This document shows positions 1 through 64,000 of a stretch of DNA of 64,000 nt, in pieces (positions within the stretch are counted from its first letter, which is position 1; the number at the start of each line of letters is the position of its first letter). The stretch covers positions 1,343,274-1,407,273 of the forward strand of contig ML992508.1 of the NCBI GenBank assembly GCA_010093995.1. The letters are read 5' to 3'. Both the position numbers and the translations under genes were made by a program. Origin of the DNA: Elsinoe ampelina. Its lineage: Eukaryota. The notes beneath the pieces are model-generated. The model worked only from the letters and a program-made list of their open reading frames with translations. It had not been told where the DNA came from and did no database searches.

Positions 1-2182
1 TTTATAGTTCTTACTTAGTAAAGATTATAGCCTTTAAGCTTCTCCTTTAAGTAGTATAATTACTTAATCTTAATTATGTCCTTAGTTCTATAAAGTTAAA
101 TACTAAGGAAAAGATTTAAGTTTATAATCTTTATTAGAAACTTAAGATAAAGATCTTTAACTAGCTTATCTATATACTTCTACCTAGTAGCAATAATCCT
201 AAAATTATTAATATATATAAGAACTATATAATACTTATTAATAAAGAGATAAGTATTACTATAGAATTTATTAAAACTAAGTAATAGAAGTGCCTTAACT
301 ATAGCGTTATACTAGAGAGTAGTAGCTTACTTAAGCCTATATAAGCTCTTTATAAGAATAATAAGCTTATTCTATTTACTAGGAATTAGTATACCTTCTA
401 GGTAGGAGATATAGTTCTTAATATTAATATCTAGTCTAAGGAATATAGTAACTATATTAGCTATTATAATAACCTAATTATAATAAAGAGTATATATAAG
501 AATTACTCTTCTAGTTTTAGCTCTTAGTATTAGTATAAAGGTTCTAATAAAGTTAATACCTACTCTTTAAGTAAAGCTCCTTATAGTCTAATAAGCCTTA
601 TATCTTTTAACTTTACTATTAGTAAGCCTCTTAGTCTTAAAGACCTATTTATCTATTATTAGTCTAATACCTCTTAGTGCCTATAATTTCTTAATAATTA
701 AAAAGGTTTTAGAGTTAGTTAGAGCCTTCTACTTTGCCTCTATTATAGCTTACTAGTAATAACCTTTAGGAGAGAATAGTATATCTTTTACTATTTATAG
801 ATCTAGCTTAAAATTAATAGCTATAGATCTAATAATCTTACTATTATTAAGTTTCTTATAATTAATCTAGTAATATGTTCTAAGGGACCTTCTAATAGTT
901 TCTTATAGTAAGAAAGATCTTTTTCTTTTACTAGTTAAAGGTTATAGGTTAAATAGTGTAATAAGGAAGTTAATATCCTTATTCTATATATATATTAGTA
1001 GTTAATTAATATTAACTATAGAATTAAAGGTTAAATGTAGTTTACTAATAACTTTAGGTAGTAGTATTATAAGGTCTTTACTCTTATAATTAGTAATAAT
1101 AAGTTACTTTCTCTATTTATTAATAGGTTAAGGATCTAGTTTAGAATGTTAGTATTACTCTCTCTATTCTTTAATAGAGGTAGATAATTGTTATTTATAT
1201 CTAGGAATTAAAGGGTAGTTAGATAATAGTTGTTTAGCTTAAAGTTATTTAGCTTAAGTAGTTTATAGATTCTTATAACTAAAGGGTAGTTAATTATAGC
1301 TATAGTCTTAATTATAATTACTACTAAATATCTACTCTCTCTAAAGCTATAAAGCCTTAGGTTATTATACCTATAGGATATATAGCTATTTAATAACTTA
1401 TGTTACTTAGTCTTTATAGACTATATTCTTATTAAATGTTATATAGAGTAATATAATAATCTTTCCCTTCTAGACTTACTAAGTATAATACTAATAAGGT
1501 ATTTAAATAAGGTAATTAGTTATTAAGTTATTCTATATACTAATATACTAACTAAGTAGTACTCTAGCTTAGAATTTATATAATTTAGAAACATATTAGT
1601 TATAGACATAGACTCTATAGCTAAAGCATCTAATGTAAGTTAATAAGACTAGCTTATTATTATTAAGAAGATTCTTTCTTAGCTCTTATATAGAGATCTT
1701 CTTAGTTTTAGTATAGGTAATTCTATTACTAATATAGATTATAAACTCTATAACTATATACTAGAGTTTAAGGGGTGCTCTATAATTAATAAAGATATAC
1801 CTTATTCTAAGAATAACTACTTTGTTAGTAGCCTTAGATTTACTATTTTAGTATTAAGTATTAGGTATAGAGATATTCTATCTCTACTCTTTAAAATAAA
1901 TAGCTATTACTAGTTTATAGTTCTTAAATTTACCTCCTCTATTAGAGATAAAGATAAATAAAAGCTTATTATAGGCTATTTTATTCCTTATATAGATAAG
2001 TTTAATTACTACTAGTATATTACTCTTAAGGAAAAGAATAGTAATAAACTTATACTTACTCTTACTATATATTATAAAGAGAAGATATTTATAGCCCTTA
2101 CTTAACTATAGTTTAATAGCTAGATTTACTCTTATAGTCTATAGCTTCTATAGTTTTAGCCTTATAGGTAATTCCTTATAGT

Positions 2183-2438
2183 NNNNNNNNNNNNNNNNNN
2201 NNNNNNNNNNNNNNNNNNNNNNNNNNNNNNNNNNNNNNNNNNNNNNNNNNNNNNNNNNNNNNNNNNNNNNNNNNNNNNNNNNNNNNNNNNNNNNNNNNNN
2301 NNNNNNNNNNNNNNNNNNNNNNNNNNNNNNNNNNNNNNNNNNNNNNNNNNNNNNNNNNNNNNNNNNNNNNNNNNNNNNNNNNNNNNNNNNNNNNNNNNNN
2401 NNNNNNNNNNNNNNNNNNNNNNNNNNNNNNNNNNNNNN
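2183..2438. other. Assembly gap (256 N) inside the retrotransposon
   Basis: Run of n characters. Confidence 1.
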
Positions 2439-3757
2439 ACCTTTATATACTTTAATTATTAAGAACTATAACCTGTCTTTAATAAAGTGCCTTAATACAC
2501 TAGAGTTATAGATTACTCTATTCTTACTATAGGTTAAGAATAATAATATAGATACTACTACTACTCTATAGACTAGTATAATAATATTAATATTAGTGTT
2601 AGAGTGTTTATCTAATTTACCTAACTTAGTAGATTCTCTAGATTCTTTAATAGCTACTTAACCTCTAACTTTCTTAGTCTTTAACTTATTACCTTTACCT
2701 CTAGCCTTTATATCTTTATTATTTAATCTATCTTTATTATCTCTTTTACTTTAACTCTTTAGTACTTTCTTAGAGTACTACTTAAAGTAATCTATATTAG
2801 AGTAGATATAATAAGTATACTAAGTGTATTAATCCTTAATATAACTAGCTACTCTATAAATAGAGTTTAGATTAGTTCTTCTATTATATAAAAACTTCTA
2901 TATTCTAAGAGAGCCTATTATCTCTTTAAGACTCTTCTTATAGTTAAGGCTAGATCTCTAGCTCCTTAACTATTTAGTAGTCTCTATTCCTATAATAAAT
3001 ATAGTCTTAATATAGTATAGAGAGAGCCTAAACTTATCTAGTTTAGTACTAATAGTGCTTACTCTTTACTCTATAGTAATAGTATATTAATAATAGTACT
3101 TTATAAAATCTTTATAGTACCTTTAGGTATTATAACTTATTATAATTACCTTATTAAGGTTATAGATAGCTATATATAGCTTATATAAAATAATAGGTTT
3201 AAATGTAGCTTTAATAGTATCTAGAAGTTTCTTTAAAGTCTTCTAAGTTATACTATAGTAAGGTCTAATAGATTTATAAATTCTTATTATAATAATACTA
3301 TAAGTAATTCTATTATTCTTATACTAGGTCTTATTCCTAACTTTATAAATTGCCTTAGTGCCTTTACTAGTATCTAGAGCTAGTTCTTTAGGCTTTATAA
3401 CTACTAGTATCTAGTTAATATTATAAATTATATATCTAAGTATATCCTTTTTAAGGAGGGCTACCTTAAGGATTAATCTTTAAGTATTATAGTTGCTTTC
3501 TCTCTTAAGAATCTAAGTCTCGAGCATTTTTGCTAATCTAGACATAATAATAGTAATTAGCTAAAGGCTTATTAATTTAATTAATGTAATTAGCTTATTT
3601 AAGCTATTTAAGCTGTTTAATTAAAGGGTTAATACGGGCTACTATAAGTGTTTATCTTAATGTAGCTAGTCTAGAATTCAGTGTAGGCGGCTTAGTAATT
3701 CTTTTAATAATAATATACTTAATTTGCTATAGCTTTAAGTGCTTTTATAGAAGCGCC

Positions 3758-3769
3758 GGGCTTATAACC
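3758..3769 (-). other. Primer binding site of the copia element
   Basis: The minus strand reads GGTTATAAGCCC immediately after the LTR terminus ...TAACA. This is one G>A (RIP-type) change from the GGTTATGAGCCC PBS typical of copia elements. Confidence 0.85.
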
Positions 3770-3914
3770 TGTTATAACTCCTGGCAAATCGGATCGAGAG
3801 ACGTGTGTTTTATTCAGAGAGTTACAATAACCGATTTATCTACTGTGCGTGCGCTGACTCATTAGTGCCAGTTCTTCAGTACCAGAGAAGCTGTACCAGC
3901 CTTCCATTACAACA
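3770..3914 (-). repeat. 5' LTR (145 bp) of the copia element
   Basis: Termini TGTTG...TAACA on the minus strand, abutting the PBS. Minus-strand TAGATAAAT (3842-3834) is followed by AATAAA (3814-3809), matching U3-R-U5 order. The partner LTR is outside the window. Confidence 0.8.
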
Positions 3915-4043
3915 TCACAAACTCGGAGGCTCGGCCCGTCGATCGGCGGATGAGATTGAGAACCCTGATTTGACACCTCTCCACAGCTTCACTTTTTGCG
4001 ACAACCAATTACTCTGCGACTCGACGCACACGCTCGATCGAAC

Positions 4044-6080
4044 ATGTCGTGGCGCAACCAAGGTATCACTGGCAGCAACAACATCCCTCTGGGTAGTCGC
4101 CGTAGGTTCGGTGGTGATGATGGACCCGACGGCTCGCCTATGGATGGGGGAGCTCCAGAACAGAGCTTGAAGAGAGGGCGCAGTCCGGTGAGAGGTGAGT
4201 CGACCACCACACGTCGAATCGTGTTCGAGAAACCAACATTCGATACAGAGCTCAATCCGGACGGCACGAAGAAGAGGAAGAAGAGAAACCGATGGGGCGA
4301 AGCCAAAGAGAACAAGGCAGCAGGTCTGATGAACCTTCCAACAGCAGTCCTAGGGAACATGACTTCCGAGCAGCTGGATGCCTACACTCTTCATCTTCGT
4401 ATCGAGGAGATCAGTCAGAAGCTGAGAATCAATGATGTTGTCCCAGCCGATGGCGATAGGTCGGTTACCTACAGAATGAGGGCCAGCGCAAAGACTGACA
4501 CATTGGACAGATCTCCTTCCCCTCCTCCGCAATATGACAACTTCGGTCGCCGTGTCAATACACGTGAATATCGTTACAAGAAGAAGCTTGAAGACGAGCG
4601 CCACAAATTGGTCGAAAAAGCTATCAAGATTATCCCGGGATACCATCCACCGTCAGACTACCGCCGTCCTACCAAGACCCAAGAAAAGGTCTATGTGCCG
4701 GTCAATGATTACCCAGAAATTAACTTCAGTACGATAACTAACCCTCACACTTCTAACATAACCCCTATCTTTAGTCACTGCCATCGGCTGCTGTTATGCT
4801 CCTTGATACATATCAAGAGCTTGACGCAGTTGATCCAGAGAGCTACTTACACTTTGTATTTCTTTAACAGAACATGATGACTAACACTTTATCTCTTACT
4901 AACAGTCGGTCTGCTTATTGGACCTCGTGGCAACACGTTAAAGAAGATGGAAGCCGAATCCGGCGCAAAGATCGCCATTCGCGGAAAGGGCTCCGTCAAG
5001 GAAGGAAAGGGTCGTTCTGACGCCGCTCACGCCAGCAACCAGGAAGAAGATCTGCACTGCCTGATCATGGCCGATACCGAGGACAAGATCGAACGGGCCA
5101 AGAAGGCAATCCACAATGTCATCGAGACTGTAAGTAAAGCTCCTTCCCTGTCATTGCTGTTGATCGCTGACATATTACAGGCTGCCTCTATTCCAGAAGG
5201 CCAGAACGAGCTGAAGCGCAACCAGCTCCGTGAGCTCGCAGCTCTTAACGGTACGTTACGTGACGATGAAAACCAAGCCTGCCAGAACTGTGGTGAGATT
5301 GGCCACCGCAAGTACGACTGCCCGCAGCAACGCAACTACACGGCAAACATCATCTGCCGTGTCTGCGGCAACGCTGGACACATGGCTCGCGACTGTCCAG
5401 ACAGACAGCGTGGCCAGAATTGGCGTAACGATGGACCACCTCAGCGTCCGATGATCGGCGCTGGTACTGGAGAGGCCGATCTCGACTCGTTCCTCAGCGA
5501 GCTCTCTGGACAGCCTAACAAGCGTATCGAGGCGGGACCTGCTGGAGGCGCCGGTGGAGCAAAACCATGGGAGCGAAGCGGTGGAGGCGGAGGTGGAGGC
5601 TCAGCTCCTTGGGCATCCGGAGGGCAAGGTGGTGGCGGTGGTGGTGGAGCTGCTCCTTGGGCTTCCGGCGGTGGCCGTGGTGGAGGTCGCGATAGCTACA
5701 GTGGAGGGTATGGCGGCGGTTCCAGCGGCGGCTCTGCCCCGTGGGGTCAACAGGGAGGTGGCCAGGGAGGCTATGGAGGGCAAAGCGGATACGGTCAACA
5801 AGCCGGCGGCTACGGCCAGCAAGGTGGAGGCTATGGTCAGCAAAGTTATGCCCAACAGAGTGGAGGCTACGGCTATGGAGGATACGACAATGCCAGCTAC
5901 GGACAGGTTCCTGGTTCTGCTCCTTGGCAGTCCGGAGGTGCTCCTCCGCCTCCACCTCCAGGCGGAGATGCCCCTCCGCCACCAGTAAGTTAAAATCCTT
6001 TTCCAAGGATGATGGCATCGTACTAACATATTTAGCCGCCTGGTCAAGACGCTCCCCCACCTCCACCGCCTGGAGCATAG
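4044..6080 (+). CDS. MSL5: Branchpoint-bridging protein / splicing factor 1 (KH-QUA2, two CCHC zinc knuckles, Gly/Pro-rich tail); introns 4460-4510, 4729-4905, 5130-5180, 5985-6035
   Basis: Motifs KRKKRNRW (ULM), RSPSPPP, spliced INFIGLLIGPRGNTLKKME...IRGKGS (KH), LKRNQLRELAALNGTLR (QUA2), CQNCGEIGHRKYDC and CRVCGNAGHMARDC. GT-AG introns restore the frame. Confidence 0.96.
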
Positions 6081-6331
6081 ATCCAGCCTTGGCGATATCC
6101 CCCGTTGCCAACGACGTCAGCACATGCGCAGGTCACCTCAACGCTGTGCTCAGCACTCCCAACCAAGATCAACAAGCGTTCAGGTGTGGCATATAAGACC
6201 GCTGAAGTAGCCAAAATGCATTTCCCTTTCTCTCATCTCGATCTGTCCCGTCCCAACTTCCCCCTCCTCAGATTCCGGCTATGTACAATCCTCTACGTTC
6301 CCATCCCCTCCCCTCCACCAGCCCCAGCCAT

Positions 6332-7119
6332 CTACGTATACGTATGCGCCTGAATCGCAATCTCAGCAATAGTCCACGTCTTCCCCCCATCAGCAGTGAC
6401 CATAGTCCCCGTCGCCCCCGTCGTGCCCTTTGTCCGAATATAGTTCGGATCCGCCTTATCCATGATCAGTTTCGTGTCGATGTACTTGTGTGCCGGCGCG
6501 GTTCCGCAGGCTGAGGATTGGCATTCTACGGACGTGCCCCAGCCGAGAGCTTTGCCGCTGGTGGTGGAGAGGCGGGAGACGACGGCGCCGTTGAGGGAGA
6601 CGGTTTGGTCGTACTTGCGGGTGGAGTCGTTGTATTTGTCTTTGGAGGTTCAGTGGGGTTGGGAATGGGGAGTTGGGTGGCGGGAGAGGGGCAAGGGAAA
6701 GGGTGAGGAGACGTGTGGGGAGAACATGGGAGGGTGAGGGACGTACAGTGCATTGTCACCTTTGATCCTGCGGAGGCTGGCACGGCGGTGCCCATTTTTT
6801 GCGTATCCTGGAGCGTGCTGGTTACGATACACCACTGGCCTGTAGCGGCGACGCAGCCTGCTGTTCCACCGGCGACGGAGATGGCGAGAGCTTGAATCAG
6901 TTGGTTCTCGCTAGTCCCCATTCCCGCCCACAGAGAGAGGTTGCCCTTTTGTGGTTTGTTGGTGGCGGGGAGGACGAGGGTGGTGGTGGCCTCGCGGATG
7001 AAGGAGCCGCTGGCTGTCGGACCGGTGGAGAGGGCGTTTGAGAAATGCCAGCCGTAGTCACCTCGAGCCAAGGCGAGGGAAGCGGCTGTCAGGAGGAGGA
7101 TAGAGCTGGTGGACTTCAT
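6332..7119 (-). CDS. Small secreted beta-rich protein, possibly a divergent G1 (eqolisin)/concanavalin-A-fold peptidase; intron 6640-6746
   Basis: Signal peptide MKSTSSILLLTAASLALA. Exon 2 reads YKYNDSTRKYDQTVSLNG...GWGTSVECQSSACG...DGGKTWTIAEI to TAG at 6332-6334. TATA-like run near 7188-7195. Confidence 0.85.
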
Positions 7120-7390
7120 GGCTGCGGATGAAGATGTGCAGAGGTGAATGTGGTGGGCTTGGAGCAAATGGAAATGAAGGAGTGACTATATATACTACCG
7201 GAGTACACTAATAGGAAGAGATAGTAATTAGAAGGCTCTAGGGACGGTCAAGGGCATGATATACACATTTTAATAGGGTTTTGTATGCAGCGAAAAGACA
7301 AACGACGAAAGAAGCCTTGTTTCCCGTCGAGAGATGCATGTCCCGCAGGGGCATAGCTCCCCAAAGCCAAGTTTCGAAGCTTGTTTAGTA

Positions 7391-7906
7391 CGGAGGGTCA
7401 TAGCGGCCAAAGCTCAAGTACTTTGAAACTCTGAAATCGCACATTCTGCGTAGTTGTAGCACACGCTTTGAGGCTATTAGTGTAACTAATACAGAAATAT
7501 GTTTTTATATGCGTTTATATCAAGCCGTGATACACGTTATAAGAATTGCGATTTGGATGATTTTGAACTTGTCAATTCTCGCAGATCTGAGATGTACGGT
7601 GCGCCAAATCTATGCTTCACAGCAGGCGATTTGGCTCACCGTACACTCCGGATTCTTCAGAATTGATAAGATCTCAAATCGCTACTTTTTAGTATAGCGT
7701 AGGGGCGTAACAGTATATTAATGAGATCTATTAATTTTACCTATAATAGCCTCGATAATTACGAGTAGAACGATACATACTACGCATCTTACATAGCTAT
7801 ATCGCCCGACATACTTGACTGCTAAAACATTGACTTTTGGTGAGGAGCAACAACTTTGAACTTTTGAAATCCAAATCACTTGAGCTTTGGCCGCTATAAC
7901 CTTCCG
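7391..7906. mobile_element. Non-autonomous TIR element (MITE-like, 516 bp) with a long internal palindrome
   Basis: Left TIR CGGAGGGTCATAGCGGCCAAAGCTCAAGT (7391-7419) and right TIR ACTTGAGCTTTGGCCGCTATAACCTTCCG (7878-7906) are 27/29 reverse-complement identical. TA lies on the left flank and TC on the right. No coding capacity. Confidence 0.8.
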
Positions 7907-8005
7907 TCTTTAGCCGATGAACAGCCAGATGTCCTCCAACTGCTTCTCCAACGAGCATCCGAAGCTAGTTGGACAGCAGCGTCAAGTTGCATACGGCATT
8001 CTTAC

Positions 8006-11000
8006 ATGGCGGAGAAGCTGTCCAAGTCCCAGTGTATACTGCTGGCAGTCAACTTTGCGTCAGACTCCCAGGCTCAAGCTCTACGCCAATTATTCCTCCT
8101 CCGATCGAAGGACCTCCCGCCGGAACTTGTCCTCCGCATAGTCCTCACCTATCTACCTGGAGTCACGCCGCCAGCACAATACGGTGACCTGATTGAGGCA
8201 GTCACTTCAGCGGATCTCCCAGATATCGACTCGTCCACGCCGCTCGATGTCTCGTTCATTAATGGCATCTCCGAAAAGACCGCAAACAAATGGCTGCGGA
8301 ACCTCACACTTCTTCCACTGAGCCCTCCCTCATGGCCTGCAGGTGCTCCAGATGACATTCTTACAAGGTTTCTGTGCCACCGAGGATACCGGATAGATGA
8401 AGAGACGGGTCTCATAACACTCTTGCCAGATCTGGTACGGCCATTCCTACAACAATCAGAATATCTCCGGCTTTGGTTCATCTCGGCTGTCCTGCCTTTG
8501 CTGAGGCTACAACACGAGTACTATCTGGACACAGAACCTGCTGCTAAGTTGACCGTGGAAGCATTCGAAAAGATTGATGGGTACCATGGGACTGAGCTCC
8601 TACTCTCAGGCACGAGAAATGACGATGATGACGTCGGCGCATCCTCAGAAAGTGCAGGGAACATTGGAAGGGATTTGAAGTGCTTGGTTGGACCTTGGCT
8701 ATATGGGCATACCTCCAGGAAGAGGCGTAAGCTCAATGGTCATTCAACGTCGGAGTCAGAAGGACAATTGAGTTCACCGGAGAGCCAAGGGAAGACAGAC
8801 CACAGCTGGGAGCACGTAAATGCCTGGCTCGTCCGGACTGCTACCTCTGACTTTGCCACGGCTACTGCTGCGATCGATGATTGGGACGGCCCGATCGACG
8901 TGGATCTTGGTGGTTATGCGAACAGTGGCGAGCTGATGGACGAGGATGAACGTGCTCATGTCGAAAGGCGCTATGCGCAAGCATCAATCGCTTGCTGCTA
9001 CGCGGTCGGTGCAAATACAGAAGAAGCCGTGAGAGGGGCGCATGGAGTCCTCAGTCGCCTATCCGAATTATTGGATTTTGAACCACCACCGGACTTGGCT
9101 ACAAGTGTGGAGCAGCTGCCTCATGTCGACACACACATGTCCGAGATACATGCGACCGATTCGTTGCTATTTCTGGAGCCTGACAGGTTGATGGACGAGA
9201 GGCACCCACTTACGGAACCTACGTTGGCAGCATACATGCTTCTACAGATGCTGGTCTACTCGGCATACCAATTATTGAGCCTCGATCACCCCATCTCGAT
9301 TGTCAATGTCACTAAACTGCGATTTTTCTCGGACGAGGGAGAGCAATTACCCCTACTTAAGAAGATATTACACAGTCGTTCACAACAAGGGAAGAGGGAT
9401 GAACTGGAATGGCTGAATGACCGAGCAAAATTATTGTGGTTGTGGAATTGGAACATTGACCCCGATGAGCATGCGCAGCGAGGCTCGGGACCGCTTGGAA
9501 ATATCCCGAAGGAGACTCTTGAACGCGAGATCATGGTCGGTATGCTCGCAACAGGAAGTGAGTTGCCCAATGTCCTTGCGGTTGAATTTGGAGGCTTACA
9601 AATTCCAGACTATCACCTTGTGGAGAAAGTATACATTCACGCAAAAGATCGCAAACACAGATTAAACAATGACGATCTCGAGGAGATAATCCTAAACGAA
9701 GCAATGAAAAGCTACGACAATGCCAGCAATGGTAACAAGAATCGCGGCAACATGAAAAAGGCAGATGATCTGTGAGTGCTCGCCTTTAAACTCGAAGAAA
9801 ATGTGGACTGATCTCTCCACAGCGCTGCATTCTTCCTGCGTTTGTTCCCAGAGAGCCTCGGGATTGCACGTGTATCAGCACTGATACATGCGACTCATTC
9901 CATGTCGTTCTACTCGCTCTCTCTGCAACACGGCGTGCCCTTCCAGCCAGTCGCGATCAGAGCATCTTCAGATCCACTGACATTCATCGAGCTCATCCTT
10001 GAGCAAAACCCACGCTCTTTTACCAAGCTTGATGATTTGATCAACATTGGTCGCAACCTTGCCATTGCAGCCCCTGAAACCGACATTACCACGCCGCCTT
10101 CATACCAGCTCCAACAAAAGCCAAAGTCTGATGTCGCTCAGCGAGCCGAGAGGAGGGTGATCTACATGTGCATCTCCTCGGCACTCGCATCTGGTGATTT
10201 CGACACTGCTTACTCATATCTGACCTCTCGCCTCCAACCGAGCTTCGCTTTGCCGGAGAGCACGAAACCATCCAAAACGCTACCGGAAAAGGAAGAGGAT
10301 GACATCTCATGGCGAGCAGCTTTTCTGGCAGGACGCACAGCGCCCACTTCGCAAGCACAGTCGCTAGATGCACGCATCCGTCGCCTTGAGCAGCGGACTG
10401 AGCTTCTGTCGTTAGCCATGCTTCTTGCTCCGACTTCGTCACTGATTGAGATTCTCGGTGTGTACCGTCGAGTGGAGGAGGAAATGACAGCACTTCTCGC
10501 TCAACAAGCGGCGGAGGAGGAAGAGCACGATTCTGTGCTGGACCGTCAACGAGCCGGCCAGGCCAATGCGAGCGTACTTCCTGGAGGTTTTGGTGGCGGC
10601 GATGTGTTCGACGGCAGGACATTCAATCAGACGACTCGAGCTGTCGGCAACTTTAGCAGAGGCTACAACAGCACCGAGGCGGCGCAGAAGCCGCGTCTCG
10701 CTGTCCGTGGCGAGGAAGAGGCTCCAGTCGGTTTGTTCGACCTGGCTAGGGGCGCTGCCAGTGCCTTGGGAAGGAATGCTTTCCCACTTCGATCGGCGAG
10801 CGGCGCATCGTCAATCAAAGAGGCAAGCACAAAGACATCACCTCAGCAGAGACAAGCACCTTTCGTTTCCCAAACTGTCAGCAAGGCCACGCCTGCGGCA
10901 CCGGCAGATGACGAAGGCGATGAATGGGGAGCGTGGGGCGAGGAGGATGCCACTGCTAAGCCATCAGCAAAGGAGGGCGACGACGAAGGCGAAGCATGGG

Positions 11001-11218
11001 GCTGGAACGACGAGACTGCTTCACCGCGGCCTGGATCCAGCGGGACAGGAGGCTGGGGCGCAAGCTCTTTCCACTCCGAAGGCTCCGGCGGTGAGAGGAG
11101 GAGCGGTGAGAGGGTGCGGAGACGAGACATGGTCGCCAATGCAGTCACGGGCGGCCTGGCGAGTGGGATCGGATGGGTGCTTGGAGCTACCCCGGCCGAT
11201 CAGCAAGACAAGAGGTAA
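8006..11218 (+). CDS. SEC39: Sec39-domain protein (Dsl1 tethering complex); introns 9558-9608, 9772-9822
   Basis: Long helical ORFs joined by GT-AG introns. Motifs YDNASNGNKNRGNMKKA and ATHSMSFYSLSLQHGVPFQPVAIR, and the C-terminal GGLASGIGWVLGA, are typical of Pezizomycotina Sec39. Confidence 0.85.
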
Positions 11219-12772
11219 TGTAAGACAGGACTATTGTATTTGTGCGTCACGAACAAGCGTACAGGGCAGGATACAAGTGCTGTTACGGCAGATGAATACA
11301 ATACAAAGACGGCAACATGCGTAGCGTGCGTGAATCTTTATTCTGCGTCTCCTCTGTACGCTGTATCTCCATGACCATGTCCACCATGTCCACCATGTCC
11401 AACCAGACGGCAGTCTGATCCGAACACAAACAGACCCACAATATACAGCTCACTTGCATTCTCCGAGCAGGGTTCGCAGATCACAAACGTCAGTCGAGAT
11501 CAGATCGGTTATCCCTGCCATACAGATCACAGAAATTGAAAGTCGTCTCACGCACACAGCACCCTCTGTGCGCACCGTGGCACGAGCAACACAATGTGAC
11601 AGTAAACGGATGCACTGCACTGCAGTAGGCGTGTCGCACCAAATGGCCGGGCTGCATATCGCTGCATGCTATGCTCCCCAGGACGCACGAAGGATGAAAG
11701 TCTAACCCTTTCATTTTTTTTGATTGTCCCAGACAGACGCAGGCACTGCGCGAAGGATTGCGCGTGGCAGGCACAGCGAGGGGAGTCGGTCATGGGCGTG
11801 GCATGTGGCATACCGACGACGTGGCGTTGGAAATAGGGCAAGGCGGAGGTGATAGAGTAATAAGCGATTGCGACTAAGGACTTGGGGCTATATCGAGATC
11901 AAGGCAGAGAATGTAACTCTACTCCAGCTGTTTTTCCCGCAACCAGGCCAATTGGCAAGCAGATTGTAGAACGACAGACGCCAGCCGGACGAGTGTCGTG
12001 GCTTGTCATGGCGTCTTTATTAGATTGGGAGCCCTCTCTCGGTCCAGCGAAGATCCCTGGGACGGGACGGTCTTCCGAACAATCTCTCGACCACAACCAA
12101 TCAGAACCGACGATCTTGCGGTTGTTGGTTCGTGCGATTGCTGCATCTTGACGTAGAGAGTCGCTCTGCCGGGGCGGACGCTAGCGGACAAGCAGGCGTG
12201 TGCGATGCGCCAGACGAGGACTCGTCAACGGTGATGCATGGAGAAGGCTGGGATTGAGGGGGAGAAAGAAACATGCGAGTTTGAGCGCGTGGAAGAAAAA
12301 TGAAGGAGCAAAATGGCTTGCATGTCTTCCACGAGCAAAAGAAAAGCACACTCGCACGACTCAATCAATTTGCAGCATCCCAGCCCGACGGGTCCCCGGG
12401 CCCGATCTCATCAATCGCGCACGCAGATCGCTGCTGTTTTTGGGTCCTTCGAGGTCGTGACCCCTGTCCGCCCTGTCGAATCCTTCCATTTCCTCCACTC
12501 ATGATTTCATCGGCCCAGAGCAGCGTTGGTGGGCGTCAATGGCTGGCTCCTGGCTCCCTCTCCTCGCCCCGAGAGACTCTTGATCGCTGCTGGGCGTGCA
12601 TGGCCGAACTGTCGACGTGCATGCGACCCTCCCACCACACAGCGAGCTGAGCCAGATAGGTAAAAAGGGTTTTCTCTTCTTCCATGTCCCTGTTCCTGAC
12701 TACATCTCTTCCTCCATCCCCACGACCTGCAGGTGAAGTCGTACTGCAGTCTTGAATTGTGGTACTGGTGTC

Positions 12773-14609
12773 ATGGCGATTTTCAACAAGTATCTCGGCT
12801 TTAGAGGCCGTTCACTCACCGCCGCCATCACCCTTTGCTCTGGTTTGATCTTCATGTGAGTTTCGTCCTTGAAACGCGGCGCCTGTCATCGTTGCTAGAC
12901 TACCAGAGGACGTCGACTGACGCATGACAGCGCCTTTGGCTATGGGCAGGCAGATATTGGTGGCCTCGCGACTGTCGAGAGCTTCAGGCAGTACTTTCCG
13001 GAGATCGACTATGTCGGCACCTTGGAGAGTGCCAGTCCCAGTTCTCAGATAGCGATCGAGCATGGTCAGTCATATCTCCCGTCCCATATTGACCTCACTG
13101 ACATCTCATTCAGGCGTTGTCGTCGCGACTTGGAACATTGGTTGCTTTGCTTCTGCCCTTCTCACCGTCTTCATCGGCGACAAGCTCGGCCGTCGCGGTA
13201 CTCTGATGCTAGGTATCACCATTCTAGGCATCGGCAAGATTATCCAAGCCGCGTCCTACTCTTACCCGCAGTACATCGTGGGTCGCTTCGTCGCCGGCCT
13301 GGGCAATGGCTTCAACGCCTCCACCGCCCCCGCCTGGCAAGCCGAATGCACCAAAGCCCACCGCCGCGGCCGTATGCTCATGGTCTCCTCCGGCGCCTGC
13401 ATCGCCCTCGGCGTCGCCATCGCCTACTGGGTCGACTTCGGCATGGCCTGGGTCCAACCCAACGCAGCAAGCTGGCGCTTCCCCATCGCATGTCAAATCC
13501 TCTTCGTCCTCCCCGTCTTCTTCCTCCTCCCGCACCTCCCGGAATCCCCCCGATGGCTCATCCTCAAAGGCCGCGAAAACGAAGCCCTCGACGTCCTCTC
13601 GGCCCTCAACGACCTCCACCCCACCCACCAAGACGTCCGCGCCGAATTCCTCCAAGTCAAAGACGCCATCCTGCAAATGGCCTCGGGCTCCCCCAAAGAA
13701 GCCTTCACAATGAACGAATACCGCTACCTCCACCGCGTCATCCTCGCCGTCGCCCTGCAATGCATGCAGCAGTTCACCGGCATCAACCTCTTCATCCAGT
13801 ACCTCGCCGAAATGTTCCTCGGCCAAGCCAACCTCGAGCCCTGGATCGCCCGGCTGCTCGCGGCCGCCGCATCCACCGAATTCTTCGCCATCTCCTTCGT
13901 GTCCGTCATCGGCATCGACCGCTTCTGGGGCCGCCGCACCCTCACCATCTTCGGCGCGACAGGCATGGCCGCGACCATGATCGCCCTCGCGGCGGCCAAA
14001 TTCGTCGACTCGGACGCCGCGAGGGTCGTCGTGGCCGTGTGCATGTTCGTCTTCATCTCCTTCTTCGCCGTCGGCTGGCAGGGCATGGCCTGGCTGTGGG
14101 CCGTGGAACTCATCCCTCTGCCCGTGCGGGGGCCCGCCAACGCCCTCGCCACGTCCGCCAATTGGCTGTCCAACTTCGTCGTCGTGCTGGTCGCCCCGTT
14201 GGCTTTTGCCACTATAGGGTGGCGCACGTACGTCGTTTTCGCCGTCACGAACGCCGTCATCGCCCCGGTCATTTACTTCTTCTACCCGGAGACTGGCTGC
14301 CGCAGTCTGGAGGAGGTGGATGTTTTGTTCCATGTCGCGGCCAGGACGGGTCATCCGTGGTGGAGCGTCAGGGATGTCGCGGTGGCGGAACCGTTGTGGT
14401 ATGGTAAGAATGGGAGGAAGCCGTTTGCTTATGAGCAGAGTGAGTGGCACATGCGGTTCGCGAGGTTGAGTAGTGAGGAGGAGAGCGGGAGTGGGTCGGG
14501 AGGGTTTGGGAGTGATGATGGGGGGATGAGGGAGAAGGAGGGGAGTAGAGATCGGGATGAGGGGAGGGGGGATGGGATGGGCAGGGGAAGGGGGAGGGAG
14601 TATGCTTAG
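12773..14609 (+). CDS. MFS sugar porter (STL1-like); introns ~12856-12930 and 13065-13113
   Basis: Sugar-porter motifs GDKLGRR, GRFVAGLG, PESPRWL, QQFTGIN, DRFWGRR, PETGCRSLEE. N-terminal exons read MAIFNKYLGFRGRSL...FGYGQADIGG. Confidence 0.93.
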
Positions 14610-14801
14610 TGTAATTTGACAGAGGACGAGGGATGGGGAGGAGATGGAAGAGACGATTTGCCATGTCACGTGCGATGATATCATGTACCAATAATCTCTG
14701 GAACAGTGTATAAAATGAGTATTCATTAAGCATCAGGTGCTGCTCGCTATGCTTGTGACCACGAAATCATCACCCCTGCATGATTCAAGAATCGAAAGTC
14801 T

Positions 14802-16833
14802 TCATTCCTGCATCGCCTCCCCCACCACCTCCTTCCCTTCTCCCACCCCATTCACCCCTCCCACCTTCTGCGACAAGGGCTCCACCCACCTCCGGAAGAC
14901 ACACATAATGCCCACCTCGCCCGTCGCTACGCACCACTTGCCGCAATTCGACCACGCCACCTGTCTGACCGTGAAGTTATACTTTGGGACTGTGATGGTA
15001 TGATGCGGGTGCAATGGACGAAAGGCGTCGCCCACGTCAAATCTGCTTTCTTTGGCTTTTTGTTGCGTCGATTTACCTCGGGCTTTCTTTTTTGGGCTGG
15101 GTTTGGCTCGACCAGCTGTGATGGTGGGAGTGGCGGATCCTTCGTGGCCGTTGGCTGCTGGTGTGTTGCGGCCTTCGGAGGGGGCGATGCTGGGTGTTTT
15201 TGTGCCCATCGATGGGGTATCTTCGGTGATAGTGGGTGCTTCGTCGTCGCTGTGATCTTCTTCGTTGTCTTCGTTTGCTGTCTCGTAGTCGTCACGGTCG
15301 GTCTCGTTGCCTGCCCCTGGCGTGCTGTCTTTTGTGGTCGAGACGGACGTATCCCTCTTCAGCGGCCCTCGTCGTGGCCGATATCCTCCACGCTTCTTTT
15401 TGTACTTCCTCGGCCCGCTCGGCTCAGCAGACATATCAGACTCCCTTTCAAGAGCATAGAGATCCCAAAAGGAGAATCGAGACTTTTCGTTGCCCATGAC
15501 CAGGATTGGGTGATAGTCCGGTCGATCGAAAAGCGAGAAGCGCATGTAGAATGGTGAACTGTTTGGCATGTCGAACGTCAAGAGTCGCTGGAATCGTCCC
15601 CCGAATGCCGAACGTGTTGATTTACCAAGTTCAGGCATGGGGGGCTTGTCAGGGACAGGTGCCGCCGAAGAGAAGCCATCTATCTTCCACAGTAGAATGC
15701 TATTGTTCTTGTGCTTGTCGTCCATGGTGGTGAATGCAGCGTGTGAGAATATGAGGTCTCCGTGAAATCGCAGACAGTCAACGTAGTCCGAATGGACTTC
15801 TGTACTGCTGAAGAGTGGGAAGTATATACGGTCTACCTTGTCTGACCCAGCGAATCTACCTGGCACCTCGGGGACAGCCCACATGTTGATCATGGTATCT
15901 GTGCCTCCAGACAGTAGATAGGCGCCCCGGGAATGGAATGCCTGGGGGTCCTGTCAGCAATGCCGTTGAGGATGGACTGCGCGGCTCACAATTGCAAGCA
16001 CTGACTGCTTGTGGGCGTCTGGACTGGCGAGTATCGCTGCGCATGGTTGTTTGGACAAGGTTGGATCCAAGTTCCATATTCGGATACTATAGTCTGCCGA
16101 AGCTGAGGCGAGAATGTTTGGAGAGAGTGGTGAGATGGCCAAATCATTGATGGCTCCACCGTGTCCAGTCAAATTCTGCACAGCGTAAGCTAGCTTGGCC
16201 GTGATGTCGCCGGACCGCACTTACCCTCACGAATTCATCCTTGACAACGTTGACAATCTTGATATTCCCTGCTCCAGCACCGCCAAAGCAGATGAGGGGA
16301 TCGCCGGTCTGCAAGTCCTGCGACCATACAAGGCTGTTCAGGGAAGCATCTGGCTGCGATGACTGTCAGCTCACAGTGGGATTGCTGCAAAAATGTCGGT
16401 ATCACCTGGGGATCGCGAAAGGCGCGGAGCATCTCAACAGGATCCTTTGGGTCTGCGGATGGGCGATAGACATAGACCTGGCCCAGTCAGTCACAAGCAT
16501 CACGCGAGTAAGTGTGTTGAGCACATACATCGCGTGCGGCGACCACGGCGAAAACTGGATCCTCATCGGGTTGGGTGTAGGGATAAAACTTGACATCGTA
16601 AATGCTTGCCTGTATATTGTTGTGATAGACAGGTGGCAGAGGGGTGTTCTCATCGACGACAGCTTCCTGGTCGTCGTCATCGGCGATGATGAAGCGTTTC
16701 TGGCTCTTTTTCTTTGGTGTGTTGGCCTATTATGGTCAGTCATTGCACAATGCGTGTAGGATGAACTTGTGCTGACCTGTGAAGCAAGCCTTGTTATGGC
16801 ATGCAGAACAGGGAATTGGCCGGTGGGGAGCAT
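14802..16833 (-). CDS. eed: Polycomb PRC2 WD40 subunit EED/ESC; five short introns
   Basis: Spliced YDVKFYPY...PVFAVV, GHGGAINDLAISP...LASASADYSIRIWNL, VHSDYVDCLRFHGDLIFS, FYMRFSLF and VRQVAWSNCGKWCV. The start codon choice is less certain. Confidence 0.88.
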
Positions 16834-18434
16834 TCTGGCTTTGGAGGCGCGTAAAGTCGGCGATCATGGTCGAGTGATTTCAGTAGAAGTCCGTGATCGA
16901 CGGGTGCGCCATGTGCCGCAGGAAGGATGGGTAATATGGTTTGTGAATTGGCAGTGAGGTATAGTTGACGTGGATGGCGATTGGCTGGAAATGCCAAAGT
17001 GTGGGGCGGAAGACTGGCGGCAAGGACGCTAAATGCGCATCAATAATCTTGCTGGTCTTCTCGTTTCCCTTGTGCAGTTCCACAAGTTCTGGCTTTTTCT
17101 CGCTTCTCATCCTTTCACACAAGCAGACTTCTGAATTCTGGGCGCGGCGCTCTCCGGATTAGTTCCGACTTGGGACGGTGATCTGTACAGAAGTACCAAA
17201 GCTCGTTTGCAGGACAGCGCACGGTGAGGAAGAAGCCAGGCTGCAGCTCGAACCTTGATCAAACTCAAGGCACCTCACCCAAGACACATTCTGGCACCGA
17301 CATTCGCAAACGAGAAAAACGACAGGCGAGAGTGGAGAAAAGGCGGAGCCCTGTCGATCAAGCTTTGGTTCGCAAATCCTCTTCGTTGACGTCTGGCACT
17401 TGTCGTGGTCAAAGTCCCTTGGGTCCCCGTGGGTAATGTACCCCCCGGAAATGCCCTGATACCGCTGATTTGTGTTCAAATACTATCATGCGGCGGTGTA
17501 TCGTTGGCCTTGGTCCAGCAGCAGCAGTGCTCACTCGCTTTGTGGCACTGCGGCTCAATTCAAGCCAATCCAAATGTGGAGCAGTGCCGTGCGAGGAAGG
17601 CGGGGGCGATATGGGAAGGGAACAAGGACAGGTAGAAACAGACGGCACACGGAGACACGCAATGGCAGGAACACCAAGCCTTTCATCAGGCGACACGAAC
17701 ACGGCCTCGAATTGCAGGTCTGGCTGTTCGCTTTTGCCTTTTTACTGCATGCTGTACATCAAATTGGTCTTCTGACTCGGCATTGGGCCTGACTCGTGCT
17801 GTGACGTAACGGGCAGCAGACTCCTCTTTGGCGGACAGTATGTTCGATAATCACAAGACGGCCAGCAGTGTCTTTTACAGCGCGACGTCGTTCAGCTCCC
17901 GTCGTCGTCTGTCGTATTTTGTTCCAATTCATGCCGCTCGTCATCCTGTCACACGGCAGAAATTTGCAAGTGTTGGCGAGGTCTACAGTCAGTTTTGTGT
18001 CATACCGGCGACTAGCGCAGTCCTTTTGGTGTCGTCCGAGTCGAAACTGTGGGACCCTTGCTGGGTCTCGGCAGACAAGTTCGACCATTCCTCTTCCTCT
18101 TCGTGCTCCAGACCAGCTCCAGGTCCGTCTTTAGGTCCTTCTTCTCCCTCTTCACGCCAGCCAATTCACAACGCACCGCACTCTGTCGTCGGCACATCTC
18201 GTTCGACAAAACACTCTGACCTGCACAAATACCTCCCGCTTCCGCGCGCCGCCAATTCCGCCCTTCTGTCCGCCACCGCGTAAAGTCCACTACGACTACA
18301 CCAAGCAGGGCCTGCCGCATTCGGTCGTCTTTTCTCCCGAGACGCTCTGCTCCAACAAGACCACGATTCTTTCCATGAGTGCTGCCTTTACCAAGTCGTG
18401 GTAATGTGCAACAGCACCTTTCTCCTCGTTTGCC

Positions 18435-20364
18435 ATGGATCCACACCGTGCGACTGAGTCGCCCCAGCCACAGCACGACACAGTACACTCTGACGACCCT
18501 ATATCGAACAATCTCAACTTGACCTTCATATCGATACACGGTACGTCGTAGTATGGGCGGAAACATCGTCCAGAGCAATGAGCTGACACTGTCGTAGACC
18601 TATCCGCAGACGCACGCATACTCTATTCCTCCGAGTCGATTGTAGATGTTTTGGGATACACACCAGATGAGATAGTCAACAAATCAGTGTGGGACTTCTT
18701 CCCACAAGAGGAAGTCCCGTATGCAAAACAATTCCATAAACATGGTATCGAGATGGACAAGGCCGCTATGCTGGCTTATTGCAGAGTAAGAGACAGAGAT
18801 GGCAATTGGGTCGGATGCGAGTGTTGCTTCACCGTCGTCTACGATGTCATGGTGGTGTGCACTAGTGTATACCGTAGTGGTCTGCCCAGTCAGAGTAAGA
18901 TTCTCTCACCTCTCTGTATCATGTGCATGCATACTGACCAATCGTTCAGAGCGAGCAATCGAGGCGCCACTCATTCGACGCATCTTCTCTTCGTCACCCA
19001 GAGATCCTCGCTACCACATGTTGTCACATATCTCGCAGAAATTTCAGCAGCCTGCAAAAGCACACGCTCACGAACCTCGAGCCGCCCTTTTCCTCAATCG
19101 TTTCACCCGTACCCTGACTATTATGTATGCTACAAGTGGTATCGAGGAGATACTTGGCATACCATCTGGCGCCCTCCAAGGAAAATCTTTCTACTACTGC
19201 ATAGCCGAGAACTGTCTACCAGACGCCATCAGATGCCTGGAACAAGCAAAGGGTAACGATAGTATAGCGTACCTGCGATTCTGGTATCGAGACCCACGGA
19301 GTCAGGATCCCACCTCCGCCCATCCGAGCGCTGGTGAAGAAAGCGACGAAGAAATGACTACCGACACAAGTGTGGATCAAGACGTCGCAGGCGGCGTTCA
19401 ATTGAGCATCGAGAGCGACCGATCAGAGTCATCTTACCCACTCGAGTCGGACTCTAGCATGGACATCGACACGGAGGAAGAGCCACAATCGAGAACATCA
19501 TCCGGCGATAGTCTCAACCCCACCGAGACACATGAAGGCATCTTCGGCAACAGTAGAGAATCAGAATCATCAGCCTCATCGGCACCAGTCTCGCCAGAAC
19601 AGCAAGCACCAGCCATCGAGCTCGAAGCAGTCATCTCCTGCGCATCTGATGGTCTTGTTGTCTGTCTTCGTCGTGCAAGACCCATGATTCCACCTCCGAC
19701 ACATCGCCCATCTCAGCCAATGTATGCCAATGGTCTGTTTGCAGCTCCTTGGGCCGACGAGCCGATAGTACCTCCGCTCGATGCACGACCACAATTTGGC
19801 GCATCTACCACATTCGCGCCCTCACTAGGACCCCAAGCTGCTCAAGCTCATCGTCCATCAGGGGGTCCTGATCCAAATGACTTCATGAACGCCATCCGAG
19901 AGCAGGCCATTTTCGCATGGGCACTGACCGGTATCAATGGATCCCTGCAAAGGTTCGGAACTGGTGTGCCACGAGGTGAAAGTGTACCCACGAGCGGCCT
20001 GCCCGTCTGGCAGAGTGACAAGTCGTACTACTCAACCGGCTCATCCAACGACTCAGTCGTCGACTCTGCTTCATCATCGACTGTCAAAGGCCAAGCAAGG
20101 TCTCCTGTCGATCAGATGGGAATGGCCGTGGGCAACGACCACAGAAACATCTTCGGCGATCCGGGCATCAAGCATCACAGGAATCAGTCAGCGTCGGGCA
20201 CGTCCAATGGCAATGAGCCCGGCAGAGAACGCCACGATCATGTTTCGCAGAGCATTCCCAACGGACAGCCAGACAGTGCCGTGGGTGACCTACCAGATGG
20301 CATCCCCGGCGGCTGGCCGGAAGGCGCACCTGACGACCACCGTCGCAGAGCTCAGAATCAGTGA
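18435..20364 (+). CDS. PAS-domain protein; introns ~18542-18597 and ~18895-18949
   Basis: TFISIHDLSADARILYSSESIVDVLGYTPDEIVNKSVWDFFP and a second PAS-like segment TIMYATSGIEEILG...GKSFYYCI. Confidence 0.85.
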
Positions 20365-21294
20365 CCGAGAGCCACGAAAATCGTCCACAAGATGGATTAG
20401 ATTCTCAACCTTACCTTTCTTACTTCGACCACCACAACATTACCATGAAAATCATTCCGCCGCGTTTCGGGCTTAACACACGATTGAGACGATGCGACAA
20501 CAGAACAATGTAACAACTCTGTACAACGATACGACCGGATTCTTGACACTTGATTTGTTTTTGGAGGATTTGAGATTGCAGATGACCACGCACACAATAC
20601 CAGGTCTGTTGTTTCAGGGCAGGCCAACGAGGGTCAGTGGCTTCTTGTGCAGGGTATTCACAAGTGGTACCTTAGAACGAGGAGAGGGATGGAAGCATGA
20701 TACACGAAGGGGGTCGCGTGTAGTTCTCGAGAGAGCAGACGTGTTCACCATCAAGACACAGCAGGAGCAATTGAAGCAGCAGACGAAGGGATGCTGGATG
20801 CGAAGAGTCACAACACTCAGTGGCAAGGCTCATGTCCGATCTGGAGCAAATGCCCAATCCGACATGACTCCGAGCACAATCAGCAACGCCACAGATACGG
20901 CGTTAGCGCCAGTCCATGAGCTGGCAGTAGATTTGCAATGCATGACCATGATATCCCCACTCCACAACCTGCACTCTCGATACGGTGACATGTATTCAAT
21001 TACTGAAACTAAACGCTCATATGAACCCCACCAGCTAACTGACCCAACCTCCTCAAGCTACAAACCACCACATGGAACATAGACATTACCACTTCCCCCT
21101 CCACGCTCCCTTGTCTCTGGCTCGCCCAGTCTCACCAACAACCACTCCACGAACCACCCCATCAACAACTCACAATTCCCGCTCACCTCACATCCTCTGC
21201 CCACTCTCCCTCTCCATCCCTCACCCCCTCACCCCCTCAGCCCCACCTCCCAATCCTCCCCCTCCTGCCCGGATACGACCCATGGAAAGGAACA

Positions 21295-24200
21295 TCACAG
21301 CTCAAACTCCATAAACCCCTCAACCAGCCCATCCCCATTCTTCGTGATGGCAGCCCAAACAGGCGCGTACCGCTCCAACTCATCCAACGCAGGCACCGTG
21401 CCCTTTTTGTTGGCGTCGGACCAGACGCACATTGCTTTGCCCTTTAGGCCCACTTTCCCGCCCTTTCTACTTCTCACCGTCCCGAGAGCTCTGGGGGCGT
21501 GTCCGTTTGTGCCCGAGGAGGAGGAGGAGGAGGAGGAGGAGGAGGAGGAGAAGGAGGAAAAAGAGTCGTTGGAAGAGGTAGCCACGTCTACGATGACGTG
21601 AAAGGTGGGGTCGAAAGTGCGGCTCCAGAGACGGATTTGCTCGTTCCCTTTTCTCGACACGAGGGTGGAGTCGGGTTGTGTCTGCCTTCCACCTGGGCAG
21701 TCTAGACTGGTGCTGCTGTTCGAGGATAATGCTGTGGTGTTGAGCCAGGGACAGGCGTTGAGGATGGTGATGTTGGCTATGCTCTGCCCTTTTTGAGGGT
21801 CGGGGGAGAAGTATAGCCTGCAGGACCGGGTATTGAGGCCGGAGAGGGTGAGGAGGTAGCTGTCGATTGTCTCTGTGCTGTCTGGGGAGGAGGAATTGAG
21901 GTGGCGAGTGGAGAGGTGGATCCAGTCTTTCATCTGCGGGGTAGAGGAGGATCTGGTGGTGTTGGGGTGGTGGCGCAGGGGGTTAGGGGCAAGGCCTTCC
22001 CAAGCGCAGGTGCGGAGACCGCGGCGGGCAGCCCAGGTGAGGTCTTCGTGGCGCATAAGGGAGCGGGGAGAAGAGGGAACGCTTTCTTCGTCAACGGGGC
22101 CGGAGACGCCGACGTCACGGCATTCGGCTGCGTTGCCGAGGGATGAAGAGGGCATTTCGGCGACGATTTGCTCGACGTACCCTGGGAGACCGTTCAGGGC
22201 AACAGTGTTGCGGCCAGAGTCTAGGTCGATGCGTTGGACGAAGAAGACCTTCAAACGTGCTTCGCGTGTAAATGGTTCGCCAAGGAGAGAGTAGATCGCT
22301 GTGCCGACAGCAATGAAGAAGATCAGAGTGGGAAGCTGCCAGATGAAGCGATTCAGGACCGTGTAAGAGGGGAGCAGTAAAAGGATCGTGAGCCCAGCAA
22401 TGAACATGTAGATGGTGAGAACATCATTACCGTCAGCAGGCGTCTGATCGAGTGCCGAGGTAAGGAGAAGAGCGACTTGACCCGCTAGAACCAGATTGAT
22501 GGGCAAGAGGAGCAGAGTCTGAAGTATCCAAGTCCATTTCGGAATCGGGCCAGACCAAACCTGTTCGTTCTCATACGGTGGCGAGCTTGACAGATCAGGC
22601 CTGGAGTCTTCCGCCTCTTCCTCCGCAGTTATCACGCTAGGATCATGTGACGGACGTCGCTGGTTGTAGCGAGCAAAAGTCTGCCTATCCCTAGGGCGTG
22701 CTGAAGTGGGCGACAAGAGCGAAGTGCGTTCTGTAGGATCATCGGTCTCGTTCGCCGCACGAGAGGAGGTGGGTCGAGACGAAGTCTGCGGCTGAGGATC
22801 GTGCGACGGACGCCGAGATGCACCTATGTTAATATGTGCGGCATACTGGGACTTTGATGGAAGTGCGAATAGATCCAGGTAAGAGATGTGAAGAGATAAA
22901 AGCACAGTGAGGTTGTAGATCAGGACAAAGTACGAGCCAGCGATATCAAAGCGGGCTGATGCGATCGCAGCACCGAGAAGAATCACCCAAGTGACAATGT
23001 AGAGCCAGAGCAAAGTATAGAGCCGAGACAGTGCTGTAGGCCGGACAGCCGCCAGCAATGTAAGTATGAACCATGAAATGGCGACATGGGTGGCGAGCAT
23101 CATCCTGTCCGAATCAGCGAACTGTTCCTTCAACGGTGTAGGTGTAACTTACGACCATACGACGTATGGACTACTGTAGATGATATACGGATTGATCTTG
23201 GTTACAAGATACGCCAACGCCAGTACTGCAGCCGTCGAGGCAACGAAGGCAATCGGAAAGCGAAAGAAGCCTCTCAGCCCATATAGCTTGACCGGCTCAT
23301 CATCATCCTCGCCATGCAAATAAGTCTTGAAAGAAAAGGGGTACCATTTCCCTTTCTTCTTCAAGATGACTTCCACGACTATCAGAGACACTGGCCCAAC
23401 CGCCAGCAAAGTCACACATAATGCGAAGAGAGTGTGAATCCTCAAAACCGCAAACACTCGGCCAAAGATATCGAACCACACGCCGCTCTCAGAGTCGTCC
23501 ACATCCCATCTCTGCGAGGCCAATTCGCTTGTTGTCGCCAACGCCATGCTTAGCATGTGCCATACACTACCTTTACTGGTATCCTTGGTGTCATCCTGAT
23601 TAGTATGGTATCGCGATCTCGGCTCCATGTAAGCCACATCCAGACCTCTCATGCCCAGAGCCTCGTTGAAGACGGAGTAATCTGTCCCACTGCGAACCAG
23701 ACCCCGCTTGAAGCCGTCTGCGCTGACGACGCTGCCGAATGGGTACTTGCTCTTCGCATACGGAGCCGTGACCGCGGCATCTGTGGAGCGGAAAAGGGTA
23801 GCCCGCCCGCCAGGTCCGGTCCCTTCGAGGTTGAGGAACGCTCGTGTGTGGCGCGAGATGGGATGCTTCAGGTATGCATATGCTCCATATAGACCATCTT
23901 CCTCGCCATTATTCCATAGCAACACGATACCATGGTTCGGCTGCTTGCCTGGTGACGTGAAGTGCGACAGGAGCTGCAACATGGAGACTACACCTGCGCC
24001 ATCGTCCGTGGCTCCATATCCAGTCGAAACCGAGTCGTAGTGCGAATTGACCAAGGTCAAGGACTCTGGAGCTGCTTCCGGGTCGTTCCAGAATAGACCA
24101 GCTGGATCATCCTTTCCTCTTATGTATACTCCCAAATTGTCTCCCTCGAAGTAGTTGACGTACGATCTCGAGTCCGGAAAGGTGATGTTGGACGACCGAT

Positions 24201-24570
24201 CGTCCAGTACCACGGCTAGATTCGACTCGCTGCCTACACGCGGCCCAAGATACGGATTGAAGATGTTCAGACGCGTCTCTTGTCCTGACGAGACGCGATT
24301 GTTCTGTAGTATGTTCCTGATCTTATAATATATGTAACTTCTCACGTTCTGGTTGGCCCTGCTGTTGTACGGGTGGTATTCTTTGCTGATGTATGTGAGA
24401 TCTAGCCATGCTTCTGTGAGGTTAACTCCAGACCAGTTTTGATCTGTGCCGTTCGAGGGAGGAGAAGGTACTCGGTGGTGGACGATCACGAGTGCTGCGA
24501 ATATGGCAATATAGATCGCAGTCGTAAAGATGGTCACTGGTAGCGGTGTGAAGGCGAAAGGGTTCCGCAT
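21295..24570 (-). CDS. PFF1: Vacuolar membrane M28 metalloprotease; intron ~23104-23151
   Basis: M28 motifs LVNSHYDSVSTGYGATDDG, NNGEEDGLYGA, FLNLEG, TDYSVF and YHT, followed by a multi-TM region. Confidence 0.92.
21515..21550 (+). repeat. (GAG)12 microsatellite encoding poly-Ser in PFF1
   Basis: Twelve tandem GAG units, read as TCC codons on the minus strand. Confidence 0.95.
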
Positions 24571-24973
24571 GTTGCTCCTTTCTGCGGATGGTGCAGACAG
24601 GAGGTACACAAGGCGAAGCTCCTCACCGAGCACGACTGTCGGTCAGGTGGGTTGACATGGTCCAGGTCTGCAGCGGTCGAGTCTGAAACCAAGCAACGCA
24701 AAGACTGTAGGTGAGGTGAAGTATGCGGCTCCGGCGGGGATGCGGGGTGGCCATGTGCCTCAGTAACCTCACTAGCATTGTCAAAGGCATTACTAGTCTA
24801 GGCTGACAACATTTGACGCACTGAAACGCTCCAATTCTTATCAGTAAAGCATTTTGTATTCACAGAAAAGACCTCGCAAGTAACGCCTTCGGACTTTGTG
24901 GGTATCCCTAATCACCAACCAAGACCATCTGAACCCGCCCAAAGGTGCATTGCGTTACATCAGCCATAGGAGA

Positions 24974-27900
24974 CTACTGACCGTAGCCCTGTGTCATCAT
25001 TGAGCCATTCCACTCCGATCCAAATATATCCTGCAGATTGATATCTTGAAACGCCTGTTGGTCTCCATACATGGCATTCCGTTGATTCTGCCAGTTGGAG
25101 TCCATTCCTTGAGGAGCTTGTGTCATCATGTACTGCTGCTGTTGCGGCTGCGCCGGCTGCGTCCCAGTCATTGACCCGTTTGGAATCCCTGTCATACTTC
25201 CTTGCGCCTGCATGTTGCCACTCCAATGTGACTCCTGCATCATGAATGGCGGTACGTTGTAGAGTTGAGCCTCCAGGCCGTCGCTTGGCTGTCCAGTCGC
25301 TCCAGAACGTGCAATATTGGTGTTGTCAGATAGACCGCCAGCTCCAAACAAGGCGGGATCCCTCGCTCCCCTGTTATTCTCGAACGTTGTGAGCGGCTGG
25401 CTCGGATAGGTAAAAGGCTCAGCGGGTGAGAAGATCATCGAAGATATGTCGGGAACGTCAGGATTACTCGAAGGGGGTTGTAGACCAAATTGCTGCAATG
25501 TCTGTGTGGTCGGCGAGTAATCTGTAGGGGTGTACGGCGCCGAATTGAAGCTGGTTGGAGTGAATGGACCTTCGCTCTTTATGGTCGGCTGTGGAATACC
25601 GCCAGTCATCATATTCGCTGGAGACTGGCTGCCCATCGCATCGATCTGTAAACCACTTGGTAGCGATCGTGGCATACCCATTGCTTGAACCCCACTGAGT
25701 GGGCGGTTCTCCGCTGCCTGCTGCTTTCGCTTCCGCTTTGTGGGCGCTGGGTTTGACTTGCCCTCTCGCATCCATTCTGGTAGCCGACTGAAGATAATCT
25801 GCGTCGTGTTAGCTTCGGCTATCAGAAAAGCAGAGGAAACAACGTACGTCAAGCGTGGCTGTACATCTGTCTGCTGACATAGTACGCTTTGCTGCTGACG
25901 CCAGGATCGCCTTTCCGTTCAGGGCATCCTTCATCAACTCTTGCGTGGTCGGATTGTCCGGATTCTCGGCGGCGAAGTACACAAGAGACAGGATAGAGAA
26001 GAAGGTCAAATAGACCGTGAACCATAGAGCGCCGTTGATGGAACCTCGCTTCTTCATCTGATCGCATAGCTGGATGAGATTGCGAGAGACGTTGATGTAC
26101 GACGCAGCGCATGCATAAGCTCGTTGGTCAGCCTGCTGGGCGCGTTTATCCGCTGCCACAAAGTGCAAGAATGGGCGGTAGAGCAGTACTTGGTTGAAAG
26201 CGTAAGTCGCGCGGAGGGATGCTTGTGCTCTGGTCCTTGTCAGCAACGCGCAGAGACGGGGATGAGCATAGCTGACCTGAGAAGTTTTGGTTCGTTGTGA
26301 GAAGGGTCAAGACCCTGCGGTAGGGACGCTTTCCATGCTTCCATTTCACTTTCAATCTCCTTGATGGTTGAGAAAGAGACAGTGTAAGATTTAGCCATAG
26401 GTCCATCTGCACTGCGAACGTGAATGGGGTACACTCTGTGTACAATTTTGCTTAGGATCTTCAACAATCGAGTGTGCTGATTGAAAGCTGTCATAACGGT
26501 GACAGAACCAGGTGGCATGGCCTTGATACCTTCAACCGTAATGCATTCATCGTCCACTTCTGCCGGGTCCTCCTGGTCGATATCCTCATCGGTCAGACTT
26601 GGCGGCAATCCAAGCATAGCACCAATGTACACATCCAGTTTCCGAATCGTCCAGAATACTCGTTTGCGTGTCTCGAGCTCCAGGGGATTGAATCGCTTTT
26701 GTGGTAGAGATCTGTGTAAGCCCATTCTAATAGCTGCTCGTAAAGCAACCCCGATGTAGCTGTAGCATTGACTAAGCTTAGCAGATGACTGCAAGAATAG
26801 AATCATGAAGATGACTGCTTGGATTGATGTCATATCGCGAATGTCTGCGATGTCCATCATCTGTCGGGCAGCCTTGAAATATTTGAATCTGCATAGGTGT
26901 CAGTATGAATCCTAAACTTGACTTCGGCGCAAACGAACCCTTTGTCGATCGCCATGTCGTATGTTGGGTACTCCTCCCCGCCATAAACAGATCCGACTGC
27001 GAGTGCGCTGTACAGGAGTGGAAAGAATCTGTGGTCTTCATTCGTGTACTGTTCCGACGGTAAAGTGTAGATTCTTTTGAAGGATTGCCAAAATGAGGGC
27101 ACATGGACAATGCGAAGGACGACGGAGTGCATAGTGAGCGCACTGGCGGCGAGCTCCCTAGCGGTGCTTTCCGAAGGCAAATCAGATGCTGGGCTCATGG
27201 CGTCCATTGGCGATTCAACGCTGGTCGACTTGGGCGAGTCAAGGACATTGGAGACTGGCCGCGATTTTATGAAGGGTGTTGTTCCAGTATCGGGACCCAT
27301 GAGGTCACCCAACTGCTCTCGCATCCGTCGGACGAAGCTCAAACCTGACGAGTGACCGTGGTAGTCCCAATTGCCATTCTCGTCCATATCAAGCAGACCT
27401 ACCGCCCGTATCATTGACTCGAGATCCTGATCTTTCTTCAATTCGGTCGAGTCGACGTTCTGACTACGAGGTGGTTGCGATAAATTTGGCTTCGTCTGAT
27501 CTTGTTGCTGAGGGGTAATGGCCGACTTGAGACCTGGTATATATCCATGTCGTACCGCGATATCGAGTGCGGGATCATTAAGGTCAAGGTTGGGGGCAAT
27601 CATTTGAATGAGACCTTCAGCGCGGTGCACTCGTGCTTCGAGTGCTTCCACATATGCGGGTACTGGATTGCGTCGCCGATTCGAAGGCTGATCGTATGTG
27701 CAGTCTTCTCAGAGTCAACCAGAGCGGGGTATAGTAAAGTACGTCAAGACTCACCATAGCTGTATACTGTACAATGTGTGCATGGTTGTTTCCCATCGCA
27801 TTTGATTTTCTTTCTTCGACATTCGTCGCATGCGCGAGTCACTCGTCGCCGTTTCTGCATCGGTGCAGATGCTTTATCGTGTGTGGGTGCGGCCCCATCT

Positions 27901-28010
27901 TCGCCAGAAGGTGAAGGTGGACCTGATGCATCGTCGTGAGGAGCATCCTCGAGGTCGTCTTCGTGGTCCCCCATGAGATCCTCACGAGTCGCAGAGTCCT
28001 GCCTTGCCAT
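24974..28010 (-). CDS. ASG1: Zn2Cys6 transcription factor with Fungal_trans domain (ASG1/Mut3-like); multi-exon
   Basis: [33 protein letters not shown] zinc cluster, YHGHSSG, and AIRMGLHR...RKRVFWTI. Confidence 0.85.
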
Positions 28011-29428
28011 AAGTCGGGTTGTGCGTCCGCAGAGACCCCGATATCACAGCGCCGTTAGTGTCGTGGGCGGGGTGGGCATGGATTCTCTCATCAAGCAGGC
28101 CTGAGGCAGAGAGGCGAAAAGTTCGAGGAGCGTGGAACCTTACTAAACATTCCTCACAGATGAGACGGTGGAGTAGAAGGAACGACGATCAAAGTCCTAA
28201 TTCCGCACGAACGAGGTAAAATGCGACGGTAAAGAGTGACGACGACCAGCCAAGTTGACTGCCGGAGACATCGCTCTCCTAACGTCCGACGAAACACGAC
28301 GTCAAAAGCTCCGATTTAGGCAAGTCCCTACCGCGCCCGCCCAATCTGAAAAGCAATTTTCCCCTGTTCCTCCTCCAATGCCTGGTGCGACGGCCTGATT
28401 ACGCGTCTCAGCAGCCACAAGTGTCAGGGAACAGATTAGAAGTGAGCGAATATGAAGCTCTAGACCATTGATGGCAGACTATTCGGGAATACAGGAACAA
28501 CCATGTGGCCATGACTGGCAGAGGCGAACCCTCGGTTTAGCACCACTTGGCAAACGACCTTAAATGTCTTGGTCTGGGGCAGTCACCAAGCTGATGGAAT
28601 CGTTGGTGAGAAGGATCTCAACTGCGTGATCCAGTGGGCAGCCCGATTCAATGAACCATGTCGGTGGTCTACCAATGGTCGAAGAATCAGCCGTTGTGAG
28701 TTCGTGCAGCAGATACTTCCTGGGCCCCATCGGCAACATTCAAGACACTCTGGTAGACACAACTTGAAAGGGTCGTGAGCGGCTCTGGGTAGGGCGACGT
28801 AACGCTGCATGCAAGAAGGAGATTTCCAGACGCCACGATATCGGAGCCTCGGTGATTGTAGATGCGGCGCTAGACTGGTTCAAGAGGCGAACAGTGGGCG
28901 GGTCCAGCAAAGTCCTAGCGTTTTTTTTGCTCCAACTATGCTTGATTATGAAGCAATTGTATACCATGCTCAAGAGATCGATGAAATGGTGGACGCACTC
29001 ACTCGTCGTAGGTATCGAAAGTGATCATGATTCTGGTAAGCATTCCTTTATTTTGGAAGAGCGATGTGGCCTGAGAAGCGTCCGCCGCGCGCTGAAGCAG
29101 AAGTGGGGCGCCGTGATGAACCGAATTTGCAAACACCGCATGATCAATCTCTCTTGACCAACAAACATCTCGCAATTCATACACAAGACGTGATCCTCCA
29201 ATAATTTTAGCAGATTCAAGCGAGACGACCATTCTGAACTTGGAAAGAACACCACACCCTTTGAGCGGCCCGTAGCATCCGGCTGCGGCACCGCTTCTCC
29301 AGCCGCGCCATCTCACCGCACGACGTGGGATCAAAGCATCTTGAGATAGCAGTCATACGAGAATCTCATAGCACCAGAACGTTCAGGATCCGTACCTGTC
29401 AGATCGGTAGCGGTCTGCAACCCTTGCC

Positions 29429-30322
29429 ATGGCTTCAAGCTGGACACAGCGACTGAGCCAGCTATCCGGACGGTGGTCACCTTTCGCGCGCTCACCAACC
29501 GAGAATGGACAGGCAAAAGTCAGCGACGCAGACTATAGCTATATTACGACCGAAGATCTGCAGAAAGGAGATTACGATAGGGGATCAGGTCCACCACGAG
29601 ACACCGACGTCATCACCATCAAGAATAAGAAGACCAAATATCCTGTCCACTTTCCCGCATACTCGATAGACCGAGGCGAGCTCACTATCGGAGATGTTCG
29701 AAAGGAGACTGCGAAGAAGCTTGGTTGCGACATCAGGAGAGTCAAACTACTTCACCGTGGCAAGAAACTCAACGACGACTCGAGGTCATGTAGAGAGGAA
29801 AGCCTGCGCGACGGGGTTGATATCATGTGTATCACGGGCGATACAATCGGCGAGCCCGAGAGCTCGAGTGATTCTGAAGGTGTGCTGGACGGCGAAGAGG
29901 TCGCTGGCGGTGATCAGCCAAAACGGAAACGTAATCGGAACCGGAACAAGAAGAAGAAGGGAAAGAAGCGAGGTGATGCTACGGATGTAGATGGGCTGGC
30001 GGTACCTGGTAGCGAAAGCTCAAGAACAGCTTCGCCCAAACTACCAGCAGCGCCCAAGACACCGGATGAGAAGCTAAGCGCAATTCACGATACCATGAAA
30101 ACCTTTGTTCCGCTGGTGGACGATTACTGCCGCAACACACCAACAGACACAACCAAGCGCGACTTTGAGCACAAGAAACTGAGTGAAACTATTCTGGCAC
30201 AAATTCTATTGAAGCTGGATGCCGTGGAGACTGATGAACCGGAACTTCGGGCTAGAAGAAAGGAATTGGTCAAAGCAACACAGAAGCTATTGAATGATCT
30301 TGATGCGGCGAAAGCATCTTGA
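29429..30322 (+). CDS. BAG-domain Hsp70 co-chaperone with an N-terminal ubiquitin-like region
   Basis: VKLLHRGKKLNDD (UBL-like) and HKKLSETILAQILLKLDAVET...RARRKELVKATQKLLNDLD (BAG). Confidence 0.88.
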   Translation: MASSWTQRLSQLSGRWSPFARSPTENGQAKVSDADYSYITTEDLQKGDYDRGSGPPRDTDVITIKNKKTKYPVHFPAYSIDRGELTIGDVRKETAKKLGCDIRRVKLLHRGKKLNDDSRSCREESLRDGVDIMCITGDTIGEPESSSDSEGVLDGEEVAGGDQPKRKRNRNRNKKKKGKKRGDATDVDGLAVPGSESSRTASPKLPAAPKTPDEKLSAIHDTMKTFVPLVDDYCRNTPTDTTKRDFEHKKLSETILAQILLKLDAVETDEPELRARRKELVKATQKLLNDLDAAKAS

Positions 30323-30668
30323 GACGACGAAAACGAGATTCATGATATCCTGCACAGCGTTTTTGGATTTGTCACGACAGAGCACAATAATAGGCACATT
30401 GCCGTAGATCTACTTAGACTGGTGAAAGGGTGAAGATGCAGAACTACAATCCAGCTCAAACCCTTTGCAATGCTATAATAGTGTAATCCTTTGGTATCTT
30501 TCAGTGGTCGGAGTGGATTTAGTGGTACGGTGAGACATTTTGAGAAGTATGTCGTGCCAAGTGCCAAGTCCACACAATTTCGCCTCGCGAAAATCAAAGT
30601 ACTCCACCACAGTGAAGTTCTCGAACCTCATCCGACCACACGCCCACCACAATCGACATCTGGAAATC

Positions 30669-31644
30669 ATGTCGACCTTCGAGCCTGTCGTACGTACTAC
30701 CTCCATAAGATGGATCACAATCGCAATCGCATCCCCACCCACATCTACCGACATGCATCAGGGCCGATTCTCTGACTCTTTCTATCTAGGTCGTCATCGA
30801 CGGAAAGGGACACCTTCTCGGTCGTCTCGCCAGCACTGTCGCGAAGCAACTCCTCAATGGCCAGAAGGTCGTTGTTGTCCGTTGCGAGGCTATCAACATC
30901 TCCGGAGAGTTCTTCCGCGCAAAGCGTACGCACACCCAGAATATTTTTCAGGCCCAATACCTCGAGCTGTGGTCCAGACCAAGCTGCAAGAGCATGATGG
31001 AAGGCGTCGCCATAGAAAGAGCATAGACTGACTTGGACATTACAGTGAAGTACCAGGCGTTTATGCGCAAGCAGACTCGTTACAATGCCACTCGTGGAGG
31101 TACGCATCGTCTTTTAAGACACCTCATCTTGCCCTTCATTGGTGCAAGATGATTGATCCTGCATTTTAAGCAGAGGCTCACATGCATGACTACAGGTCCA
31201 TGGCATTACCGAGCACCATCCAAGATGTTCTGGCGTACCGTCAGAGGCATGATCCCACACAAGACCGCTCGTGGTGCTGCCGCAATGGAGCGCCTAAAGG
31301 TGTTCGAGGGTGTTCCTCCTCCATATGACAACAAGAAGCGTGTCGTTGTTCCCCAGGCACTCCGTGTCCTCAGACTCAAGCCCGGTCGCAAGTACTGCAC
31401 TGTCGGTCGTCTTGGTCACGAGTTCGGTTGGAAGTACCAGGACGTTGTCTCCAAGTTAGTGGAAAATCATTCATACGGTGTCATCGAGATATTGATCTGT
31501 TACAGGTTGGAGGAGAAGAGAAAGGTCAAGAGCGCCGCCTACTACGAGCGCAAGAAGGCCGCAAGGAAGCAGCTCGCCGACGCAAAGCAAAACGCCAAGG
31601 TCAGCGAGGACACGAAGAAGCAGCTCTCAGCCCTCGGCTACTAG
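30669..31644 (+). CDS. RPL16: 60S ribosomal protein L16 (uL13); introns 30690-30790, 30926-31045, 31100-31195, 31455-31505
   Basis: Spliced [22 protein letters not shown]...[40 protein letters not shown]. Confidence 0.97.
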
Positions 31645-32036
31645 GAGATCTTTGGGGTTTGGAGAGGAACGTGAGCGGAACGAAGATGTCTATGGGATTG
31701 ATGCACAGCATGAAGCTTCGCGGGTGGTTCAGCCCCGAGTCGCTGGTATATGGCGTTGATCAAAAGCCTCGAGGGGCATATCCAATGAAAGACTTCTACA
31801 ACATATTTCGCCTCAGGATTGAACAGCAATCCTGTACATTGATTACCATTTGTGTGCCAAGCGATGCCGAGGGCACTCCCCCCAAAAGTCACTCCGCACC
31901 CCATCGTTTCCCTTTCCCCGGATTGATCCTCGCTCCTCATGTTTCGAGGGACGTCATTTCTCGATTGATCTTCTTCCCTCTCTTCCCGATAATTCCCCTG
32001 TGCTCTCGTGATTTGTGCCTGCAATATAAGACCGAC

Positions 32037-33920
32037 ATGAGCTCCGCAGCTCGTCGACTGGCAGCATTTGCCTCACAGCTTCTCCCCTCCTCCAACTCCG
32101 ACCCCTCACACAACTATCATATCCACCAATTATCACCAACATTCTTCTTGCCCCGAGCTGCGGAGATTGAACCAGAAGTGCGACATGATATGCTTGAAAG
32201 TCACGAACCTAGTTGATCATTTGCCAGGCTACCGCAATCTACCACGTGACTGCAAACAAGAAGATCTTGCGTCGTTCGTATCAAGAGGCCGCGGATCGAG
32301 CCCGTGGATTGGCATATTACCTACGGCATCATGGCTACAAGCGAGTTGGTATCCTCGCTCCCAACACGCCAGCATTCTTCGAGTCGATATTCGGCATTGC
32401 TGCTGCAGGGGCGATCAACGTTGGTAAGCATTGCAAGTGAGCTTCGCGTTCGAGCCACCCCTAATGTCTCTTATAGCTGTGAACTATCGGTTGAAGAAAG
32501 ATGACGTTGCATATATTCTTGACTTCGCCCAGGTGGATGTCATCATCGTGGATGAGGAGTTCTTATCACTCCTTGATGGTTTCCAAAGAGACCACCCAAA
32601 CATTCCACTCATCATTGACACCGATACTGATGCCACCGAGGGCGAGCTCTCTGGACCATTCGATGATGCGGTCCTAGAAGGTCTGAAGCTCGATCAGAAG
32701 TCAGGGAGCAAGGGGTGGGCTGATTTGGAGCATACTAGCAAGGACGAGAACTCGCTGATCGCACTGGCGCATACAAGCGGTACGACTTCGAGACCCAAGC
32801 TCGTCGAGTACACGCACCGAGGGTGTTATATGGCTGCTATGGGGAATGTGATCGAATCCGGACTTTCATATCACGATTCTGGACGTTGCAAATACCTCTG
32901 GACACTTCCCATGTTTCATGCAATGGGCTGGACTTTCCCGTGGGCCGTGACTGCCGCAAGAGGAACACATTACTGTCTACGCAAGATTGATTACCCAGAG
33001 ATCTGGAGGCTACTCAAGACAGAAGGCATTACGCATTTCAATGCTGCACCCACCGTCAATACGTTACTGTGCGCAGATCCGAATGCAGAGAAGCTCGAAC
33101 ATCCTGTGCGAGTCACCGTCGCGGCGAGCCCACCTACGGCGCACCTATTCGAGACGATGGAGAACCTAAATCTTCGACCCGTGCACGTGTACGGACTTAC
33201 CGAGACATACGGGCCAATCACGAAAGGATATCAGATGCCGGCGTGGCAGCAGCTTCCGATCAAGGAGAAGTACGGCAAAATGGCCCGGCAGGGACATGGT
33301 TTCGTGACTTCGTTGCCAGTACGGGTGATCAAGCAGGAGCTGCCGGAAGATCAGATCATCGACGTGGAGAAGGATGGCAAGGAGATAGGTGAGATTGTGT
33401 TTGTGGGCAATATCTGTGCCAAAGGATATCACAAGGACCCGGAAGCGACCAGGAAGCTCTACGCTGGCGGAGTTCAGCATAGTGGCGACCTGGCTGTGTG
33501 GCATCCGGATGGTGCTATCCAGATTTTGGATCGAGCCAAGGACATTATCATCAGTGGTAAGTCTACGAAATTGCGCCACAAGAATCCGCTGACGATGGGT
33601 GATTAGGTGGTGAGAACATTTCCAGTGTTGCGTTGGAGTCCATGCTCGTTACGCATCCAGACATCCTCGAGGCTGCGTGTGTTGGTGTAGCTGATAGTCA
33701 CTGGGGTGAACGACCAAAGGCATACATCACCGTCAAGAAGACCTCAGGCAAGGGCTTGACAGGAGAGGACGTGATCAACTGGGCCAAGAATGACTCTGGC
33801 ATATCACGATTTATGGTGCCGAGAGAAGTCGAGGTGTTGGATGAACTACCGAAGACCAGTACTGGTAAAGTCAGGAAGAATGTCTTGCGAGACTGGGCGA
33901 AAGGCGGCACGCGTGAGTGA
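32037..33920 (+). CDS. AMP-binding acyl-CoA synthetase/ligase, probably peroxisomal; three introns
   Basis: ANL-family motifs HTSGTTSRPK, YGLTETYGP, HSGDL, DRAKDIIISGGENI and LPKTSTGK. N-terminal RLAAFASQL matches PTS2. Confidence 0.93.
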
Positions 33921-34549
33921 TTTCTTGATGATGTACAAGTAGTAGCGCGCTGCTATCTCGATATGAGGTGATGGAAATTTGCGGCGCCTGCGGAAGACGA
34001 AATGGCTTGGCATGATGTTGGAATTTGTCTATATCAGCACAGCGATGTGAATAAATGTGGCGATGAGAATACTGAGGCGACGAGATGATCAGAGTAAAAT
34101 CAAATCATTGATGCACGGGTTTGCCTGAAATGAAGATAGCTGAGGGTTGCGTGAGTTGATGCCAGATGGCTGAAGCCCGTCATGCAAAAAGGGGTTAGCG
34201 CGTTTTGGGGCATTTTCTGGCGTCTGAGAATACTTTAGTAAAGGGTCGCCCGTCTATATTTACGGCTGAAATCTCCAGGCGCGCCCCGACCTTGAACCAC
34301 CATTTGCTGCCCTTCTTTTGCCAGCCAGAGCTCCCGCCCAATCAACGGCCAGCGCAAGCTCCCTGCTTCGACCACGACACAAGCTCATCAAAAAACCACT
34401 CGCACACGCGAATTTAATTCATCAAACAAACACATTTACAACGCAACGAGATGAATTGATGGTGCATACCACATCACTCTGTTCTTTTCCGTTCTTCTTT
34501 TTTAATGTGTCTTTTGCATTCGCACCGGCGTTGGTCGTAATCTAAAACA

Positions 34550-37500
34550 ATGAGCGGCGCAAGCAGGTGAGCCGTCCCCACAGAGCCGCAATACATGTCT
34601 CTTGTCACTGTCACACAGAGCTGACTCAGCTATACAGGCTCGACCGTCTGGTCGTGTTAGTACCACTGACCCTGACACACGTGATTTCCCAATTAATAAA
34701 TTCACAGGCTATTGGAGACGGGCAGCACACAGCTCATCCGAAACACAGCTGCACAACAACTCGCAGATGTGCAAAAAGCGCATCCCGACGAGCTATTCAA
34801 CCTCCTGACCAGAGTCATACCATATCTCAGATCATCGTCATGGGACACGAGAACCGCTGCGGCCAAGGCGGTGGGAGGGATTGTGGAGCACGCGCCCAAG
34901 TTCGATCCGAACGAGGACGAAGACATTGTCAAAGATGAGATCAAAGATGAAGATGCCGCCGCCGCTGTCACCGGTGTCAAACTGGAAGATGGACCGAAAC
35001 CAGCCGCCGAGGATCAACTATCGCTGGGCACACTGGACGTCGAAGCCATTCTTACATACGGTAAGGAGCTTCTCGGGAGTGCTGGCAAGCAATACGACTT
35101 CAAGCTCGCTGGACTCACGGCTGCGGACCGTTTGGCGCATCAGAAGAAGACTCTCACAGCTCGTCTTGGACTTGGTGGCGAATACATCGAAGAGGAACTG
35201 GTTGAGGAGAAGGACATCGCGCTGCGCGGACCACTGCAGACGCCTACCACTGCTGCACCAGGAAAGACTTTCTCGCGCCAGAGCAGTGCTGGTCCTGAGA
35301 TTGCCGCAAGCCTAGGCGCCGAAGCTAATGGTCAGGGAGGTGGCGAGATGAGCAAGCGACAATTGAACATGCTCAAGCGTCGCAGAAAGGAAGAGCTCAA
35401 ACGTGACAATAAGAAATTCAAATACGACTTTGCAGGCGCTGGCCGTCGCGAGAGCACGTCGCAAACACCAGCAGATGTCAAACCCGAGGTCAAAGAAGAA
35501 GACCAGAACGGCTCAGAGTATTTCAGCCTCGACCGTAAAGCTGGCGACGATGATTCAAAAGTGGTGTCGGAATTCAAGGGGGCACCGCCAGTGGAGAAAT
35601 CCAGCTTCCAGACAGAAGCAGAGGAAGAAGGCAAGGAGTGGCCTTTCGACAGGCTATGCGAATTTCTGACGGTCGATCTCTTCGATCCCCAATGGGAGAT
35701 TCGCCATGGCGCAGCTATGGGCTTGAGGGAGATCATTCGGACACACGGAGCTGGAGCCGGACGGCTTTGGGGCAAGACACGTGCGGAGAACGACAAGCTC
35801 AATCAAGCGTGGCTGGACGACCTTGCCTGCAGAATATGCTGCGTATTCATACTCGACCGGTTCGCCGATTACGTATCCGACAATGCTGTTGCGCCCATTC
35901 GAGAGACCGCTGGTCAGACGCTTGGTGCGCTTCTTCAATATCTACCACCAGATTCCGTCCACGCGGTGAACCGCATTCTCTACAGGCTGGTCATGCAAAA
36001 GGATCTCAAGGTCAGCCGTAGAATATGGCATGCTTGTCATGGAGGCATGATTGGTATGCGATACCTCGTGGCTGTCCGCAATGACCTGCTACTCAAGGAC
36101 AACTCGCTCATGGACGGTGTGTTGGAGTGTGTCATCAAAGGCCTCGGCGACAGTGATGACGATGTCAGAGCAGTCAGCGCCTCGACATTGATTCCAGTCG
36201 CCCAGGAATTCGTCAATCTCCGCCCTCAAGCACTCACCCACCTTATCGGTGTGGTGTGGGAATGTCTTTCGAATCTAAGCGACGATCTTAGCGCCAGCAC
36301 AGGATCGGTAATGGACCTGCTTGCGAAGCTGTGCAGCTTTCCGGAAGTCCTTGAGGCAATGAAAAGCAATGCTGCGGACGACCCGGAACAGTCTTTCGCA
36401 GAACTAGTACCCCGACTATTCCCATTCTTGCGGCACACGATCACAACTGTCAGATCAGCTGTGCTACGCGCACTGCTCACCTTTCTCGACATCAGGACTG
36501 AAGGATCAATATCCTGGGTGAATGGCAAGGCATTACGTCTCATCTATCAGAACATGCTAGTTGAGCGACAGGAGAATGTTCTGAAGCTCAGTCTGGATGT
36601 CTGGAACGGCCTTGTGAAGGTTCTGTCGGAGACCGACAATGCAGTGTTTGTCCAGGAATTCGAAGCTCACCTTCGTCCTCTTCTGACGCTGACCTTGCAT
36701 CCCATCGGTGTGTCTAGGCACCCGATACCTATGGATCCAACCCTGATCATGCGACCTTCTGGACATACCTATCCACCTATGGCTACCAATGGCGTTTCGA
36801 GACGGTCGCCCACTGCAAATGGCACGAGCGAGCCGGCTGCGAAGAAACGCAGAAAGTCCGACAAGGCACAGAGTGGCGTGCCAGCAACCACATCATCGCA
36901 TAACATTGATGCGCATATCATGCAAGGCGATGTCGACCTCGTTGGTGCCGACATCATGATCCGCACAAGGACATATGCTGCTAAAGCTCTCGGCAAGGCA
37001 ATGTCTATCTGGCCAGCGGATGCGAAGACAAGCGTCTTCGGTAATCAGATCATCACCGCTCTACGCTCGCCCATGTCCACCACCCAGATGTTCGCTTCGA
37101 TTGTCGTCGAAGAGTACGCCCGTGCGATTACCACATCTGATACACTGGCTCAAACACTTCAAAGCGCTCTGCAGCCAATTGTCGAGGGCGACAGACCATC
37201 CAGCTATGGCGATCTGACCAGCTATCTCCAAGTCGTTCGTGCACAGTGCCAGGTGCTCCTCAACACCTTCCGCGACAAAGCTCACGTCGCACCTCAGAAG
37301 CTGCCTATCGTGGCAGTTGTAGTGCAAGGTGAACCTGATGCGGGCAAGAATGCTTTCTCCCTGGCTGATGGCGAAAAAATTGTCGGACCGGATTTCGACA
37401 GACTCAAAAAGGGCCTCTCACCATCTCAGAAGATCACCTCCTCGGATCTGCTTGTCTCTGCCAAGGCTGACGCCGACATGGCTATCGCGGAAGCAACCAA

Positions 37501-40448
37501 CGTCAAGCGCCAACGAGACGTCAGGATCAAAGCTGCTGCCGCGGCTGCTCTGGTGGCGTTCCACGAGGTGGCGAAGAAGCCCCAGAACATGATCAAGAGC
37601 TTGATGGAAAGCGTTAAGGACGAGGAGAACGTCGAGCTCCAGAAGCGGTCCGCCAGTGCTGTCGCCGATCTCATCGACCTCTTACAGCAAAGCGGTCGTG
37701 GCAAGATCGTTGACAAGATCGTCGGCAACCTCGTTAAGTTCTGCTGCATGGAGACTGGCGAAACGCCAGAGTTTCACGTTCACGCCTCTAAGGAGGGCGG
37801 TATCTTATCACTGCAGAAAGATGAGGATATCCAAGATCGTCCTGATCAGGCCAAGCATGATCGCGAGGTCAAGGCGGCCAAGGTCACTCGACGCGGTTCG
37901 AAGGAGGCTCTTGAGCAGTTGTGCGCCAAATTCGGGAATGATCTCTTCGCAAAGGTGCCCATGCTCAAGGTCTTGATCGAGGGCCCGATACGACAGTGTT
38001 TCGCTGGCGAGCTGCCAGCTGAGATCTCGGATTCAGAAGGTTCTTTCGGGCAGGAAGTCGTGGACGCCCTATCGACTCTGCGTGCTCTCTTGCCGTCTTT
38101 CCATCCAGATCTGCATACCTTCGTGGTAGAACTCATGCCGATGGTGGCCAGAGCATTGCAGACTCGTCTATCTGTGCTCAGATATTCTGCTGCGAAATGT
38201 TTCGCGAGCACCTGCAGTGTCATCCCGATCCAAGGCTTCACCATGCTTGTGGAGTCTGTCATGCCTAATATTGGCAACCCGAACGACCTTTTCTCTCGTC
38301 AGGGCATTGTCGAGTGCATCTACCATCTCATTCATGTGATGGAGGATCGCATCCTGCCGTACGTCATCTTCCTGCTGGTACCTGTGCTCGGACGAATGAG
38401 CGACTCGGATAACGGTGTTCGACTCATCGCTACCACTGCATTCGCCACTCTCGTCAAGCTGGTGCCGCTTGAGGCTGGTATCCCTGATCCACCTGGCCTG
38501 TCTGAGGAGCTGCTCAAGGGTCGCGAGAGGGAGCGCAAATTCATCGCGCAAATGCTCGACCCAAAGAAGGTGGAGTCATTCGAGATTCCTGTTGCGATCA
38601 AAGCTGAGCTCCGATCTTACCAGCAAGAAGGCGTCAATTGGCTTGCATTCCTCAATCGCTACCATCTCCACGGTATATTGTGCGACGACATGGGTCTCGG
38701 CAAGACTCTTCAGACGCTCTGCATCGTGGCCAGTGACCATCATCTACGCGCTGAGGAGTATGCAAAGTCCAGCGATCCGAATTATCGTAGGCTGCCATCT
38801 CTGATTGTCTGTCCGCCGACGCTATCTGGTCACTGGCAACAGGAAATCCGCACTTATGCTCCATTTCTCAACCCTGTTGCGTATGTCGGTCCACCTGCTC
38901 AGCGTGGCTTGGTCCGTCATAAGCTCGCGGACGCTGATGTAGTGATTACCTCTTACGATATCTGCCGCAATGATGCCGACATCCTCACACCTCTAACATG
39001 GAACTACTGTGTACTGGACGAAGGACATCTTATCAAGAACCCTAAGGCCAAGACGACGATCGCTGTCAAGAAGCTTGCTTCTAACCATCGACTCATCCTC
39101 TCCGGCACTCCGATTCAGAACAATGTGCTTGAACTGTGGTCGTTGTTTGACTTCCTCATGCCTGGTTTCTTGGGAACGGAGAAGGTCTTCCAAGATCGTT
39201 TTGCAAAGCCTATCGCTGCTTCACGTTTCTCGAAATCCTCTTCTCGAGAGCAAGAAGCTGGAGCATTGGCTATTGAAGCACTGCACAAGCAGGTCTTGCC
39301 ATTCCTACTCCGTCGCCTGAAGGAGGAGGTCTTGAACGACCTCCCACCGAAGATTCTGCAGAACTACTATTGTGACCTGTCTGATCTTCAACGCAAGCTA
39401 TTCGAGGACTTCACCAAAAAGGAAGGCAAGAAGCTTGCGGAAGAGGCTACTTCTGGCGACAAAGAAGCGAAGCAGCATATCTTCCAGGCTTTACAGTACA
39501 TGCGCAAGCTTTGCAACTCCCCTGCTATGGTGCTTAAAGAAGGCCACAAGCAGTACGCCGCGATTCAGCAGTATCTCTCCTCCAAGAACACGACCCTCAA
39601 AGATCCCGTTCACGCACCAAAGCTCACTGCCCTCCGCGATCTCCTCGTAGATTGTGGCATCGGCGTCGACCCACCCAGCAATGGCGAAGTCCCGACCGCC
39701 GATCAAGCCGTCTCACCCCACCGAGCCCTTATCTTCTGCCAGATGAAAGAAATGCTCGACATGGTTGAATCGACCGTGTTCAAATCCATGCTTCCCTCAG
39801 TCACTTGGTCCCGTCTCGATGGTAGCGTTGAGGCCTCCAAACGTCAAGACATAGTCAACAGATTCAACAGCGACCCAAGCATCGACTGCCTCCTCCTCAC
39901 CACCAGCGTCGGCGGTCTCGGCCTCAACTTGACCGGAGCAGACACCGTCATCTTCGTCGAGCACGACTGGAATCCTCAAAAGGATCTGCAGGCAATGGAC
40001 CGAGCCCACCGCATCGGTCAGAAGAAAGTCGTCAACGTGTACCGTCTCATCACCCGCGGAACACTGGAGGAGAAGATTTTGAAGTAAGCCCCCTCACCGT
40101 CCCCCGTCTCCGAATACTAAGTACTAACACCATCCCAGTCTCCAACGCTTCAAAATCGACGTCGCCTCCACGGTCGTGAACCAGCAAAACGCCGGGCTAG
40201 GCACGATGGAGACAGACCAGATCCTGGACCTGTTCAATCTCGGGGAGACGGATCCGAACTTGGCGCTCGAAGGAGGAGACAAGAAAGGTGGCGATGGCGT
40301 CAATGAGGATGATGCGGTGGATGCAGAGGGGAATGTGCGACAGAAGGGCAAGAAGGGCGTGTTGGATGAGTTGACGGAGTTGTGGGACGAGAAGCAGTAT
40401 GAAGAGGAGTTTGATTTGGGTGGGTTCTTGGCGAGTATGAAGGGATAA
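34550..40448 (+). CDS. MOT1: TBP-associated SWI2/SNF2 ATPase Mot1 (BTAF1); two 5' introns flanking an 18-nt exon, plus one 3' intron
   Basis: MSGASRLDRLVVLLETGSTQLIRNTAAQQLADVQK, HEAT repeats, GILCDDMGLGKTLQT, DEGH and HDWNPQKDLQAMDRAHRIGQK. Confidence 0.97.
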
Positions 40449-40792
40449 AGCAAGGGTTCGGGGGAGGGTTGGCTTCTGTGGTGCTTTGGGGGGAGGGATC
40501 CTGATGCATAGCGTGGATAGGATAGCGGGTGATAAGGCAGGGAGGGGTAAGGGGTGGGATGTACGCTATGTGAGTAGAGACAATCGATCACACACTGCTG
40601 AGTGTGGGGGACAAGGGTGTACTATAACGATGCGTACGAGACGCAACACAGCATGCACCGGATACAAATGCAAACACATGAGCCTCTCCCATCCTGTCCA
40701 GCACTGATCACCATGCACTCGGTCATTATCGTGGAACAGCTTCGACCCCTTCTCAATCATCTCATGCATTAACCACTACCTACCCGCACCCC

Positions 40793-43107
40793 TCAAACCT
40801 CCTCCTCCCCGCCACCAGGCAAACTCTCATACCCTCCCCTCCTATACCTCATCCCCCCCTCAGGAACACTATACAACGCCCTAAAATCCACCCTCTCCCC
40901 GCCCAACAACCCCCTCCCCCCCTCCTTCCGCCTCAAACACCCCTTGACCGTCCCCACCACCCCCTCGGACCCTGCGTACCCCTCCCCGTCCTCGACCCCA
41001 AAATCACACCAAAAATCCCTACAGTTCGCCGCGCAACCGTGGCTGTACGGATTCGCCTTGCGCCGCCGCCGCCGCCCCATCTCCTCCGCCCGCGAGCCGT
41101 ACATGGCCGTGCTGATCACGGCGTCGAGACCGAGGAGGCGTTTCCACGTGGCCCACCAGCCTTCGGATTTCTTCTTGGCACTGGCGCCGGCGGCGGCGGA
41201 GGGGTCGTCGGACGGGTCGGACGTCGCGCCCGCCGAGGCAGGGTCCAGACTACCCGTTGCCAGAGCGGAGGTGAGCGGCGACACGACGTGGCCGCGCATG
41301 GACTCGTAGGTCGTCATCGCGCGGGCGATTTGCGTGAGGTGGACGGCGAGGAGCATTGATACCCAGGTGAGTTGGAGCGCGGTCCAGATCATGAGGATCG
41401 AGGTGAAGGGGTCTTTGGAGAAGGAGGTGCAGAGGGCGGGGGAGAGGAGGGTGCAGTCTTGGGATGAAGGGGAGGGAGGGGCTGGGGCGGAGGAAAGGTA
41501 GTTGAGGAATAAAGGGATGAGGAGGGCGATGCCGCTCATGAGGCTGAGGAGGTAGAGGAGGAAGTGGCGGTGGTTGTTGATGCCGATGCAGTTGTCTACC
41601 CAGGGACAGTGGTGGTCTTCGCGGGCGACGCAACGGGCGCAGCGTTTGCAGTGTTTGGAGCGGAGGGGTTTGCGGATCATGCAGAAGGAGCAGAAGTGGG
41701 TTTCGTCAAAGGCGTGGTGGGTGATGAGGTCTTCGATTGTGATTTTGGTTTGGCCGCGGGAGGCGGATTTGGGGACGTAGCCTGGGTCGGATAGCATTGT
41801 GCTGAAGTAGAAGTAGGCGCAGGATATGTAGGCAATGATGAAGAAGAGGTTGAGAATAGGGTTCGCGACGGAGGTGGCTGGTAGGATATGGACTGTATAC
41901 CGGATGCCGACCCAGAGGAGAGTGGCGGCAAAGACACCGGCGAAATATGGCTGACATGGTCAAAATAGGTCGCTTGATTGTAGCGGGATTGGAGGCTTAC
42001 AGTTTTATGTACATGACGAAAGTCACTAGGTGCCCATCGAAGTGATTGAGAGACGAGCCATTGCAGACCAAAGGCAGCTAGCATGGCAAAGGGCAGACCC
42101 ATGTATATCGGCCTTGAACTTGCCAACCAGATGGATACGCCAATAACGACAAAGGGCCAGAAGAAGAATAGACGCCAAAGAAACCATTTCCGGTCCTTTA
42201 CGAATGATAGAGGAAAGTCCTTGTGAGCGCCCTTTTTGTCGTAGCCAGATTCAAGGAGAGCTCTGTGCCACTGAGGAGTACTATTCATCTCTCGTGCAGT
42301 CACTGCAGGCGTCTTGCCCTCGTTGTTAGCGGCGAAGCGGTCAGCGCCGTACTCGACGAGCTTTTGAATGCAGCCAAAGTTTCCTTTCACAAGTGCCCAG
42401 TGTAAGGCGGTGAAGCCCATTTCATCCACAGCATTGACGTCCGCTCCCCAGCGAAGTAAGACGTCTACGCAAGCCGGAAACCCCTTGTACGCAGCCCACA
42501 TCAAAGAAGTATGACCTTGGCTATCCGCAGCATCGACTGGAATGTCTGGCTGATGCAGGAGGAGGATGAGCTGAAAGACATTGCCATCTAGAGTGACGCA
42601 GTGTAGTAAGTTATAGCCAGCGTCGTCCGTGATCAGTGGGTCAGCACCGTGTTGTAAGAGCAGGTTAACCACGTCCAATTGACACTTTCGAGAGGCCCAG
42701 AGCACAGGTGTGGCTACAGCGTCTCCTCCTTTGGCATTCGGGTCGGCTCCGACTTGCAGCAGGAAATGACAGAGCGCATAGTGTCCGTTGATAGCAGCCC
42801 ACTTTCCAACACGTCAGCACACGTCTCTTTTGTATCCTGAGTGTCTCCATACATGAAGCGCTGTGATGCCCTGCTCATCTGCGGAATTTGGATTGTATTT
42901 CCCACTATCAAACAGCTTTTGTATACCTCTTAATTCTCCTAGTCGCGCCAAGCCCATAAGGTCCTCTTCTATTGGGAGCGCCGGCTTTGCCGACTTGATG
43001 TCGTCTAATTCGTGCGGTGTCTCGTTGCTAGATTCGGTGCTCAGCTTGGGAGGATCGCGCAGGCCGGTCGTCGAGCCGGACGAGGGTGATTTGCTATGCA
43101 TGGCCAT
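40793..43107 (-). CDS. AKR1: Ankyrin-repeat DHHC palmitoyltransferase; two introns
   Basis: Ankyrin repeats (GITALHWAAING, GHTSLMWAAYKG, GFTALHWAL) and KPLRSKHCKRCARCVAREDHHCPWVDNCIG. Confidence 0.95.
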
Positions 43108-43468
43108 ATTGATAGTGTCATAATACCAGGATCATACTGTGCCGTGAGCTGTCTGACTCCCCGGCGTGGTCGATGGCAAGAAGAGATGTGCACAATTATG
43201 GTTCTTGCCTTCACAACGAGCGCCTCGAAGACGACGTCAGACTCCAGCCAATCAGCTTGCAAAGACGCCGCGGACATGTCAGCACATCAAGAACTTCATG
43301 CCTTTATGTCACCAATGCGTAGAAACGCGCGAGCATATGTTCTTTAACAATGCCAAATGTATGGCAGAGTCCGCAAATTGTCACTCATGTTAAATTTCGG
43401 GTGAAGGTGGGCACTGAGAATGGTATGCCACGTTTCATACTGTACAACCAAGCAGGCATGCCCACTAT

Positions 43469-44296
43469 CTACCACCCCTGCTTCTTCATCTTCTTTACCA
43501 AAGCGACCATGCCCTTGAACCCTTCCTTGAAGTGCTTTCGCCACCTTTCTCGCTTCAGCCGCTTCCTGCGCAAGCCTGGTCGCTCGTGAAACCGTTGTCG
43601 ATTAAAGTCAGCTCTGACTTTGTTCCGACTGCACAAGATGTCCAGTTGCCTAAACGCTCTCCCGACATCCATGTTCCTTCCCGGATTGACTTTGACGGTC
43701 CGCCCGAGATTCGGTCCAAGCCTCACAGGTAGAGGAAGAGGCGTGCTCTGATACTCCTCTCTACTTGGATTGCCTAACACGCTGGGAGGACTTGCCGGCG
43801 CATCCAGCATATCATCTGGGTTGAGCTTGTTCCCCATCGTTGATCCGGGAGCCCTTGCCTTTTCTTTGAAGCCCCCGAACTCTTTCAGAAGATCACTCAG
43901 TGAGGACCGGTCGCTGTCCGCATTCGACTGGCTCCCATCTGCACCTGGACGAGCTGCTGCACGATCTGCTTGCGCTTGCCTGGAAGCAAAATGTGATGGT
44001 CGTCCTGAGGATGCGGTGGGCGTGCCTTTGGTCATGTCCAATGTTCGATCAAGCATGCCCGTCAATCCATCTATCGAATCTTTTTGTTGCTCTGCTGGCG
44101 AGTCCTTTGCATCCGCCTGTAATCGTGTACATGCTGAGAACTGCCTTGTTGATCTGATTGGTTGTGTTTGTAGTCTACCCGACTGATTTGTTGCTGCTCG
44201 TGCCGCGAATGGAGTCCGAGGGAGAGGCGACTTCAGGGAAGCCGAGATGTGTCTTTGCGATCTGATTGCACATTGTGTGACCCTTCGGACTTCCAT
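43469..44296 (-). CDS. MRP21: Mitochondrial small-subunit ribosomal protein bS21m
   Basis: Arg/Ser-rich presequence and the C-terminal RQRFHERPGLRRKRLKRERWRKHFKEGF...KQGW. Confidence 0.88.
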   Translation of the reverse strand: MEVRRVTQCAIRSQRHISASLKSPLPRTPFAARAATNQSGRLQTQPIRSTRQFSACTRLQADAKDSPAEQQKDSIDGLTGMLDRTLDMTKGTPTASSGRPSHFASRQAQADRAAARPGADGSQSNADSDRSSLSDLLKEFGGFKEKARAPGSTMGNKLNPDDMLDAPASPPSVLGNPSREEYQSTPLPLPVRLGPNLGRTVKVNPGRNMDVGRAFRQLDILCSRNKVRADFNRQRFHERPGLRRKRLKRERWRKHFKEGFKGMVALVKKMKKQGW

Positions 44297-44603
44297 GGTG
44301 TAGATTCTGTTGTGCCAGATGCCGGAACGACGTGAGATTGCGCTATGAACACATGCTTGAGATGTTCTTCATAGTATAGGCATGCTTTGATGAAGCTCGG
44401 GAAATTTGGTATTGTTAGGGTTGGGGTTCAATCATTTGTGGCTCACGACTCAAGTTTGAGATTTCTCATACCTAGACGATTGCGACTTGCTGTGCTGCTG
44501 CGTGCTAACCTTGTGATACTGGTCTTTCTGGTCGTAGTTACTGATCAGATACAGACTGTATAGAACTCACGCGCAGCGTCGGTCTGACACGGCAAGGGCA
44601 GCT

Positions 44604-46891
44604 ATGGCTTTCAACTATGGTGGTCGTAAGTGAAGTCAGACCGCGCTATCACATCGCAAGCTAATATCCACCCAGCGCCGGGCTTTGTCAATGCTTCACA
44701 AGGATTTAGCAACTTTCAAGGAGCCAGCGGTCTTGGTCCACCACCCAATACTGGCAGTGCACCTGGGATGGCAGGTCCACCTGGGATGGCAGGTCCACCT
44801 GGGATGGGAGGTCCACCTGGTATGGCAACTGCTCAGTCTCCTCAGCAAGCGGGATTGCCTCCAAATTTCGCCAATGTTCAGCTTCCTTCCAACATCAACT
44901 TCAGCGCGCCGGTTATTCGCATGGGTGGAGTACAGCCAAAGGGTGGACGTGGATTTGACCTGAATGGCCGAGATTCTGGGAACAGAGGAAGAGCTGGTCT
45001 GGGCATGGATTCGGGCTCTAGACACACTCGAGACAACAATCTTGCCCCTCCTACAAAAGAAGAGGTGCAGCGCACGATCTATGTGGGAGGTTTGACCGAG
45101 GAAACACCACCTGATTTCATCCTTGAAGAGATTCTTGGTGCTGGAGGTGGCCTTCGTCGCTGGTCGCGAGTCACTGATGCTGATGACAAGCCCCTCGACT
45201 TTGGCTTCGCTGAGTATGGTGATGCTGCATCCTTGGAGCTTGCACGGGAGTTGTTCAAGAACCTGGAGGTACCCTTGAAGCGCCAGGGTATTGTCGAAAA
45301 GGACGAAGAAGGCAACGTGAAGAAGGCTTCCTTGATTGTCATTGTGGATGAAGAGTCCGGAAAATATATCGAACAATGGTTGACTCGGGATGACAACAAT
45401 TTCCAATTCAAGTTGGACACTGCCCAGGAAGACCTCCGATCAGCGCTGGCAAGCTACATCAACAATGCTACGGGTATCGATCCGCTGAATGGTCACGTCA
45501 ACGAGAACGGAGAAGACGCCATGCAAGGTGTGGAGACTGCCGAGCTCATTGCGGTCCCGCAGAACATAGACGATGAGCTCTCAGACATTCCGGCGGATAT
45601 GAGAGAGATGGTTGCTGCGGAGATTGCTGCTTTCCGTGATCGTAGCAACAAGCGCGATCTCGAACGCTTGAGGATGGAGCAAGAGGTCGAGCGAACAGAA
45701 CGTGAACGCGCACGCGGCCCGGCACACAATCGTATCAACCGACTGGCTACCCCACCTCCGACGAACCCCAAAGGCACGACGAATGGCATACCCACAGGTC
45801 CTAAAGGATCAGGTATTCCGACTGGACCAAAGGGTCAGAATCAGACCAACGGCATAGCCTTCGCTGCTGCAGAAGTAGCAGAAGATGATTCGGCGTCTGA
45901 TTCGGAGATCGAGCGTCGTATACTGGAGAAGCGTAAGGAACAGGATGACAAGGTGTTCCTCGATAAGGAAAGGAAGTGGCTGGCCAGAGAGAAGGCTCAC
46001 TTTGCAGCTGTTCGCAGACAGCAGGGCGAGGATGACCACGAAGTGAACGTGCGGGACACGAAGCGCGCCGAGCTACTGAAAGAACTGGAAGAATTTGATG
46101 ACGAGAACGTCGAGACAAGACGCGCCCTACACATCTTCTACGAGAATCGCAAGGCATGGCGCTCAGCACGCAGATCCGCTCGCAATGAGGAGCGCGCCAA
46201 CGACGCCGAGGATCGCAAGGCTGAAGCCCGAGAGCTCGACATCAAGCGTAGACGTGAGCAACAACAGGCACGCGGTGCAGCAGACCGATTCCTGGATGAG
46301 ACGGCTGAAGACATGGCACGTAAGAATATCAAGCCGGAGGCAGGGAAGAATGCTTTCAGTCTCAGTCTCGGCTTCGGCAGCGTCAAGCGCGAGGATATGG
46401 ATGAAGTCACGCCGAAGAAGAGCGCATTCGCAGATGTCGAGAATCTTCTAGGCGCGGCAGAGGAGGATGAAGACGTTGGCGTACCAAAACCAAGCCTGCG
46501 AGAGCTCGACCTCAAACCTCTAGCTGCCGGCGAGAAGATGACAGAGGAGCAGAGGCAAAGGACGAGAGGTGAACTGGCAAGGAGTATCCCTGATGACACC
46601 GAAGAGCTCTTCAACTGGAAGATCAAGTGGGAAGGAATGACTGAGGAGGTGATTGAACGTGAGATCAGGCCGTACGTGGAGAAGAAGATTATGGAGAGTT
46701 TGGGTGTGCAGGAGGAGCTCTTGGTCAAGGCTATCGAGAAGGTGATTAAGAATCACGGGTCTGCGAGAGAAGTACAGCAGGAACTGGAAGAGACGCTGGA
46801 CGATGAGGCAGAAGTGGTGGCGAAGAAGGTCTGGAGAATGGTCGTCTTCTTCAGCGAGAGCGGAGTGAGAGGTCTCCTCGCGGATCGTTGA
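44604..46891 (+). CDS. SNU71: U1 snRNP-associated RRM + PWI protein (Snu71/Usp107/RBM25-like); intron ~44626-44675
   Basis: RTIYVGGL...FGFAEY (RRM), a charged coiled-coil, and IRPYVEKKIMESLGVQE...LDDEAEVVAKKVWRMVVF (PWI). Confidence 0.85.
44760..44827 (+). repeat. 18-bp coding tandem repeat (PPGMAG), about 3.8 copies
   Basis: CACCTGGGATGGCAGGTC repeated with minor variants. Confidence 0.9.
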
Positions 46892-47061
46892 GAGGAATAT
46901 CGGGCCAGACAACTTCATGACAACGATTCCATTGCCGACGAGAAGGGCAAGGAGACTTGTAAATTATAGGATCGACAGATACCCCGAAATGCATCAAAGA
47001 TGACATGACCATCAGAAAAGTAGTGAACATGATGTCTCACAGTCTATTAATGTGTCATGGA

Positions 47062-48593
47062 CTAGTACTTTTCGCCCTCGAGGATGGGTTTCGCCTCTGC
47101 CGACTTCCACCAGCTCACACCGTCCTTGCCAGGATATTCAAACTTATCCATACTCTCTGGCCTCATCTCCACACTGTAGCCAGGATCTGTTGGAGTGGTG
47201 TAGTATCCGTCCTTTATTACGGCAGGGTGGAAGAAGTGCTCGTGCAGGTGGTCGACGTACTCGAGCAGACTGAGCTTACCACTGACGACAACGTAGTCGA
47301 TCGTGCTCAGATGCTGTGTGTACTCTGGCAGACCGACACCGCCGCTGTGAGGAACGATGGGTACGTTGAACTTCTTGGCCATCAGAAGCACAGCCAGCAC
47401 CTCGTTGACACCTCCGAGACGGCAGGCGTCAATCTGGCAGACATCGATAGCGCCCTGCATCAAGAGCTGCTTGAACATGACTCTGTTCTGGCACATCTCT
47501 CCCGTCGCAACACCAATGCCGTACGGCTTGAGCGCGTCTCTTACTGCCTTGTGGCCGAAGACATCATCTGGCGACGTCGGCTCCTCGATGAACCACGGCT
47601 TGAACTCGGCGAGCTGCTTCATATACTCGATCGCCTCTGGGACGGACCAGACCTGCATCACACGTCAGCAGCATCCCACCCAGATCTCTCCCTTCTACTC
47701 ACCTGATTCGCATCCACCATCAACACATTCCCCTTATCATACCCAATCACGTCCCTCGCAATCTGCAACCTCTCCCTATCATCCTTCACCGAGCTCCCCA
47801 CCTTTAGCTTAAAATGCTTATACCCCTTCCCCATCGTCTCCTCCAACAACCCCTTCATCTTCTCCCTCCCATACCCCAACCACCCAGCACTAGTGGTATA
47901 CGCCGGCACCGCCCTATCCCTCTCCGCCTCCTCGATCCTCTTCGCCTTCCCCCCCTCCTCCTTCTTCAACAACTCCACCGCCTCCTCGGGCGTGATCGCA
48001 TCCGTAATGTACCGGAAATCAATACACCCCACGAACTCTTCGGGCGTCATGTCGGCCACGATCCGCCACACGGGCTTGTCGAGCGTTTTCCCCCACAGGT
48101 CCCAGATGGCGTTGACCACGGCGCCGAGCGCGAGGTGGATCACGCCCTTTTCCGGGCCGATCCAGCGCAGTTGTGAGTCGGCGACCAGGTGCCGCCAGGT
48201 GGCGCCCCAGTTGCTCACGAGCGACGAGAGGGTGCGGCCCACGATGCGGTCGGTTAGGTGCGAGATGGCGGCGCAGACAATGTCGTTGCCCCGGCCGATG
48301 GTGAAGGTCATGCCGTGGCCTTCGTGTTTGGAGTCGGTGGTGAGGATGCAGTAGGCCGAGGAGTAGTCGCCTGCTGCGTTCATGGCGTCGGAGCCGGTTT
48401 TGTCGAGGGAGGTCTGGGTGGGGGGGGTTAATTGGTGGTCTTGCAGGAAGGGTGGTGGTCGGGGGGTCTATCTCGAGGCTGTATGCCAGTCTCGAGACTC
48501 TCGTTGATGTAGTAGCACGATGGTGAGGGATATGGTACGTACGGGAAACCTGACATCCCTGGTGGTGGCTCCTGTGATCTTTACTTCTGCCAT
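47062..48593 (-). CDS. lgd1: L-galactonate dehydratase (mandelate racemase/enolase superfamily; GaaB/LGD1, ENOSF1-like); introns 48414-48542 and ~47654-47703
   Basis: DVRFPTSLDKTGSDAMNAAGDYSSAY, QLRWIGPEKGVIHLA, AYTTSAGWLGY, KHFKLKVG, MVDANQVW, FIEEPTSPDD and EYVDHLHEHF. A GARE motif lies upstream. Confidence 0.9.
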
Positions 48594-48829
48594 TGTTGCG
48601 ATTTGATTCAGTTCTTTGGTTGGTTCAATTTCTCTACTTTCTGATCTTTCACAGGCGAGTCTCAATCACCAAAGGTTCCAACATGCAGTTCACTCGGCAC
48701 TTCGGGGCGTTGGAATGTTTTTATTTCTCTGGCGTATTTCTTCTCCAGCCCCTGCCCCACGGCGGGGTCCTGGGACCTCGAGGGAAGCTCTCTCCCGGCC
48801 GGAAAAGAGCGCGGCCGGATATTTCGTTG

Positions 48830-48838
48830 ATTGGTGGA
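48830..48838 (-). promoter_or_regulatory. GARE (galacturonic acid-responsive element) TCCACCAAT
   Basis: Exact match to TCCNCCAAT, ~237 bp upstream of the dehydratase ATG. CreA-type SYGGRG sites lie at 48743-48748, 48755-48760 and 48762-48767. Confidence 0.7.
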
Positions 48839-49634
48839 ACTATTGCCTGTCTCTGTCGGAGCGGCTTTTGACTCTGGTCGTCGCCTTTTGGGTGACCTTC
48901 TTGCGGGCTCTTCACACGCGGACGCGATACGTGTTTCGGGAGGTGGGTGGTCACTGAGAGTCAGGAAATTGATTGTTCCGCTTGGTTGGTCACGTCGTCG
49001 GCGTGGTTTCGCCGAGTGATCTGGGTGCTTGTCTGGCTGCTAGCGAGGCTTGTTTGGGTTCGTGGAACGATGAAGAGGCTTGATTGTGCTGTACATGAGG
49101 CGGTTCAGAGAGGTGAGTTTTTGATGCACGGCTGTTCGTGGTGAGATGGTATCTCGTTGTCCTTTTAATCCCGCAAAGTATTTCTCCGTCGTCTTGTGCC
49201 AACTTTTTACCTCTTACCTGCTAATACACAATCCTCACGGATGCTCTTATGCGACTAGATCTTGGAAGCCAACGGGTAATTCTCCAAGGGCCTGTTCGTG
49301 GGCAAGCGTGACGACGTAAAGACATGCTGTGTTCGAGAAATATAGGGAAGTATGCCCAGAAGAAGCTATGCAAGCGAAGACGCTATGCCCAAAGGCGTTA
49401 TCGACCGTGGGCAAAGCCCTGAGCAGACCCAAGACTCAACCCCGCTATTTTCCGGCTGTTCTTATCACGTCTTGCCTATCTGTAACATCACGAGTTTCTT
49501 GAGACCAGTATTTGCACGACAGCATTGTTTAGACGTCGACTTCGAAGCGTTAGACACTGACCGGCCATCTTACCGATCATGATGCCTGCTCTCTGCCGAG
49601 TTGAGCAGACAAGACGATCGCCTTGTCCGAAATC

Positions 49635-51809
49635 ATGAGTTCAGCGCAGACCGACAAGGTGACCAAACAGAAAAGATCGCGCAAAGGATGTGCATTCTGC
49701 AAGGAGAAACGACTCAAATGTGACGAAACGAAACCACAGTGTAAGAATTGTACTTCCCGAGATCGAACGTGTCCAGGATATGCGCCCGTCTTGAAATGGA
49801 GGACCACGGAGTGGCAACCGGAGACTGGAAGCTTGTCCTCGAAAATTGGAAAGCAGGGGAGACCTCGACAAGGTGTCTCCCAAGCAACCCCGAGGACTCC
49901 TCGCCAAAGCAACAGTGTCTCTCCAGAGATTCACCATGCTACCTTGGTAGGACATGCTGCCACAGCTGCCACGGCTGTCTCTGGCGAGGGTCTCCCCATG
50001 TCCTCCACGACATTGCGAAGCGGATCGAAAGCCAGCTCTCCGGCAGATATCGTACAATGGCAGCCTACCTCAACGTCTGCGCCGGAAGCGCTGGGAATAC
50101 CTCTGCCATCGCAGAACGAGCCTGCATCGCAACTTCCGGTTGACCTTGATGGTCTTGACGTTCAACGCCTCCTTGCTGAAAACGTGGCTGAGCCATTGTC
50201 TCCTGACTCGCCATACAGCCAGCTGACAGATCCGATGGCAGACTTCGATACCGCCGGTCCATTCTCGGGTGGATCAACCTGGATGAGCGATGCATTGATG
50301 GCTCCCGTTTCTTCCGATCTTGCCAGTTTGCCCAATCTGATGCCAATCGCTGGGCATGCATTCTTCCAAGACGGCAGAGGAAACCAAGTCAAGCGCAAGG
50401 ATGTACGGAAGCTGCTGACACAATTCTACACAACCCATCCGAAGCTCTCCTATCCTCTGTTCCACCAAGGTACCAAACTGGTAGAGCACTATTTCACCAA
50501 GATTTGTGCTCTGTATTCTTGTTTCGACTCTTTTCTCAACCCTTTTCGGTCCATTGTCGGCCAGCAATGGAGCAATTCGGCGTCGACGTACTATGCGATC
50601 CAAAGCATGGCTGCTGCTCATTTGGCCAACGAGTTGCCATTCATGAAGCGAGAAGGCATGGAGCTACATCGACAGGCCTCGGAACATCTCGGCAAGGAGC
50701 TTGTCAATCTACAGGCGTCAAAGTCGATGGACGACCAACCACTTTTGACATTGCTGCTGCTAGGCATGAGTGCTTGCTGGCAGAGACCTGGTGATCTGGG
50801 ACTGCCATTCCTCCGGACCGCACGATCTTTTCTCCGCTCAAATGTACGTAAGAAGAACAGTGCAGTCTCACGGCCATTGCTGCAGATGTTTGAGGAAGCC
50901 CTGATCTACTGGGAGATGGTAACAAGCTTTGTCGCAAGCGATTCTGACATTGACATTCTGCAAGCTGAAAAGCTTTCGCAAATGGAGCAGCTGGACGATC
51001 CTGAAGGTGATCGGATTGGACCAAGCCATGACCCTGCAGTGTTCAACAACTCTACTATCGTTCCACACCCTTGGACTGGAGTCAGCCTCGTGTCTCAGAT
51101 CCTCCTTGGTCAAGTTGGCAAAGTCATCTACGCCGTCAGGACCCAGCATGTTCTCGCGAAGAATCGACCCGACTACGTCAATATCGCGCTGAATTTGGAG
51201 GAGAGCTTGCTTGCTCTTGCACTACCAGAGAGCTCGTCCATGGTCAATTGCGGAGACGGATCAACCAGTCCTGTCGATTTCATAACGCTCGCCGAGATCA
51301 CTCGAGATGCAGGATTACTTGAGCTCTATCGTGTGTTCCCAGTACTTCTACAGCGGCGTTTACCACAAGAAACAATCAACTCACCTCTCAACTTTTTCGA
51401 TGTGACAGCTAGTGCTGCATCATCCGACAACTCTAGATGGCTCACTTCTCTTGCCCTACACATTCTGAAGCAGATCAAGTCGATTCCAGCTTCATCACAT
51501 GTGCGGGTCCATCAGCTACTACCGATCATCATTGCGGCATGTGAACTTCGCTTTCCCACCAGGTCACGCGACACAACGATGAGCATGACCTTCACCGAGG
51601 AGGACACGGAAATCTACCAGGCCAGGAAGTTCGCACGAGAAAGACTACACCAGCTCGCGGGCCAATTACCTGCCCAGCCCATCCACACAATGCTCCAGCT
51701 GATTACCGAAGTGTGGCAGAGACTCGATACTAGTAGCGACGAAGATGCGGAAAACTCATTCTGGATTGATGTCATGGTCGAAAAGGGGTGGTACACACTG
51801 ATGGGCTGA
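49635..51809 (+). CDS. Zn2Cys6 transcription factor (Fungal_trans_2-type C-terminus), intronless
   Basis: RSRKGCAFCKEKRLKCDETKPQCKNCTSRDRTCPGY, NPFRS, and VWQRLD...FWIDVMVEKGWYTLMG. Confidence 0.92.
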   Translation: MSSAQTDKVTKQKRSRKGCAFCKEKRLKCDETKPQCKNCTSRDRTCPGYAPVLKWRTTEWQPETGSLSSKIGKQGRPRQGVSQATPRTPRQSNSVSPEIHHATLVGHAATAATAVSGEGLPMSSTTLRSGSKASSPADIVQWQPTSTSAPEALGIPLPSQNEPASQLPVDLDGLDVQRLLAENVAEPLSPDSPYSQLTDPMADFDTAGPFSGGSTWMSDALMAPVSSDLASLPNLMPIAGHAFFQDGRGNQVKRKDVRKLLTQFYTTHPKLSYPLFHQGTKLVEHYFTKICALYSCFDSFLNPFRSIVGQQWSNSASTYYAIQSMAAAHLANELPFMKREGMELHRQASEHLGKELVNLQASKSMDDQPLLTLLLLGMSACWQRPGDLGLPFLRTARSFLRSNVRKKNSAVSRPLLQMFEEALIYWEMVTSFVASDSDIDILQAEKLSQMEQLDDPEGDRIGPSHDPAVFNNSTIVPHPWTGVSLVSQILLGQVGKVIYAVRTQHVLAKNRPDYVNIALNLEESLLALALPESSSMVNCGDGSTSPVDFITLAEITRDAGLLELYRVFPVLLQRRLPQETINSPLNFFDVTASAASSDNSRWLTSLALHILKQIKSIPASSHVRVHQLLPIIIAACELRFPTRSRDTTMSMTFTEEDTEIYQARKFARERLHQLAGQLPAQPIHTMLQLITEVWQRLDTSSDEDAENSFWIDVMVEKGWYTLMG

Positions 51810-52300
51810 TACGAACCTTCGAGATTGGGAATTTAATGAGGTTTGCACTTTCGCTGTACTACTACTTCAAGTTTGCAAACGCTTTTCTGCTGGCGCAAAT
51901 TGAACCACCGTATCCTGTACAATTAGTAAGGCCAGTGTGTGCATCGCATAGCAATTGCTACTAAACTCAACATATATTCGTGCGTAATCCTGCATGAAGC
52001 GATATATTCAAGTGATAGAAGCCGAAATGCAGTCGTTGCCCGGCCAACGACACGCGATTGGCTGAAGGCGACCACTTTCTATCCCACGTTCGAGAGCAAT
52101 CGATCGCAGATAGCTGATGAGCAATTACGTTTTGCTCGTCGAGTCCGAATCAACGAACAACCTACTTACATGATAGCAAATCTACCCGAGTCACTCATCA
52201 CATTATATCGACCTCGATCCCTTGGAGGCGAACGTTCCAGCCGTGCCGGTCACGGACTGCCCGCAATCATCATCCCCAACTGTCGCAAAAACACATTGAA

Positions 52301-53527
52301 ATGGCCACTTCCACTGCATGGACTTGGTCGGATGCAGATTTGCTACGTCCGTCAAGGAAGAGCTATCATTGCTTGGGACAGCCAGTCACTCCGCTGCCTG
52401 GATCTCGGAAGGTGTCGGGCAAAAGGAAGCGGTCGAGCACACACGCGGTGGAGGATCATCCATTGAAGTCTTCGCCTGCGCCGGTCTACAGGAAGCTGCA
52501 AATCCCTAGGATTGTGACACCGAGCTCTGAAGCAGTGAGTCCTGCTCCACTGGTCAACGAGAGCTACCAGGTCGCCGCCGGATTTGACACGCCTGGCATG
52601 ACCACCGCGGTCGGGAACATGAATATTCGAGATACTCCGGAGCTCAACGACTTTCGATCGACGTGGGAGACTTCAAATACAGATGGAATAGCTCAAGGTC
52701 CAGAAGTGATAGCAAGAGAAGGGAATGGCCGGACAAGGATATCCCAGGACAAGCCAGCGCGGCAAGCAGGATGGACAACATCAGCCTTTGGCATCTTCGG
52801 TGGTGTCGCAGGCAAAGTCATCAGCATGTGCTACAGCATGATTCCCATCTTTGCCTCAACCAGTGCCCTTCCCGAGCAGGACTTTGATCTCTGGCACCAA
52901 TCAGCAACGCCTCTCCCCGGCATGTTCCCCGAAGACGCCTCAGCAGAAGTAGACGACACCCCAATCCGACCCGCCAAAAGACTCCACCTCAGCCCCGTCA
53001 ACGACTGGGTAATGGTAGAAGAAACCACTCCCGAATCCTCCACCCACCCGGCATCCAATGCCCCCCGCCCCGCCTCCCGCGCCAGCACCCGCCGCTCCCT
53101 CGCCCCCCGCTCCCGCAAACCCAGCTCCATCTCCCACCCCTCGCCATCCCTCCCCACCCCACCCCTACCCCACCACACCCACACCCGCCGCGCCTCCCTC
53201 GCATCCCCGCGCTGCTCCTCCCCCCGCACCCTCCGCCCGCGCACATCGCTCCACCCGCGGCGCTCAATTCAAGACCTACGCACCACGACACCGGAGCGGG
53301 ACTCACTGTCCCCCGAAGCCCATGCCCTGCTGCATAGACGGGACAAGAAGGAGCGGGATGCGGAGAAGAGTATGCGGAAGATGAGTCGGCAGGTGCAGGA
53401 GTTGATACGGCAGGGCCAAAGGGCGTTGGGGGAGGGGTGGAAGATGGAGTTTGATGAGGAGGGGGCAGGGGGGTATGGGAAGGGAGAGGGAGAGTGGGAT
53501 GAGGGGGTGGGGATGGAGATGGAGTGA
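52301..53527 (+). CDS. Hypothetical low-complexity protein with a C-terminal coiled coil
   Basis: 408-aa ATG-initiated ORF filling the intergenic space. Ser/Pro/Arg-rich, ending in MSRQVQELIRQGQRALG. Confidence 0.7.
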   Translation: MATSTAWTWSDADLLRPSRKSYHCLGQPVTPLPGSRKVSGKRKRSSTHAVEDHPLKSSPAPVYRKLQIPRIVTPSSEAVSPAPLVNESYQVAAGFDTPGMTTAVGNMNIRDTPELNDFRSTWETSNTDGIAQGPEVIAREGNGRTRISQDKPARQAGWTTSAFGIFGGVAGKVISMCYSMIPIFASTSALPEQDFDLWHQSATPLPGMFPEDASAEVDDTPIRPAKRLHLSPVNDWVMVEETTPESSTHPASNAPRPASRASTRRSLAPRSRKPSSISHPSPSLPTPPLPHHTHTRRASLASPRCSSPRTLRPRTSLHPRRSIQDLRTTTPERDSLSPEAHALLHRRDKKERDAEKSMRKMSRQVQELIRQGQRALGEGWKMEFDEEGAGGYGKGEGEWDEGVGMEME

Positions 53528-53681
53528 TCCTCGAGCCGGTGGGTGATGGTGGAAGGGTGGTGGTGTGGGTATGTGTGTATATATGAAGTTGGAACAGGGG
53601 GAGGGTGGGAGATACCCTTGTACATATGAATGTCGATTTCATTGTCTAGTTTCCTTTGTGATAGGGTGACGTGGTAGTGGG

Positions 53682-55400
53682 TCAATTCAACCCGAATTCT
53701 TCGCTCCAGAACAGCACGTCTCGACCTCTCGCGACGTGGGCGCTGACGTCGGTTCGGACTTTGGTGCCCATGCCTGCTGGACCGCAGACGTAGATGCCGG
53801 TCTTCTCGGTAGCGGAGTGGGCGAAGGTTTGGTCTATAAGACGACGGAGATTGGGGCGACCTGAGCGGGGAGTAGTGAGCGTGCCATTGGTTTGTGAAGA
53901 AGACTTGTTGGTGAGAAGGGATTGCATCTCTACGCTTTCGTCTTCTTGCTCGGCCGTTTCGTCGCCGTGCTGTGGCACATCGTCCTGAGTAGTCGCTGTG
54001 TTGGGAGGGGCGTTTTGAGTGGAAGAAGAGCCGAGTCCGGTGATGAAGATAGTGAGGTGGGCCTCTAAAGCGTCCTTCTCGCTGTCTTTGAGGCCGTCGA
54101 AGATCCAGTCTACTTCGTCCATAGACTTGACTGCCCAGATGGCTTCGACTTTGGTTCGCCGTTGGTGTTGACCGGAGATGAGTTCCCTGAGCAGAGGAAG
54201 AATGAAAGTCATGCCCACTCCGCCTGCGATCATCAAGACTCGATCACACTCGAGTAGTTGCTCCAAGTGATCCCCCCTCCCATATGGTCCCTCGATCTTG
54301 ACCGTCCTCGTCTCTTCCCTTTTACCCTTGCCCTCGACCAAGTTCTTCGTATGGCCACGCATAACTCTCACCACGCATCTCACTCTTCCATCCCTCTCAA
54401 CACTAGCAATACTGAATGGGTTCCTCCCTACCGCCGTCGGCAGACTCCCTCCCTTCCCGAGTGACAAGTACAAGTGCTGTCCCGGCCTGCACCCCTTCCA
54501 ACTCCCCCTCTCGACACTAATCTCCACCAACCCGTCCCCTTTCCCCCTCACCAACGCCGCCACCTCCCTCGTCTCCCACGCCCTCAGCCCCACCCCCAAA
54601 ACCCACACCACCGCCGCCTCACCAACAAACACCCTCACATGACTCACATGCGCCCACATGACCGGCAAAACCACCAATCCCACCACCACATGCACAACCA
54701 CAAACACCGCATACCACCTCTCCCTCACCCACCTCACCGCGCCCCCTCCCATAACCGCAAACAACCCCACCCCCACCAACCCCATCAGCACATCCCAATC
54801 CCCGACCCTCTTCCTCAACACCCCCACCCGCACGAAAAAGTTCAAATACAACCCGGCATGCGCGCCCAACCCCACCACCACCACCCGTCCCAACGCCCGA
54901 TGCACGGCGTTCAACCCCGTCCAATGGCCCCCGGTCGCCAACACGAGAGGATTCCACCCGCTCTTCCACGCGAGGAGGTACTGCCACGGCAACTGGCTGG
55001 CGGCGACGATGCCCACCCGTTTCGTGAGGTGGAGGTAGTCCTCCCCCGTCTCGGCGACGCTCAGGTAGAGCAGGACGAGGGTCCAGACGAGGGTCGATAG
55101 GGCTAGGGCGTTGGTGCCGAGGTGCAGGCCGAGGGGGCGCGGGGCGGGGGATGTGAGCCAGAATTTGGCGGGAGGGGGAGGGAGGAGGGAGGGGCGTGAG
55201 GGGGGAGGGGGTTTGAGGTGCGGGGAGGAGGGGCGGGGGGCGTGCGGGCGGAGGGAGGGGAGGAGGATGGGCAGGTGGTGTGTGAGGGATAGGAGGAGGA
55301 GGGGGATGAGGGGGAGGAGGTGGGCGGTGAGGGAGTAGGAGTCGAGGAGGTGCCGGCGGGTGGCTTTTTCCGAGGAGGTGAGGTCGATGAAGCGCCACAT
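53682..55400 (-). CDS. Ferric reductase-like transmembrane flavocytochrome
   Basis: Heme His pairs (HRALGR...HAGLY; HVVV...H), FAD-binding NPFSIAS, NADPH-binding IEGPYG and IAGGVGMTF, and YVCGP...EEFG. Confidence 0.9.
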   Translation of the reverse strand: MWRFIDLTSSEKATRRHLLDSYSLTAHLLPLIPLLLLSLTHHLPILLPSLRPHAPRPSSPHLKPPPPSRPSLLPPPPAKFWLTSPAPRPLGLHLGTNALALSTLVWTLVLLYLSVAETGEDYLHLTKRVGIVAASQLPWQYLLAWKSGWNPLVLATGGHWTGLNAVHRALGRVVVVGLGAHAGLYLNFFVRVGVLRKRVGDWDVLMGLVGVGLFAVMGGGAVRWVRERWYAVFVVVHVVVGLVVLPVMWAHVSHVRVFVGEAAVVWVLGVGLRAWETREVAALVRGKGDGLVEISVERGSWKGCRPGQHLYLSLGKGGSLPTAVGRNPFSIASVERDGRVRCVVRVMRGHTKNLVEGKGKREETRTVKIEGPYGRGDHLEQLLECDRVLMIAGGVGMTFILPLLRELISGQHQRRTKVEAIWAVKSMDEVDWIFDGLKDSEKDALEAHLTIFITGLGSSSTQNAPPNTATTQDDVPQHGDETAEQEDESVEMQSLLTNKSSSQTNGTLTTPRSGRPNLRRLIDQTFAHSATEKTGIYVCGPAGMGTKVRTDVSAHVARGRDVLFWSEEFGLN

Positions 55401-55900
55401 TTTGAGACGGGATGGGGGTGTGTTTCGAGGGTTGGGGATGTTACAGGTGTGTGGATGGGGTGTTTGACATTTTGGATGATGGCGTCGTTGAGTTTCTGGT
55501 TTGTTTGATGGGGAGAGGAATGGTCTGGATGGAGAATGGTGAGGCTGAGGTGGCGTGAAGTGAGGGCTGACCAATCCTGAGGACAACACGCGGAGATTCC
55601 GTGCGGCTGAATGAAGCTTTGAGGACGCGGTGACGACGAGCACTTTGATACACCAGGTCTGCATACAAGAGCTCTGAATACAAGAAACTGATGAGAATCA
55701 TAGTCTGATAGTCTGGCAGTCACGGATGAATTGTCATGATTTTCTCAAGTATTGAATTCACCAAAGCTACGATCAAGAAACGAAGGGTATAGTCGCTTTT
55801 CGCAATACACGAGCCTTTTCCACACTTTCTGCGTGCTACGACTCTTGAAGGTCGACTCCAACAGTCTGTCTCGACCCTGTATGCCTTCTCTTCGCCCAAT

Positions 55901-56606
55901 CTACGCACCACCAGCACGCTGGATCTGCTGAGCCAAGAATGACACAGCGGCGTTCGCATCAGTGCCGTAGGTCAAGTGAGCCGGACCAACGACCAAAGTA
56001 CCGCTGCAGACGAGATCTCCAGCGTTACAAAAGATCTTGGTCTGCTGGGGAGGGTAGTTGGGGATACGGCCACGATCCTGAGTGTTCCTGGTGTCGCCGA
56101 AAGTGACGGCGCCGACGATGCGGTTGCGGGTGGCGGCGTCGAGCTCCTCCACGGCTTGGTGGGTGGCGGCGGCGCCCTGGCTGTAGCCTCCGACGACGAT
56201 CTTGGTTTGAGGACACTTGCGGGCGGCTTCGCTGATCTTGGCCTTCATGTCGCGGATACCGACGGGGTCGGCACCGTTGGGGAGGGCGTTGGTGTCGAGA
56301 CGGGCTGGGTAGTCGACGCCTTGGACGGCGGTGCCGAAGCGGCGCTTGAGGCCCTCGCCGACTGGGGGCCCGATGATGCTGCCCTGGGTGGAGTTAGATT
56401 TGGTATCTGCGCTGCTCGTGGGGAACGCTGACCATGTTGCCGGCCTCGGTAGAGCCACGGGCGAAGATGAAGGTGACTGGCTGGCAGGCACCACGCAGTT
56501 CGTTGGAGGTAGTACCGACACGGCCACCGAGTTGGCGTTCGATGAGCTCGGCAGGAGCAGCAGCGGCGAGGCCAGCCAGGGCCGCGGTAGCGATGGTGAA
56601 CTTCAT
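55901..56606 (-). CDS. Secreted cutinase (CE5); 49-nt intron 56384-56432
   Basis: Signal peptide, [38 protein letters not shown] and AHLTY (Ser-Asp-His triad). Confidence 0.96.
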
Positions 56607-56764
56607 TTTTGGGATGGAAAGAGTGTCTGACCTGTCAAAGGTGCTCAACGGGAAAAGTGAATGGAACCGTGAATGAATGAATGGAGCTGGTGTCTGGCAG
56701 GATCAAGGAGCTTCGTGGACGCAGTACTTATACAGTGATGTCTAGGGTCTTCACAACTGTGATG

Positions 56765-58137
56765 CCTCGGTCTATAACATGAGGGACATGCGAGGGATAC
56801 GAGGTTCACGTCGCAAAGCATCTTGACCGCGATTGTGCTTGGATGAAACCAACATGAGGGTCTGTTGTAAGCCTGGCATCGACCATCATTCGGTCAGAAG
56901 TGGTCTGCCTCGGCCGGGAGGACTGGAAGACTTGGTGAGCAGAGGGGACTCTACCATGAACCCTGGAACGCATGATCAGCTTTGCATGAATGTAGCTGGG
57001 TCGAACAGGGAGGAGCGGCCACGCCACTGCCAAGTATGCAGGAGTAGATGGGATGGATAGAAAAGTACCGAGGCCAGCGGTGGTGTAGTGCGGGCAAAGA
57101 CCTTCCCGGCGGTCAGATGATATGAATGAGGAAGTGGAGCATGAGTTAGCAAGTCGAAGTGGTGTTGATGAAACAGAGCCAAGGCTTGGCCAGAGGGATG
57201 TTTGAAATCTGGACCGCGAGGAAATCGATGTGTTGGACCATTGGGGTATGGCTAGTGCCGGTCATATATTGATGTGCCGTCTGACAGATGGGGATCGGGG
57301 AATTAAGTTGCCCATACTGACCAGGCTTGCACAGAAGTGCTTCCGAGGTATTATTTTGAGCCGCAAAGGCATCTCCCTCACGCAAGATCCTGTTGTAATT
57401 ACAAGACTCGGCGGCACAACGAGGAAATGAACTGGACATTATTGCAACTGGGATCAAGCCGAGGAAAACCTTCTATCAACGTTACCTGGCGTATTTTGTG
57501 ACGCGTTTCGCGAGCTGTACCCTGGTCGGCGCGGAAGGAGTTGGAGAGCATGGGGTTCGTCCGAAGCGTCTGAAACGCCGCGCCTCATGGCTGGATAGCG
57601 ACAGGGATGATAAGACAAGCGGCTGGCGACGCATCCAACAGGGTGTAGAAGCTCCAAAGCCCAGCGGGCAACATATCGACAGCGATCTGGACGCTGTTCA
57701 GCTCAAGTTCTGTACTATGCCATAGACGTATCGGCTTCACGCATGAGATGTACCGTAGTCGAGGAACACGATAGTGAGTCCTGCGCCATGCATGGAGCTT
57801 GGTAGGTGACAAGCTCGTGCTACAAGTCTTGTTGGCAGCGGCAATGCAGATCTGAGACCAAAAGCGCCATTGGTGGCTGATGTGGAGAGTGGGATGTGCA
57901 ACAACCGGAACCTTTGGTACGTAGAAGAGGTCGTCAGCAAAGTTCCGAGGAACAGAAAGAAGCCCTGAACGCCGCGCGCCGACCCCGGACGTTCCTCCGA
58001 CAAGGTTTCCGCCGATTCCGGTGCCGTTCCTAGATCTCTCGTTCCTGCAGAAAGAGGGCATCACACTTTACATCATCTGTGTCATCTCGGCGCGGAAGTC
58101 GTTGAATGAATTTGTTATACTACGTCTGCAGCCTCGG
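56765..58137. promoter_or_regulatory. Cluster of seven CCTCGG/CCGAGG (CTF1/FarA-type) sites upstream of the cutinase
   Basis: Hexamers at 56765, 56908, 57068, 57343, 57459, 57945 and 58132. TATA-like TATAAGTA on the minus strand at 56725-56732. Confidence 0.65.
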
Positions 58138-58315
58138 TCGTATATTTTCATCTAATTGTATGAGGGGTCCGCATTGGCTGAAGCTGGCACAGGGACGGAT
58201 CACTGATCACGAGGTATGGGCAATTGAATGCTTTGAAGAAGTCAGGGCATTAATTATACTACATTTTCCATGAAGCGGTAGTGTCTCTTTTCACGTGGTA
58301 TCATATCGTGAGCGC

Positions 58316-58707
58316 TCACGCGTCAACATCCTTCAGCTTCTCCTTGGCGGCCTGCTTGCCAGCCTCGGTGACCTTGTGGTCGTTGTCGTCAGGGTTGTTG
58401 ATGGCACTGGAGTATGTCAGTGGAATGGTCAGGTTGGGCGTATCAACAACGAGTACTCACGCCTTCAAGCCACCAGCGACGTTGCCTGGGTTGCCATCGG
58501 CCTTGCCCTCTCCAGTCTTGCCGTAGAAGGCATCCTCACCACCGAGCTCCTTGAGAGCCTGCCTGGACTTCTCCTTGCTGGCCTCGGAGGTGTCTTGGTA
58601 ACGTCAGAACTGGATGCTGTGAACTTGTGAGTCCACTCACTTGGGTTGCTCAAGTTGGCCTTGTGGCCAGTGGCGGCGTGGGAAATGTCCTCTGGTGTGT
58701 TCTGCAT
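58316..58707 (-). CDS. Conidiation protein 6 (Con-6)-like small hydrophilic protein; two introns
   Basis: Spliced MQNTPEDISHAATGHKANLSNPNTSEASKEKSRQALKELGG...NPGNVAGGLKAAINNP...VTEAGKQAAKEKL contains two Con-6-like repeats. Confidence 0.85.
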
Positions 58708-59570
58708 GGTTGCTGGTTGATGGGATGTGGGAATGTTGATTGTTGACGATTGATAGAAGTGTAAGGATATACAGGAATCAACTCCGAGATTACCTTATAA
58801 AGAGATGGACTCACAAGTCGTTTACTGCAAATGACAAACGCTGCATGACGAGACTTGTCTTGTTCCTGGTTGCTGTGGTCGTCATTATTGCGATTGAGCT
58901 ATGTCACACGAGAAGCGTGGCTGCCCGTGGCTGTCCGTGGCTGTCTCTCCCCGGCACGATGCGATGGGTTCATCTCTGATTTTGTCTGCCATTTCATCTC
59001 TGATCGATCTGAACAAATCAGTTGGTCAAATCGAGGTTCCAGGTTGGTCCCAGGCATAAGAAAAGAAAACTGTATCCAGGTTCCTGGACACATGTAACCT
59101 GATCACCGCGACCACATGACATTCCTGTAGGCCTCATAACTTCCTGTAGGCCCTGCCAGCTCGGAAAAGCGCCCCTGACGGTCTGACCAAGTTTTTGTTC
59201 TGTTACCCCCACCGGCCCGTGGGCTCAGCCCTGTGTTTCCCCTCTTTTTTTTTTTTTTTTACCCGGCCATCCAGGTACGGATTTTCAACGACATGCCGTT
59301 TATTATGGCGACCTCCTTCCTCCGGCGTCACATGGCCCGAGCCCTACGACAATCTCGTTCGCAGTGGGTATAGTCAGTCATATACCACCGTGTTTCCCAT
59401 GATAATCCCCCGCTGAACCCCGCTTTCCCGACAACAGCAGTAATGTCGACATGTTGGCCAAGGGAACGAATTTATCCAGTCATCTAGGTACGTGACTATA
59501 AGTATGTCTTGCCGCAACAAGAGCCGCGTGGTAGGTTCGGTGGGAATTGAGAAGCTCTACAATACAGCTC

Positions 59571-62249
59571 ATGATGCTCTTCTTGTCACCGCGATTGCCT
59601 CGGCTATTGGCCGCCTGTGCCGTACTGACCAATGTCGCTAGAGGTGCGGCCGTCTCAGTTCCAGCTGGACGCGAAAGAATAAGCATCAATGCCGATTGGA
59701 AGTTCTGGCGCTCCGAAACAAACCCAGATGGTATCATCTACGATCAACGCCCTGACCTGGCAAACCTTGGGAACGTCACAATCCTGAAGCCATGGATCTT
59801 GCCATCCGGCAACGACTTCATAGCCGACCCAGCTAAGCGCTACGAACGCCCACCAGGTAACCCAGGCGGCAACCTTAGCTATGTGCAGGCTTCTTTTGAT
59901 GACAGTTCTTGGGAGTCGGTCACTCTACCCCATGACTGGGCTATCAAAGGTCCCTTTTACGTCGGAGATCCAGTACCTGTTGGTGGAGGTATGGGCCGTC
60001 TGCCAGTTCAAGGTGTTGGATGGTACCGTCGGACCCTGACCAAGACTGCTGAAGATGACGGAAGATCCATCTATCTCGACATCGATGGTGCCATGTCCTA
60101 TGCCATGGTGTGGTTGAACGGCAATCTGGCAGGAGGCTGGCCATACGGATACAACTCCTTCCGTCTCGATCTTACACCATATCTGCAGATTGGCGACAAC
60201 AACCAGCTGGCCATCCGACTTGACAACCCCGTCGAGTCAGCCCGATGGTATCCCGGTGCTGGGTTGTACCGTAGTGTCTGGTTGTCCAAGGTCGACCCAG
60301 TCCACGTCGGGCAATGGGGGACGACGGTCACCACCAGAGACGTATCATCAGAATCTGCGACCATCGATTTGATCGTGGAAGTACAGAACACCGCCGATAT
60401 TGACAGGACCGTCGATGCCGTCACTGAGGTCTACATCTACAATGCCGAAACTGGTCAGCCTACGGACAAGGTTGGAGACTTCCCCCGCTCGTCTGTCAGC
60501 ATACTCGCCGGAAGCAAGACTGCATCGAACACTACCACGACGATTGAGAATCCTCGGCTGTGGGGACCAGTCCCACAACAAGAGCCCAACCAGTATGTCG
60601 CTGTGACAAAGCTGTTATCTGGAGACCGAGAGATTGATACCTATTCAACACGATTCGGTATCAGGTCTCTCGTCTTCGACCCCGATAACGGATTGCAAGT
60701 CAACGGGCAGCGAATCCAACTTCAAGGTGTCAACGAGCACCACGATCTCGGTGCTATCGGTGCCGCATTCAACGTCAGGGCAGCTGAACGCAAGCTCGAA
60801 ATCCTTCGTGACATGGGCGTCAACGGCATCCGCATGGCCCACAACCCTCCCGCCACCGAACTCCTCGAACTTACCGACCGCATGGGCTTCCTCGTCATCG
60901 ACGAAATATTCGACTCCTGGGAACGCAACAAGACCGCCAACGACTTCTACCTCATCTTCCCCGACTGGCACGAACAAGACCTCCGCGCCTTCATCCGCCG
61001 CGACCGCAACCACCCCTCCATCATCTCCTGGTCCTACGGCAACGAAGTCGGCGAGCAACAAACCGGGGCCCCCGGCGCCGCGCTCTCCTCCGCCCTCAAA
61101 ACCATCCTCCACTCCGAAGACGCCACCCGCCCGGCTTCCGCCTCCATGAACTTCGCCATGCCCAACATGACCTTCCCCACCACCGTCGACATCATCAACC
61201 TCAACTACCAAGGCTCCGGCATCCGCGACACGAACCCCTACTCCAACCTCGCCGGCATAATCCGCTCCCCGCAATACCCGGCCTTCCACTCCGCCTTCCC
61301 CTCCAAACTCATCCTCTCCTCCGAAACCGCCTCCACCCTCTCCACGCGCGGCACCTTCCTCTTCCCCGTGACCCCCGCCCTCTCGGCCCCCGCCAACGCC
61401 TCCTCAGGCGAAAACACCACCGCCCAGACCGTCTCGTCCCACGACCTGTACACGGCCGCCTTCGGCTCTTCCCCGGACAAAGTCTTCCTGCGCCAGGACG
61501 CCGCCGCGCCCTACGTCGCCGGCGAGTTCGTCTGGACAGGCTTCGACTACCTCGGGGAGCCCACGCCTTTCTACACCGCCAGGTCGAGCTACTCGGGCAT
61601 CGTGGATCTGGCGGGCTTCCCGAAGGATAGGTTCTACCTGTACCAGGCGCGGTGGAGGCCGGGGTTGCGGTTCGCGCATGTGCTCCCCCATTGGAACTGG
61701 AGGGGGAGGAGGGAGGGGCTGGTCACGCCGGTTCATGTGTATAGCAGTGCGGATGAGGCCGAGGTGTGGGTTAATGGCGTGAGTCAGGGGAGGCAGAGGA
61801 AGGCGGAGGGCGTGTATCGGTTTAGGTTCGATGAGGTGGTGTATGTGCCTGGGCAAGTGAGGGTTCAGACGTGGAAGGGAGGGGAGGAGTGGGCGGATGC
61901 AGTGGTGGAGACGACGGGGGAGGCGAGGGGGTTGAGGGTGGGCGTGGACCGGGAGGAGATCAAGGGGGATGGAGTGGATTTGGGGTATGTTACTGTCGAG
62001 GTGGTGGATGAGGAGGGGAGGAGGGTGCCGGATGCTGGGGGAGAGGTGACGTTTGAGGTGGAGGGCGGGGAGTTGGTGGCGACTGATAATGGGGATCCGG
62101 CGGATTTGAGAGCGTTTCCGGAGAAGACGAGGAATGCGTATTCCGGGTTGGTGTTGGGAATTGTGAGGAGTGGGGAGAAGGGGATGGTGAAGGTGAGGGT
62201 AAATGCGCCTGGTCTGGAGGGGGCGGAGGTAGACATTACAGCGACTTGA
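59571..62249 (+). CDS. Secreted glycoside hydrolase family 2 (beta-galactosidase-like), intronless
   Basis: Signal peptide, VTLPHDWAI, GWYRR, RWYPGAGLYR, GVNEHHDLGA, RMAHNPP, RDRNHPSIISWSYGNE and WTGFDYLGEP. Confidence 0.95.
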   Translation: MMLFLSPRLPRLLAACAVLTNVARGAAVSVPAGRERISINADWKFWRSETNPDGIIYDQRPDLANLGNVTILKPWILPSGNDFIADPAKRYERPPGNPGGNLSYVQASFDDSSWESVTLPHDWAIKGPFYVGDPVPVGGGMGRLPVQGVGWYRRTLTKTAEDDGRSIYLDIDGAMSYAMVWLNGNLAGGWPYGYNSFRLDLTPYLQIGDNNQLAIRLDNPVESARWYPGAGLYRSVWLSKVDPVHVGQWGTTVTTRDVSSESATIDLIVEVQNTADIDRTVDAVTEVYIYNAETGQPTDKVGDFPRSSVSILAGSKTASNTTTTIENPRLWGPVPQQEPNQYVAVTKLLSGDREIDTYSTRFGIRSLVFDPDNGLQVNGQRIQLQGVNEHHDLGAIGAAFNVRAAERKLEILRDMGVNGIRMAHNPPATELLELTDRMGFLVIDEIFDSWERNKTANDFYLIFPDWHEQDLRAFIRRDRNHPSIISWSYGNEVGEQQTGAPGAALSSALKTILHSEDATRPASASMNFAMPNMTFPTTVDIINLNYQGSGIRDTNPYSNLAGIIRSPQYPAFHSAFPSKLILSSETASTLSTRGTFLFPVTPALSAPANASSGENTTAQTVSSHDLYTAAFGSSPDKVFLRQDAAAPYVAGEFVWTGFDYLGEPTPFYTARSSYSGIVDLAGFPKDRFYLYQARWRPGLRFAHVLPHWNWRGRREGLVTPVHVYSSADEAEVWVNGVSQGRQRKAEGVYRFRFDEVVYVPGQVRVQTWKGGEEWADAVVETTGEARGLRVGVDREEIKGDGVDLGYVTVEVVDEEGRRVPDAGGEVTFEVEGGELVATDNGDPADLRAFPEKTRNAYSGLVLGIVRSGEKGMVKVRVNAPGLEGAEVDITAT

Positions 62250-62469
62250 TGAGGGATACTTTGCTGAGGACGACTTACGCAGGTGATGAGGAGAGAAGCA
62301 TGCTAGCTTGCATTCATGAGCTCGTGATTTCCAAGGTTACATTACTATACAGTGTGAGATCGACAGAGATGATCTGCCATCTATCATCGACCGTTGAGAA
62401 GAGTGCCAGATATGCTGTTTAAGCTCCCACGCTATGCACTTCAAGTGCCACCTTTCCATCTGCATCCCA

Positions 62470-64000
62470 TTATTGGGGCATCCCATTCATGCCTCCCATA
62501 CCATTTCCTTGAAAATCGTAGATAGTCCCGCTTCCCATGCCAACATTCATGTTGGGGCCCATCATGCCTGCGTCGCTCCAATCCCACTCCAGTGTCATTG
62601 GCATCTGCCAGAGGTCCTGAGGTACGAAAGGCTGTTGGAACGTGTTGCCATTCGTCATGGCGGAGATGTCAGCATCGCTGAACTGAGGTATGCCAACTGC
62701 AGCGGGCTGGGAAGTCGGCATGGTCTGTACAAAGTCTGCACTGTGCGGATAGAAGCCGTTCGAAGAAACTTGTTCGTTGATCCAAGGGCCTGGTGATAGT
62801 GGACTTGATGTAGTAGAGAAGCCCGGAGTGGGAGCTGTCAGATGATTCGGATCGGCTTGTGGTTGCGACATGGCTCTCGCAGCTTGTTGAGCCTGGACTG
62901 ATGGTCGACCAGGATCGGATCCCGGAGAGGCGTGATTCATTGCGGCCGCCATGGCACCACCGGAAATGCTCGCAGCACGAAGCGATGGCGTTGACACCGG
63001 CTTTCTGTACGAAGCTTGAGCTTCAATTTGCTGCTCGATGATCGTCTTCTGTGGCGTCTCCATATCCTCCTTGTGGCCGCGCTTGTTCCTGCCGCGGATT
63101 TCGCGTTCGGCCTTCTCGAGTGCCATTCTTGATATGCGTTCGAATTCAACACAAATACTGAGCATACGTCTGACATGCCCGTGCGACTCTTCGGCAGCCA
63201 ACATGGTCAAGAATTCGACGACTGAGCTCATTAGACGGACGTCGGATCGAGCCCGAACATCTTGAGGATTTTGAAGTACGTTGGCGAAAAGCGTCACCAG
63301 CGCTGAGATGGGGTAGTAGAGGACAAGCCTGGATTCTGTCAGTGGATGATTGCAAGAAGACTTGAGAATGTTGCTTACCAGACACACGCGTGATCTCCCT
63401 GAGGCACATATTTGATCAGGGAGATGGAAGTCCTAGCAGCATTGACACAGAGCGCTGCGGACATGAATACGCGCGGGTTCAAAGGTCGAGCATTGAGACC
63501 AGCGATGGCAAAGTCAGACAATCTTGAAGTCCAGTAGCCATGGTGAACGGCCATTCGATGTATAGTAGTCAAGCAATTGTAATATGCAAAGTGTATGCAT
63601 ACAATGTGCAGGACCAGCGGCGCATGCTGAGCTTTGATCTCGTTGTCTGGTCGGTACTCTGGAGGTATCGAGTCTTTCCAGGCTTCGAGCTCATTGTCAA
63701 GCTCGCCAATCGTGTTGAGGAGTTCACCATCTGTCTGCTTTGATGCCTTGACCGAGTACAATTGCTTGTACACTCTTGATTGTATCATGGCAAACTCGGC
63801 CATGAGACGGAAGAGGTTGAATTTGCCACTAGGATTTGATGATGGCACATTTCCTATGTTATCAGGTGGATCTTCGCTGGGAAGCTCAACATTCATGTCG
63901 TCATCATCTTGGGTAGGTGGTCTGCCGGAGCGCAGGGCCATGCTGGGATGTATTAGCGACCGTCGGTGACCTCGCCTAGGGAGTCTCACTCTTTGTCAAG
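62470..64000 (-). CDS. 3' part of a Fungal_trans-domain (Zn2Cys6-type) transcription factor, AtrR-like; 5' end beyond the window
   Basis: [51 protein letters not shown] and [20 protein letters not shown]. The AtrR resemblance is from memory only. Confidence 0.8.

Follow-up and report, generated by a model that had tools for sequence, protein, structure and literature searches.

Why should the gene for the protein that recognizes intron branch points carry an intron crowded with that protein's own binding motif? Introns are committed to splicing by the branch-point-binding protein (BBP/SF1), which is regarded as constitutive, and we know of no account of how its level is set in any fungus. The question arises from one gene in the window, the whole 64-kb stretch of DNA analyzed here. 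Pfam matches the SF1 helix-hairpin domain (PF16275) to exons 2 and 3 (E 1.2e-12 and 1.2e-24, respectively) and a KH-I_KHDC4-BBP domain (PF22675) to exon 4 (E 1.6e-19), with GPRG as its GxxG loop in translation. Two CCHC zinc knuckles are also present, with zf-CCHC (PF00098) matches in two stretches. Identity of the KH exon is 100% with the BBP of Elsinoe ampelina and 91 to 99% with named branchpoint-bridging proteins. By this combination of an SF1 helix-hairpin domain, a BBP-type KH domain, zinc knuckles, and orthology, we identify the gene from its sequence as the SF1/BBP (Msl5) orthologue. RNA contigs show GT..AG joints for all five of its introns, and the layout is as follows.

4044..6080, + strand: SF1/BBP (Msl5) gene, ATG to TAG, six exons, 550 aa, by exon assembly and translation.
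4195..4248, + strand: intron 1, 54 nt, fully spliced in RNA contigs.
4460..4510, + strand: intron 2, 51 nt, fully spliced in RNA contigs; served as a control intron.
4729..4905, + strand: intron 3, 177 nt, phase 1, loaded with CTAAC and selectively retained.
5130..5180, + strand: intron 4, 51 nt, fully spliced in RNA contigs; served as a control intron.
5985..6035, + strand: intron 5, 51 nt, fully spliced in RNA contigs.

An earlier, sequence-only reading had singled out intron 3 as 177 nt long beside three others of 51 nt. The 177 nt is right, but the other introns number four (54, 51, 51, and 51 nt). Intron 3 lies between ...EINF and (I)GLLIGPRG, splitting the KH domain five codons before the GPRG loop. 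Because the Pfam KH match on exon 4 starts at profile position 10 of 76, the cut falls just before the GxxG loop, as the sequence-only reading had stated.

The motifs reported for intron 3 are all where they were said to be: CTAAC at 4738, 4753, 4881, and 4899, further TAAC at 4735, 4759, and 4865, and a TACTAAC (4897-4903) fused to the AG of the productive acceptor (4904-4905). UACUAAC is given as the BBP site in passages of PMC3378887 and PMC4338336. The + strand of the window holds 18 CTAAC, with a Poisson P of ~2e-7 for at least 4 in 177 nt, and with both strands checked, intron 3 is the sole place in the window with at least 3 CTAAC within 200 nt. The recognition motif of BBP is thus clustered beyond chance in BBP pre-mRNA (4 CTAAC in 177 nt; orthologue median, 5). 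The splice signals and motif groups of the intron are these.

4729..4734, + strand: weak 5' splice site GTACGA, position +6 not T.
4736..4757, + strand: 5' cluster of branch-site-like motifs, AACTAAC at 4736-4742 and TTCTAAC at 4751-4757, too near the 5' splice site for branching.
4879..4885, + strand: GACTAAC, the probable working branch site, with branch A at 4884, 21 nt from the acceptor G.
4897..4905, + strand: TACTAAC plus acceptor AG, branch-site-like, which cannot be the branch for this AG.

To ask whether this arrangement is peculiar to one gene, we ran the comparison across relatives that the sequence-only reading had proposed. An intron in the same codon phase was present in 66 of 79 orthologous metagenome loci, whose best named matches were Dothideomycetes, Eurotiomycetes, Leotiomycetes, and Sordariomycetes; these introns comprise 61 distinct sequences, falling into 39 clusters at 80% intron identity. 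As controls we used 98 other introns of the same genes, in place of genome-wide intron statistics. Position, length, and CTAAC clusters proved to be conserved. The orthologous introns measure 137 to 245 nt (median, 183) and carry 2 to 6 CTAAC (median, 5), versus a control median of 54 nt and CTAAC counts of 0 in 52 controls, 1 in 44, and 2 in 2; introns neighboring intron 3 in the BBP genes span 45 to 102 nt. Shuffling gives an expectation of 0.27 CTAAC per intron, and the observed count was reached in only 37 of 61,000 shuffles. Across 280 kb of flanking fungal DNA, just two clusters of at least 3 CTAAC turned up, each with 3. The intron has been lost from one genomic lineage, L013, and is therefore dispensable at least there.

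What is kept within the intron is a set of poor splice signals and oddly placed motifs. None of the 61 orthologous introns has T at position +6 of its 5' splice site, compared to 78 of the 98 controls. The first CTAAC begins at intron position +9 or +10 in 54/61, and spacing between motifs of the 5' cluster is 7 to 9 nt in 62 of 76 gaps. Branch-A equivalents there lie at most 31 nt from the 5' end in 128 of 135 motifs, whereas in 86 control introns the distance is at least 36 nt. The same features hold when each cluster is counted once by its representative (+6 non-T in 39/39; first motif at +9/+10 in 35/39). Toward the 3' end, ACTAAC is invariant in the intron alignment, and NACTAAC lies 20 to 30 nt from the 3' splice site in 59/61, beyond the predicted branch-acceptor distance of normal introns (8 to 18 nt in 81 of 86 controls). 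A motif fused to the acceptor is found in 48 of the 61 introns, as CTAAC-AG in 25, CTAA-AG in 18, and CTA-AG in 5, and the acceptor is AAG in 34/61, versus 2/98 controls. The center of the intron is barely alignable, while the splice-signal modules are kept. Thus, the BBP/U2 motif recurs where branching is sterically useless, 9 to 31 nt from the 5' splice site and over the acceptor AG, and one good branch site lies between these two groups.

Is such an intron removed normally? Four sequencing runs were taken as RNA derived because their contigs skip introns, the run labels having only guessed at RNA; the RNA evidence throughout consists of assembled contigs rather than read counts, and rare forms may be missed. 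Spliced RNA contigs join 4728 to 4906. Retention had been foreseen as one possible outcome, and it does occur, at a high level and for intron 3 only: in three of the four runs this intron alone is retained, at roughly 40 to 100%, and no RNA contig of the four runs covers any other BBP intron. Run X15 yielded a single contig, which keeps intron 3 and has lost the other four. In run X1 the retained unitig has a depth of 15.9 versus 11 for the spliced form, and in run X3 the depths are 13 and 19.7, respectively; run X5 yielded the spliced form only, at a depth of 602.7. A second species behaves alike. Its contig L033 has a poly(A) end and matches the genomic contig L049 at 100% identity; the 51-nt and 56-nt introns of L049 are gone from it, but the 160-nt intron is kept. 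Among 12 cDNA-like metagenome contigs, 7 keep only the long intron and 5 are fully spliced. A single intron is thus kept in polyadenylated transcripts from which the others have been removed (X15 contig; L033 versus L049), as in detained introns, and the retained form, seen in three of four runs and 7 of 12 cDNA-like contigs, is a natural unproductive isoform. The stop predicted for retention, TGA at 4875-4877, is correct; across relatives, the retention stop lies in frame inside the intron in 60/61 and just past it in the remaining one. Retention truncates the protein ahead of the RNA-binding loop, and the KH domain is lost in every nonproductive form, as had been claimed. That the retained form is so abundant at steady state would, if anything, favor its being protected from nonsense-mediated decay (NMD).

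Taken together, these observations suggest that intron 3 is a conserved regulatory intron, often retained ("detained"), which probably lets BBP limit its own synthesis; we give this reading a probability of roughly 55%. We regard as an even bet the broader proposal that, across most Pezizomycotina, BBP/SF1 gauges its own free concentration through an intron of decoy branch sites, with excess protein diverting transcripts into a nuclear, unspliced, untranslatable pool. With little free BBP, the working branch site alone would be engaged, together with BBP's partner on the pyrimidine tract, and the intron would be removed. When BBP is in excess, the flanking sites would be filled too, and splicing would stall because BBP there would crowd the 5' splice site and mask the acceptor. 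The conserved signals fit such a device, being poor at each point: a weak 5' splice site, a branch site farther from the acceptor than in normal introns, and in many cases an AAG acceptor. The motif on the productive acceptor, conserved in 48 of the 61 distinct introns, fits occlusion of the real 3' splice site, which the sequence-only reading had also invoked. We infer that BBP is the reader of these motifs; U2 snRNA reads the same motif. BBP is the only protein reader of it in fungi that we know of. In favor of the reading, when the related KH protein QKI binds ACUAAC elements in tandem, neither site can be used (PMC13004596). Against it, BBP is to our knowledge without the dimerization domain by which QKI binds tandem sites cooperatively. 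By analogy with what BBP does for budding yeast pre-mRNA, the BBP-bound unspliced RNA might be held in the nucleus, and we propose this holding as the reason why the retained form is abundant rather than degraded. When yeast loses BBP, pre-mRNA escapes to the cytoplasm and becomes subject to NMD (PMC2377449). Two counterpoints concern the response to dose. High-affinity flanking sites might already be occupied when BBP is low, and inhibition would then be constant instead of following dose. Also, full splicing in run X5 at very high expression fits regulation, but a difference in culture condition with no bearing on BBP level would fit it as well.

Autoregulatory unproductive splicing is well known from SR proteins, PTB, and hnRNPs. 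Portions of work on the RBM39 poison exon (PMC10477243) and of a survey (PMC6547761) describe this class. The BBP gene shares with it the protein's own motif clustered in its own pre-mRNA, an isoform with a premature stop, and deep conservation, and we found all three of these: motif clustering, an unproductive isoform, and a conserved element. It differs in that the factor is the core branch-point recognizer and not an auxiliary regulator, in that the cis element is a constitutive splice signal at unusable positions, and in that the output is retention of a whole intron, not a poison exon. QKI is similar as a KH/STAR-type protein acting on ACUAA(C), at least two copies of which jointly block sites in the part of PMC13004596 that treats them, and its family feeds back on its own transcripts, according to an excerpt of PMC5695090. 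However, QKI is a dimeric competitor of SF1 in animals, whereas here 4 to 6 sites are arranged about the two splice sites of an intron in BBP's own gene.

Ribosomal proteins in yeast also regulate their own genes through introns, RPL30 being one instance. In the case of RPL22, the protein binds its own gene's intron and blocks spliceosome assembly, leaving unspliced RNA (PMC13630204, in part). These proteins bind a structured mimic of their rRNA site, whereas the BBP intron offers a linear array of splice-signal motifs. A closer relative of the proposed nuclear step is the retention by BBP/Mud2 in Saccharomyces cerevisiae, where BBP bound to branch sites keeps unspliced RNA nuclear and off NMD (a passage of PMC2377449, citing Rutz and Seraphin 2000). 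Retention of the BBP/Mud2 type would explain the abundance of polyadenylated intron-retaining transcripts; it differs in being a general surveillance role, with no known action on the MSL5 gene. That gene has, as far as we know, no intron in S. cerevisiae. Animal detained introns are single introns kept in otherwise spliced, polyadenylated transcripts, often of splicing-factor genes. BBP intron 3 is likewise singly kept in the contigs, and we know of no description of a sequence logic of decoy branch sites for detained introns. In Yarrowia lipolytica, the consensus CTAAC-N-AG places the branch site beside the acceptor. The likeness is the CTAAC directly ahead of AG at the 3' end; however, the fused arrangement is genome-wide and working in that yeast, whereas it is an exception in these Pezizomycotina genes because control branches lie 8 to 18 nt upstream.

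A literature search, with most subscription journals and supplements outside its scope, returned no description of a fungal BBP/SF1 gene with an intron that is autoregulatory or rich in CTAAC. A text search of a Fusarium transcriptome preprint (10.1101/2021.11.08.467853) had no match on the topic, and a paper on the plant SF1 family (PMC7433366) does not mention autoregulation. If true, no feedback loop acting on branch-point recognition would have been described before the one proposed here, and a constitutive splice signal would be seen to serve, in a new manner, as material for a regulatory element. A conserved, sequence-defined sensor would make the question of BBP level directly testable, through short cis elements at exact positions, and natural variants are at hand in the intron-loss lineage and in lineages with CTAAC-AG, CTAA-AG, or no fused motif. 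Such work would yield rules for the repression of splicing by misplaced branch sites. The retained intron would also explain the proneness of the BBP gene to mis-annotation and the apparent "truncated" transcripts in fungal transcriptomes.

The strongest competitor, possible although distinctly less probable than BBP dosage sensing, accepts a regulated retained intron with a different sensor, namely, titration or misplacement of U2 snRNP, or a gauge of spliceosome capacity or of growth or stress condition. CTAAC is also the U2 pairing site, and after the working branch site there is usually AC and often ACTT (ACTTAG in 27/61), which, judged by the U2 sequence, would presumably lengthen U2 pairing. 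Moreover, retention differs sharply among runs and studies, as expected for a response to conditions. Yet a sensor other than BBP leaves unexplained why the device sits in the BBP gene, when clusters of at least 3 CTAAC are otherwise almost absent (the two in the flanking fungal DNA noted above). The motif placed exactly over the acceptor AG is likewise unexplained, as U2 pairing there has no obvious use.

The sequence-only reading had further supposed that excess BBP promotes upstream decoy acceptors, naming two candidates.

4773..4774, + strand: AG of candidate decoy acceptor TTTAG, with no sign of use and not conserved.
4865..4870, + strand: candidate decoy acceptor TAACAG, with no sign of use; (A)ACAG counterparts in some relatives.

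The stops predicted for them are right (AG 4774 leading to TGA 4804-4806; AG 4870 to TAA 4882-4884), but no joint at either AG occurs in the RNA contigs of the four runs, and none of the 12 cDNA-like metagenome contigs uses an internal acceptor. That reading therefore survives in part: the exceptional conserved intron and its retention stand, and the decoy acceptors find no support. One could still hold that decoy acceptors followed by NMD are the main unproductive outcome, with products invisible at steady state, since contigs drop rare, unstable forms. In 58 of the 61 orthologous introns an internal YAG lies 5 to 7 nt after branch A, and an AG occurs at most 15 nt upstream of the main branch site in 43/61, AG 4870 having counterparts in some relatives. 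We consider this unlikely. The conserved proximal AG is nearer to the branch than 81 of the 86 control acceptors and may be sterically unusable; its use would add 13 to 24 nt with no preferred frame, and the E. ampelina intron is without such an AG. AG 4774 is not a conserved feature, since an AG falls in the first 60 nt in only 25/61 introns. Retention, in addition, is already abundant enough to explain downregulation. The conserved TAG after the branch site was also considered as an in-frame stop and dropped, as lengths modulo 3 are spread 24/22/15.

It is improbable, and somewhat more so than the decoy acceptors, that there is no regulation at all, that is, that intron 3 is a long, slowly spliced intron in which repeated branch motifs are redundancy that aids splicing and retention is noise. 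Short-intron fungi handle long introns poorly, and the central segment tends to fold, like long yeast introns that bring their ends together. However, neutral long introns would be expected to shrink or vanish, and their neighbors are short; the weak features are themselves conserved in 39 diverged lineages, and most of the extra motifs sit where branching is impossible.

The central segment itself is as follows.

4771..4883, + strand: central segment with a predicted fold, MFE -34.8 kcal/mol, z -3.48.

The unusual length of the intron and its structured center in some clades might suggest that it hosts another element, such as a gene for a small RNA or a stwintron, a nested intron whose removal takes two steps. 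We consider this very unlikely. The center is not conserved in sequence, and Rfam, searched up to E 10 for the intron and at the gathering score for the whole window, gave no match in either, which speaks against a small RNA. As for a stwintron, no intermediate joint appears in the RNA contigs of the four runs (short-lived forms could be missed), and no internal GT donor is conserved in the alignment. Pairing of the 5' GCTAA with a downstream TTAGC was tried and dropped, since the two sides do not covary in an alignment by eye. The predicted central fold leaves both motif clusters mostly single stranded. Across orthologues it is weaker, with a median z of -1.08 and z below -2 in 15/61 (against mononucleotide shuffles only), and given this modest signal we treat the central structure as a spacer, not a key element. 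A hairpin specific to one clade lies in the intron center, with compensatory changes in 4 of its 14 pairs.

The SF1/BBP (Msl5) gene carries its SF1 helix-hairpin domain in exons 2 and 3, its BBP-type KH domain in exon 4, and two CCHC knuckles in exon 5 (Pfam). Its KH exon matches the branchpoint-bridging protein of Elsinoe ampelina at 100% identity and the E. australis counterpart at 99%, which places the window in that genus or very close to it (Myriangiales, Dothideomycetes). Contigs of four runs from three studies were compared over 3900-6300, and since all five introns show up among them as GT..AG joints, these contigs are RNA-derived and the gene model below is confirmed.

4044-6080, + strand: SF1/BBP (Msl5) gene, six exons, 550 aa
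4195-4248, + strand: intron 1, 54 nt
4460-4510, + strand: intron 2, 51 nt
4729-4905, + strand: intron 3, loaded with CTAAC, 177 nt
5130-5180, + strand: intron 4, 51 nt
5985-6035, + strand: intron 5, 51 nt

A public Elsinoe ampelina BBP model (P0001, 413 aa) is the same as the window protein until ...GAKPW, after which it diverges and ends early. One RNA contig covers 5181-5984 without a joint, so this model is likely to have a spurious intron in its glycine-rich stretch. Directly upstream of the gene, 3000-3780 is very AT-rich and without a long ORF, and resembles the border of an AT-rich (RIP-type) block.

Intron 3 holds CTAAC at 4738, 4753, 4881, and 4899, three further TAAC, and a TACTAAC joined to the acceptor AG (4897-4905). 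When rechecked on the sequence, every motif coordinate given by the sequence-only reading was correct, and translation bore out the three premature stops it had predicted. Its intron sizes (177 nt against three others of 51 nt) also stand, except that there are four other introns, the additional one being 54 nt. The + strand of the window contains 18 CTAAC, which puts the Poisson probability of four in 177 nt at ~2e-7, and intron 3 is the sole site with at least three CTAAC per 200 nt in the 64 kb on both strands.

Both forms of intron 3 were found in RNA, at retained-to-spliced ratios that are rough, as the depths come from contigs, which may miss rare isoforms.

Forms of intron 3 in each run
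X15: retained in the only contig, across 4509-5129, which lacks the other four introns; no spliced joint
X1: retained in a unitig (4699-4935) at depth 15.9; spliced in a unitig at depth 11
X3: retained at depth 13; spliced at depth 19.7
X5: no retained form; spliced the sole form, at depth 602.7

Depth in bins over introns 2 and 4 equaled their exon share, leaving zero cover within these introns, and the retention of intron 3 is thus not explicable by DNA contamination.

An alignment of 19 BBP proteins served as the query for a scan of metagenome contigs, which yielded 79 loci; intron presence was scored by anchoring on the peptides that flank the junction. The intron lay at exactly the same codon phase in 66 loci, was absent from 6, and had its junction off the contig in 7. 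With the window's intron included and six duplicates removed, there were 61 distinct introns, forming 39 clusters at 80% intron identity. Aligning them, a check proposed by the sequence-only reading, revealed conserved position, length, and CTAAC clusters. The best named matches (>~85% identity) span four classes and include Penicillium (L040 and L066), a Dothideomycete (L025 and L027) together with Plenodomus (L002 with L051 and L052), powdery mildews (L037), and Fusarium (L017). Loci L001, L002, L003, L007, and L009 lack the long intron and all other tested introns and look like cDNA; L002 is the spliced transcript of genomic L051/L052. L013, on a 36-kb genomic contig (BBP at 2501-4350), kept introns 2 and 4 and lost the long intron, and its lineage is a natural control for this loss.

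The long introns measure 137 to 245 nt (median, 183) and carry 2 to 6 CTAAC each (five in 26, four in 20, six in 11, three in 2, and two in 2), versus 45 to 102 nt (median, 54) for our controls, 98 distinct introns 2 and 4 taken from those genes, of which 52 have no CTAAC, 44 have one, and 2 have two. Shuffled long introns averaged 0.27 CTAAC, with the observed count reached in 37 of 61,000 shuffles, and 280,157 nt of locus DNA outside the long intron held just two clusters of three CTAAC per 200 nt.

Retention recurs in other species. Among 12 cDNA-like contigs, 7 retained the long intron and none retained intron 2 or 4. One of the orthologous loci, L033, ends in an A run and matches genomic L049 at 100% identity; the 51-nt intron 2 and 56-nt intron 4 of L049 are missing from it, and the 160-nt long intron is present. 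Once the long intron alone is taken out, L004, L024, L033, and L045 regain a complete open frame, and L021, L037, and L040 regain one that stays open as far as the contig reaches. Retained forms all lose the KH domain because an in-frame stop falls within the long intron (60/61) or 25 nt past it (1/61).

The 5' splice site is GTATGA in 36 of the 61 introns, GTACGA in 12, and a near variant in the remainder; T at +6 occurs in 0/61, versus 78/98 controls. The first CTAAC begins at +10 in 48 introns and at +9 in 6, and the first 50 nt contain two copies in 31 and three in 18; 62 of 76 gaps between copies measure 7 to 9 nt. In 128 of 135 cases, the branch-A equivalents of this cluster fall within 31 nt of the 5' end; among 86 controls, every predicted branch point is at least 36 nt from it. 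The intron center can hardly be aligned across orthologues and tends to fold (z, -3.48 in the window; orthologue median, -1.08; 15/61 below -2); one clade has a hairpin of its own in which four pairs are compensated. When the window's intron 3 is folded in silico, the probable working branch site GACTAAC would pair with TTTAGTCA (4878-4885 with 4770-4777), a segment containing AG 4774.

At the working branch site, in the 3'-terminal 45 nt (4860-4905 in the window), ACTAAC shows no variation in the alignment (NACTAAC in 59/61), and a conserved TTGAYCA element lies 6 to 12 nt upstream. The ACTAAC-ACTT block may lengthen pairing with U2. The acceptor is 20 to 30 nt away (median, 24), a greater distance than in any control (a predicted 8 to 18 nt in 81 of 86). 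A proximal YAG, absent from the window and L030, follows the branch A by 5 to 7 nt in 58/61, a shorter distance than in nearly all control acceptors; its use as an acceptor was never seen in the contigs examined. After a pyrimidine-rich stretch, introns end in CTAAC-AG (25), CTAA-AG (18), or CTA-AG (5), and an AAG acceptor is found in 34/61, versus 2/98 controls. Judged by the 5' splice site, branch distance, and acceptor features, all three splice signals are kept weak, and the extra branch-site motifs sit precisely where branching fails, beside the donor and over the acceptor.

Taken together, the long intron is conserved, selectively retained, and loaded with motifs, and its weak signals are conserved. 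Feedback through unproductive splicing is a known type of circuit. Two papers describe the CTAAC-type motif as the binding site of BBP (PMC3378887, PMC4338336). We favor, at a probability of about 0.55, the long intron being a BBP dose sensor, because the placement of the extra motif copies fits this role. Limiting BBP would occupy the single productive branch site; excess BBP would also occupy the array near the donor and the site over the acceptor, so that assembly would stall. Two reports make this plausible: neither site is usable in tandem ACUAAC elements bound by QKI, a protein related to BBP (PMC13004596), and loss of BBP in budding yeast lets pre-mRNA escape to the cytoplasm and NMD (PMC2377449). 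From the yeast leak, unspliced RNA laden with BBP should remain nuclear, which would account for the abundance of retained forms. The full-text literature searched, in which few subscription journals are represented, contains no description of fungal BBP/SF1 autoregulation or of the long intron. If the reading is true, feedback on the branch-point recognizer made of misplaced branch sites would be a novel variant of unproductive-splicing circuit.

The same motif is also bound by U2 snRNA, and which factor reads the motifs in the long intron is inferred. The main rival, tentative and clearly less probable than the dose sensor, is that retention is regulated by U2, or else by the cell's overall capacity for splicing or by growth conditions. 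The decoy acceptors of the sequence-only reading, AG 4774 and AG 4870, are doubtful: internal AGs are conserved among long introns, but these two window AGs are not the conserved ones, and no joint ends at either among contigs of the four runs, which can miss rare isoforms. Plain splicing inefficiency of the long intron is more improbable still, being hard to reconcile with weak features conserved over 39 lineages, and a hosted RNA or nested intron is the least credible.

In the clade of locus L010, a CTTAGCTT unit flanks the working branch site on either side, an apparent tandem duplication of a branch-plus-acceptor unit. The short intron 2 of L010, L011, L012, L023/L026, and L029 ends in TGACAG, a branch-like motif abutting the acceptor that recalls the fused acceptor motif of the long intron.

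Follow-up and report, generated by a model that had tools for sequence, protein, structure and literature searches.

The window analysed here, a stretch of 64,000 nucleotides of contig ML992508.1 of Elsinoe ampelina, carries short domains in which the plus strand turns from C-rich to G-rich, hereafter called dipoles. When GC skew was computed in 200-nt windows over positions 3601-64000, |GC skew| exceeded 0.4 in 10.6% and 0.6 in 4.1% of them; in fully shuffled sequence, 0% exceeded 0.4 and the maximum |GC skew| was 0.36. Flips were called as minima of the cumulative skew with at least 60 excess bases required per side, and 12 C-to-G flips were obtained at this threshold, compared with 2-3 in 20 within-2-kb-block shuffles. 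Eight of the 12 were strong dipoles, in which the excess of C on the left and that of G on the right both reached 100 bases or more (centres 6461, 14287, 21483, 41164, 48103, 53327, 54969 and 61580), and four were weaker (8538, 10442, 24147 and 32637). The first-pass annotation of this DNA had listed ten centres; eight of them corresponded to the strong dipoles, whereas those at 15000 and 40200 proved to be single strong arms with a weak partner. The base counts given there by hand were exact (37 C and 5 G at 54541-54600; 44 G and 5 C at 55201-55260), but its remark that the rest of the window was unskewed was not quite right, in view of the four weaker flips and a general 3′-end skew trend in most genes.

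The first dipole, D1 (6114-7324, flip at 6461), was C-rich at 6114-6460 and G-rich at 6462-6857, with weaker G to 7324 (excess of 107 C and 178 G), and covered a small gene on the minus strand (CDS about 7120-6526, putative intron 6641-6745) that has a signal-peptide-like start, together with DNA past its stop, across from the 3′ end of the SF1/BBP gene. D2 (13423-14771, flip at 14287; C-rich 13423-13819 and more weakly to 14282, G-rich 14283-14771; excess 183 C and 143 G) lay within a plus-strand sugar-transporter gene (stop 14609), and its G arm comprised the final 326 nt of the CDS and 162 nt past it. The single C-rich arm at 14665-15016 reads as G-rich on the sense strand of gene 15953-14802 (minus strand), of which it takes in the final 214 nt and 137 nt past the stop. 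D3 (20903-22100, flip at 21483; C-rich 20903-21482, G-rich 21484-22100; excess 177 C and 212 G) was located at the 3′ end of a gene for a PFF1-type vacuolar protease on the minus strand (stop 21295), with a sense-G arm made of the final 198 nt of the CDS and 392 nt past it. A single G-rich arm at 40186-40671 spanned the final 262 nt of the Mot1 CDS and 223 nt of 3′ UTR; the last exon of Mot1 is at 40140-40448, and the C-rich stretch preceding this arm was merely weak. D4 (40610-42024, flip at 41164; C-rich 40610-41163, G-rich 41165-42024; excess 162 C and 225 G) occupied the 3′ part of the gene for the ankyrin-DHHC palmitoyltransferase Akr1 on the minus strand (stop 40793).

Further along, a moderate single G-rich arm (46515-46905, maximum skew 0.54) marked the 3′ end of a PWI-domain gene on the plus strand (stop 46891). 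D5 (47561-48584, flip at 48103; C-rich 47561-48102, G-rich 48104-48584; excess 172 C and 131 G) lay in the 5′ two-thirds of a minus-strand enolase-superfamily gene (CDS about 48595-47062). D6 (52881-53720, flip at 53327; C-rich 52881-53326, G-rich 53328-53720; excess 172 C and 186 G) covered the 3′ end of the plus-strand ORF 52121-53527, a gene for which no family match was found, and the spacer ahead of the ferric-reductase stop. D7, the strongest (54194-55672, flip at 54969; C-rich 54194-54968, G-rich 54970-55672; excess 271 C and 238 G), extended over the 5′ UTR of the ferric-reductase gene (minus strand, CDS 55400-53685) and its first ~1200 nt. D8 (60818-62374, flip at 61580; C-rich 60818-61579, G-rich 61581-62374; excess 231 C and 247 G) fell within the 3′ half of the glycoside-hydrolase-2 (GH2) gene on the plus strand (stop 62249), where codon choice changed from C-ending to G-ending inside about 100-200 nt. 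RNA contigs ended at D8 between 62334 and 62456, and a contig starting at 62090, within the final 160 nt of the GH2 CDS, continued past 62900 into a transcription-factor gene; the convergent GH2 and transcription-factor transcripts thus overlap.

The mean dipole profile was symmetric, with skew of -0.58 at -300 nt and +0.62 at +200 nt, faded out by about ±700-900 nt and had its GC maximum of 0.65 at the centre. Units measured about 1.2-1.6 kb, with centres ~7 kb apart, and no common motif was found at the centres. The pattern had been described as self-reverse-complementary; this is true of composition only: the four dipoles tested yielded inverted matches that were short, imperfect and of low complexity, but no true inverted repeats. 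An artefact or structural accident, be it an assembly error, a palindrome or inversion breakpoints joining segments of opposite skew, has next to no probability as the origin of the dipoles. RNA-derived contigs of other studies have the same sequence as the window, and those of four runs over 43000-62900 (89 of 90 records at ≥99%) pass through D5 and D8; these runs are distinct from two others that may themselves be a source of this DNA. ORFs remain open across the flips and colinear with orthologues in the alignments, and the tested dipoles hold no true inverted repeats. Within the reach of these sequence comparisons, the artefact reading was rejected.

It is clear from the 4-fold degenerate sites that the skew persists, and is strongest, where the protein is unaffected, the favoured base reaching 0.62-0.79 on either gene strand. 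In C arms, plus-strand C made up 0.79 of these sites in plus genes (n=320) and 0.64 in minus genes (n=321); in G arms, plus-strand G made up 0.62 (n=255) and 0.70 (n=444), respectively, and background sites in plus genes had 0.33 C and 0.21 G. The skew also continued through RNA-verified introns and UTRs. It was -0.64 in the intron 47651-47700 and +0.48 in 48414-48542, both in D5 arms, and +0.76 in the putative D1 intron 6640-6746. The intronic skew of the first-pass annotation was therefore borne out (its 48414-48470 is the start of the second D5 intron), as was that of the intergenic stretches 21060-21290 (-0.69) and 40450-40620 (+0.57). Non-coding DNA in G arms consisted of G 0.41, T 0.25, A 0.21 and C 0.12, and C arms were the mirror image; G+T versus C+A is the mark classically left on a strand that is exposed or not transcribed. 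GC in the arms was 0.78-0.90 at 4-fold sites versus 0.53-0.54 in non-coding DNA, which counts against a purely neutral mutational bias, as this should give similar compositions. Amino-acid composition was altered by the dipole skew, and protein divergence in the arms was no higher than elsewhere in the same proteins, which gives no sign of a mutation rate much raised locally.

Bidirectional replication origins, whose leading strands would be G-rich in both directions, would also leave G+T versus C+A in non-coding DNA, because this is what an exposed lagging-strand template gives, and the C-rich-then-G-rich sign is that of bacterial and some yeast origins. However, the skew is gone 700-900 nt from the centre instead of extending over a replicon, the eight centres in 60 kb would require an origin every ~7 kb, and the centres share no motif, lie inside conserved coding sequence and are placed by transcript polarity and 3′ ends. 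We therefore regard the origin reading as very improbable.

On the mRNA-sense strand, the order within dipoles was always C-rich, then G-rich. Among 22 genes (the uncertain ORFs 11334-12650, 16205-16863, 18012-18599, 28768-29157 and 56806-58800 being omitted), mean sense skew from stop-300 to stop+150 was +0.163, compared with 0.003±0.038 in a circular-shift null, and was matched by 0 of 5000 shifts; six genes exceeded +0.3, versus a null mean of 1.31 and a null maximum of 5. In the upstream block, from stop-900 to stop-300, mean sense skew was -0.059, and 363 of 5000 shifts were as low. Ten of the 12 sense-G-rich segments (|skew| > 0.4) straddled or directly followed a stop codon, ending 14-412 nt past it, and none was found at a gene 5′ end. 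Two of the eight dipoles, those of the ferric-reductase and enolase-like genes, were in the 5′ part of the gene; here the CDS was unskewed or skewed the other way for about 500 nt ahead of the stop, and the sense-G arms of D7 and D5 stopped 512 nt and 499 nt short of it. The skew had been called independent of gene orientation, which is true as regards strand; position along the transcript, in contrast, does matter and largely explains the skew, counting against the first-pass reading.

Dipole centres were on average 518 nt from a convergent-pair stop versus 2601 nt in the null (51 of 10000 shifts), and were not close to tandem stops or to starts; all seven convergent junctions had a dipole centre at most 1.4 kb away. 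A strong sense-G 3′ arm was present in 9 of 14 convergent-pair genes versus 1 of 8 tandem genes (Fisher one-sided 0.026), but no difference was obtained between the two classes with a continuous measure (Mann-Whitney 0.19; 22 genes). For Mot1/Akr1 and for the sugar transporter and gene 14802, each partner had its own sense-G 3′ arm, giving a G-to-C flip in the spacer that one symmetric centre does not predict.

Such an arrangement might have been selected, the dipoles functioning as terminators or insulators that work in both directions where convergent genes are packed closely together: polymerase arriving from either side would transcribe C-rich and then G-rich RNA and would stop once an R-loop or G-quadruplex had formed in the far arm. 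The link to convergent pairs, with 154-930 nt from stop to stop, agrees with this, as do the overlap of convergent transcripts at GH2 and the conservation of position within the genus; selection on exonic RNA could also account for a larger effect at 4-fold sites than in introns and UTRs. All 16 plus-strand G-quadruplex-type motifs fell in G-rich arms, and motifs of this type occurred only in arms, above phase-preserving shuffles (15 vs 5.2±2.1; 11 vs 6.1±2.2). On the other hand, G and C runs were as frequent as composition predicts (181 vs 196±9; 203 vs 191±8), dipole RNA showed no consistent gain in folding stability over block shuffles (z = -1.25, -2.63, -0.08 and -0.79), and the second base in G arms is T, not A, which fits mutational asymmetry better than selected purine-rich RNA:DNA hybrids. 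A terminator would moreover be harmful in the 5′ half of a gene, where two dipoles lie, and selection of this kind appears quite unlikely. R-loop or G-quadruplex sites as such, which the first-pass annotation had proposed, would be compatible with the stop-anchored sense-G segments and with the motifs in the G-rich arms.

The amino-acid-implied skew of the ferric reductase was -0.41/+0.35, and its dipole was visible in protein composition in five of five Elsinoe-group sequences (the window protein and four orthologues) and in neither of two outgroups. The sugar-transporter 3′ arm was +0.40 in the window, +0.23 to +0.31 in four relatives and about +0.1 in three of four outgroups. Judged from these protein sequences, conservation across the genus holds for at least one dipole.

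Recombination or DSB hotspots, also proposed in the first-pass annotation, were neither supported nor rejected overall. In this reading the dipoles would be fixed hotspots of meiotic breaks or gene conversion, where resection, repair synthesis and heteroduplex correction would act on opposite strands either side of a break and, with GC-biased conversion, leave a GC peak and a C-to-G sign change. The symmetric mean shape with its central GC peak, the balanced arms, the high GC of 4-fold sites (up to 0.78-0.90) and a scale that suits resection or conversion tracts fit it. Centres anchored with polarity to transcript 3′ ends, two convergent pairs with a separate 3′ arm per gene, arm non-coding DNA without raised GC and the lack of a centre motif do not. 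Strand-asymmetric mutation is documented at human break sites, with C>N and A>N on the 3′-overhang strand (PMC7615360); this predicts G-rich left and C-rich right, the sign opposite to that of the Elsinoe dipoles, although repair-synthesis errors on the strand running away from the break could yield the observed one. For the Dothideomycete Zymoseptoria, PMC5844332 describes GC-biased conversion as weak or absent and contrasts its hotspots with the conserved ones of Saccharomyces, which sits poorly with a genus-wide ferric-reductase dipole. Hotspots are an unlikely cause.

We lean modestly towards the dipoles being the gene-polar GC skew known from fungi in an extreme and localized form, probably arising from transcription-coupled asymmetry in the termination zone. 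In this Elsinoe genome the gene-polar bias is compressed into the units described above, C(+A)-rich then G(+T)-rich on the mRNA-sense strand, with the G(+T) block usually ending tens to about 400 nt past the stop, and the strongest units adjoin closely apposed convergent gene pairs. A strand-asymmetric mutation or repair bias may be at work: RNA polymerase II slowing, possibly with R-loops, would expose the non-template (sense) strand, which would drift to G and secondarily T through A-to-G, C-to-T and C-to-G changes, and G-richness could promote more R-loops in a self-reinforcing state. The adjoining C-rich block, whose explanation is the least secure step, might reflect the same process on the opposite strand, with antisense or read-through polymerases coming from the convergent neighbour as its driver, or else the upstream C-biased regime noted by McLean and Tirosh. 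The arm sizes are strikingly balanced, a feature that would not follow from a purely gene-polar model, and the 5′-located D5 and D7, the weak convergent link on the continuous measure and the small upstream sense skew (as low in 363 of 5000 shifts) also count against the gene-polar reading. In closely arranged human genes, 3′ GC skew is linked to R-loops and termination (PMC3787257). In fungal genes, a C bias of the coding strand upstream gives way to a G bias at the 3′ end, a pattern extending to 4-fold sites, UTRs and amino-acid usage in a data set that includes Dothideomycetes (PMC3315797). The C bias of that published pattern is at the 5′ end, whereas in the long genes GH2, PFF1 and Akr1 the C-rich block peaked beside the flip, 0.8-3 kb from the start codon.

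Strand composition in the window switches from C to G at short intervals, and the pattern is real and striking. The two 60-nt hand counts of the first-pass annotation were exact on recount, and absolute skew exceeded 0.4 in 10.6% of 200-nt windows, with extremes of up to ±0.85, as compared with none after shuffling. When flips were called from cumulative skew and at least 60 excess bases were required to either side, 12 C-to-G flips were obtained in the window versus 2-3 in 20 block shuffles. Eight flips were strong, with an excess of 107-271 C before the flip and of 131-247 G after it; they lie at 6461, 14287 (sugar transporter), 21483 (PFF1-type protease), 41164 (Akr1, an ankyrin-DHHC palmitoyltransferase), 48103 (enolase-like), 53327, 54969 (ferric reductase) and 61580 (GH2). 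Ten centres had been proposed at first pass; eight correspond to these strong flips, and the other two, 15000 and 40200, proved to be single strong arms. Each strong flip is the centre of a dipole, a unit of about 1.2-1.6 kb in which a C-rich arm of the plus strand is followed by a G-rich arm, and the paired arms are balanced in size. Averaged over the eight dipoles, skew was -0.58 at -300 nt and +0.62 at +200 nt and was back to about 0 by ±700-900 nt, with a GC maximum of 0.65 at the centre. Four dipoles were searched for palindromes or inverted repeats, and only matches of 14-34 nt (71-93%) were obtained, all low-complexity sequence at inconsistent offsets, so the likeness of the inverted arms is compositional only. 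An artefact or an inversion breakpoint was likewise rejected, since the ORFs are colinear with their orthologues and the RNA contigs are at least 99% alike.

The skew was retained when 4-fold degenerate sites were scored by their plus-strand base. In the C arms, C made up 0.79 of these sites in plus-strand genes (n=320) and 0.64 in minus-strand genes (n=321), and in the G arms G made up 0.62 (n=255) and 0.70 (n=444), respectively; the background was 0.33 C and 0.21 G in plus-strand genes (n=2724) and 0.36 G and 0.19 C in minus-strand genes (n=532). Within GH2, synonymous codons pass from C-ending to G-ending inside about 100-200 nt. Two RNA-verified introns within arms had skews of -0.64 and +0.48, and UTR and spacer segments within arms were skewed as well. 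Pooled non-coding DNA of the G arms consisted of G 0.41, T 0.25, A 0.21 and C 0.12, and that of the C arms was its mirror image, a G+T versus C+A asymmetry. The earlier claim that the skew runs through introns and intergenic DNA was borne out by intron and spacer composition, and, with the 4-fold counts, the skew is not the outcome of codon or protein selection. The ferric reductase protein (encoded at 53685-55400, minus strand) begins with a P/L/S-rich block, followed by a G/V/R-rich block.

The skew had also been described as independent of gene orientation, on the ground that it occurs in plus and minus genes. That argument carries little information because a C-to-G flip is the same on both strands, and the description is true of strand only: along the transcript, the arms are anchored to stop codons with polarity. 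For 22 genes with a defined stop, a list from which several uncertain ORFs were excluded, mean sense-strand skew from 300 nt before to 150 nt after the stop was +0.163, against a circular-shift null of 0.003±0.038 that reached the observed value in 0 of 5000 shifts. Sense skew over the last 300 nt was zero or above in 18 of the 22 genes, and in gene bodies it was mostly negative. Among 12 sense-G segments, that is, stretches G-rich on the gene's own mRNA-sense strand, ten straddled the stop codon or lay directly 3' of it, with ends 14-412 nt beyond, and none was found at a 5' end. The arm of GH2 runs to 62374, and RNA contigs stop at 62334-62456. Two dipoles, those of the ferric reductase and enolase-like genes, are located in the 5' part of their genes. 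Even at a distance of 1-3 kb from the start codon, the C-rich block adjoins the G-rich one, and in GH2, PFF1 and Akr1 the C-rich peak stands 200-400 nt ahead of the flip, far from the start. Sense-strand C-richness was observed upstream of several genes as well (e.g. 18064-18344, 34246-34498, 48918-49155 and 55401-55672).

The negative-to-positive direction of the flips is that of the skew jump at a replication origin, and origin footprints had been suggested for them. However, the jump at an origin is replicon-wide, whereas the flips of the window are intragenic, transcript-polar and of 1 kb scale; skew of one sign does not persist over a replicon, the flips are too dense, and they are anchored to stop codons with polarity and share no motif at their centres (nothing past CCTCCTC-type low complexity was found). 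The dipoles thus fail as origins on scale, density and transcript polarity, and local skew flips of this sort in compact fungal genomes are not to be taken for replication origins.

Dipole centres lay on average 518 nt from the stop of a convergent pair, against 2601 nt in the null (51 of 10000 shifts), and no closeness to tandem stops or to starts was found; all seven convergent junctions had a centre within 1.4 kb. A strong sense-G 3' arm was present in nine of 14 convergent and one of eight tandem genes of this single 64-kb window (Fisher one-sided, 0.026), but the continuous skew measure over the 22 genes of the same 64-kb window gave a Mann-Whitney value of 0.19, so the contrast is at most suggestive. 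Both in Mot1/Akr1 and in the sugar transporter with its minus-strand partner gene at 15953-14802, each partner has a sense-G 3' arm of its own, which places a G-to-C flip in the spacer, where a single symmetric centre predicts none. Dominance of read-through, by which the partner's transcription would impose C-richness, was ruled out in both pairs because each sense-G arm lies on the gene's own side of the spacer. A link between the dipoles and termination at the ends of convergent genes is probable, through a mechanism that we infer.

GC at the 4-fold sites of the arms reached 0.78-0.90, a rise which, together with the symmetric dipole shape, fits meiotic break or conversion hotspots, but in introns and UTRs of the same arms GC was 0.53-0.54, without any rise. 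In the available text of Hinch et al. 2023 (PMC7615360), human hotspots resemble the dipoles in that their strand asymmetry is symmetric, of kb scale and reversed in sign at the centre, and A>G, C>G and C>T on one strand resemble the classes implied in the window; their sign relative to the centre is opposite, however, as C>N and A>N fall on the strand ending 3' at the break, whereas the strand pointing 3' toward the dipole centre is the C-rich one. These are human data, and human hotspots are set by PRDM9 and have no tie to gene ends, unlike the dipoles, whose anchoring to transcript ends would be left to explain. For Zymoseptoria, the accessible part of PMC5844332 reports weak or absent biased conversion and hotspot patterns unlike the conserved ones of Saccharomyces. 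Taken together, we regard a hotspot origin of the dipoles as improbable.

Selection for two-way terminators is an attractive alternative, but the sequence of the arms offers little that a selected signal would add to composition. G and C runs equal composition, with no excess of either over it, quadruplex-type motifs are just modestly enriched over expectation, and dipole RNA folds no further than composition predicts, being not consistently lower than block shuffles (z = -1.25, -2.63, -0.08 and -0.79).

Conservation was measured on proteins, from the skew that the amino acids by themselves imply at codon positions 1 and 2. The ferric reductase of the window gave -0.41/+0.35, and a similar dipole was obtained in E. 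batatas, E. fawcettii, E. australis and Sphaceloma murrayae (five of five, including the window), as compared with +0.14/-0.02 and +0.09/-0.04 in two outgroups. The 3' arm of the sugar transporter had +0.40 in the window and +0.23 to +0.31 in four relatives; three of four outgroups had about +0.1 and the fourth +0.32. The GH2 signal was weak. On these protein comparisons, dipole position is old and shared throughout the genus. Faster protein divergence in the arms than in the rest of the same proteins was not found. Polarising substitutions from protein alignments and the codons of the window yielded 5-23 derived changes in each region, of which many were multi-step, too few for a usable spectrum; the sense-G arm of the ferric reductase had six, of which five were away from G and one was ambiguous.

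Since 2011, fungal genes have been known to carry, as a genome-wide average, GC skews of opposite sign at their two ends (McLean and Tirosh, PMC3315797). According to the available part of that paper, the polarity was found in most fungi examined, Dothideomycetes included; the coding strand is C-biased 5' and G-biased 3', the bias extends to 4-fold sites, UTRs, promoters and amino-acid usage, and differing mutational regimes along the transcript or adaptive C-avoidance were proposed. On three of the four features set out there, the window agrees with this family: the same polarity of the coding strand (+0.163, 0/5000), skew at degenerate sites as well as outside CDS, and amino-acid usage shifted in line with codon skew. 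It departs on the fourth, since the paper has the C bias strongest at the promoter and 5' end in a gradual three-regime profile, whereas long genes of the window carry the C-rich block beside the flip and change sign within about 100-200 nt. The skew here is local and very strong (favoured base 0.62-0.79 at 4-fold sites), a value given for the window by itself and not as a comparison of amplitude, the published profiles being genome-wide averages. Balanced arms, raised 4-fold GC and strongest cases at convergent pairs belong to the window and not to the pattern described in the accessible text. The best placement of the dipoles is within the transcription-polar GC skew already known from fungal genes, as an extreme and localized variant of it.

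Two other patterns cover parts of the picture. Ginno et al. 2013 (PMC3787257), in the available text, connect R-loops and termination with 3' GC skew in human genes that lie close together; that skew is co-oriented and positive around the transcript end, possibly starting inside the gene, and is enriched among close neighbours with a proposed role in termination, and the arms of the window share the position and orientation and may likewise favour close neighbours. The human enrichment is mainly among tandem genes and that of the window, suggestively, among convergent genes, no adjoining C-rich block is described in the part of the paper available, and R-loops in the window are putative. The C>G skew at start sites of plants and some fungi (Fujimori et al. 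2005, PMC555766), as far as its accessible text goes, resembles the sense-strand C-richness of promoters and 5' UTRs in the window; it covers only the 5'-located C-rich blocks (the dipoles at 48103, 54969 and 6461) and leaves the C-rich blocks deep in long genes and the G-rich arms unexplained. A non-exhaustive keyword search of the open-access literature found no paper on C-to-G dipoles of kb scale in Elsinoe or in any other filamentous fungus.

A more specific reading, which we hold to be doubtful, is that the dipoles are genus-conserved two-way zones of R-loop termination and insulation, placed in coding sequence at packed convergent ends, with effects on stopping and on codons and protein. 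A polymerase coming from either side would read C-rich and then G-rich RNA and stop in the far arm, and an associated strand-specific mutation or selection would suffice to flip synonymous codons from C-ending to G-ending in mid-gene and to reshape protein composition as well. The window in any case gives single-locus cases of skew strong enough for direct study: the 4-fold sites of a single exon change from about 0.79 C to about 0.62 G, the composition of the protein tracks the switch, the position holds throughout the genus, and the strongest cases stand beside convergent pairs. If the link with convergent termination proves general across the genome, genomes of the Elsinoe type would offer a natural system for asking whether strand-specific mutation is driven by R-loops of the termination zone or by antisense read-through, and to what extent such a bias can alter codon usage and the sequence of proteins.

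From 3.6 kb onward, the window is gene-dense filamentous-ascomycete DNA of 52-55% GC. The adjoining positions 1-3600 form a block of GC 0.11-0.25 with an N gap at 2183-2438, which resembles the margin of a region that is AT-rich and possibly RIP-degraded. ORFs matched the families SF1/BBP, Sec39, sugar transporter, PFF1-type protease, Mot1, ankyrin-DHHC palmitoyltransferase, ferric reductase, cutinase, GH2 glycosidase and several fungal transcription factors. Among named proteins, the nearest are those of Elsinoe, namely E. fawcettii for GH2 (84%) and E. batatas for the ferric reductase (83%) and the sugar transporter (94%). Against its E. fawcettii orthologue the ferric reductase had only 63% identity, as compared with 84% for GH2 and 88% for the sugar transporter, and a database search returned a 100% match for the GH2 protein but none for the ferric reductase protein.

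RNA-like contigs from four runs, taken as RNA because spliced GT..AG joints are present, cover 43000-62900 and are at least 99% alike in 89 of 90 records. They are assembled contigs without strand, ends or levels; several introns and transcript extents were confirmed by them, and their cover is thin or absent across 54952-55615. For a loose contig end at 53110, no match was found within the window. Over 19.9 kb, only three single-base differences separated the window from RNA contigs of other studies, A>C at 50181, G>C at 54489 and A>G at 56471; the one at 54489 sits in a C-rich arm, and the other runs have C there. In GH2, the GT..AG interval 59484-59637 is spliced out in RNA contigs of three runs, whereby ATG 59571, used by the database protein, would be lost, and another contig begins at 59580 within this interval. 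These contigs suggest an alternative 5' end or a retained intron, and the GH2 gene model may need revision. The transcripts of GH2 and the convergent minus-strand transcription-factor gene overlap, since the contig running into the latter begins at 62090, 380 nt beyond the stop of that gene and over the final 160 nt of the GH2 CDS.

The final exon of Mot1 is short (40140-40448) and is preceded by a 53-nt intron whose branch site is TACTAAC (window 40087-40448); a plain ORF scan truncates the gene by 360 nt. In the G-rich arm of the PFF1-type protease, a (GAG)n run at about 21516-21555 encodes a poly-serine tract of the C-terminal region, and low-complexity expansions seem to go along with skewed arms. 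Several frames of the skewed arms are free of stop codons on both strands, which produces many long overlapping spurious ORFs (13000-14800, 40700-42000, 47600-48600, 52800-55700 and 60600-62350, on both strands), a trap for ORF-based annotation.
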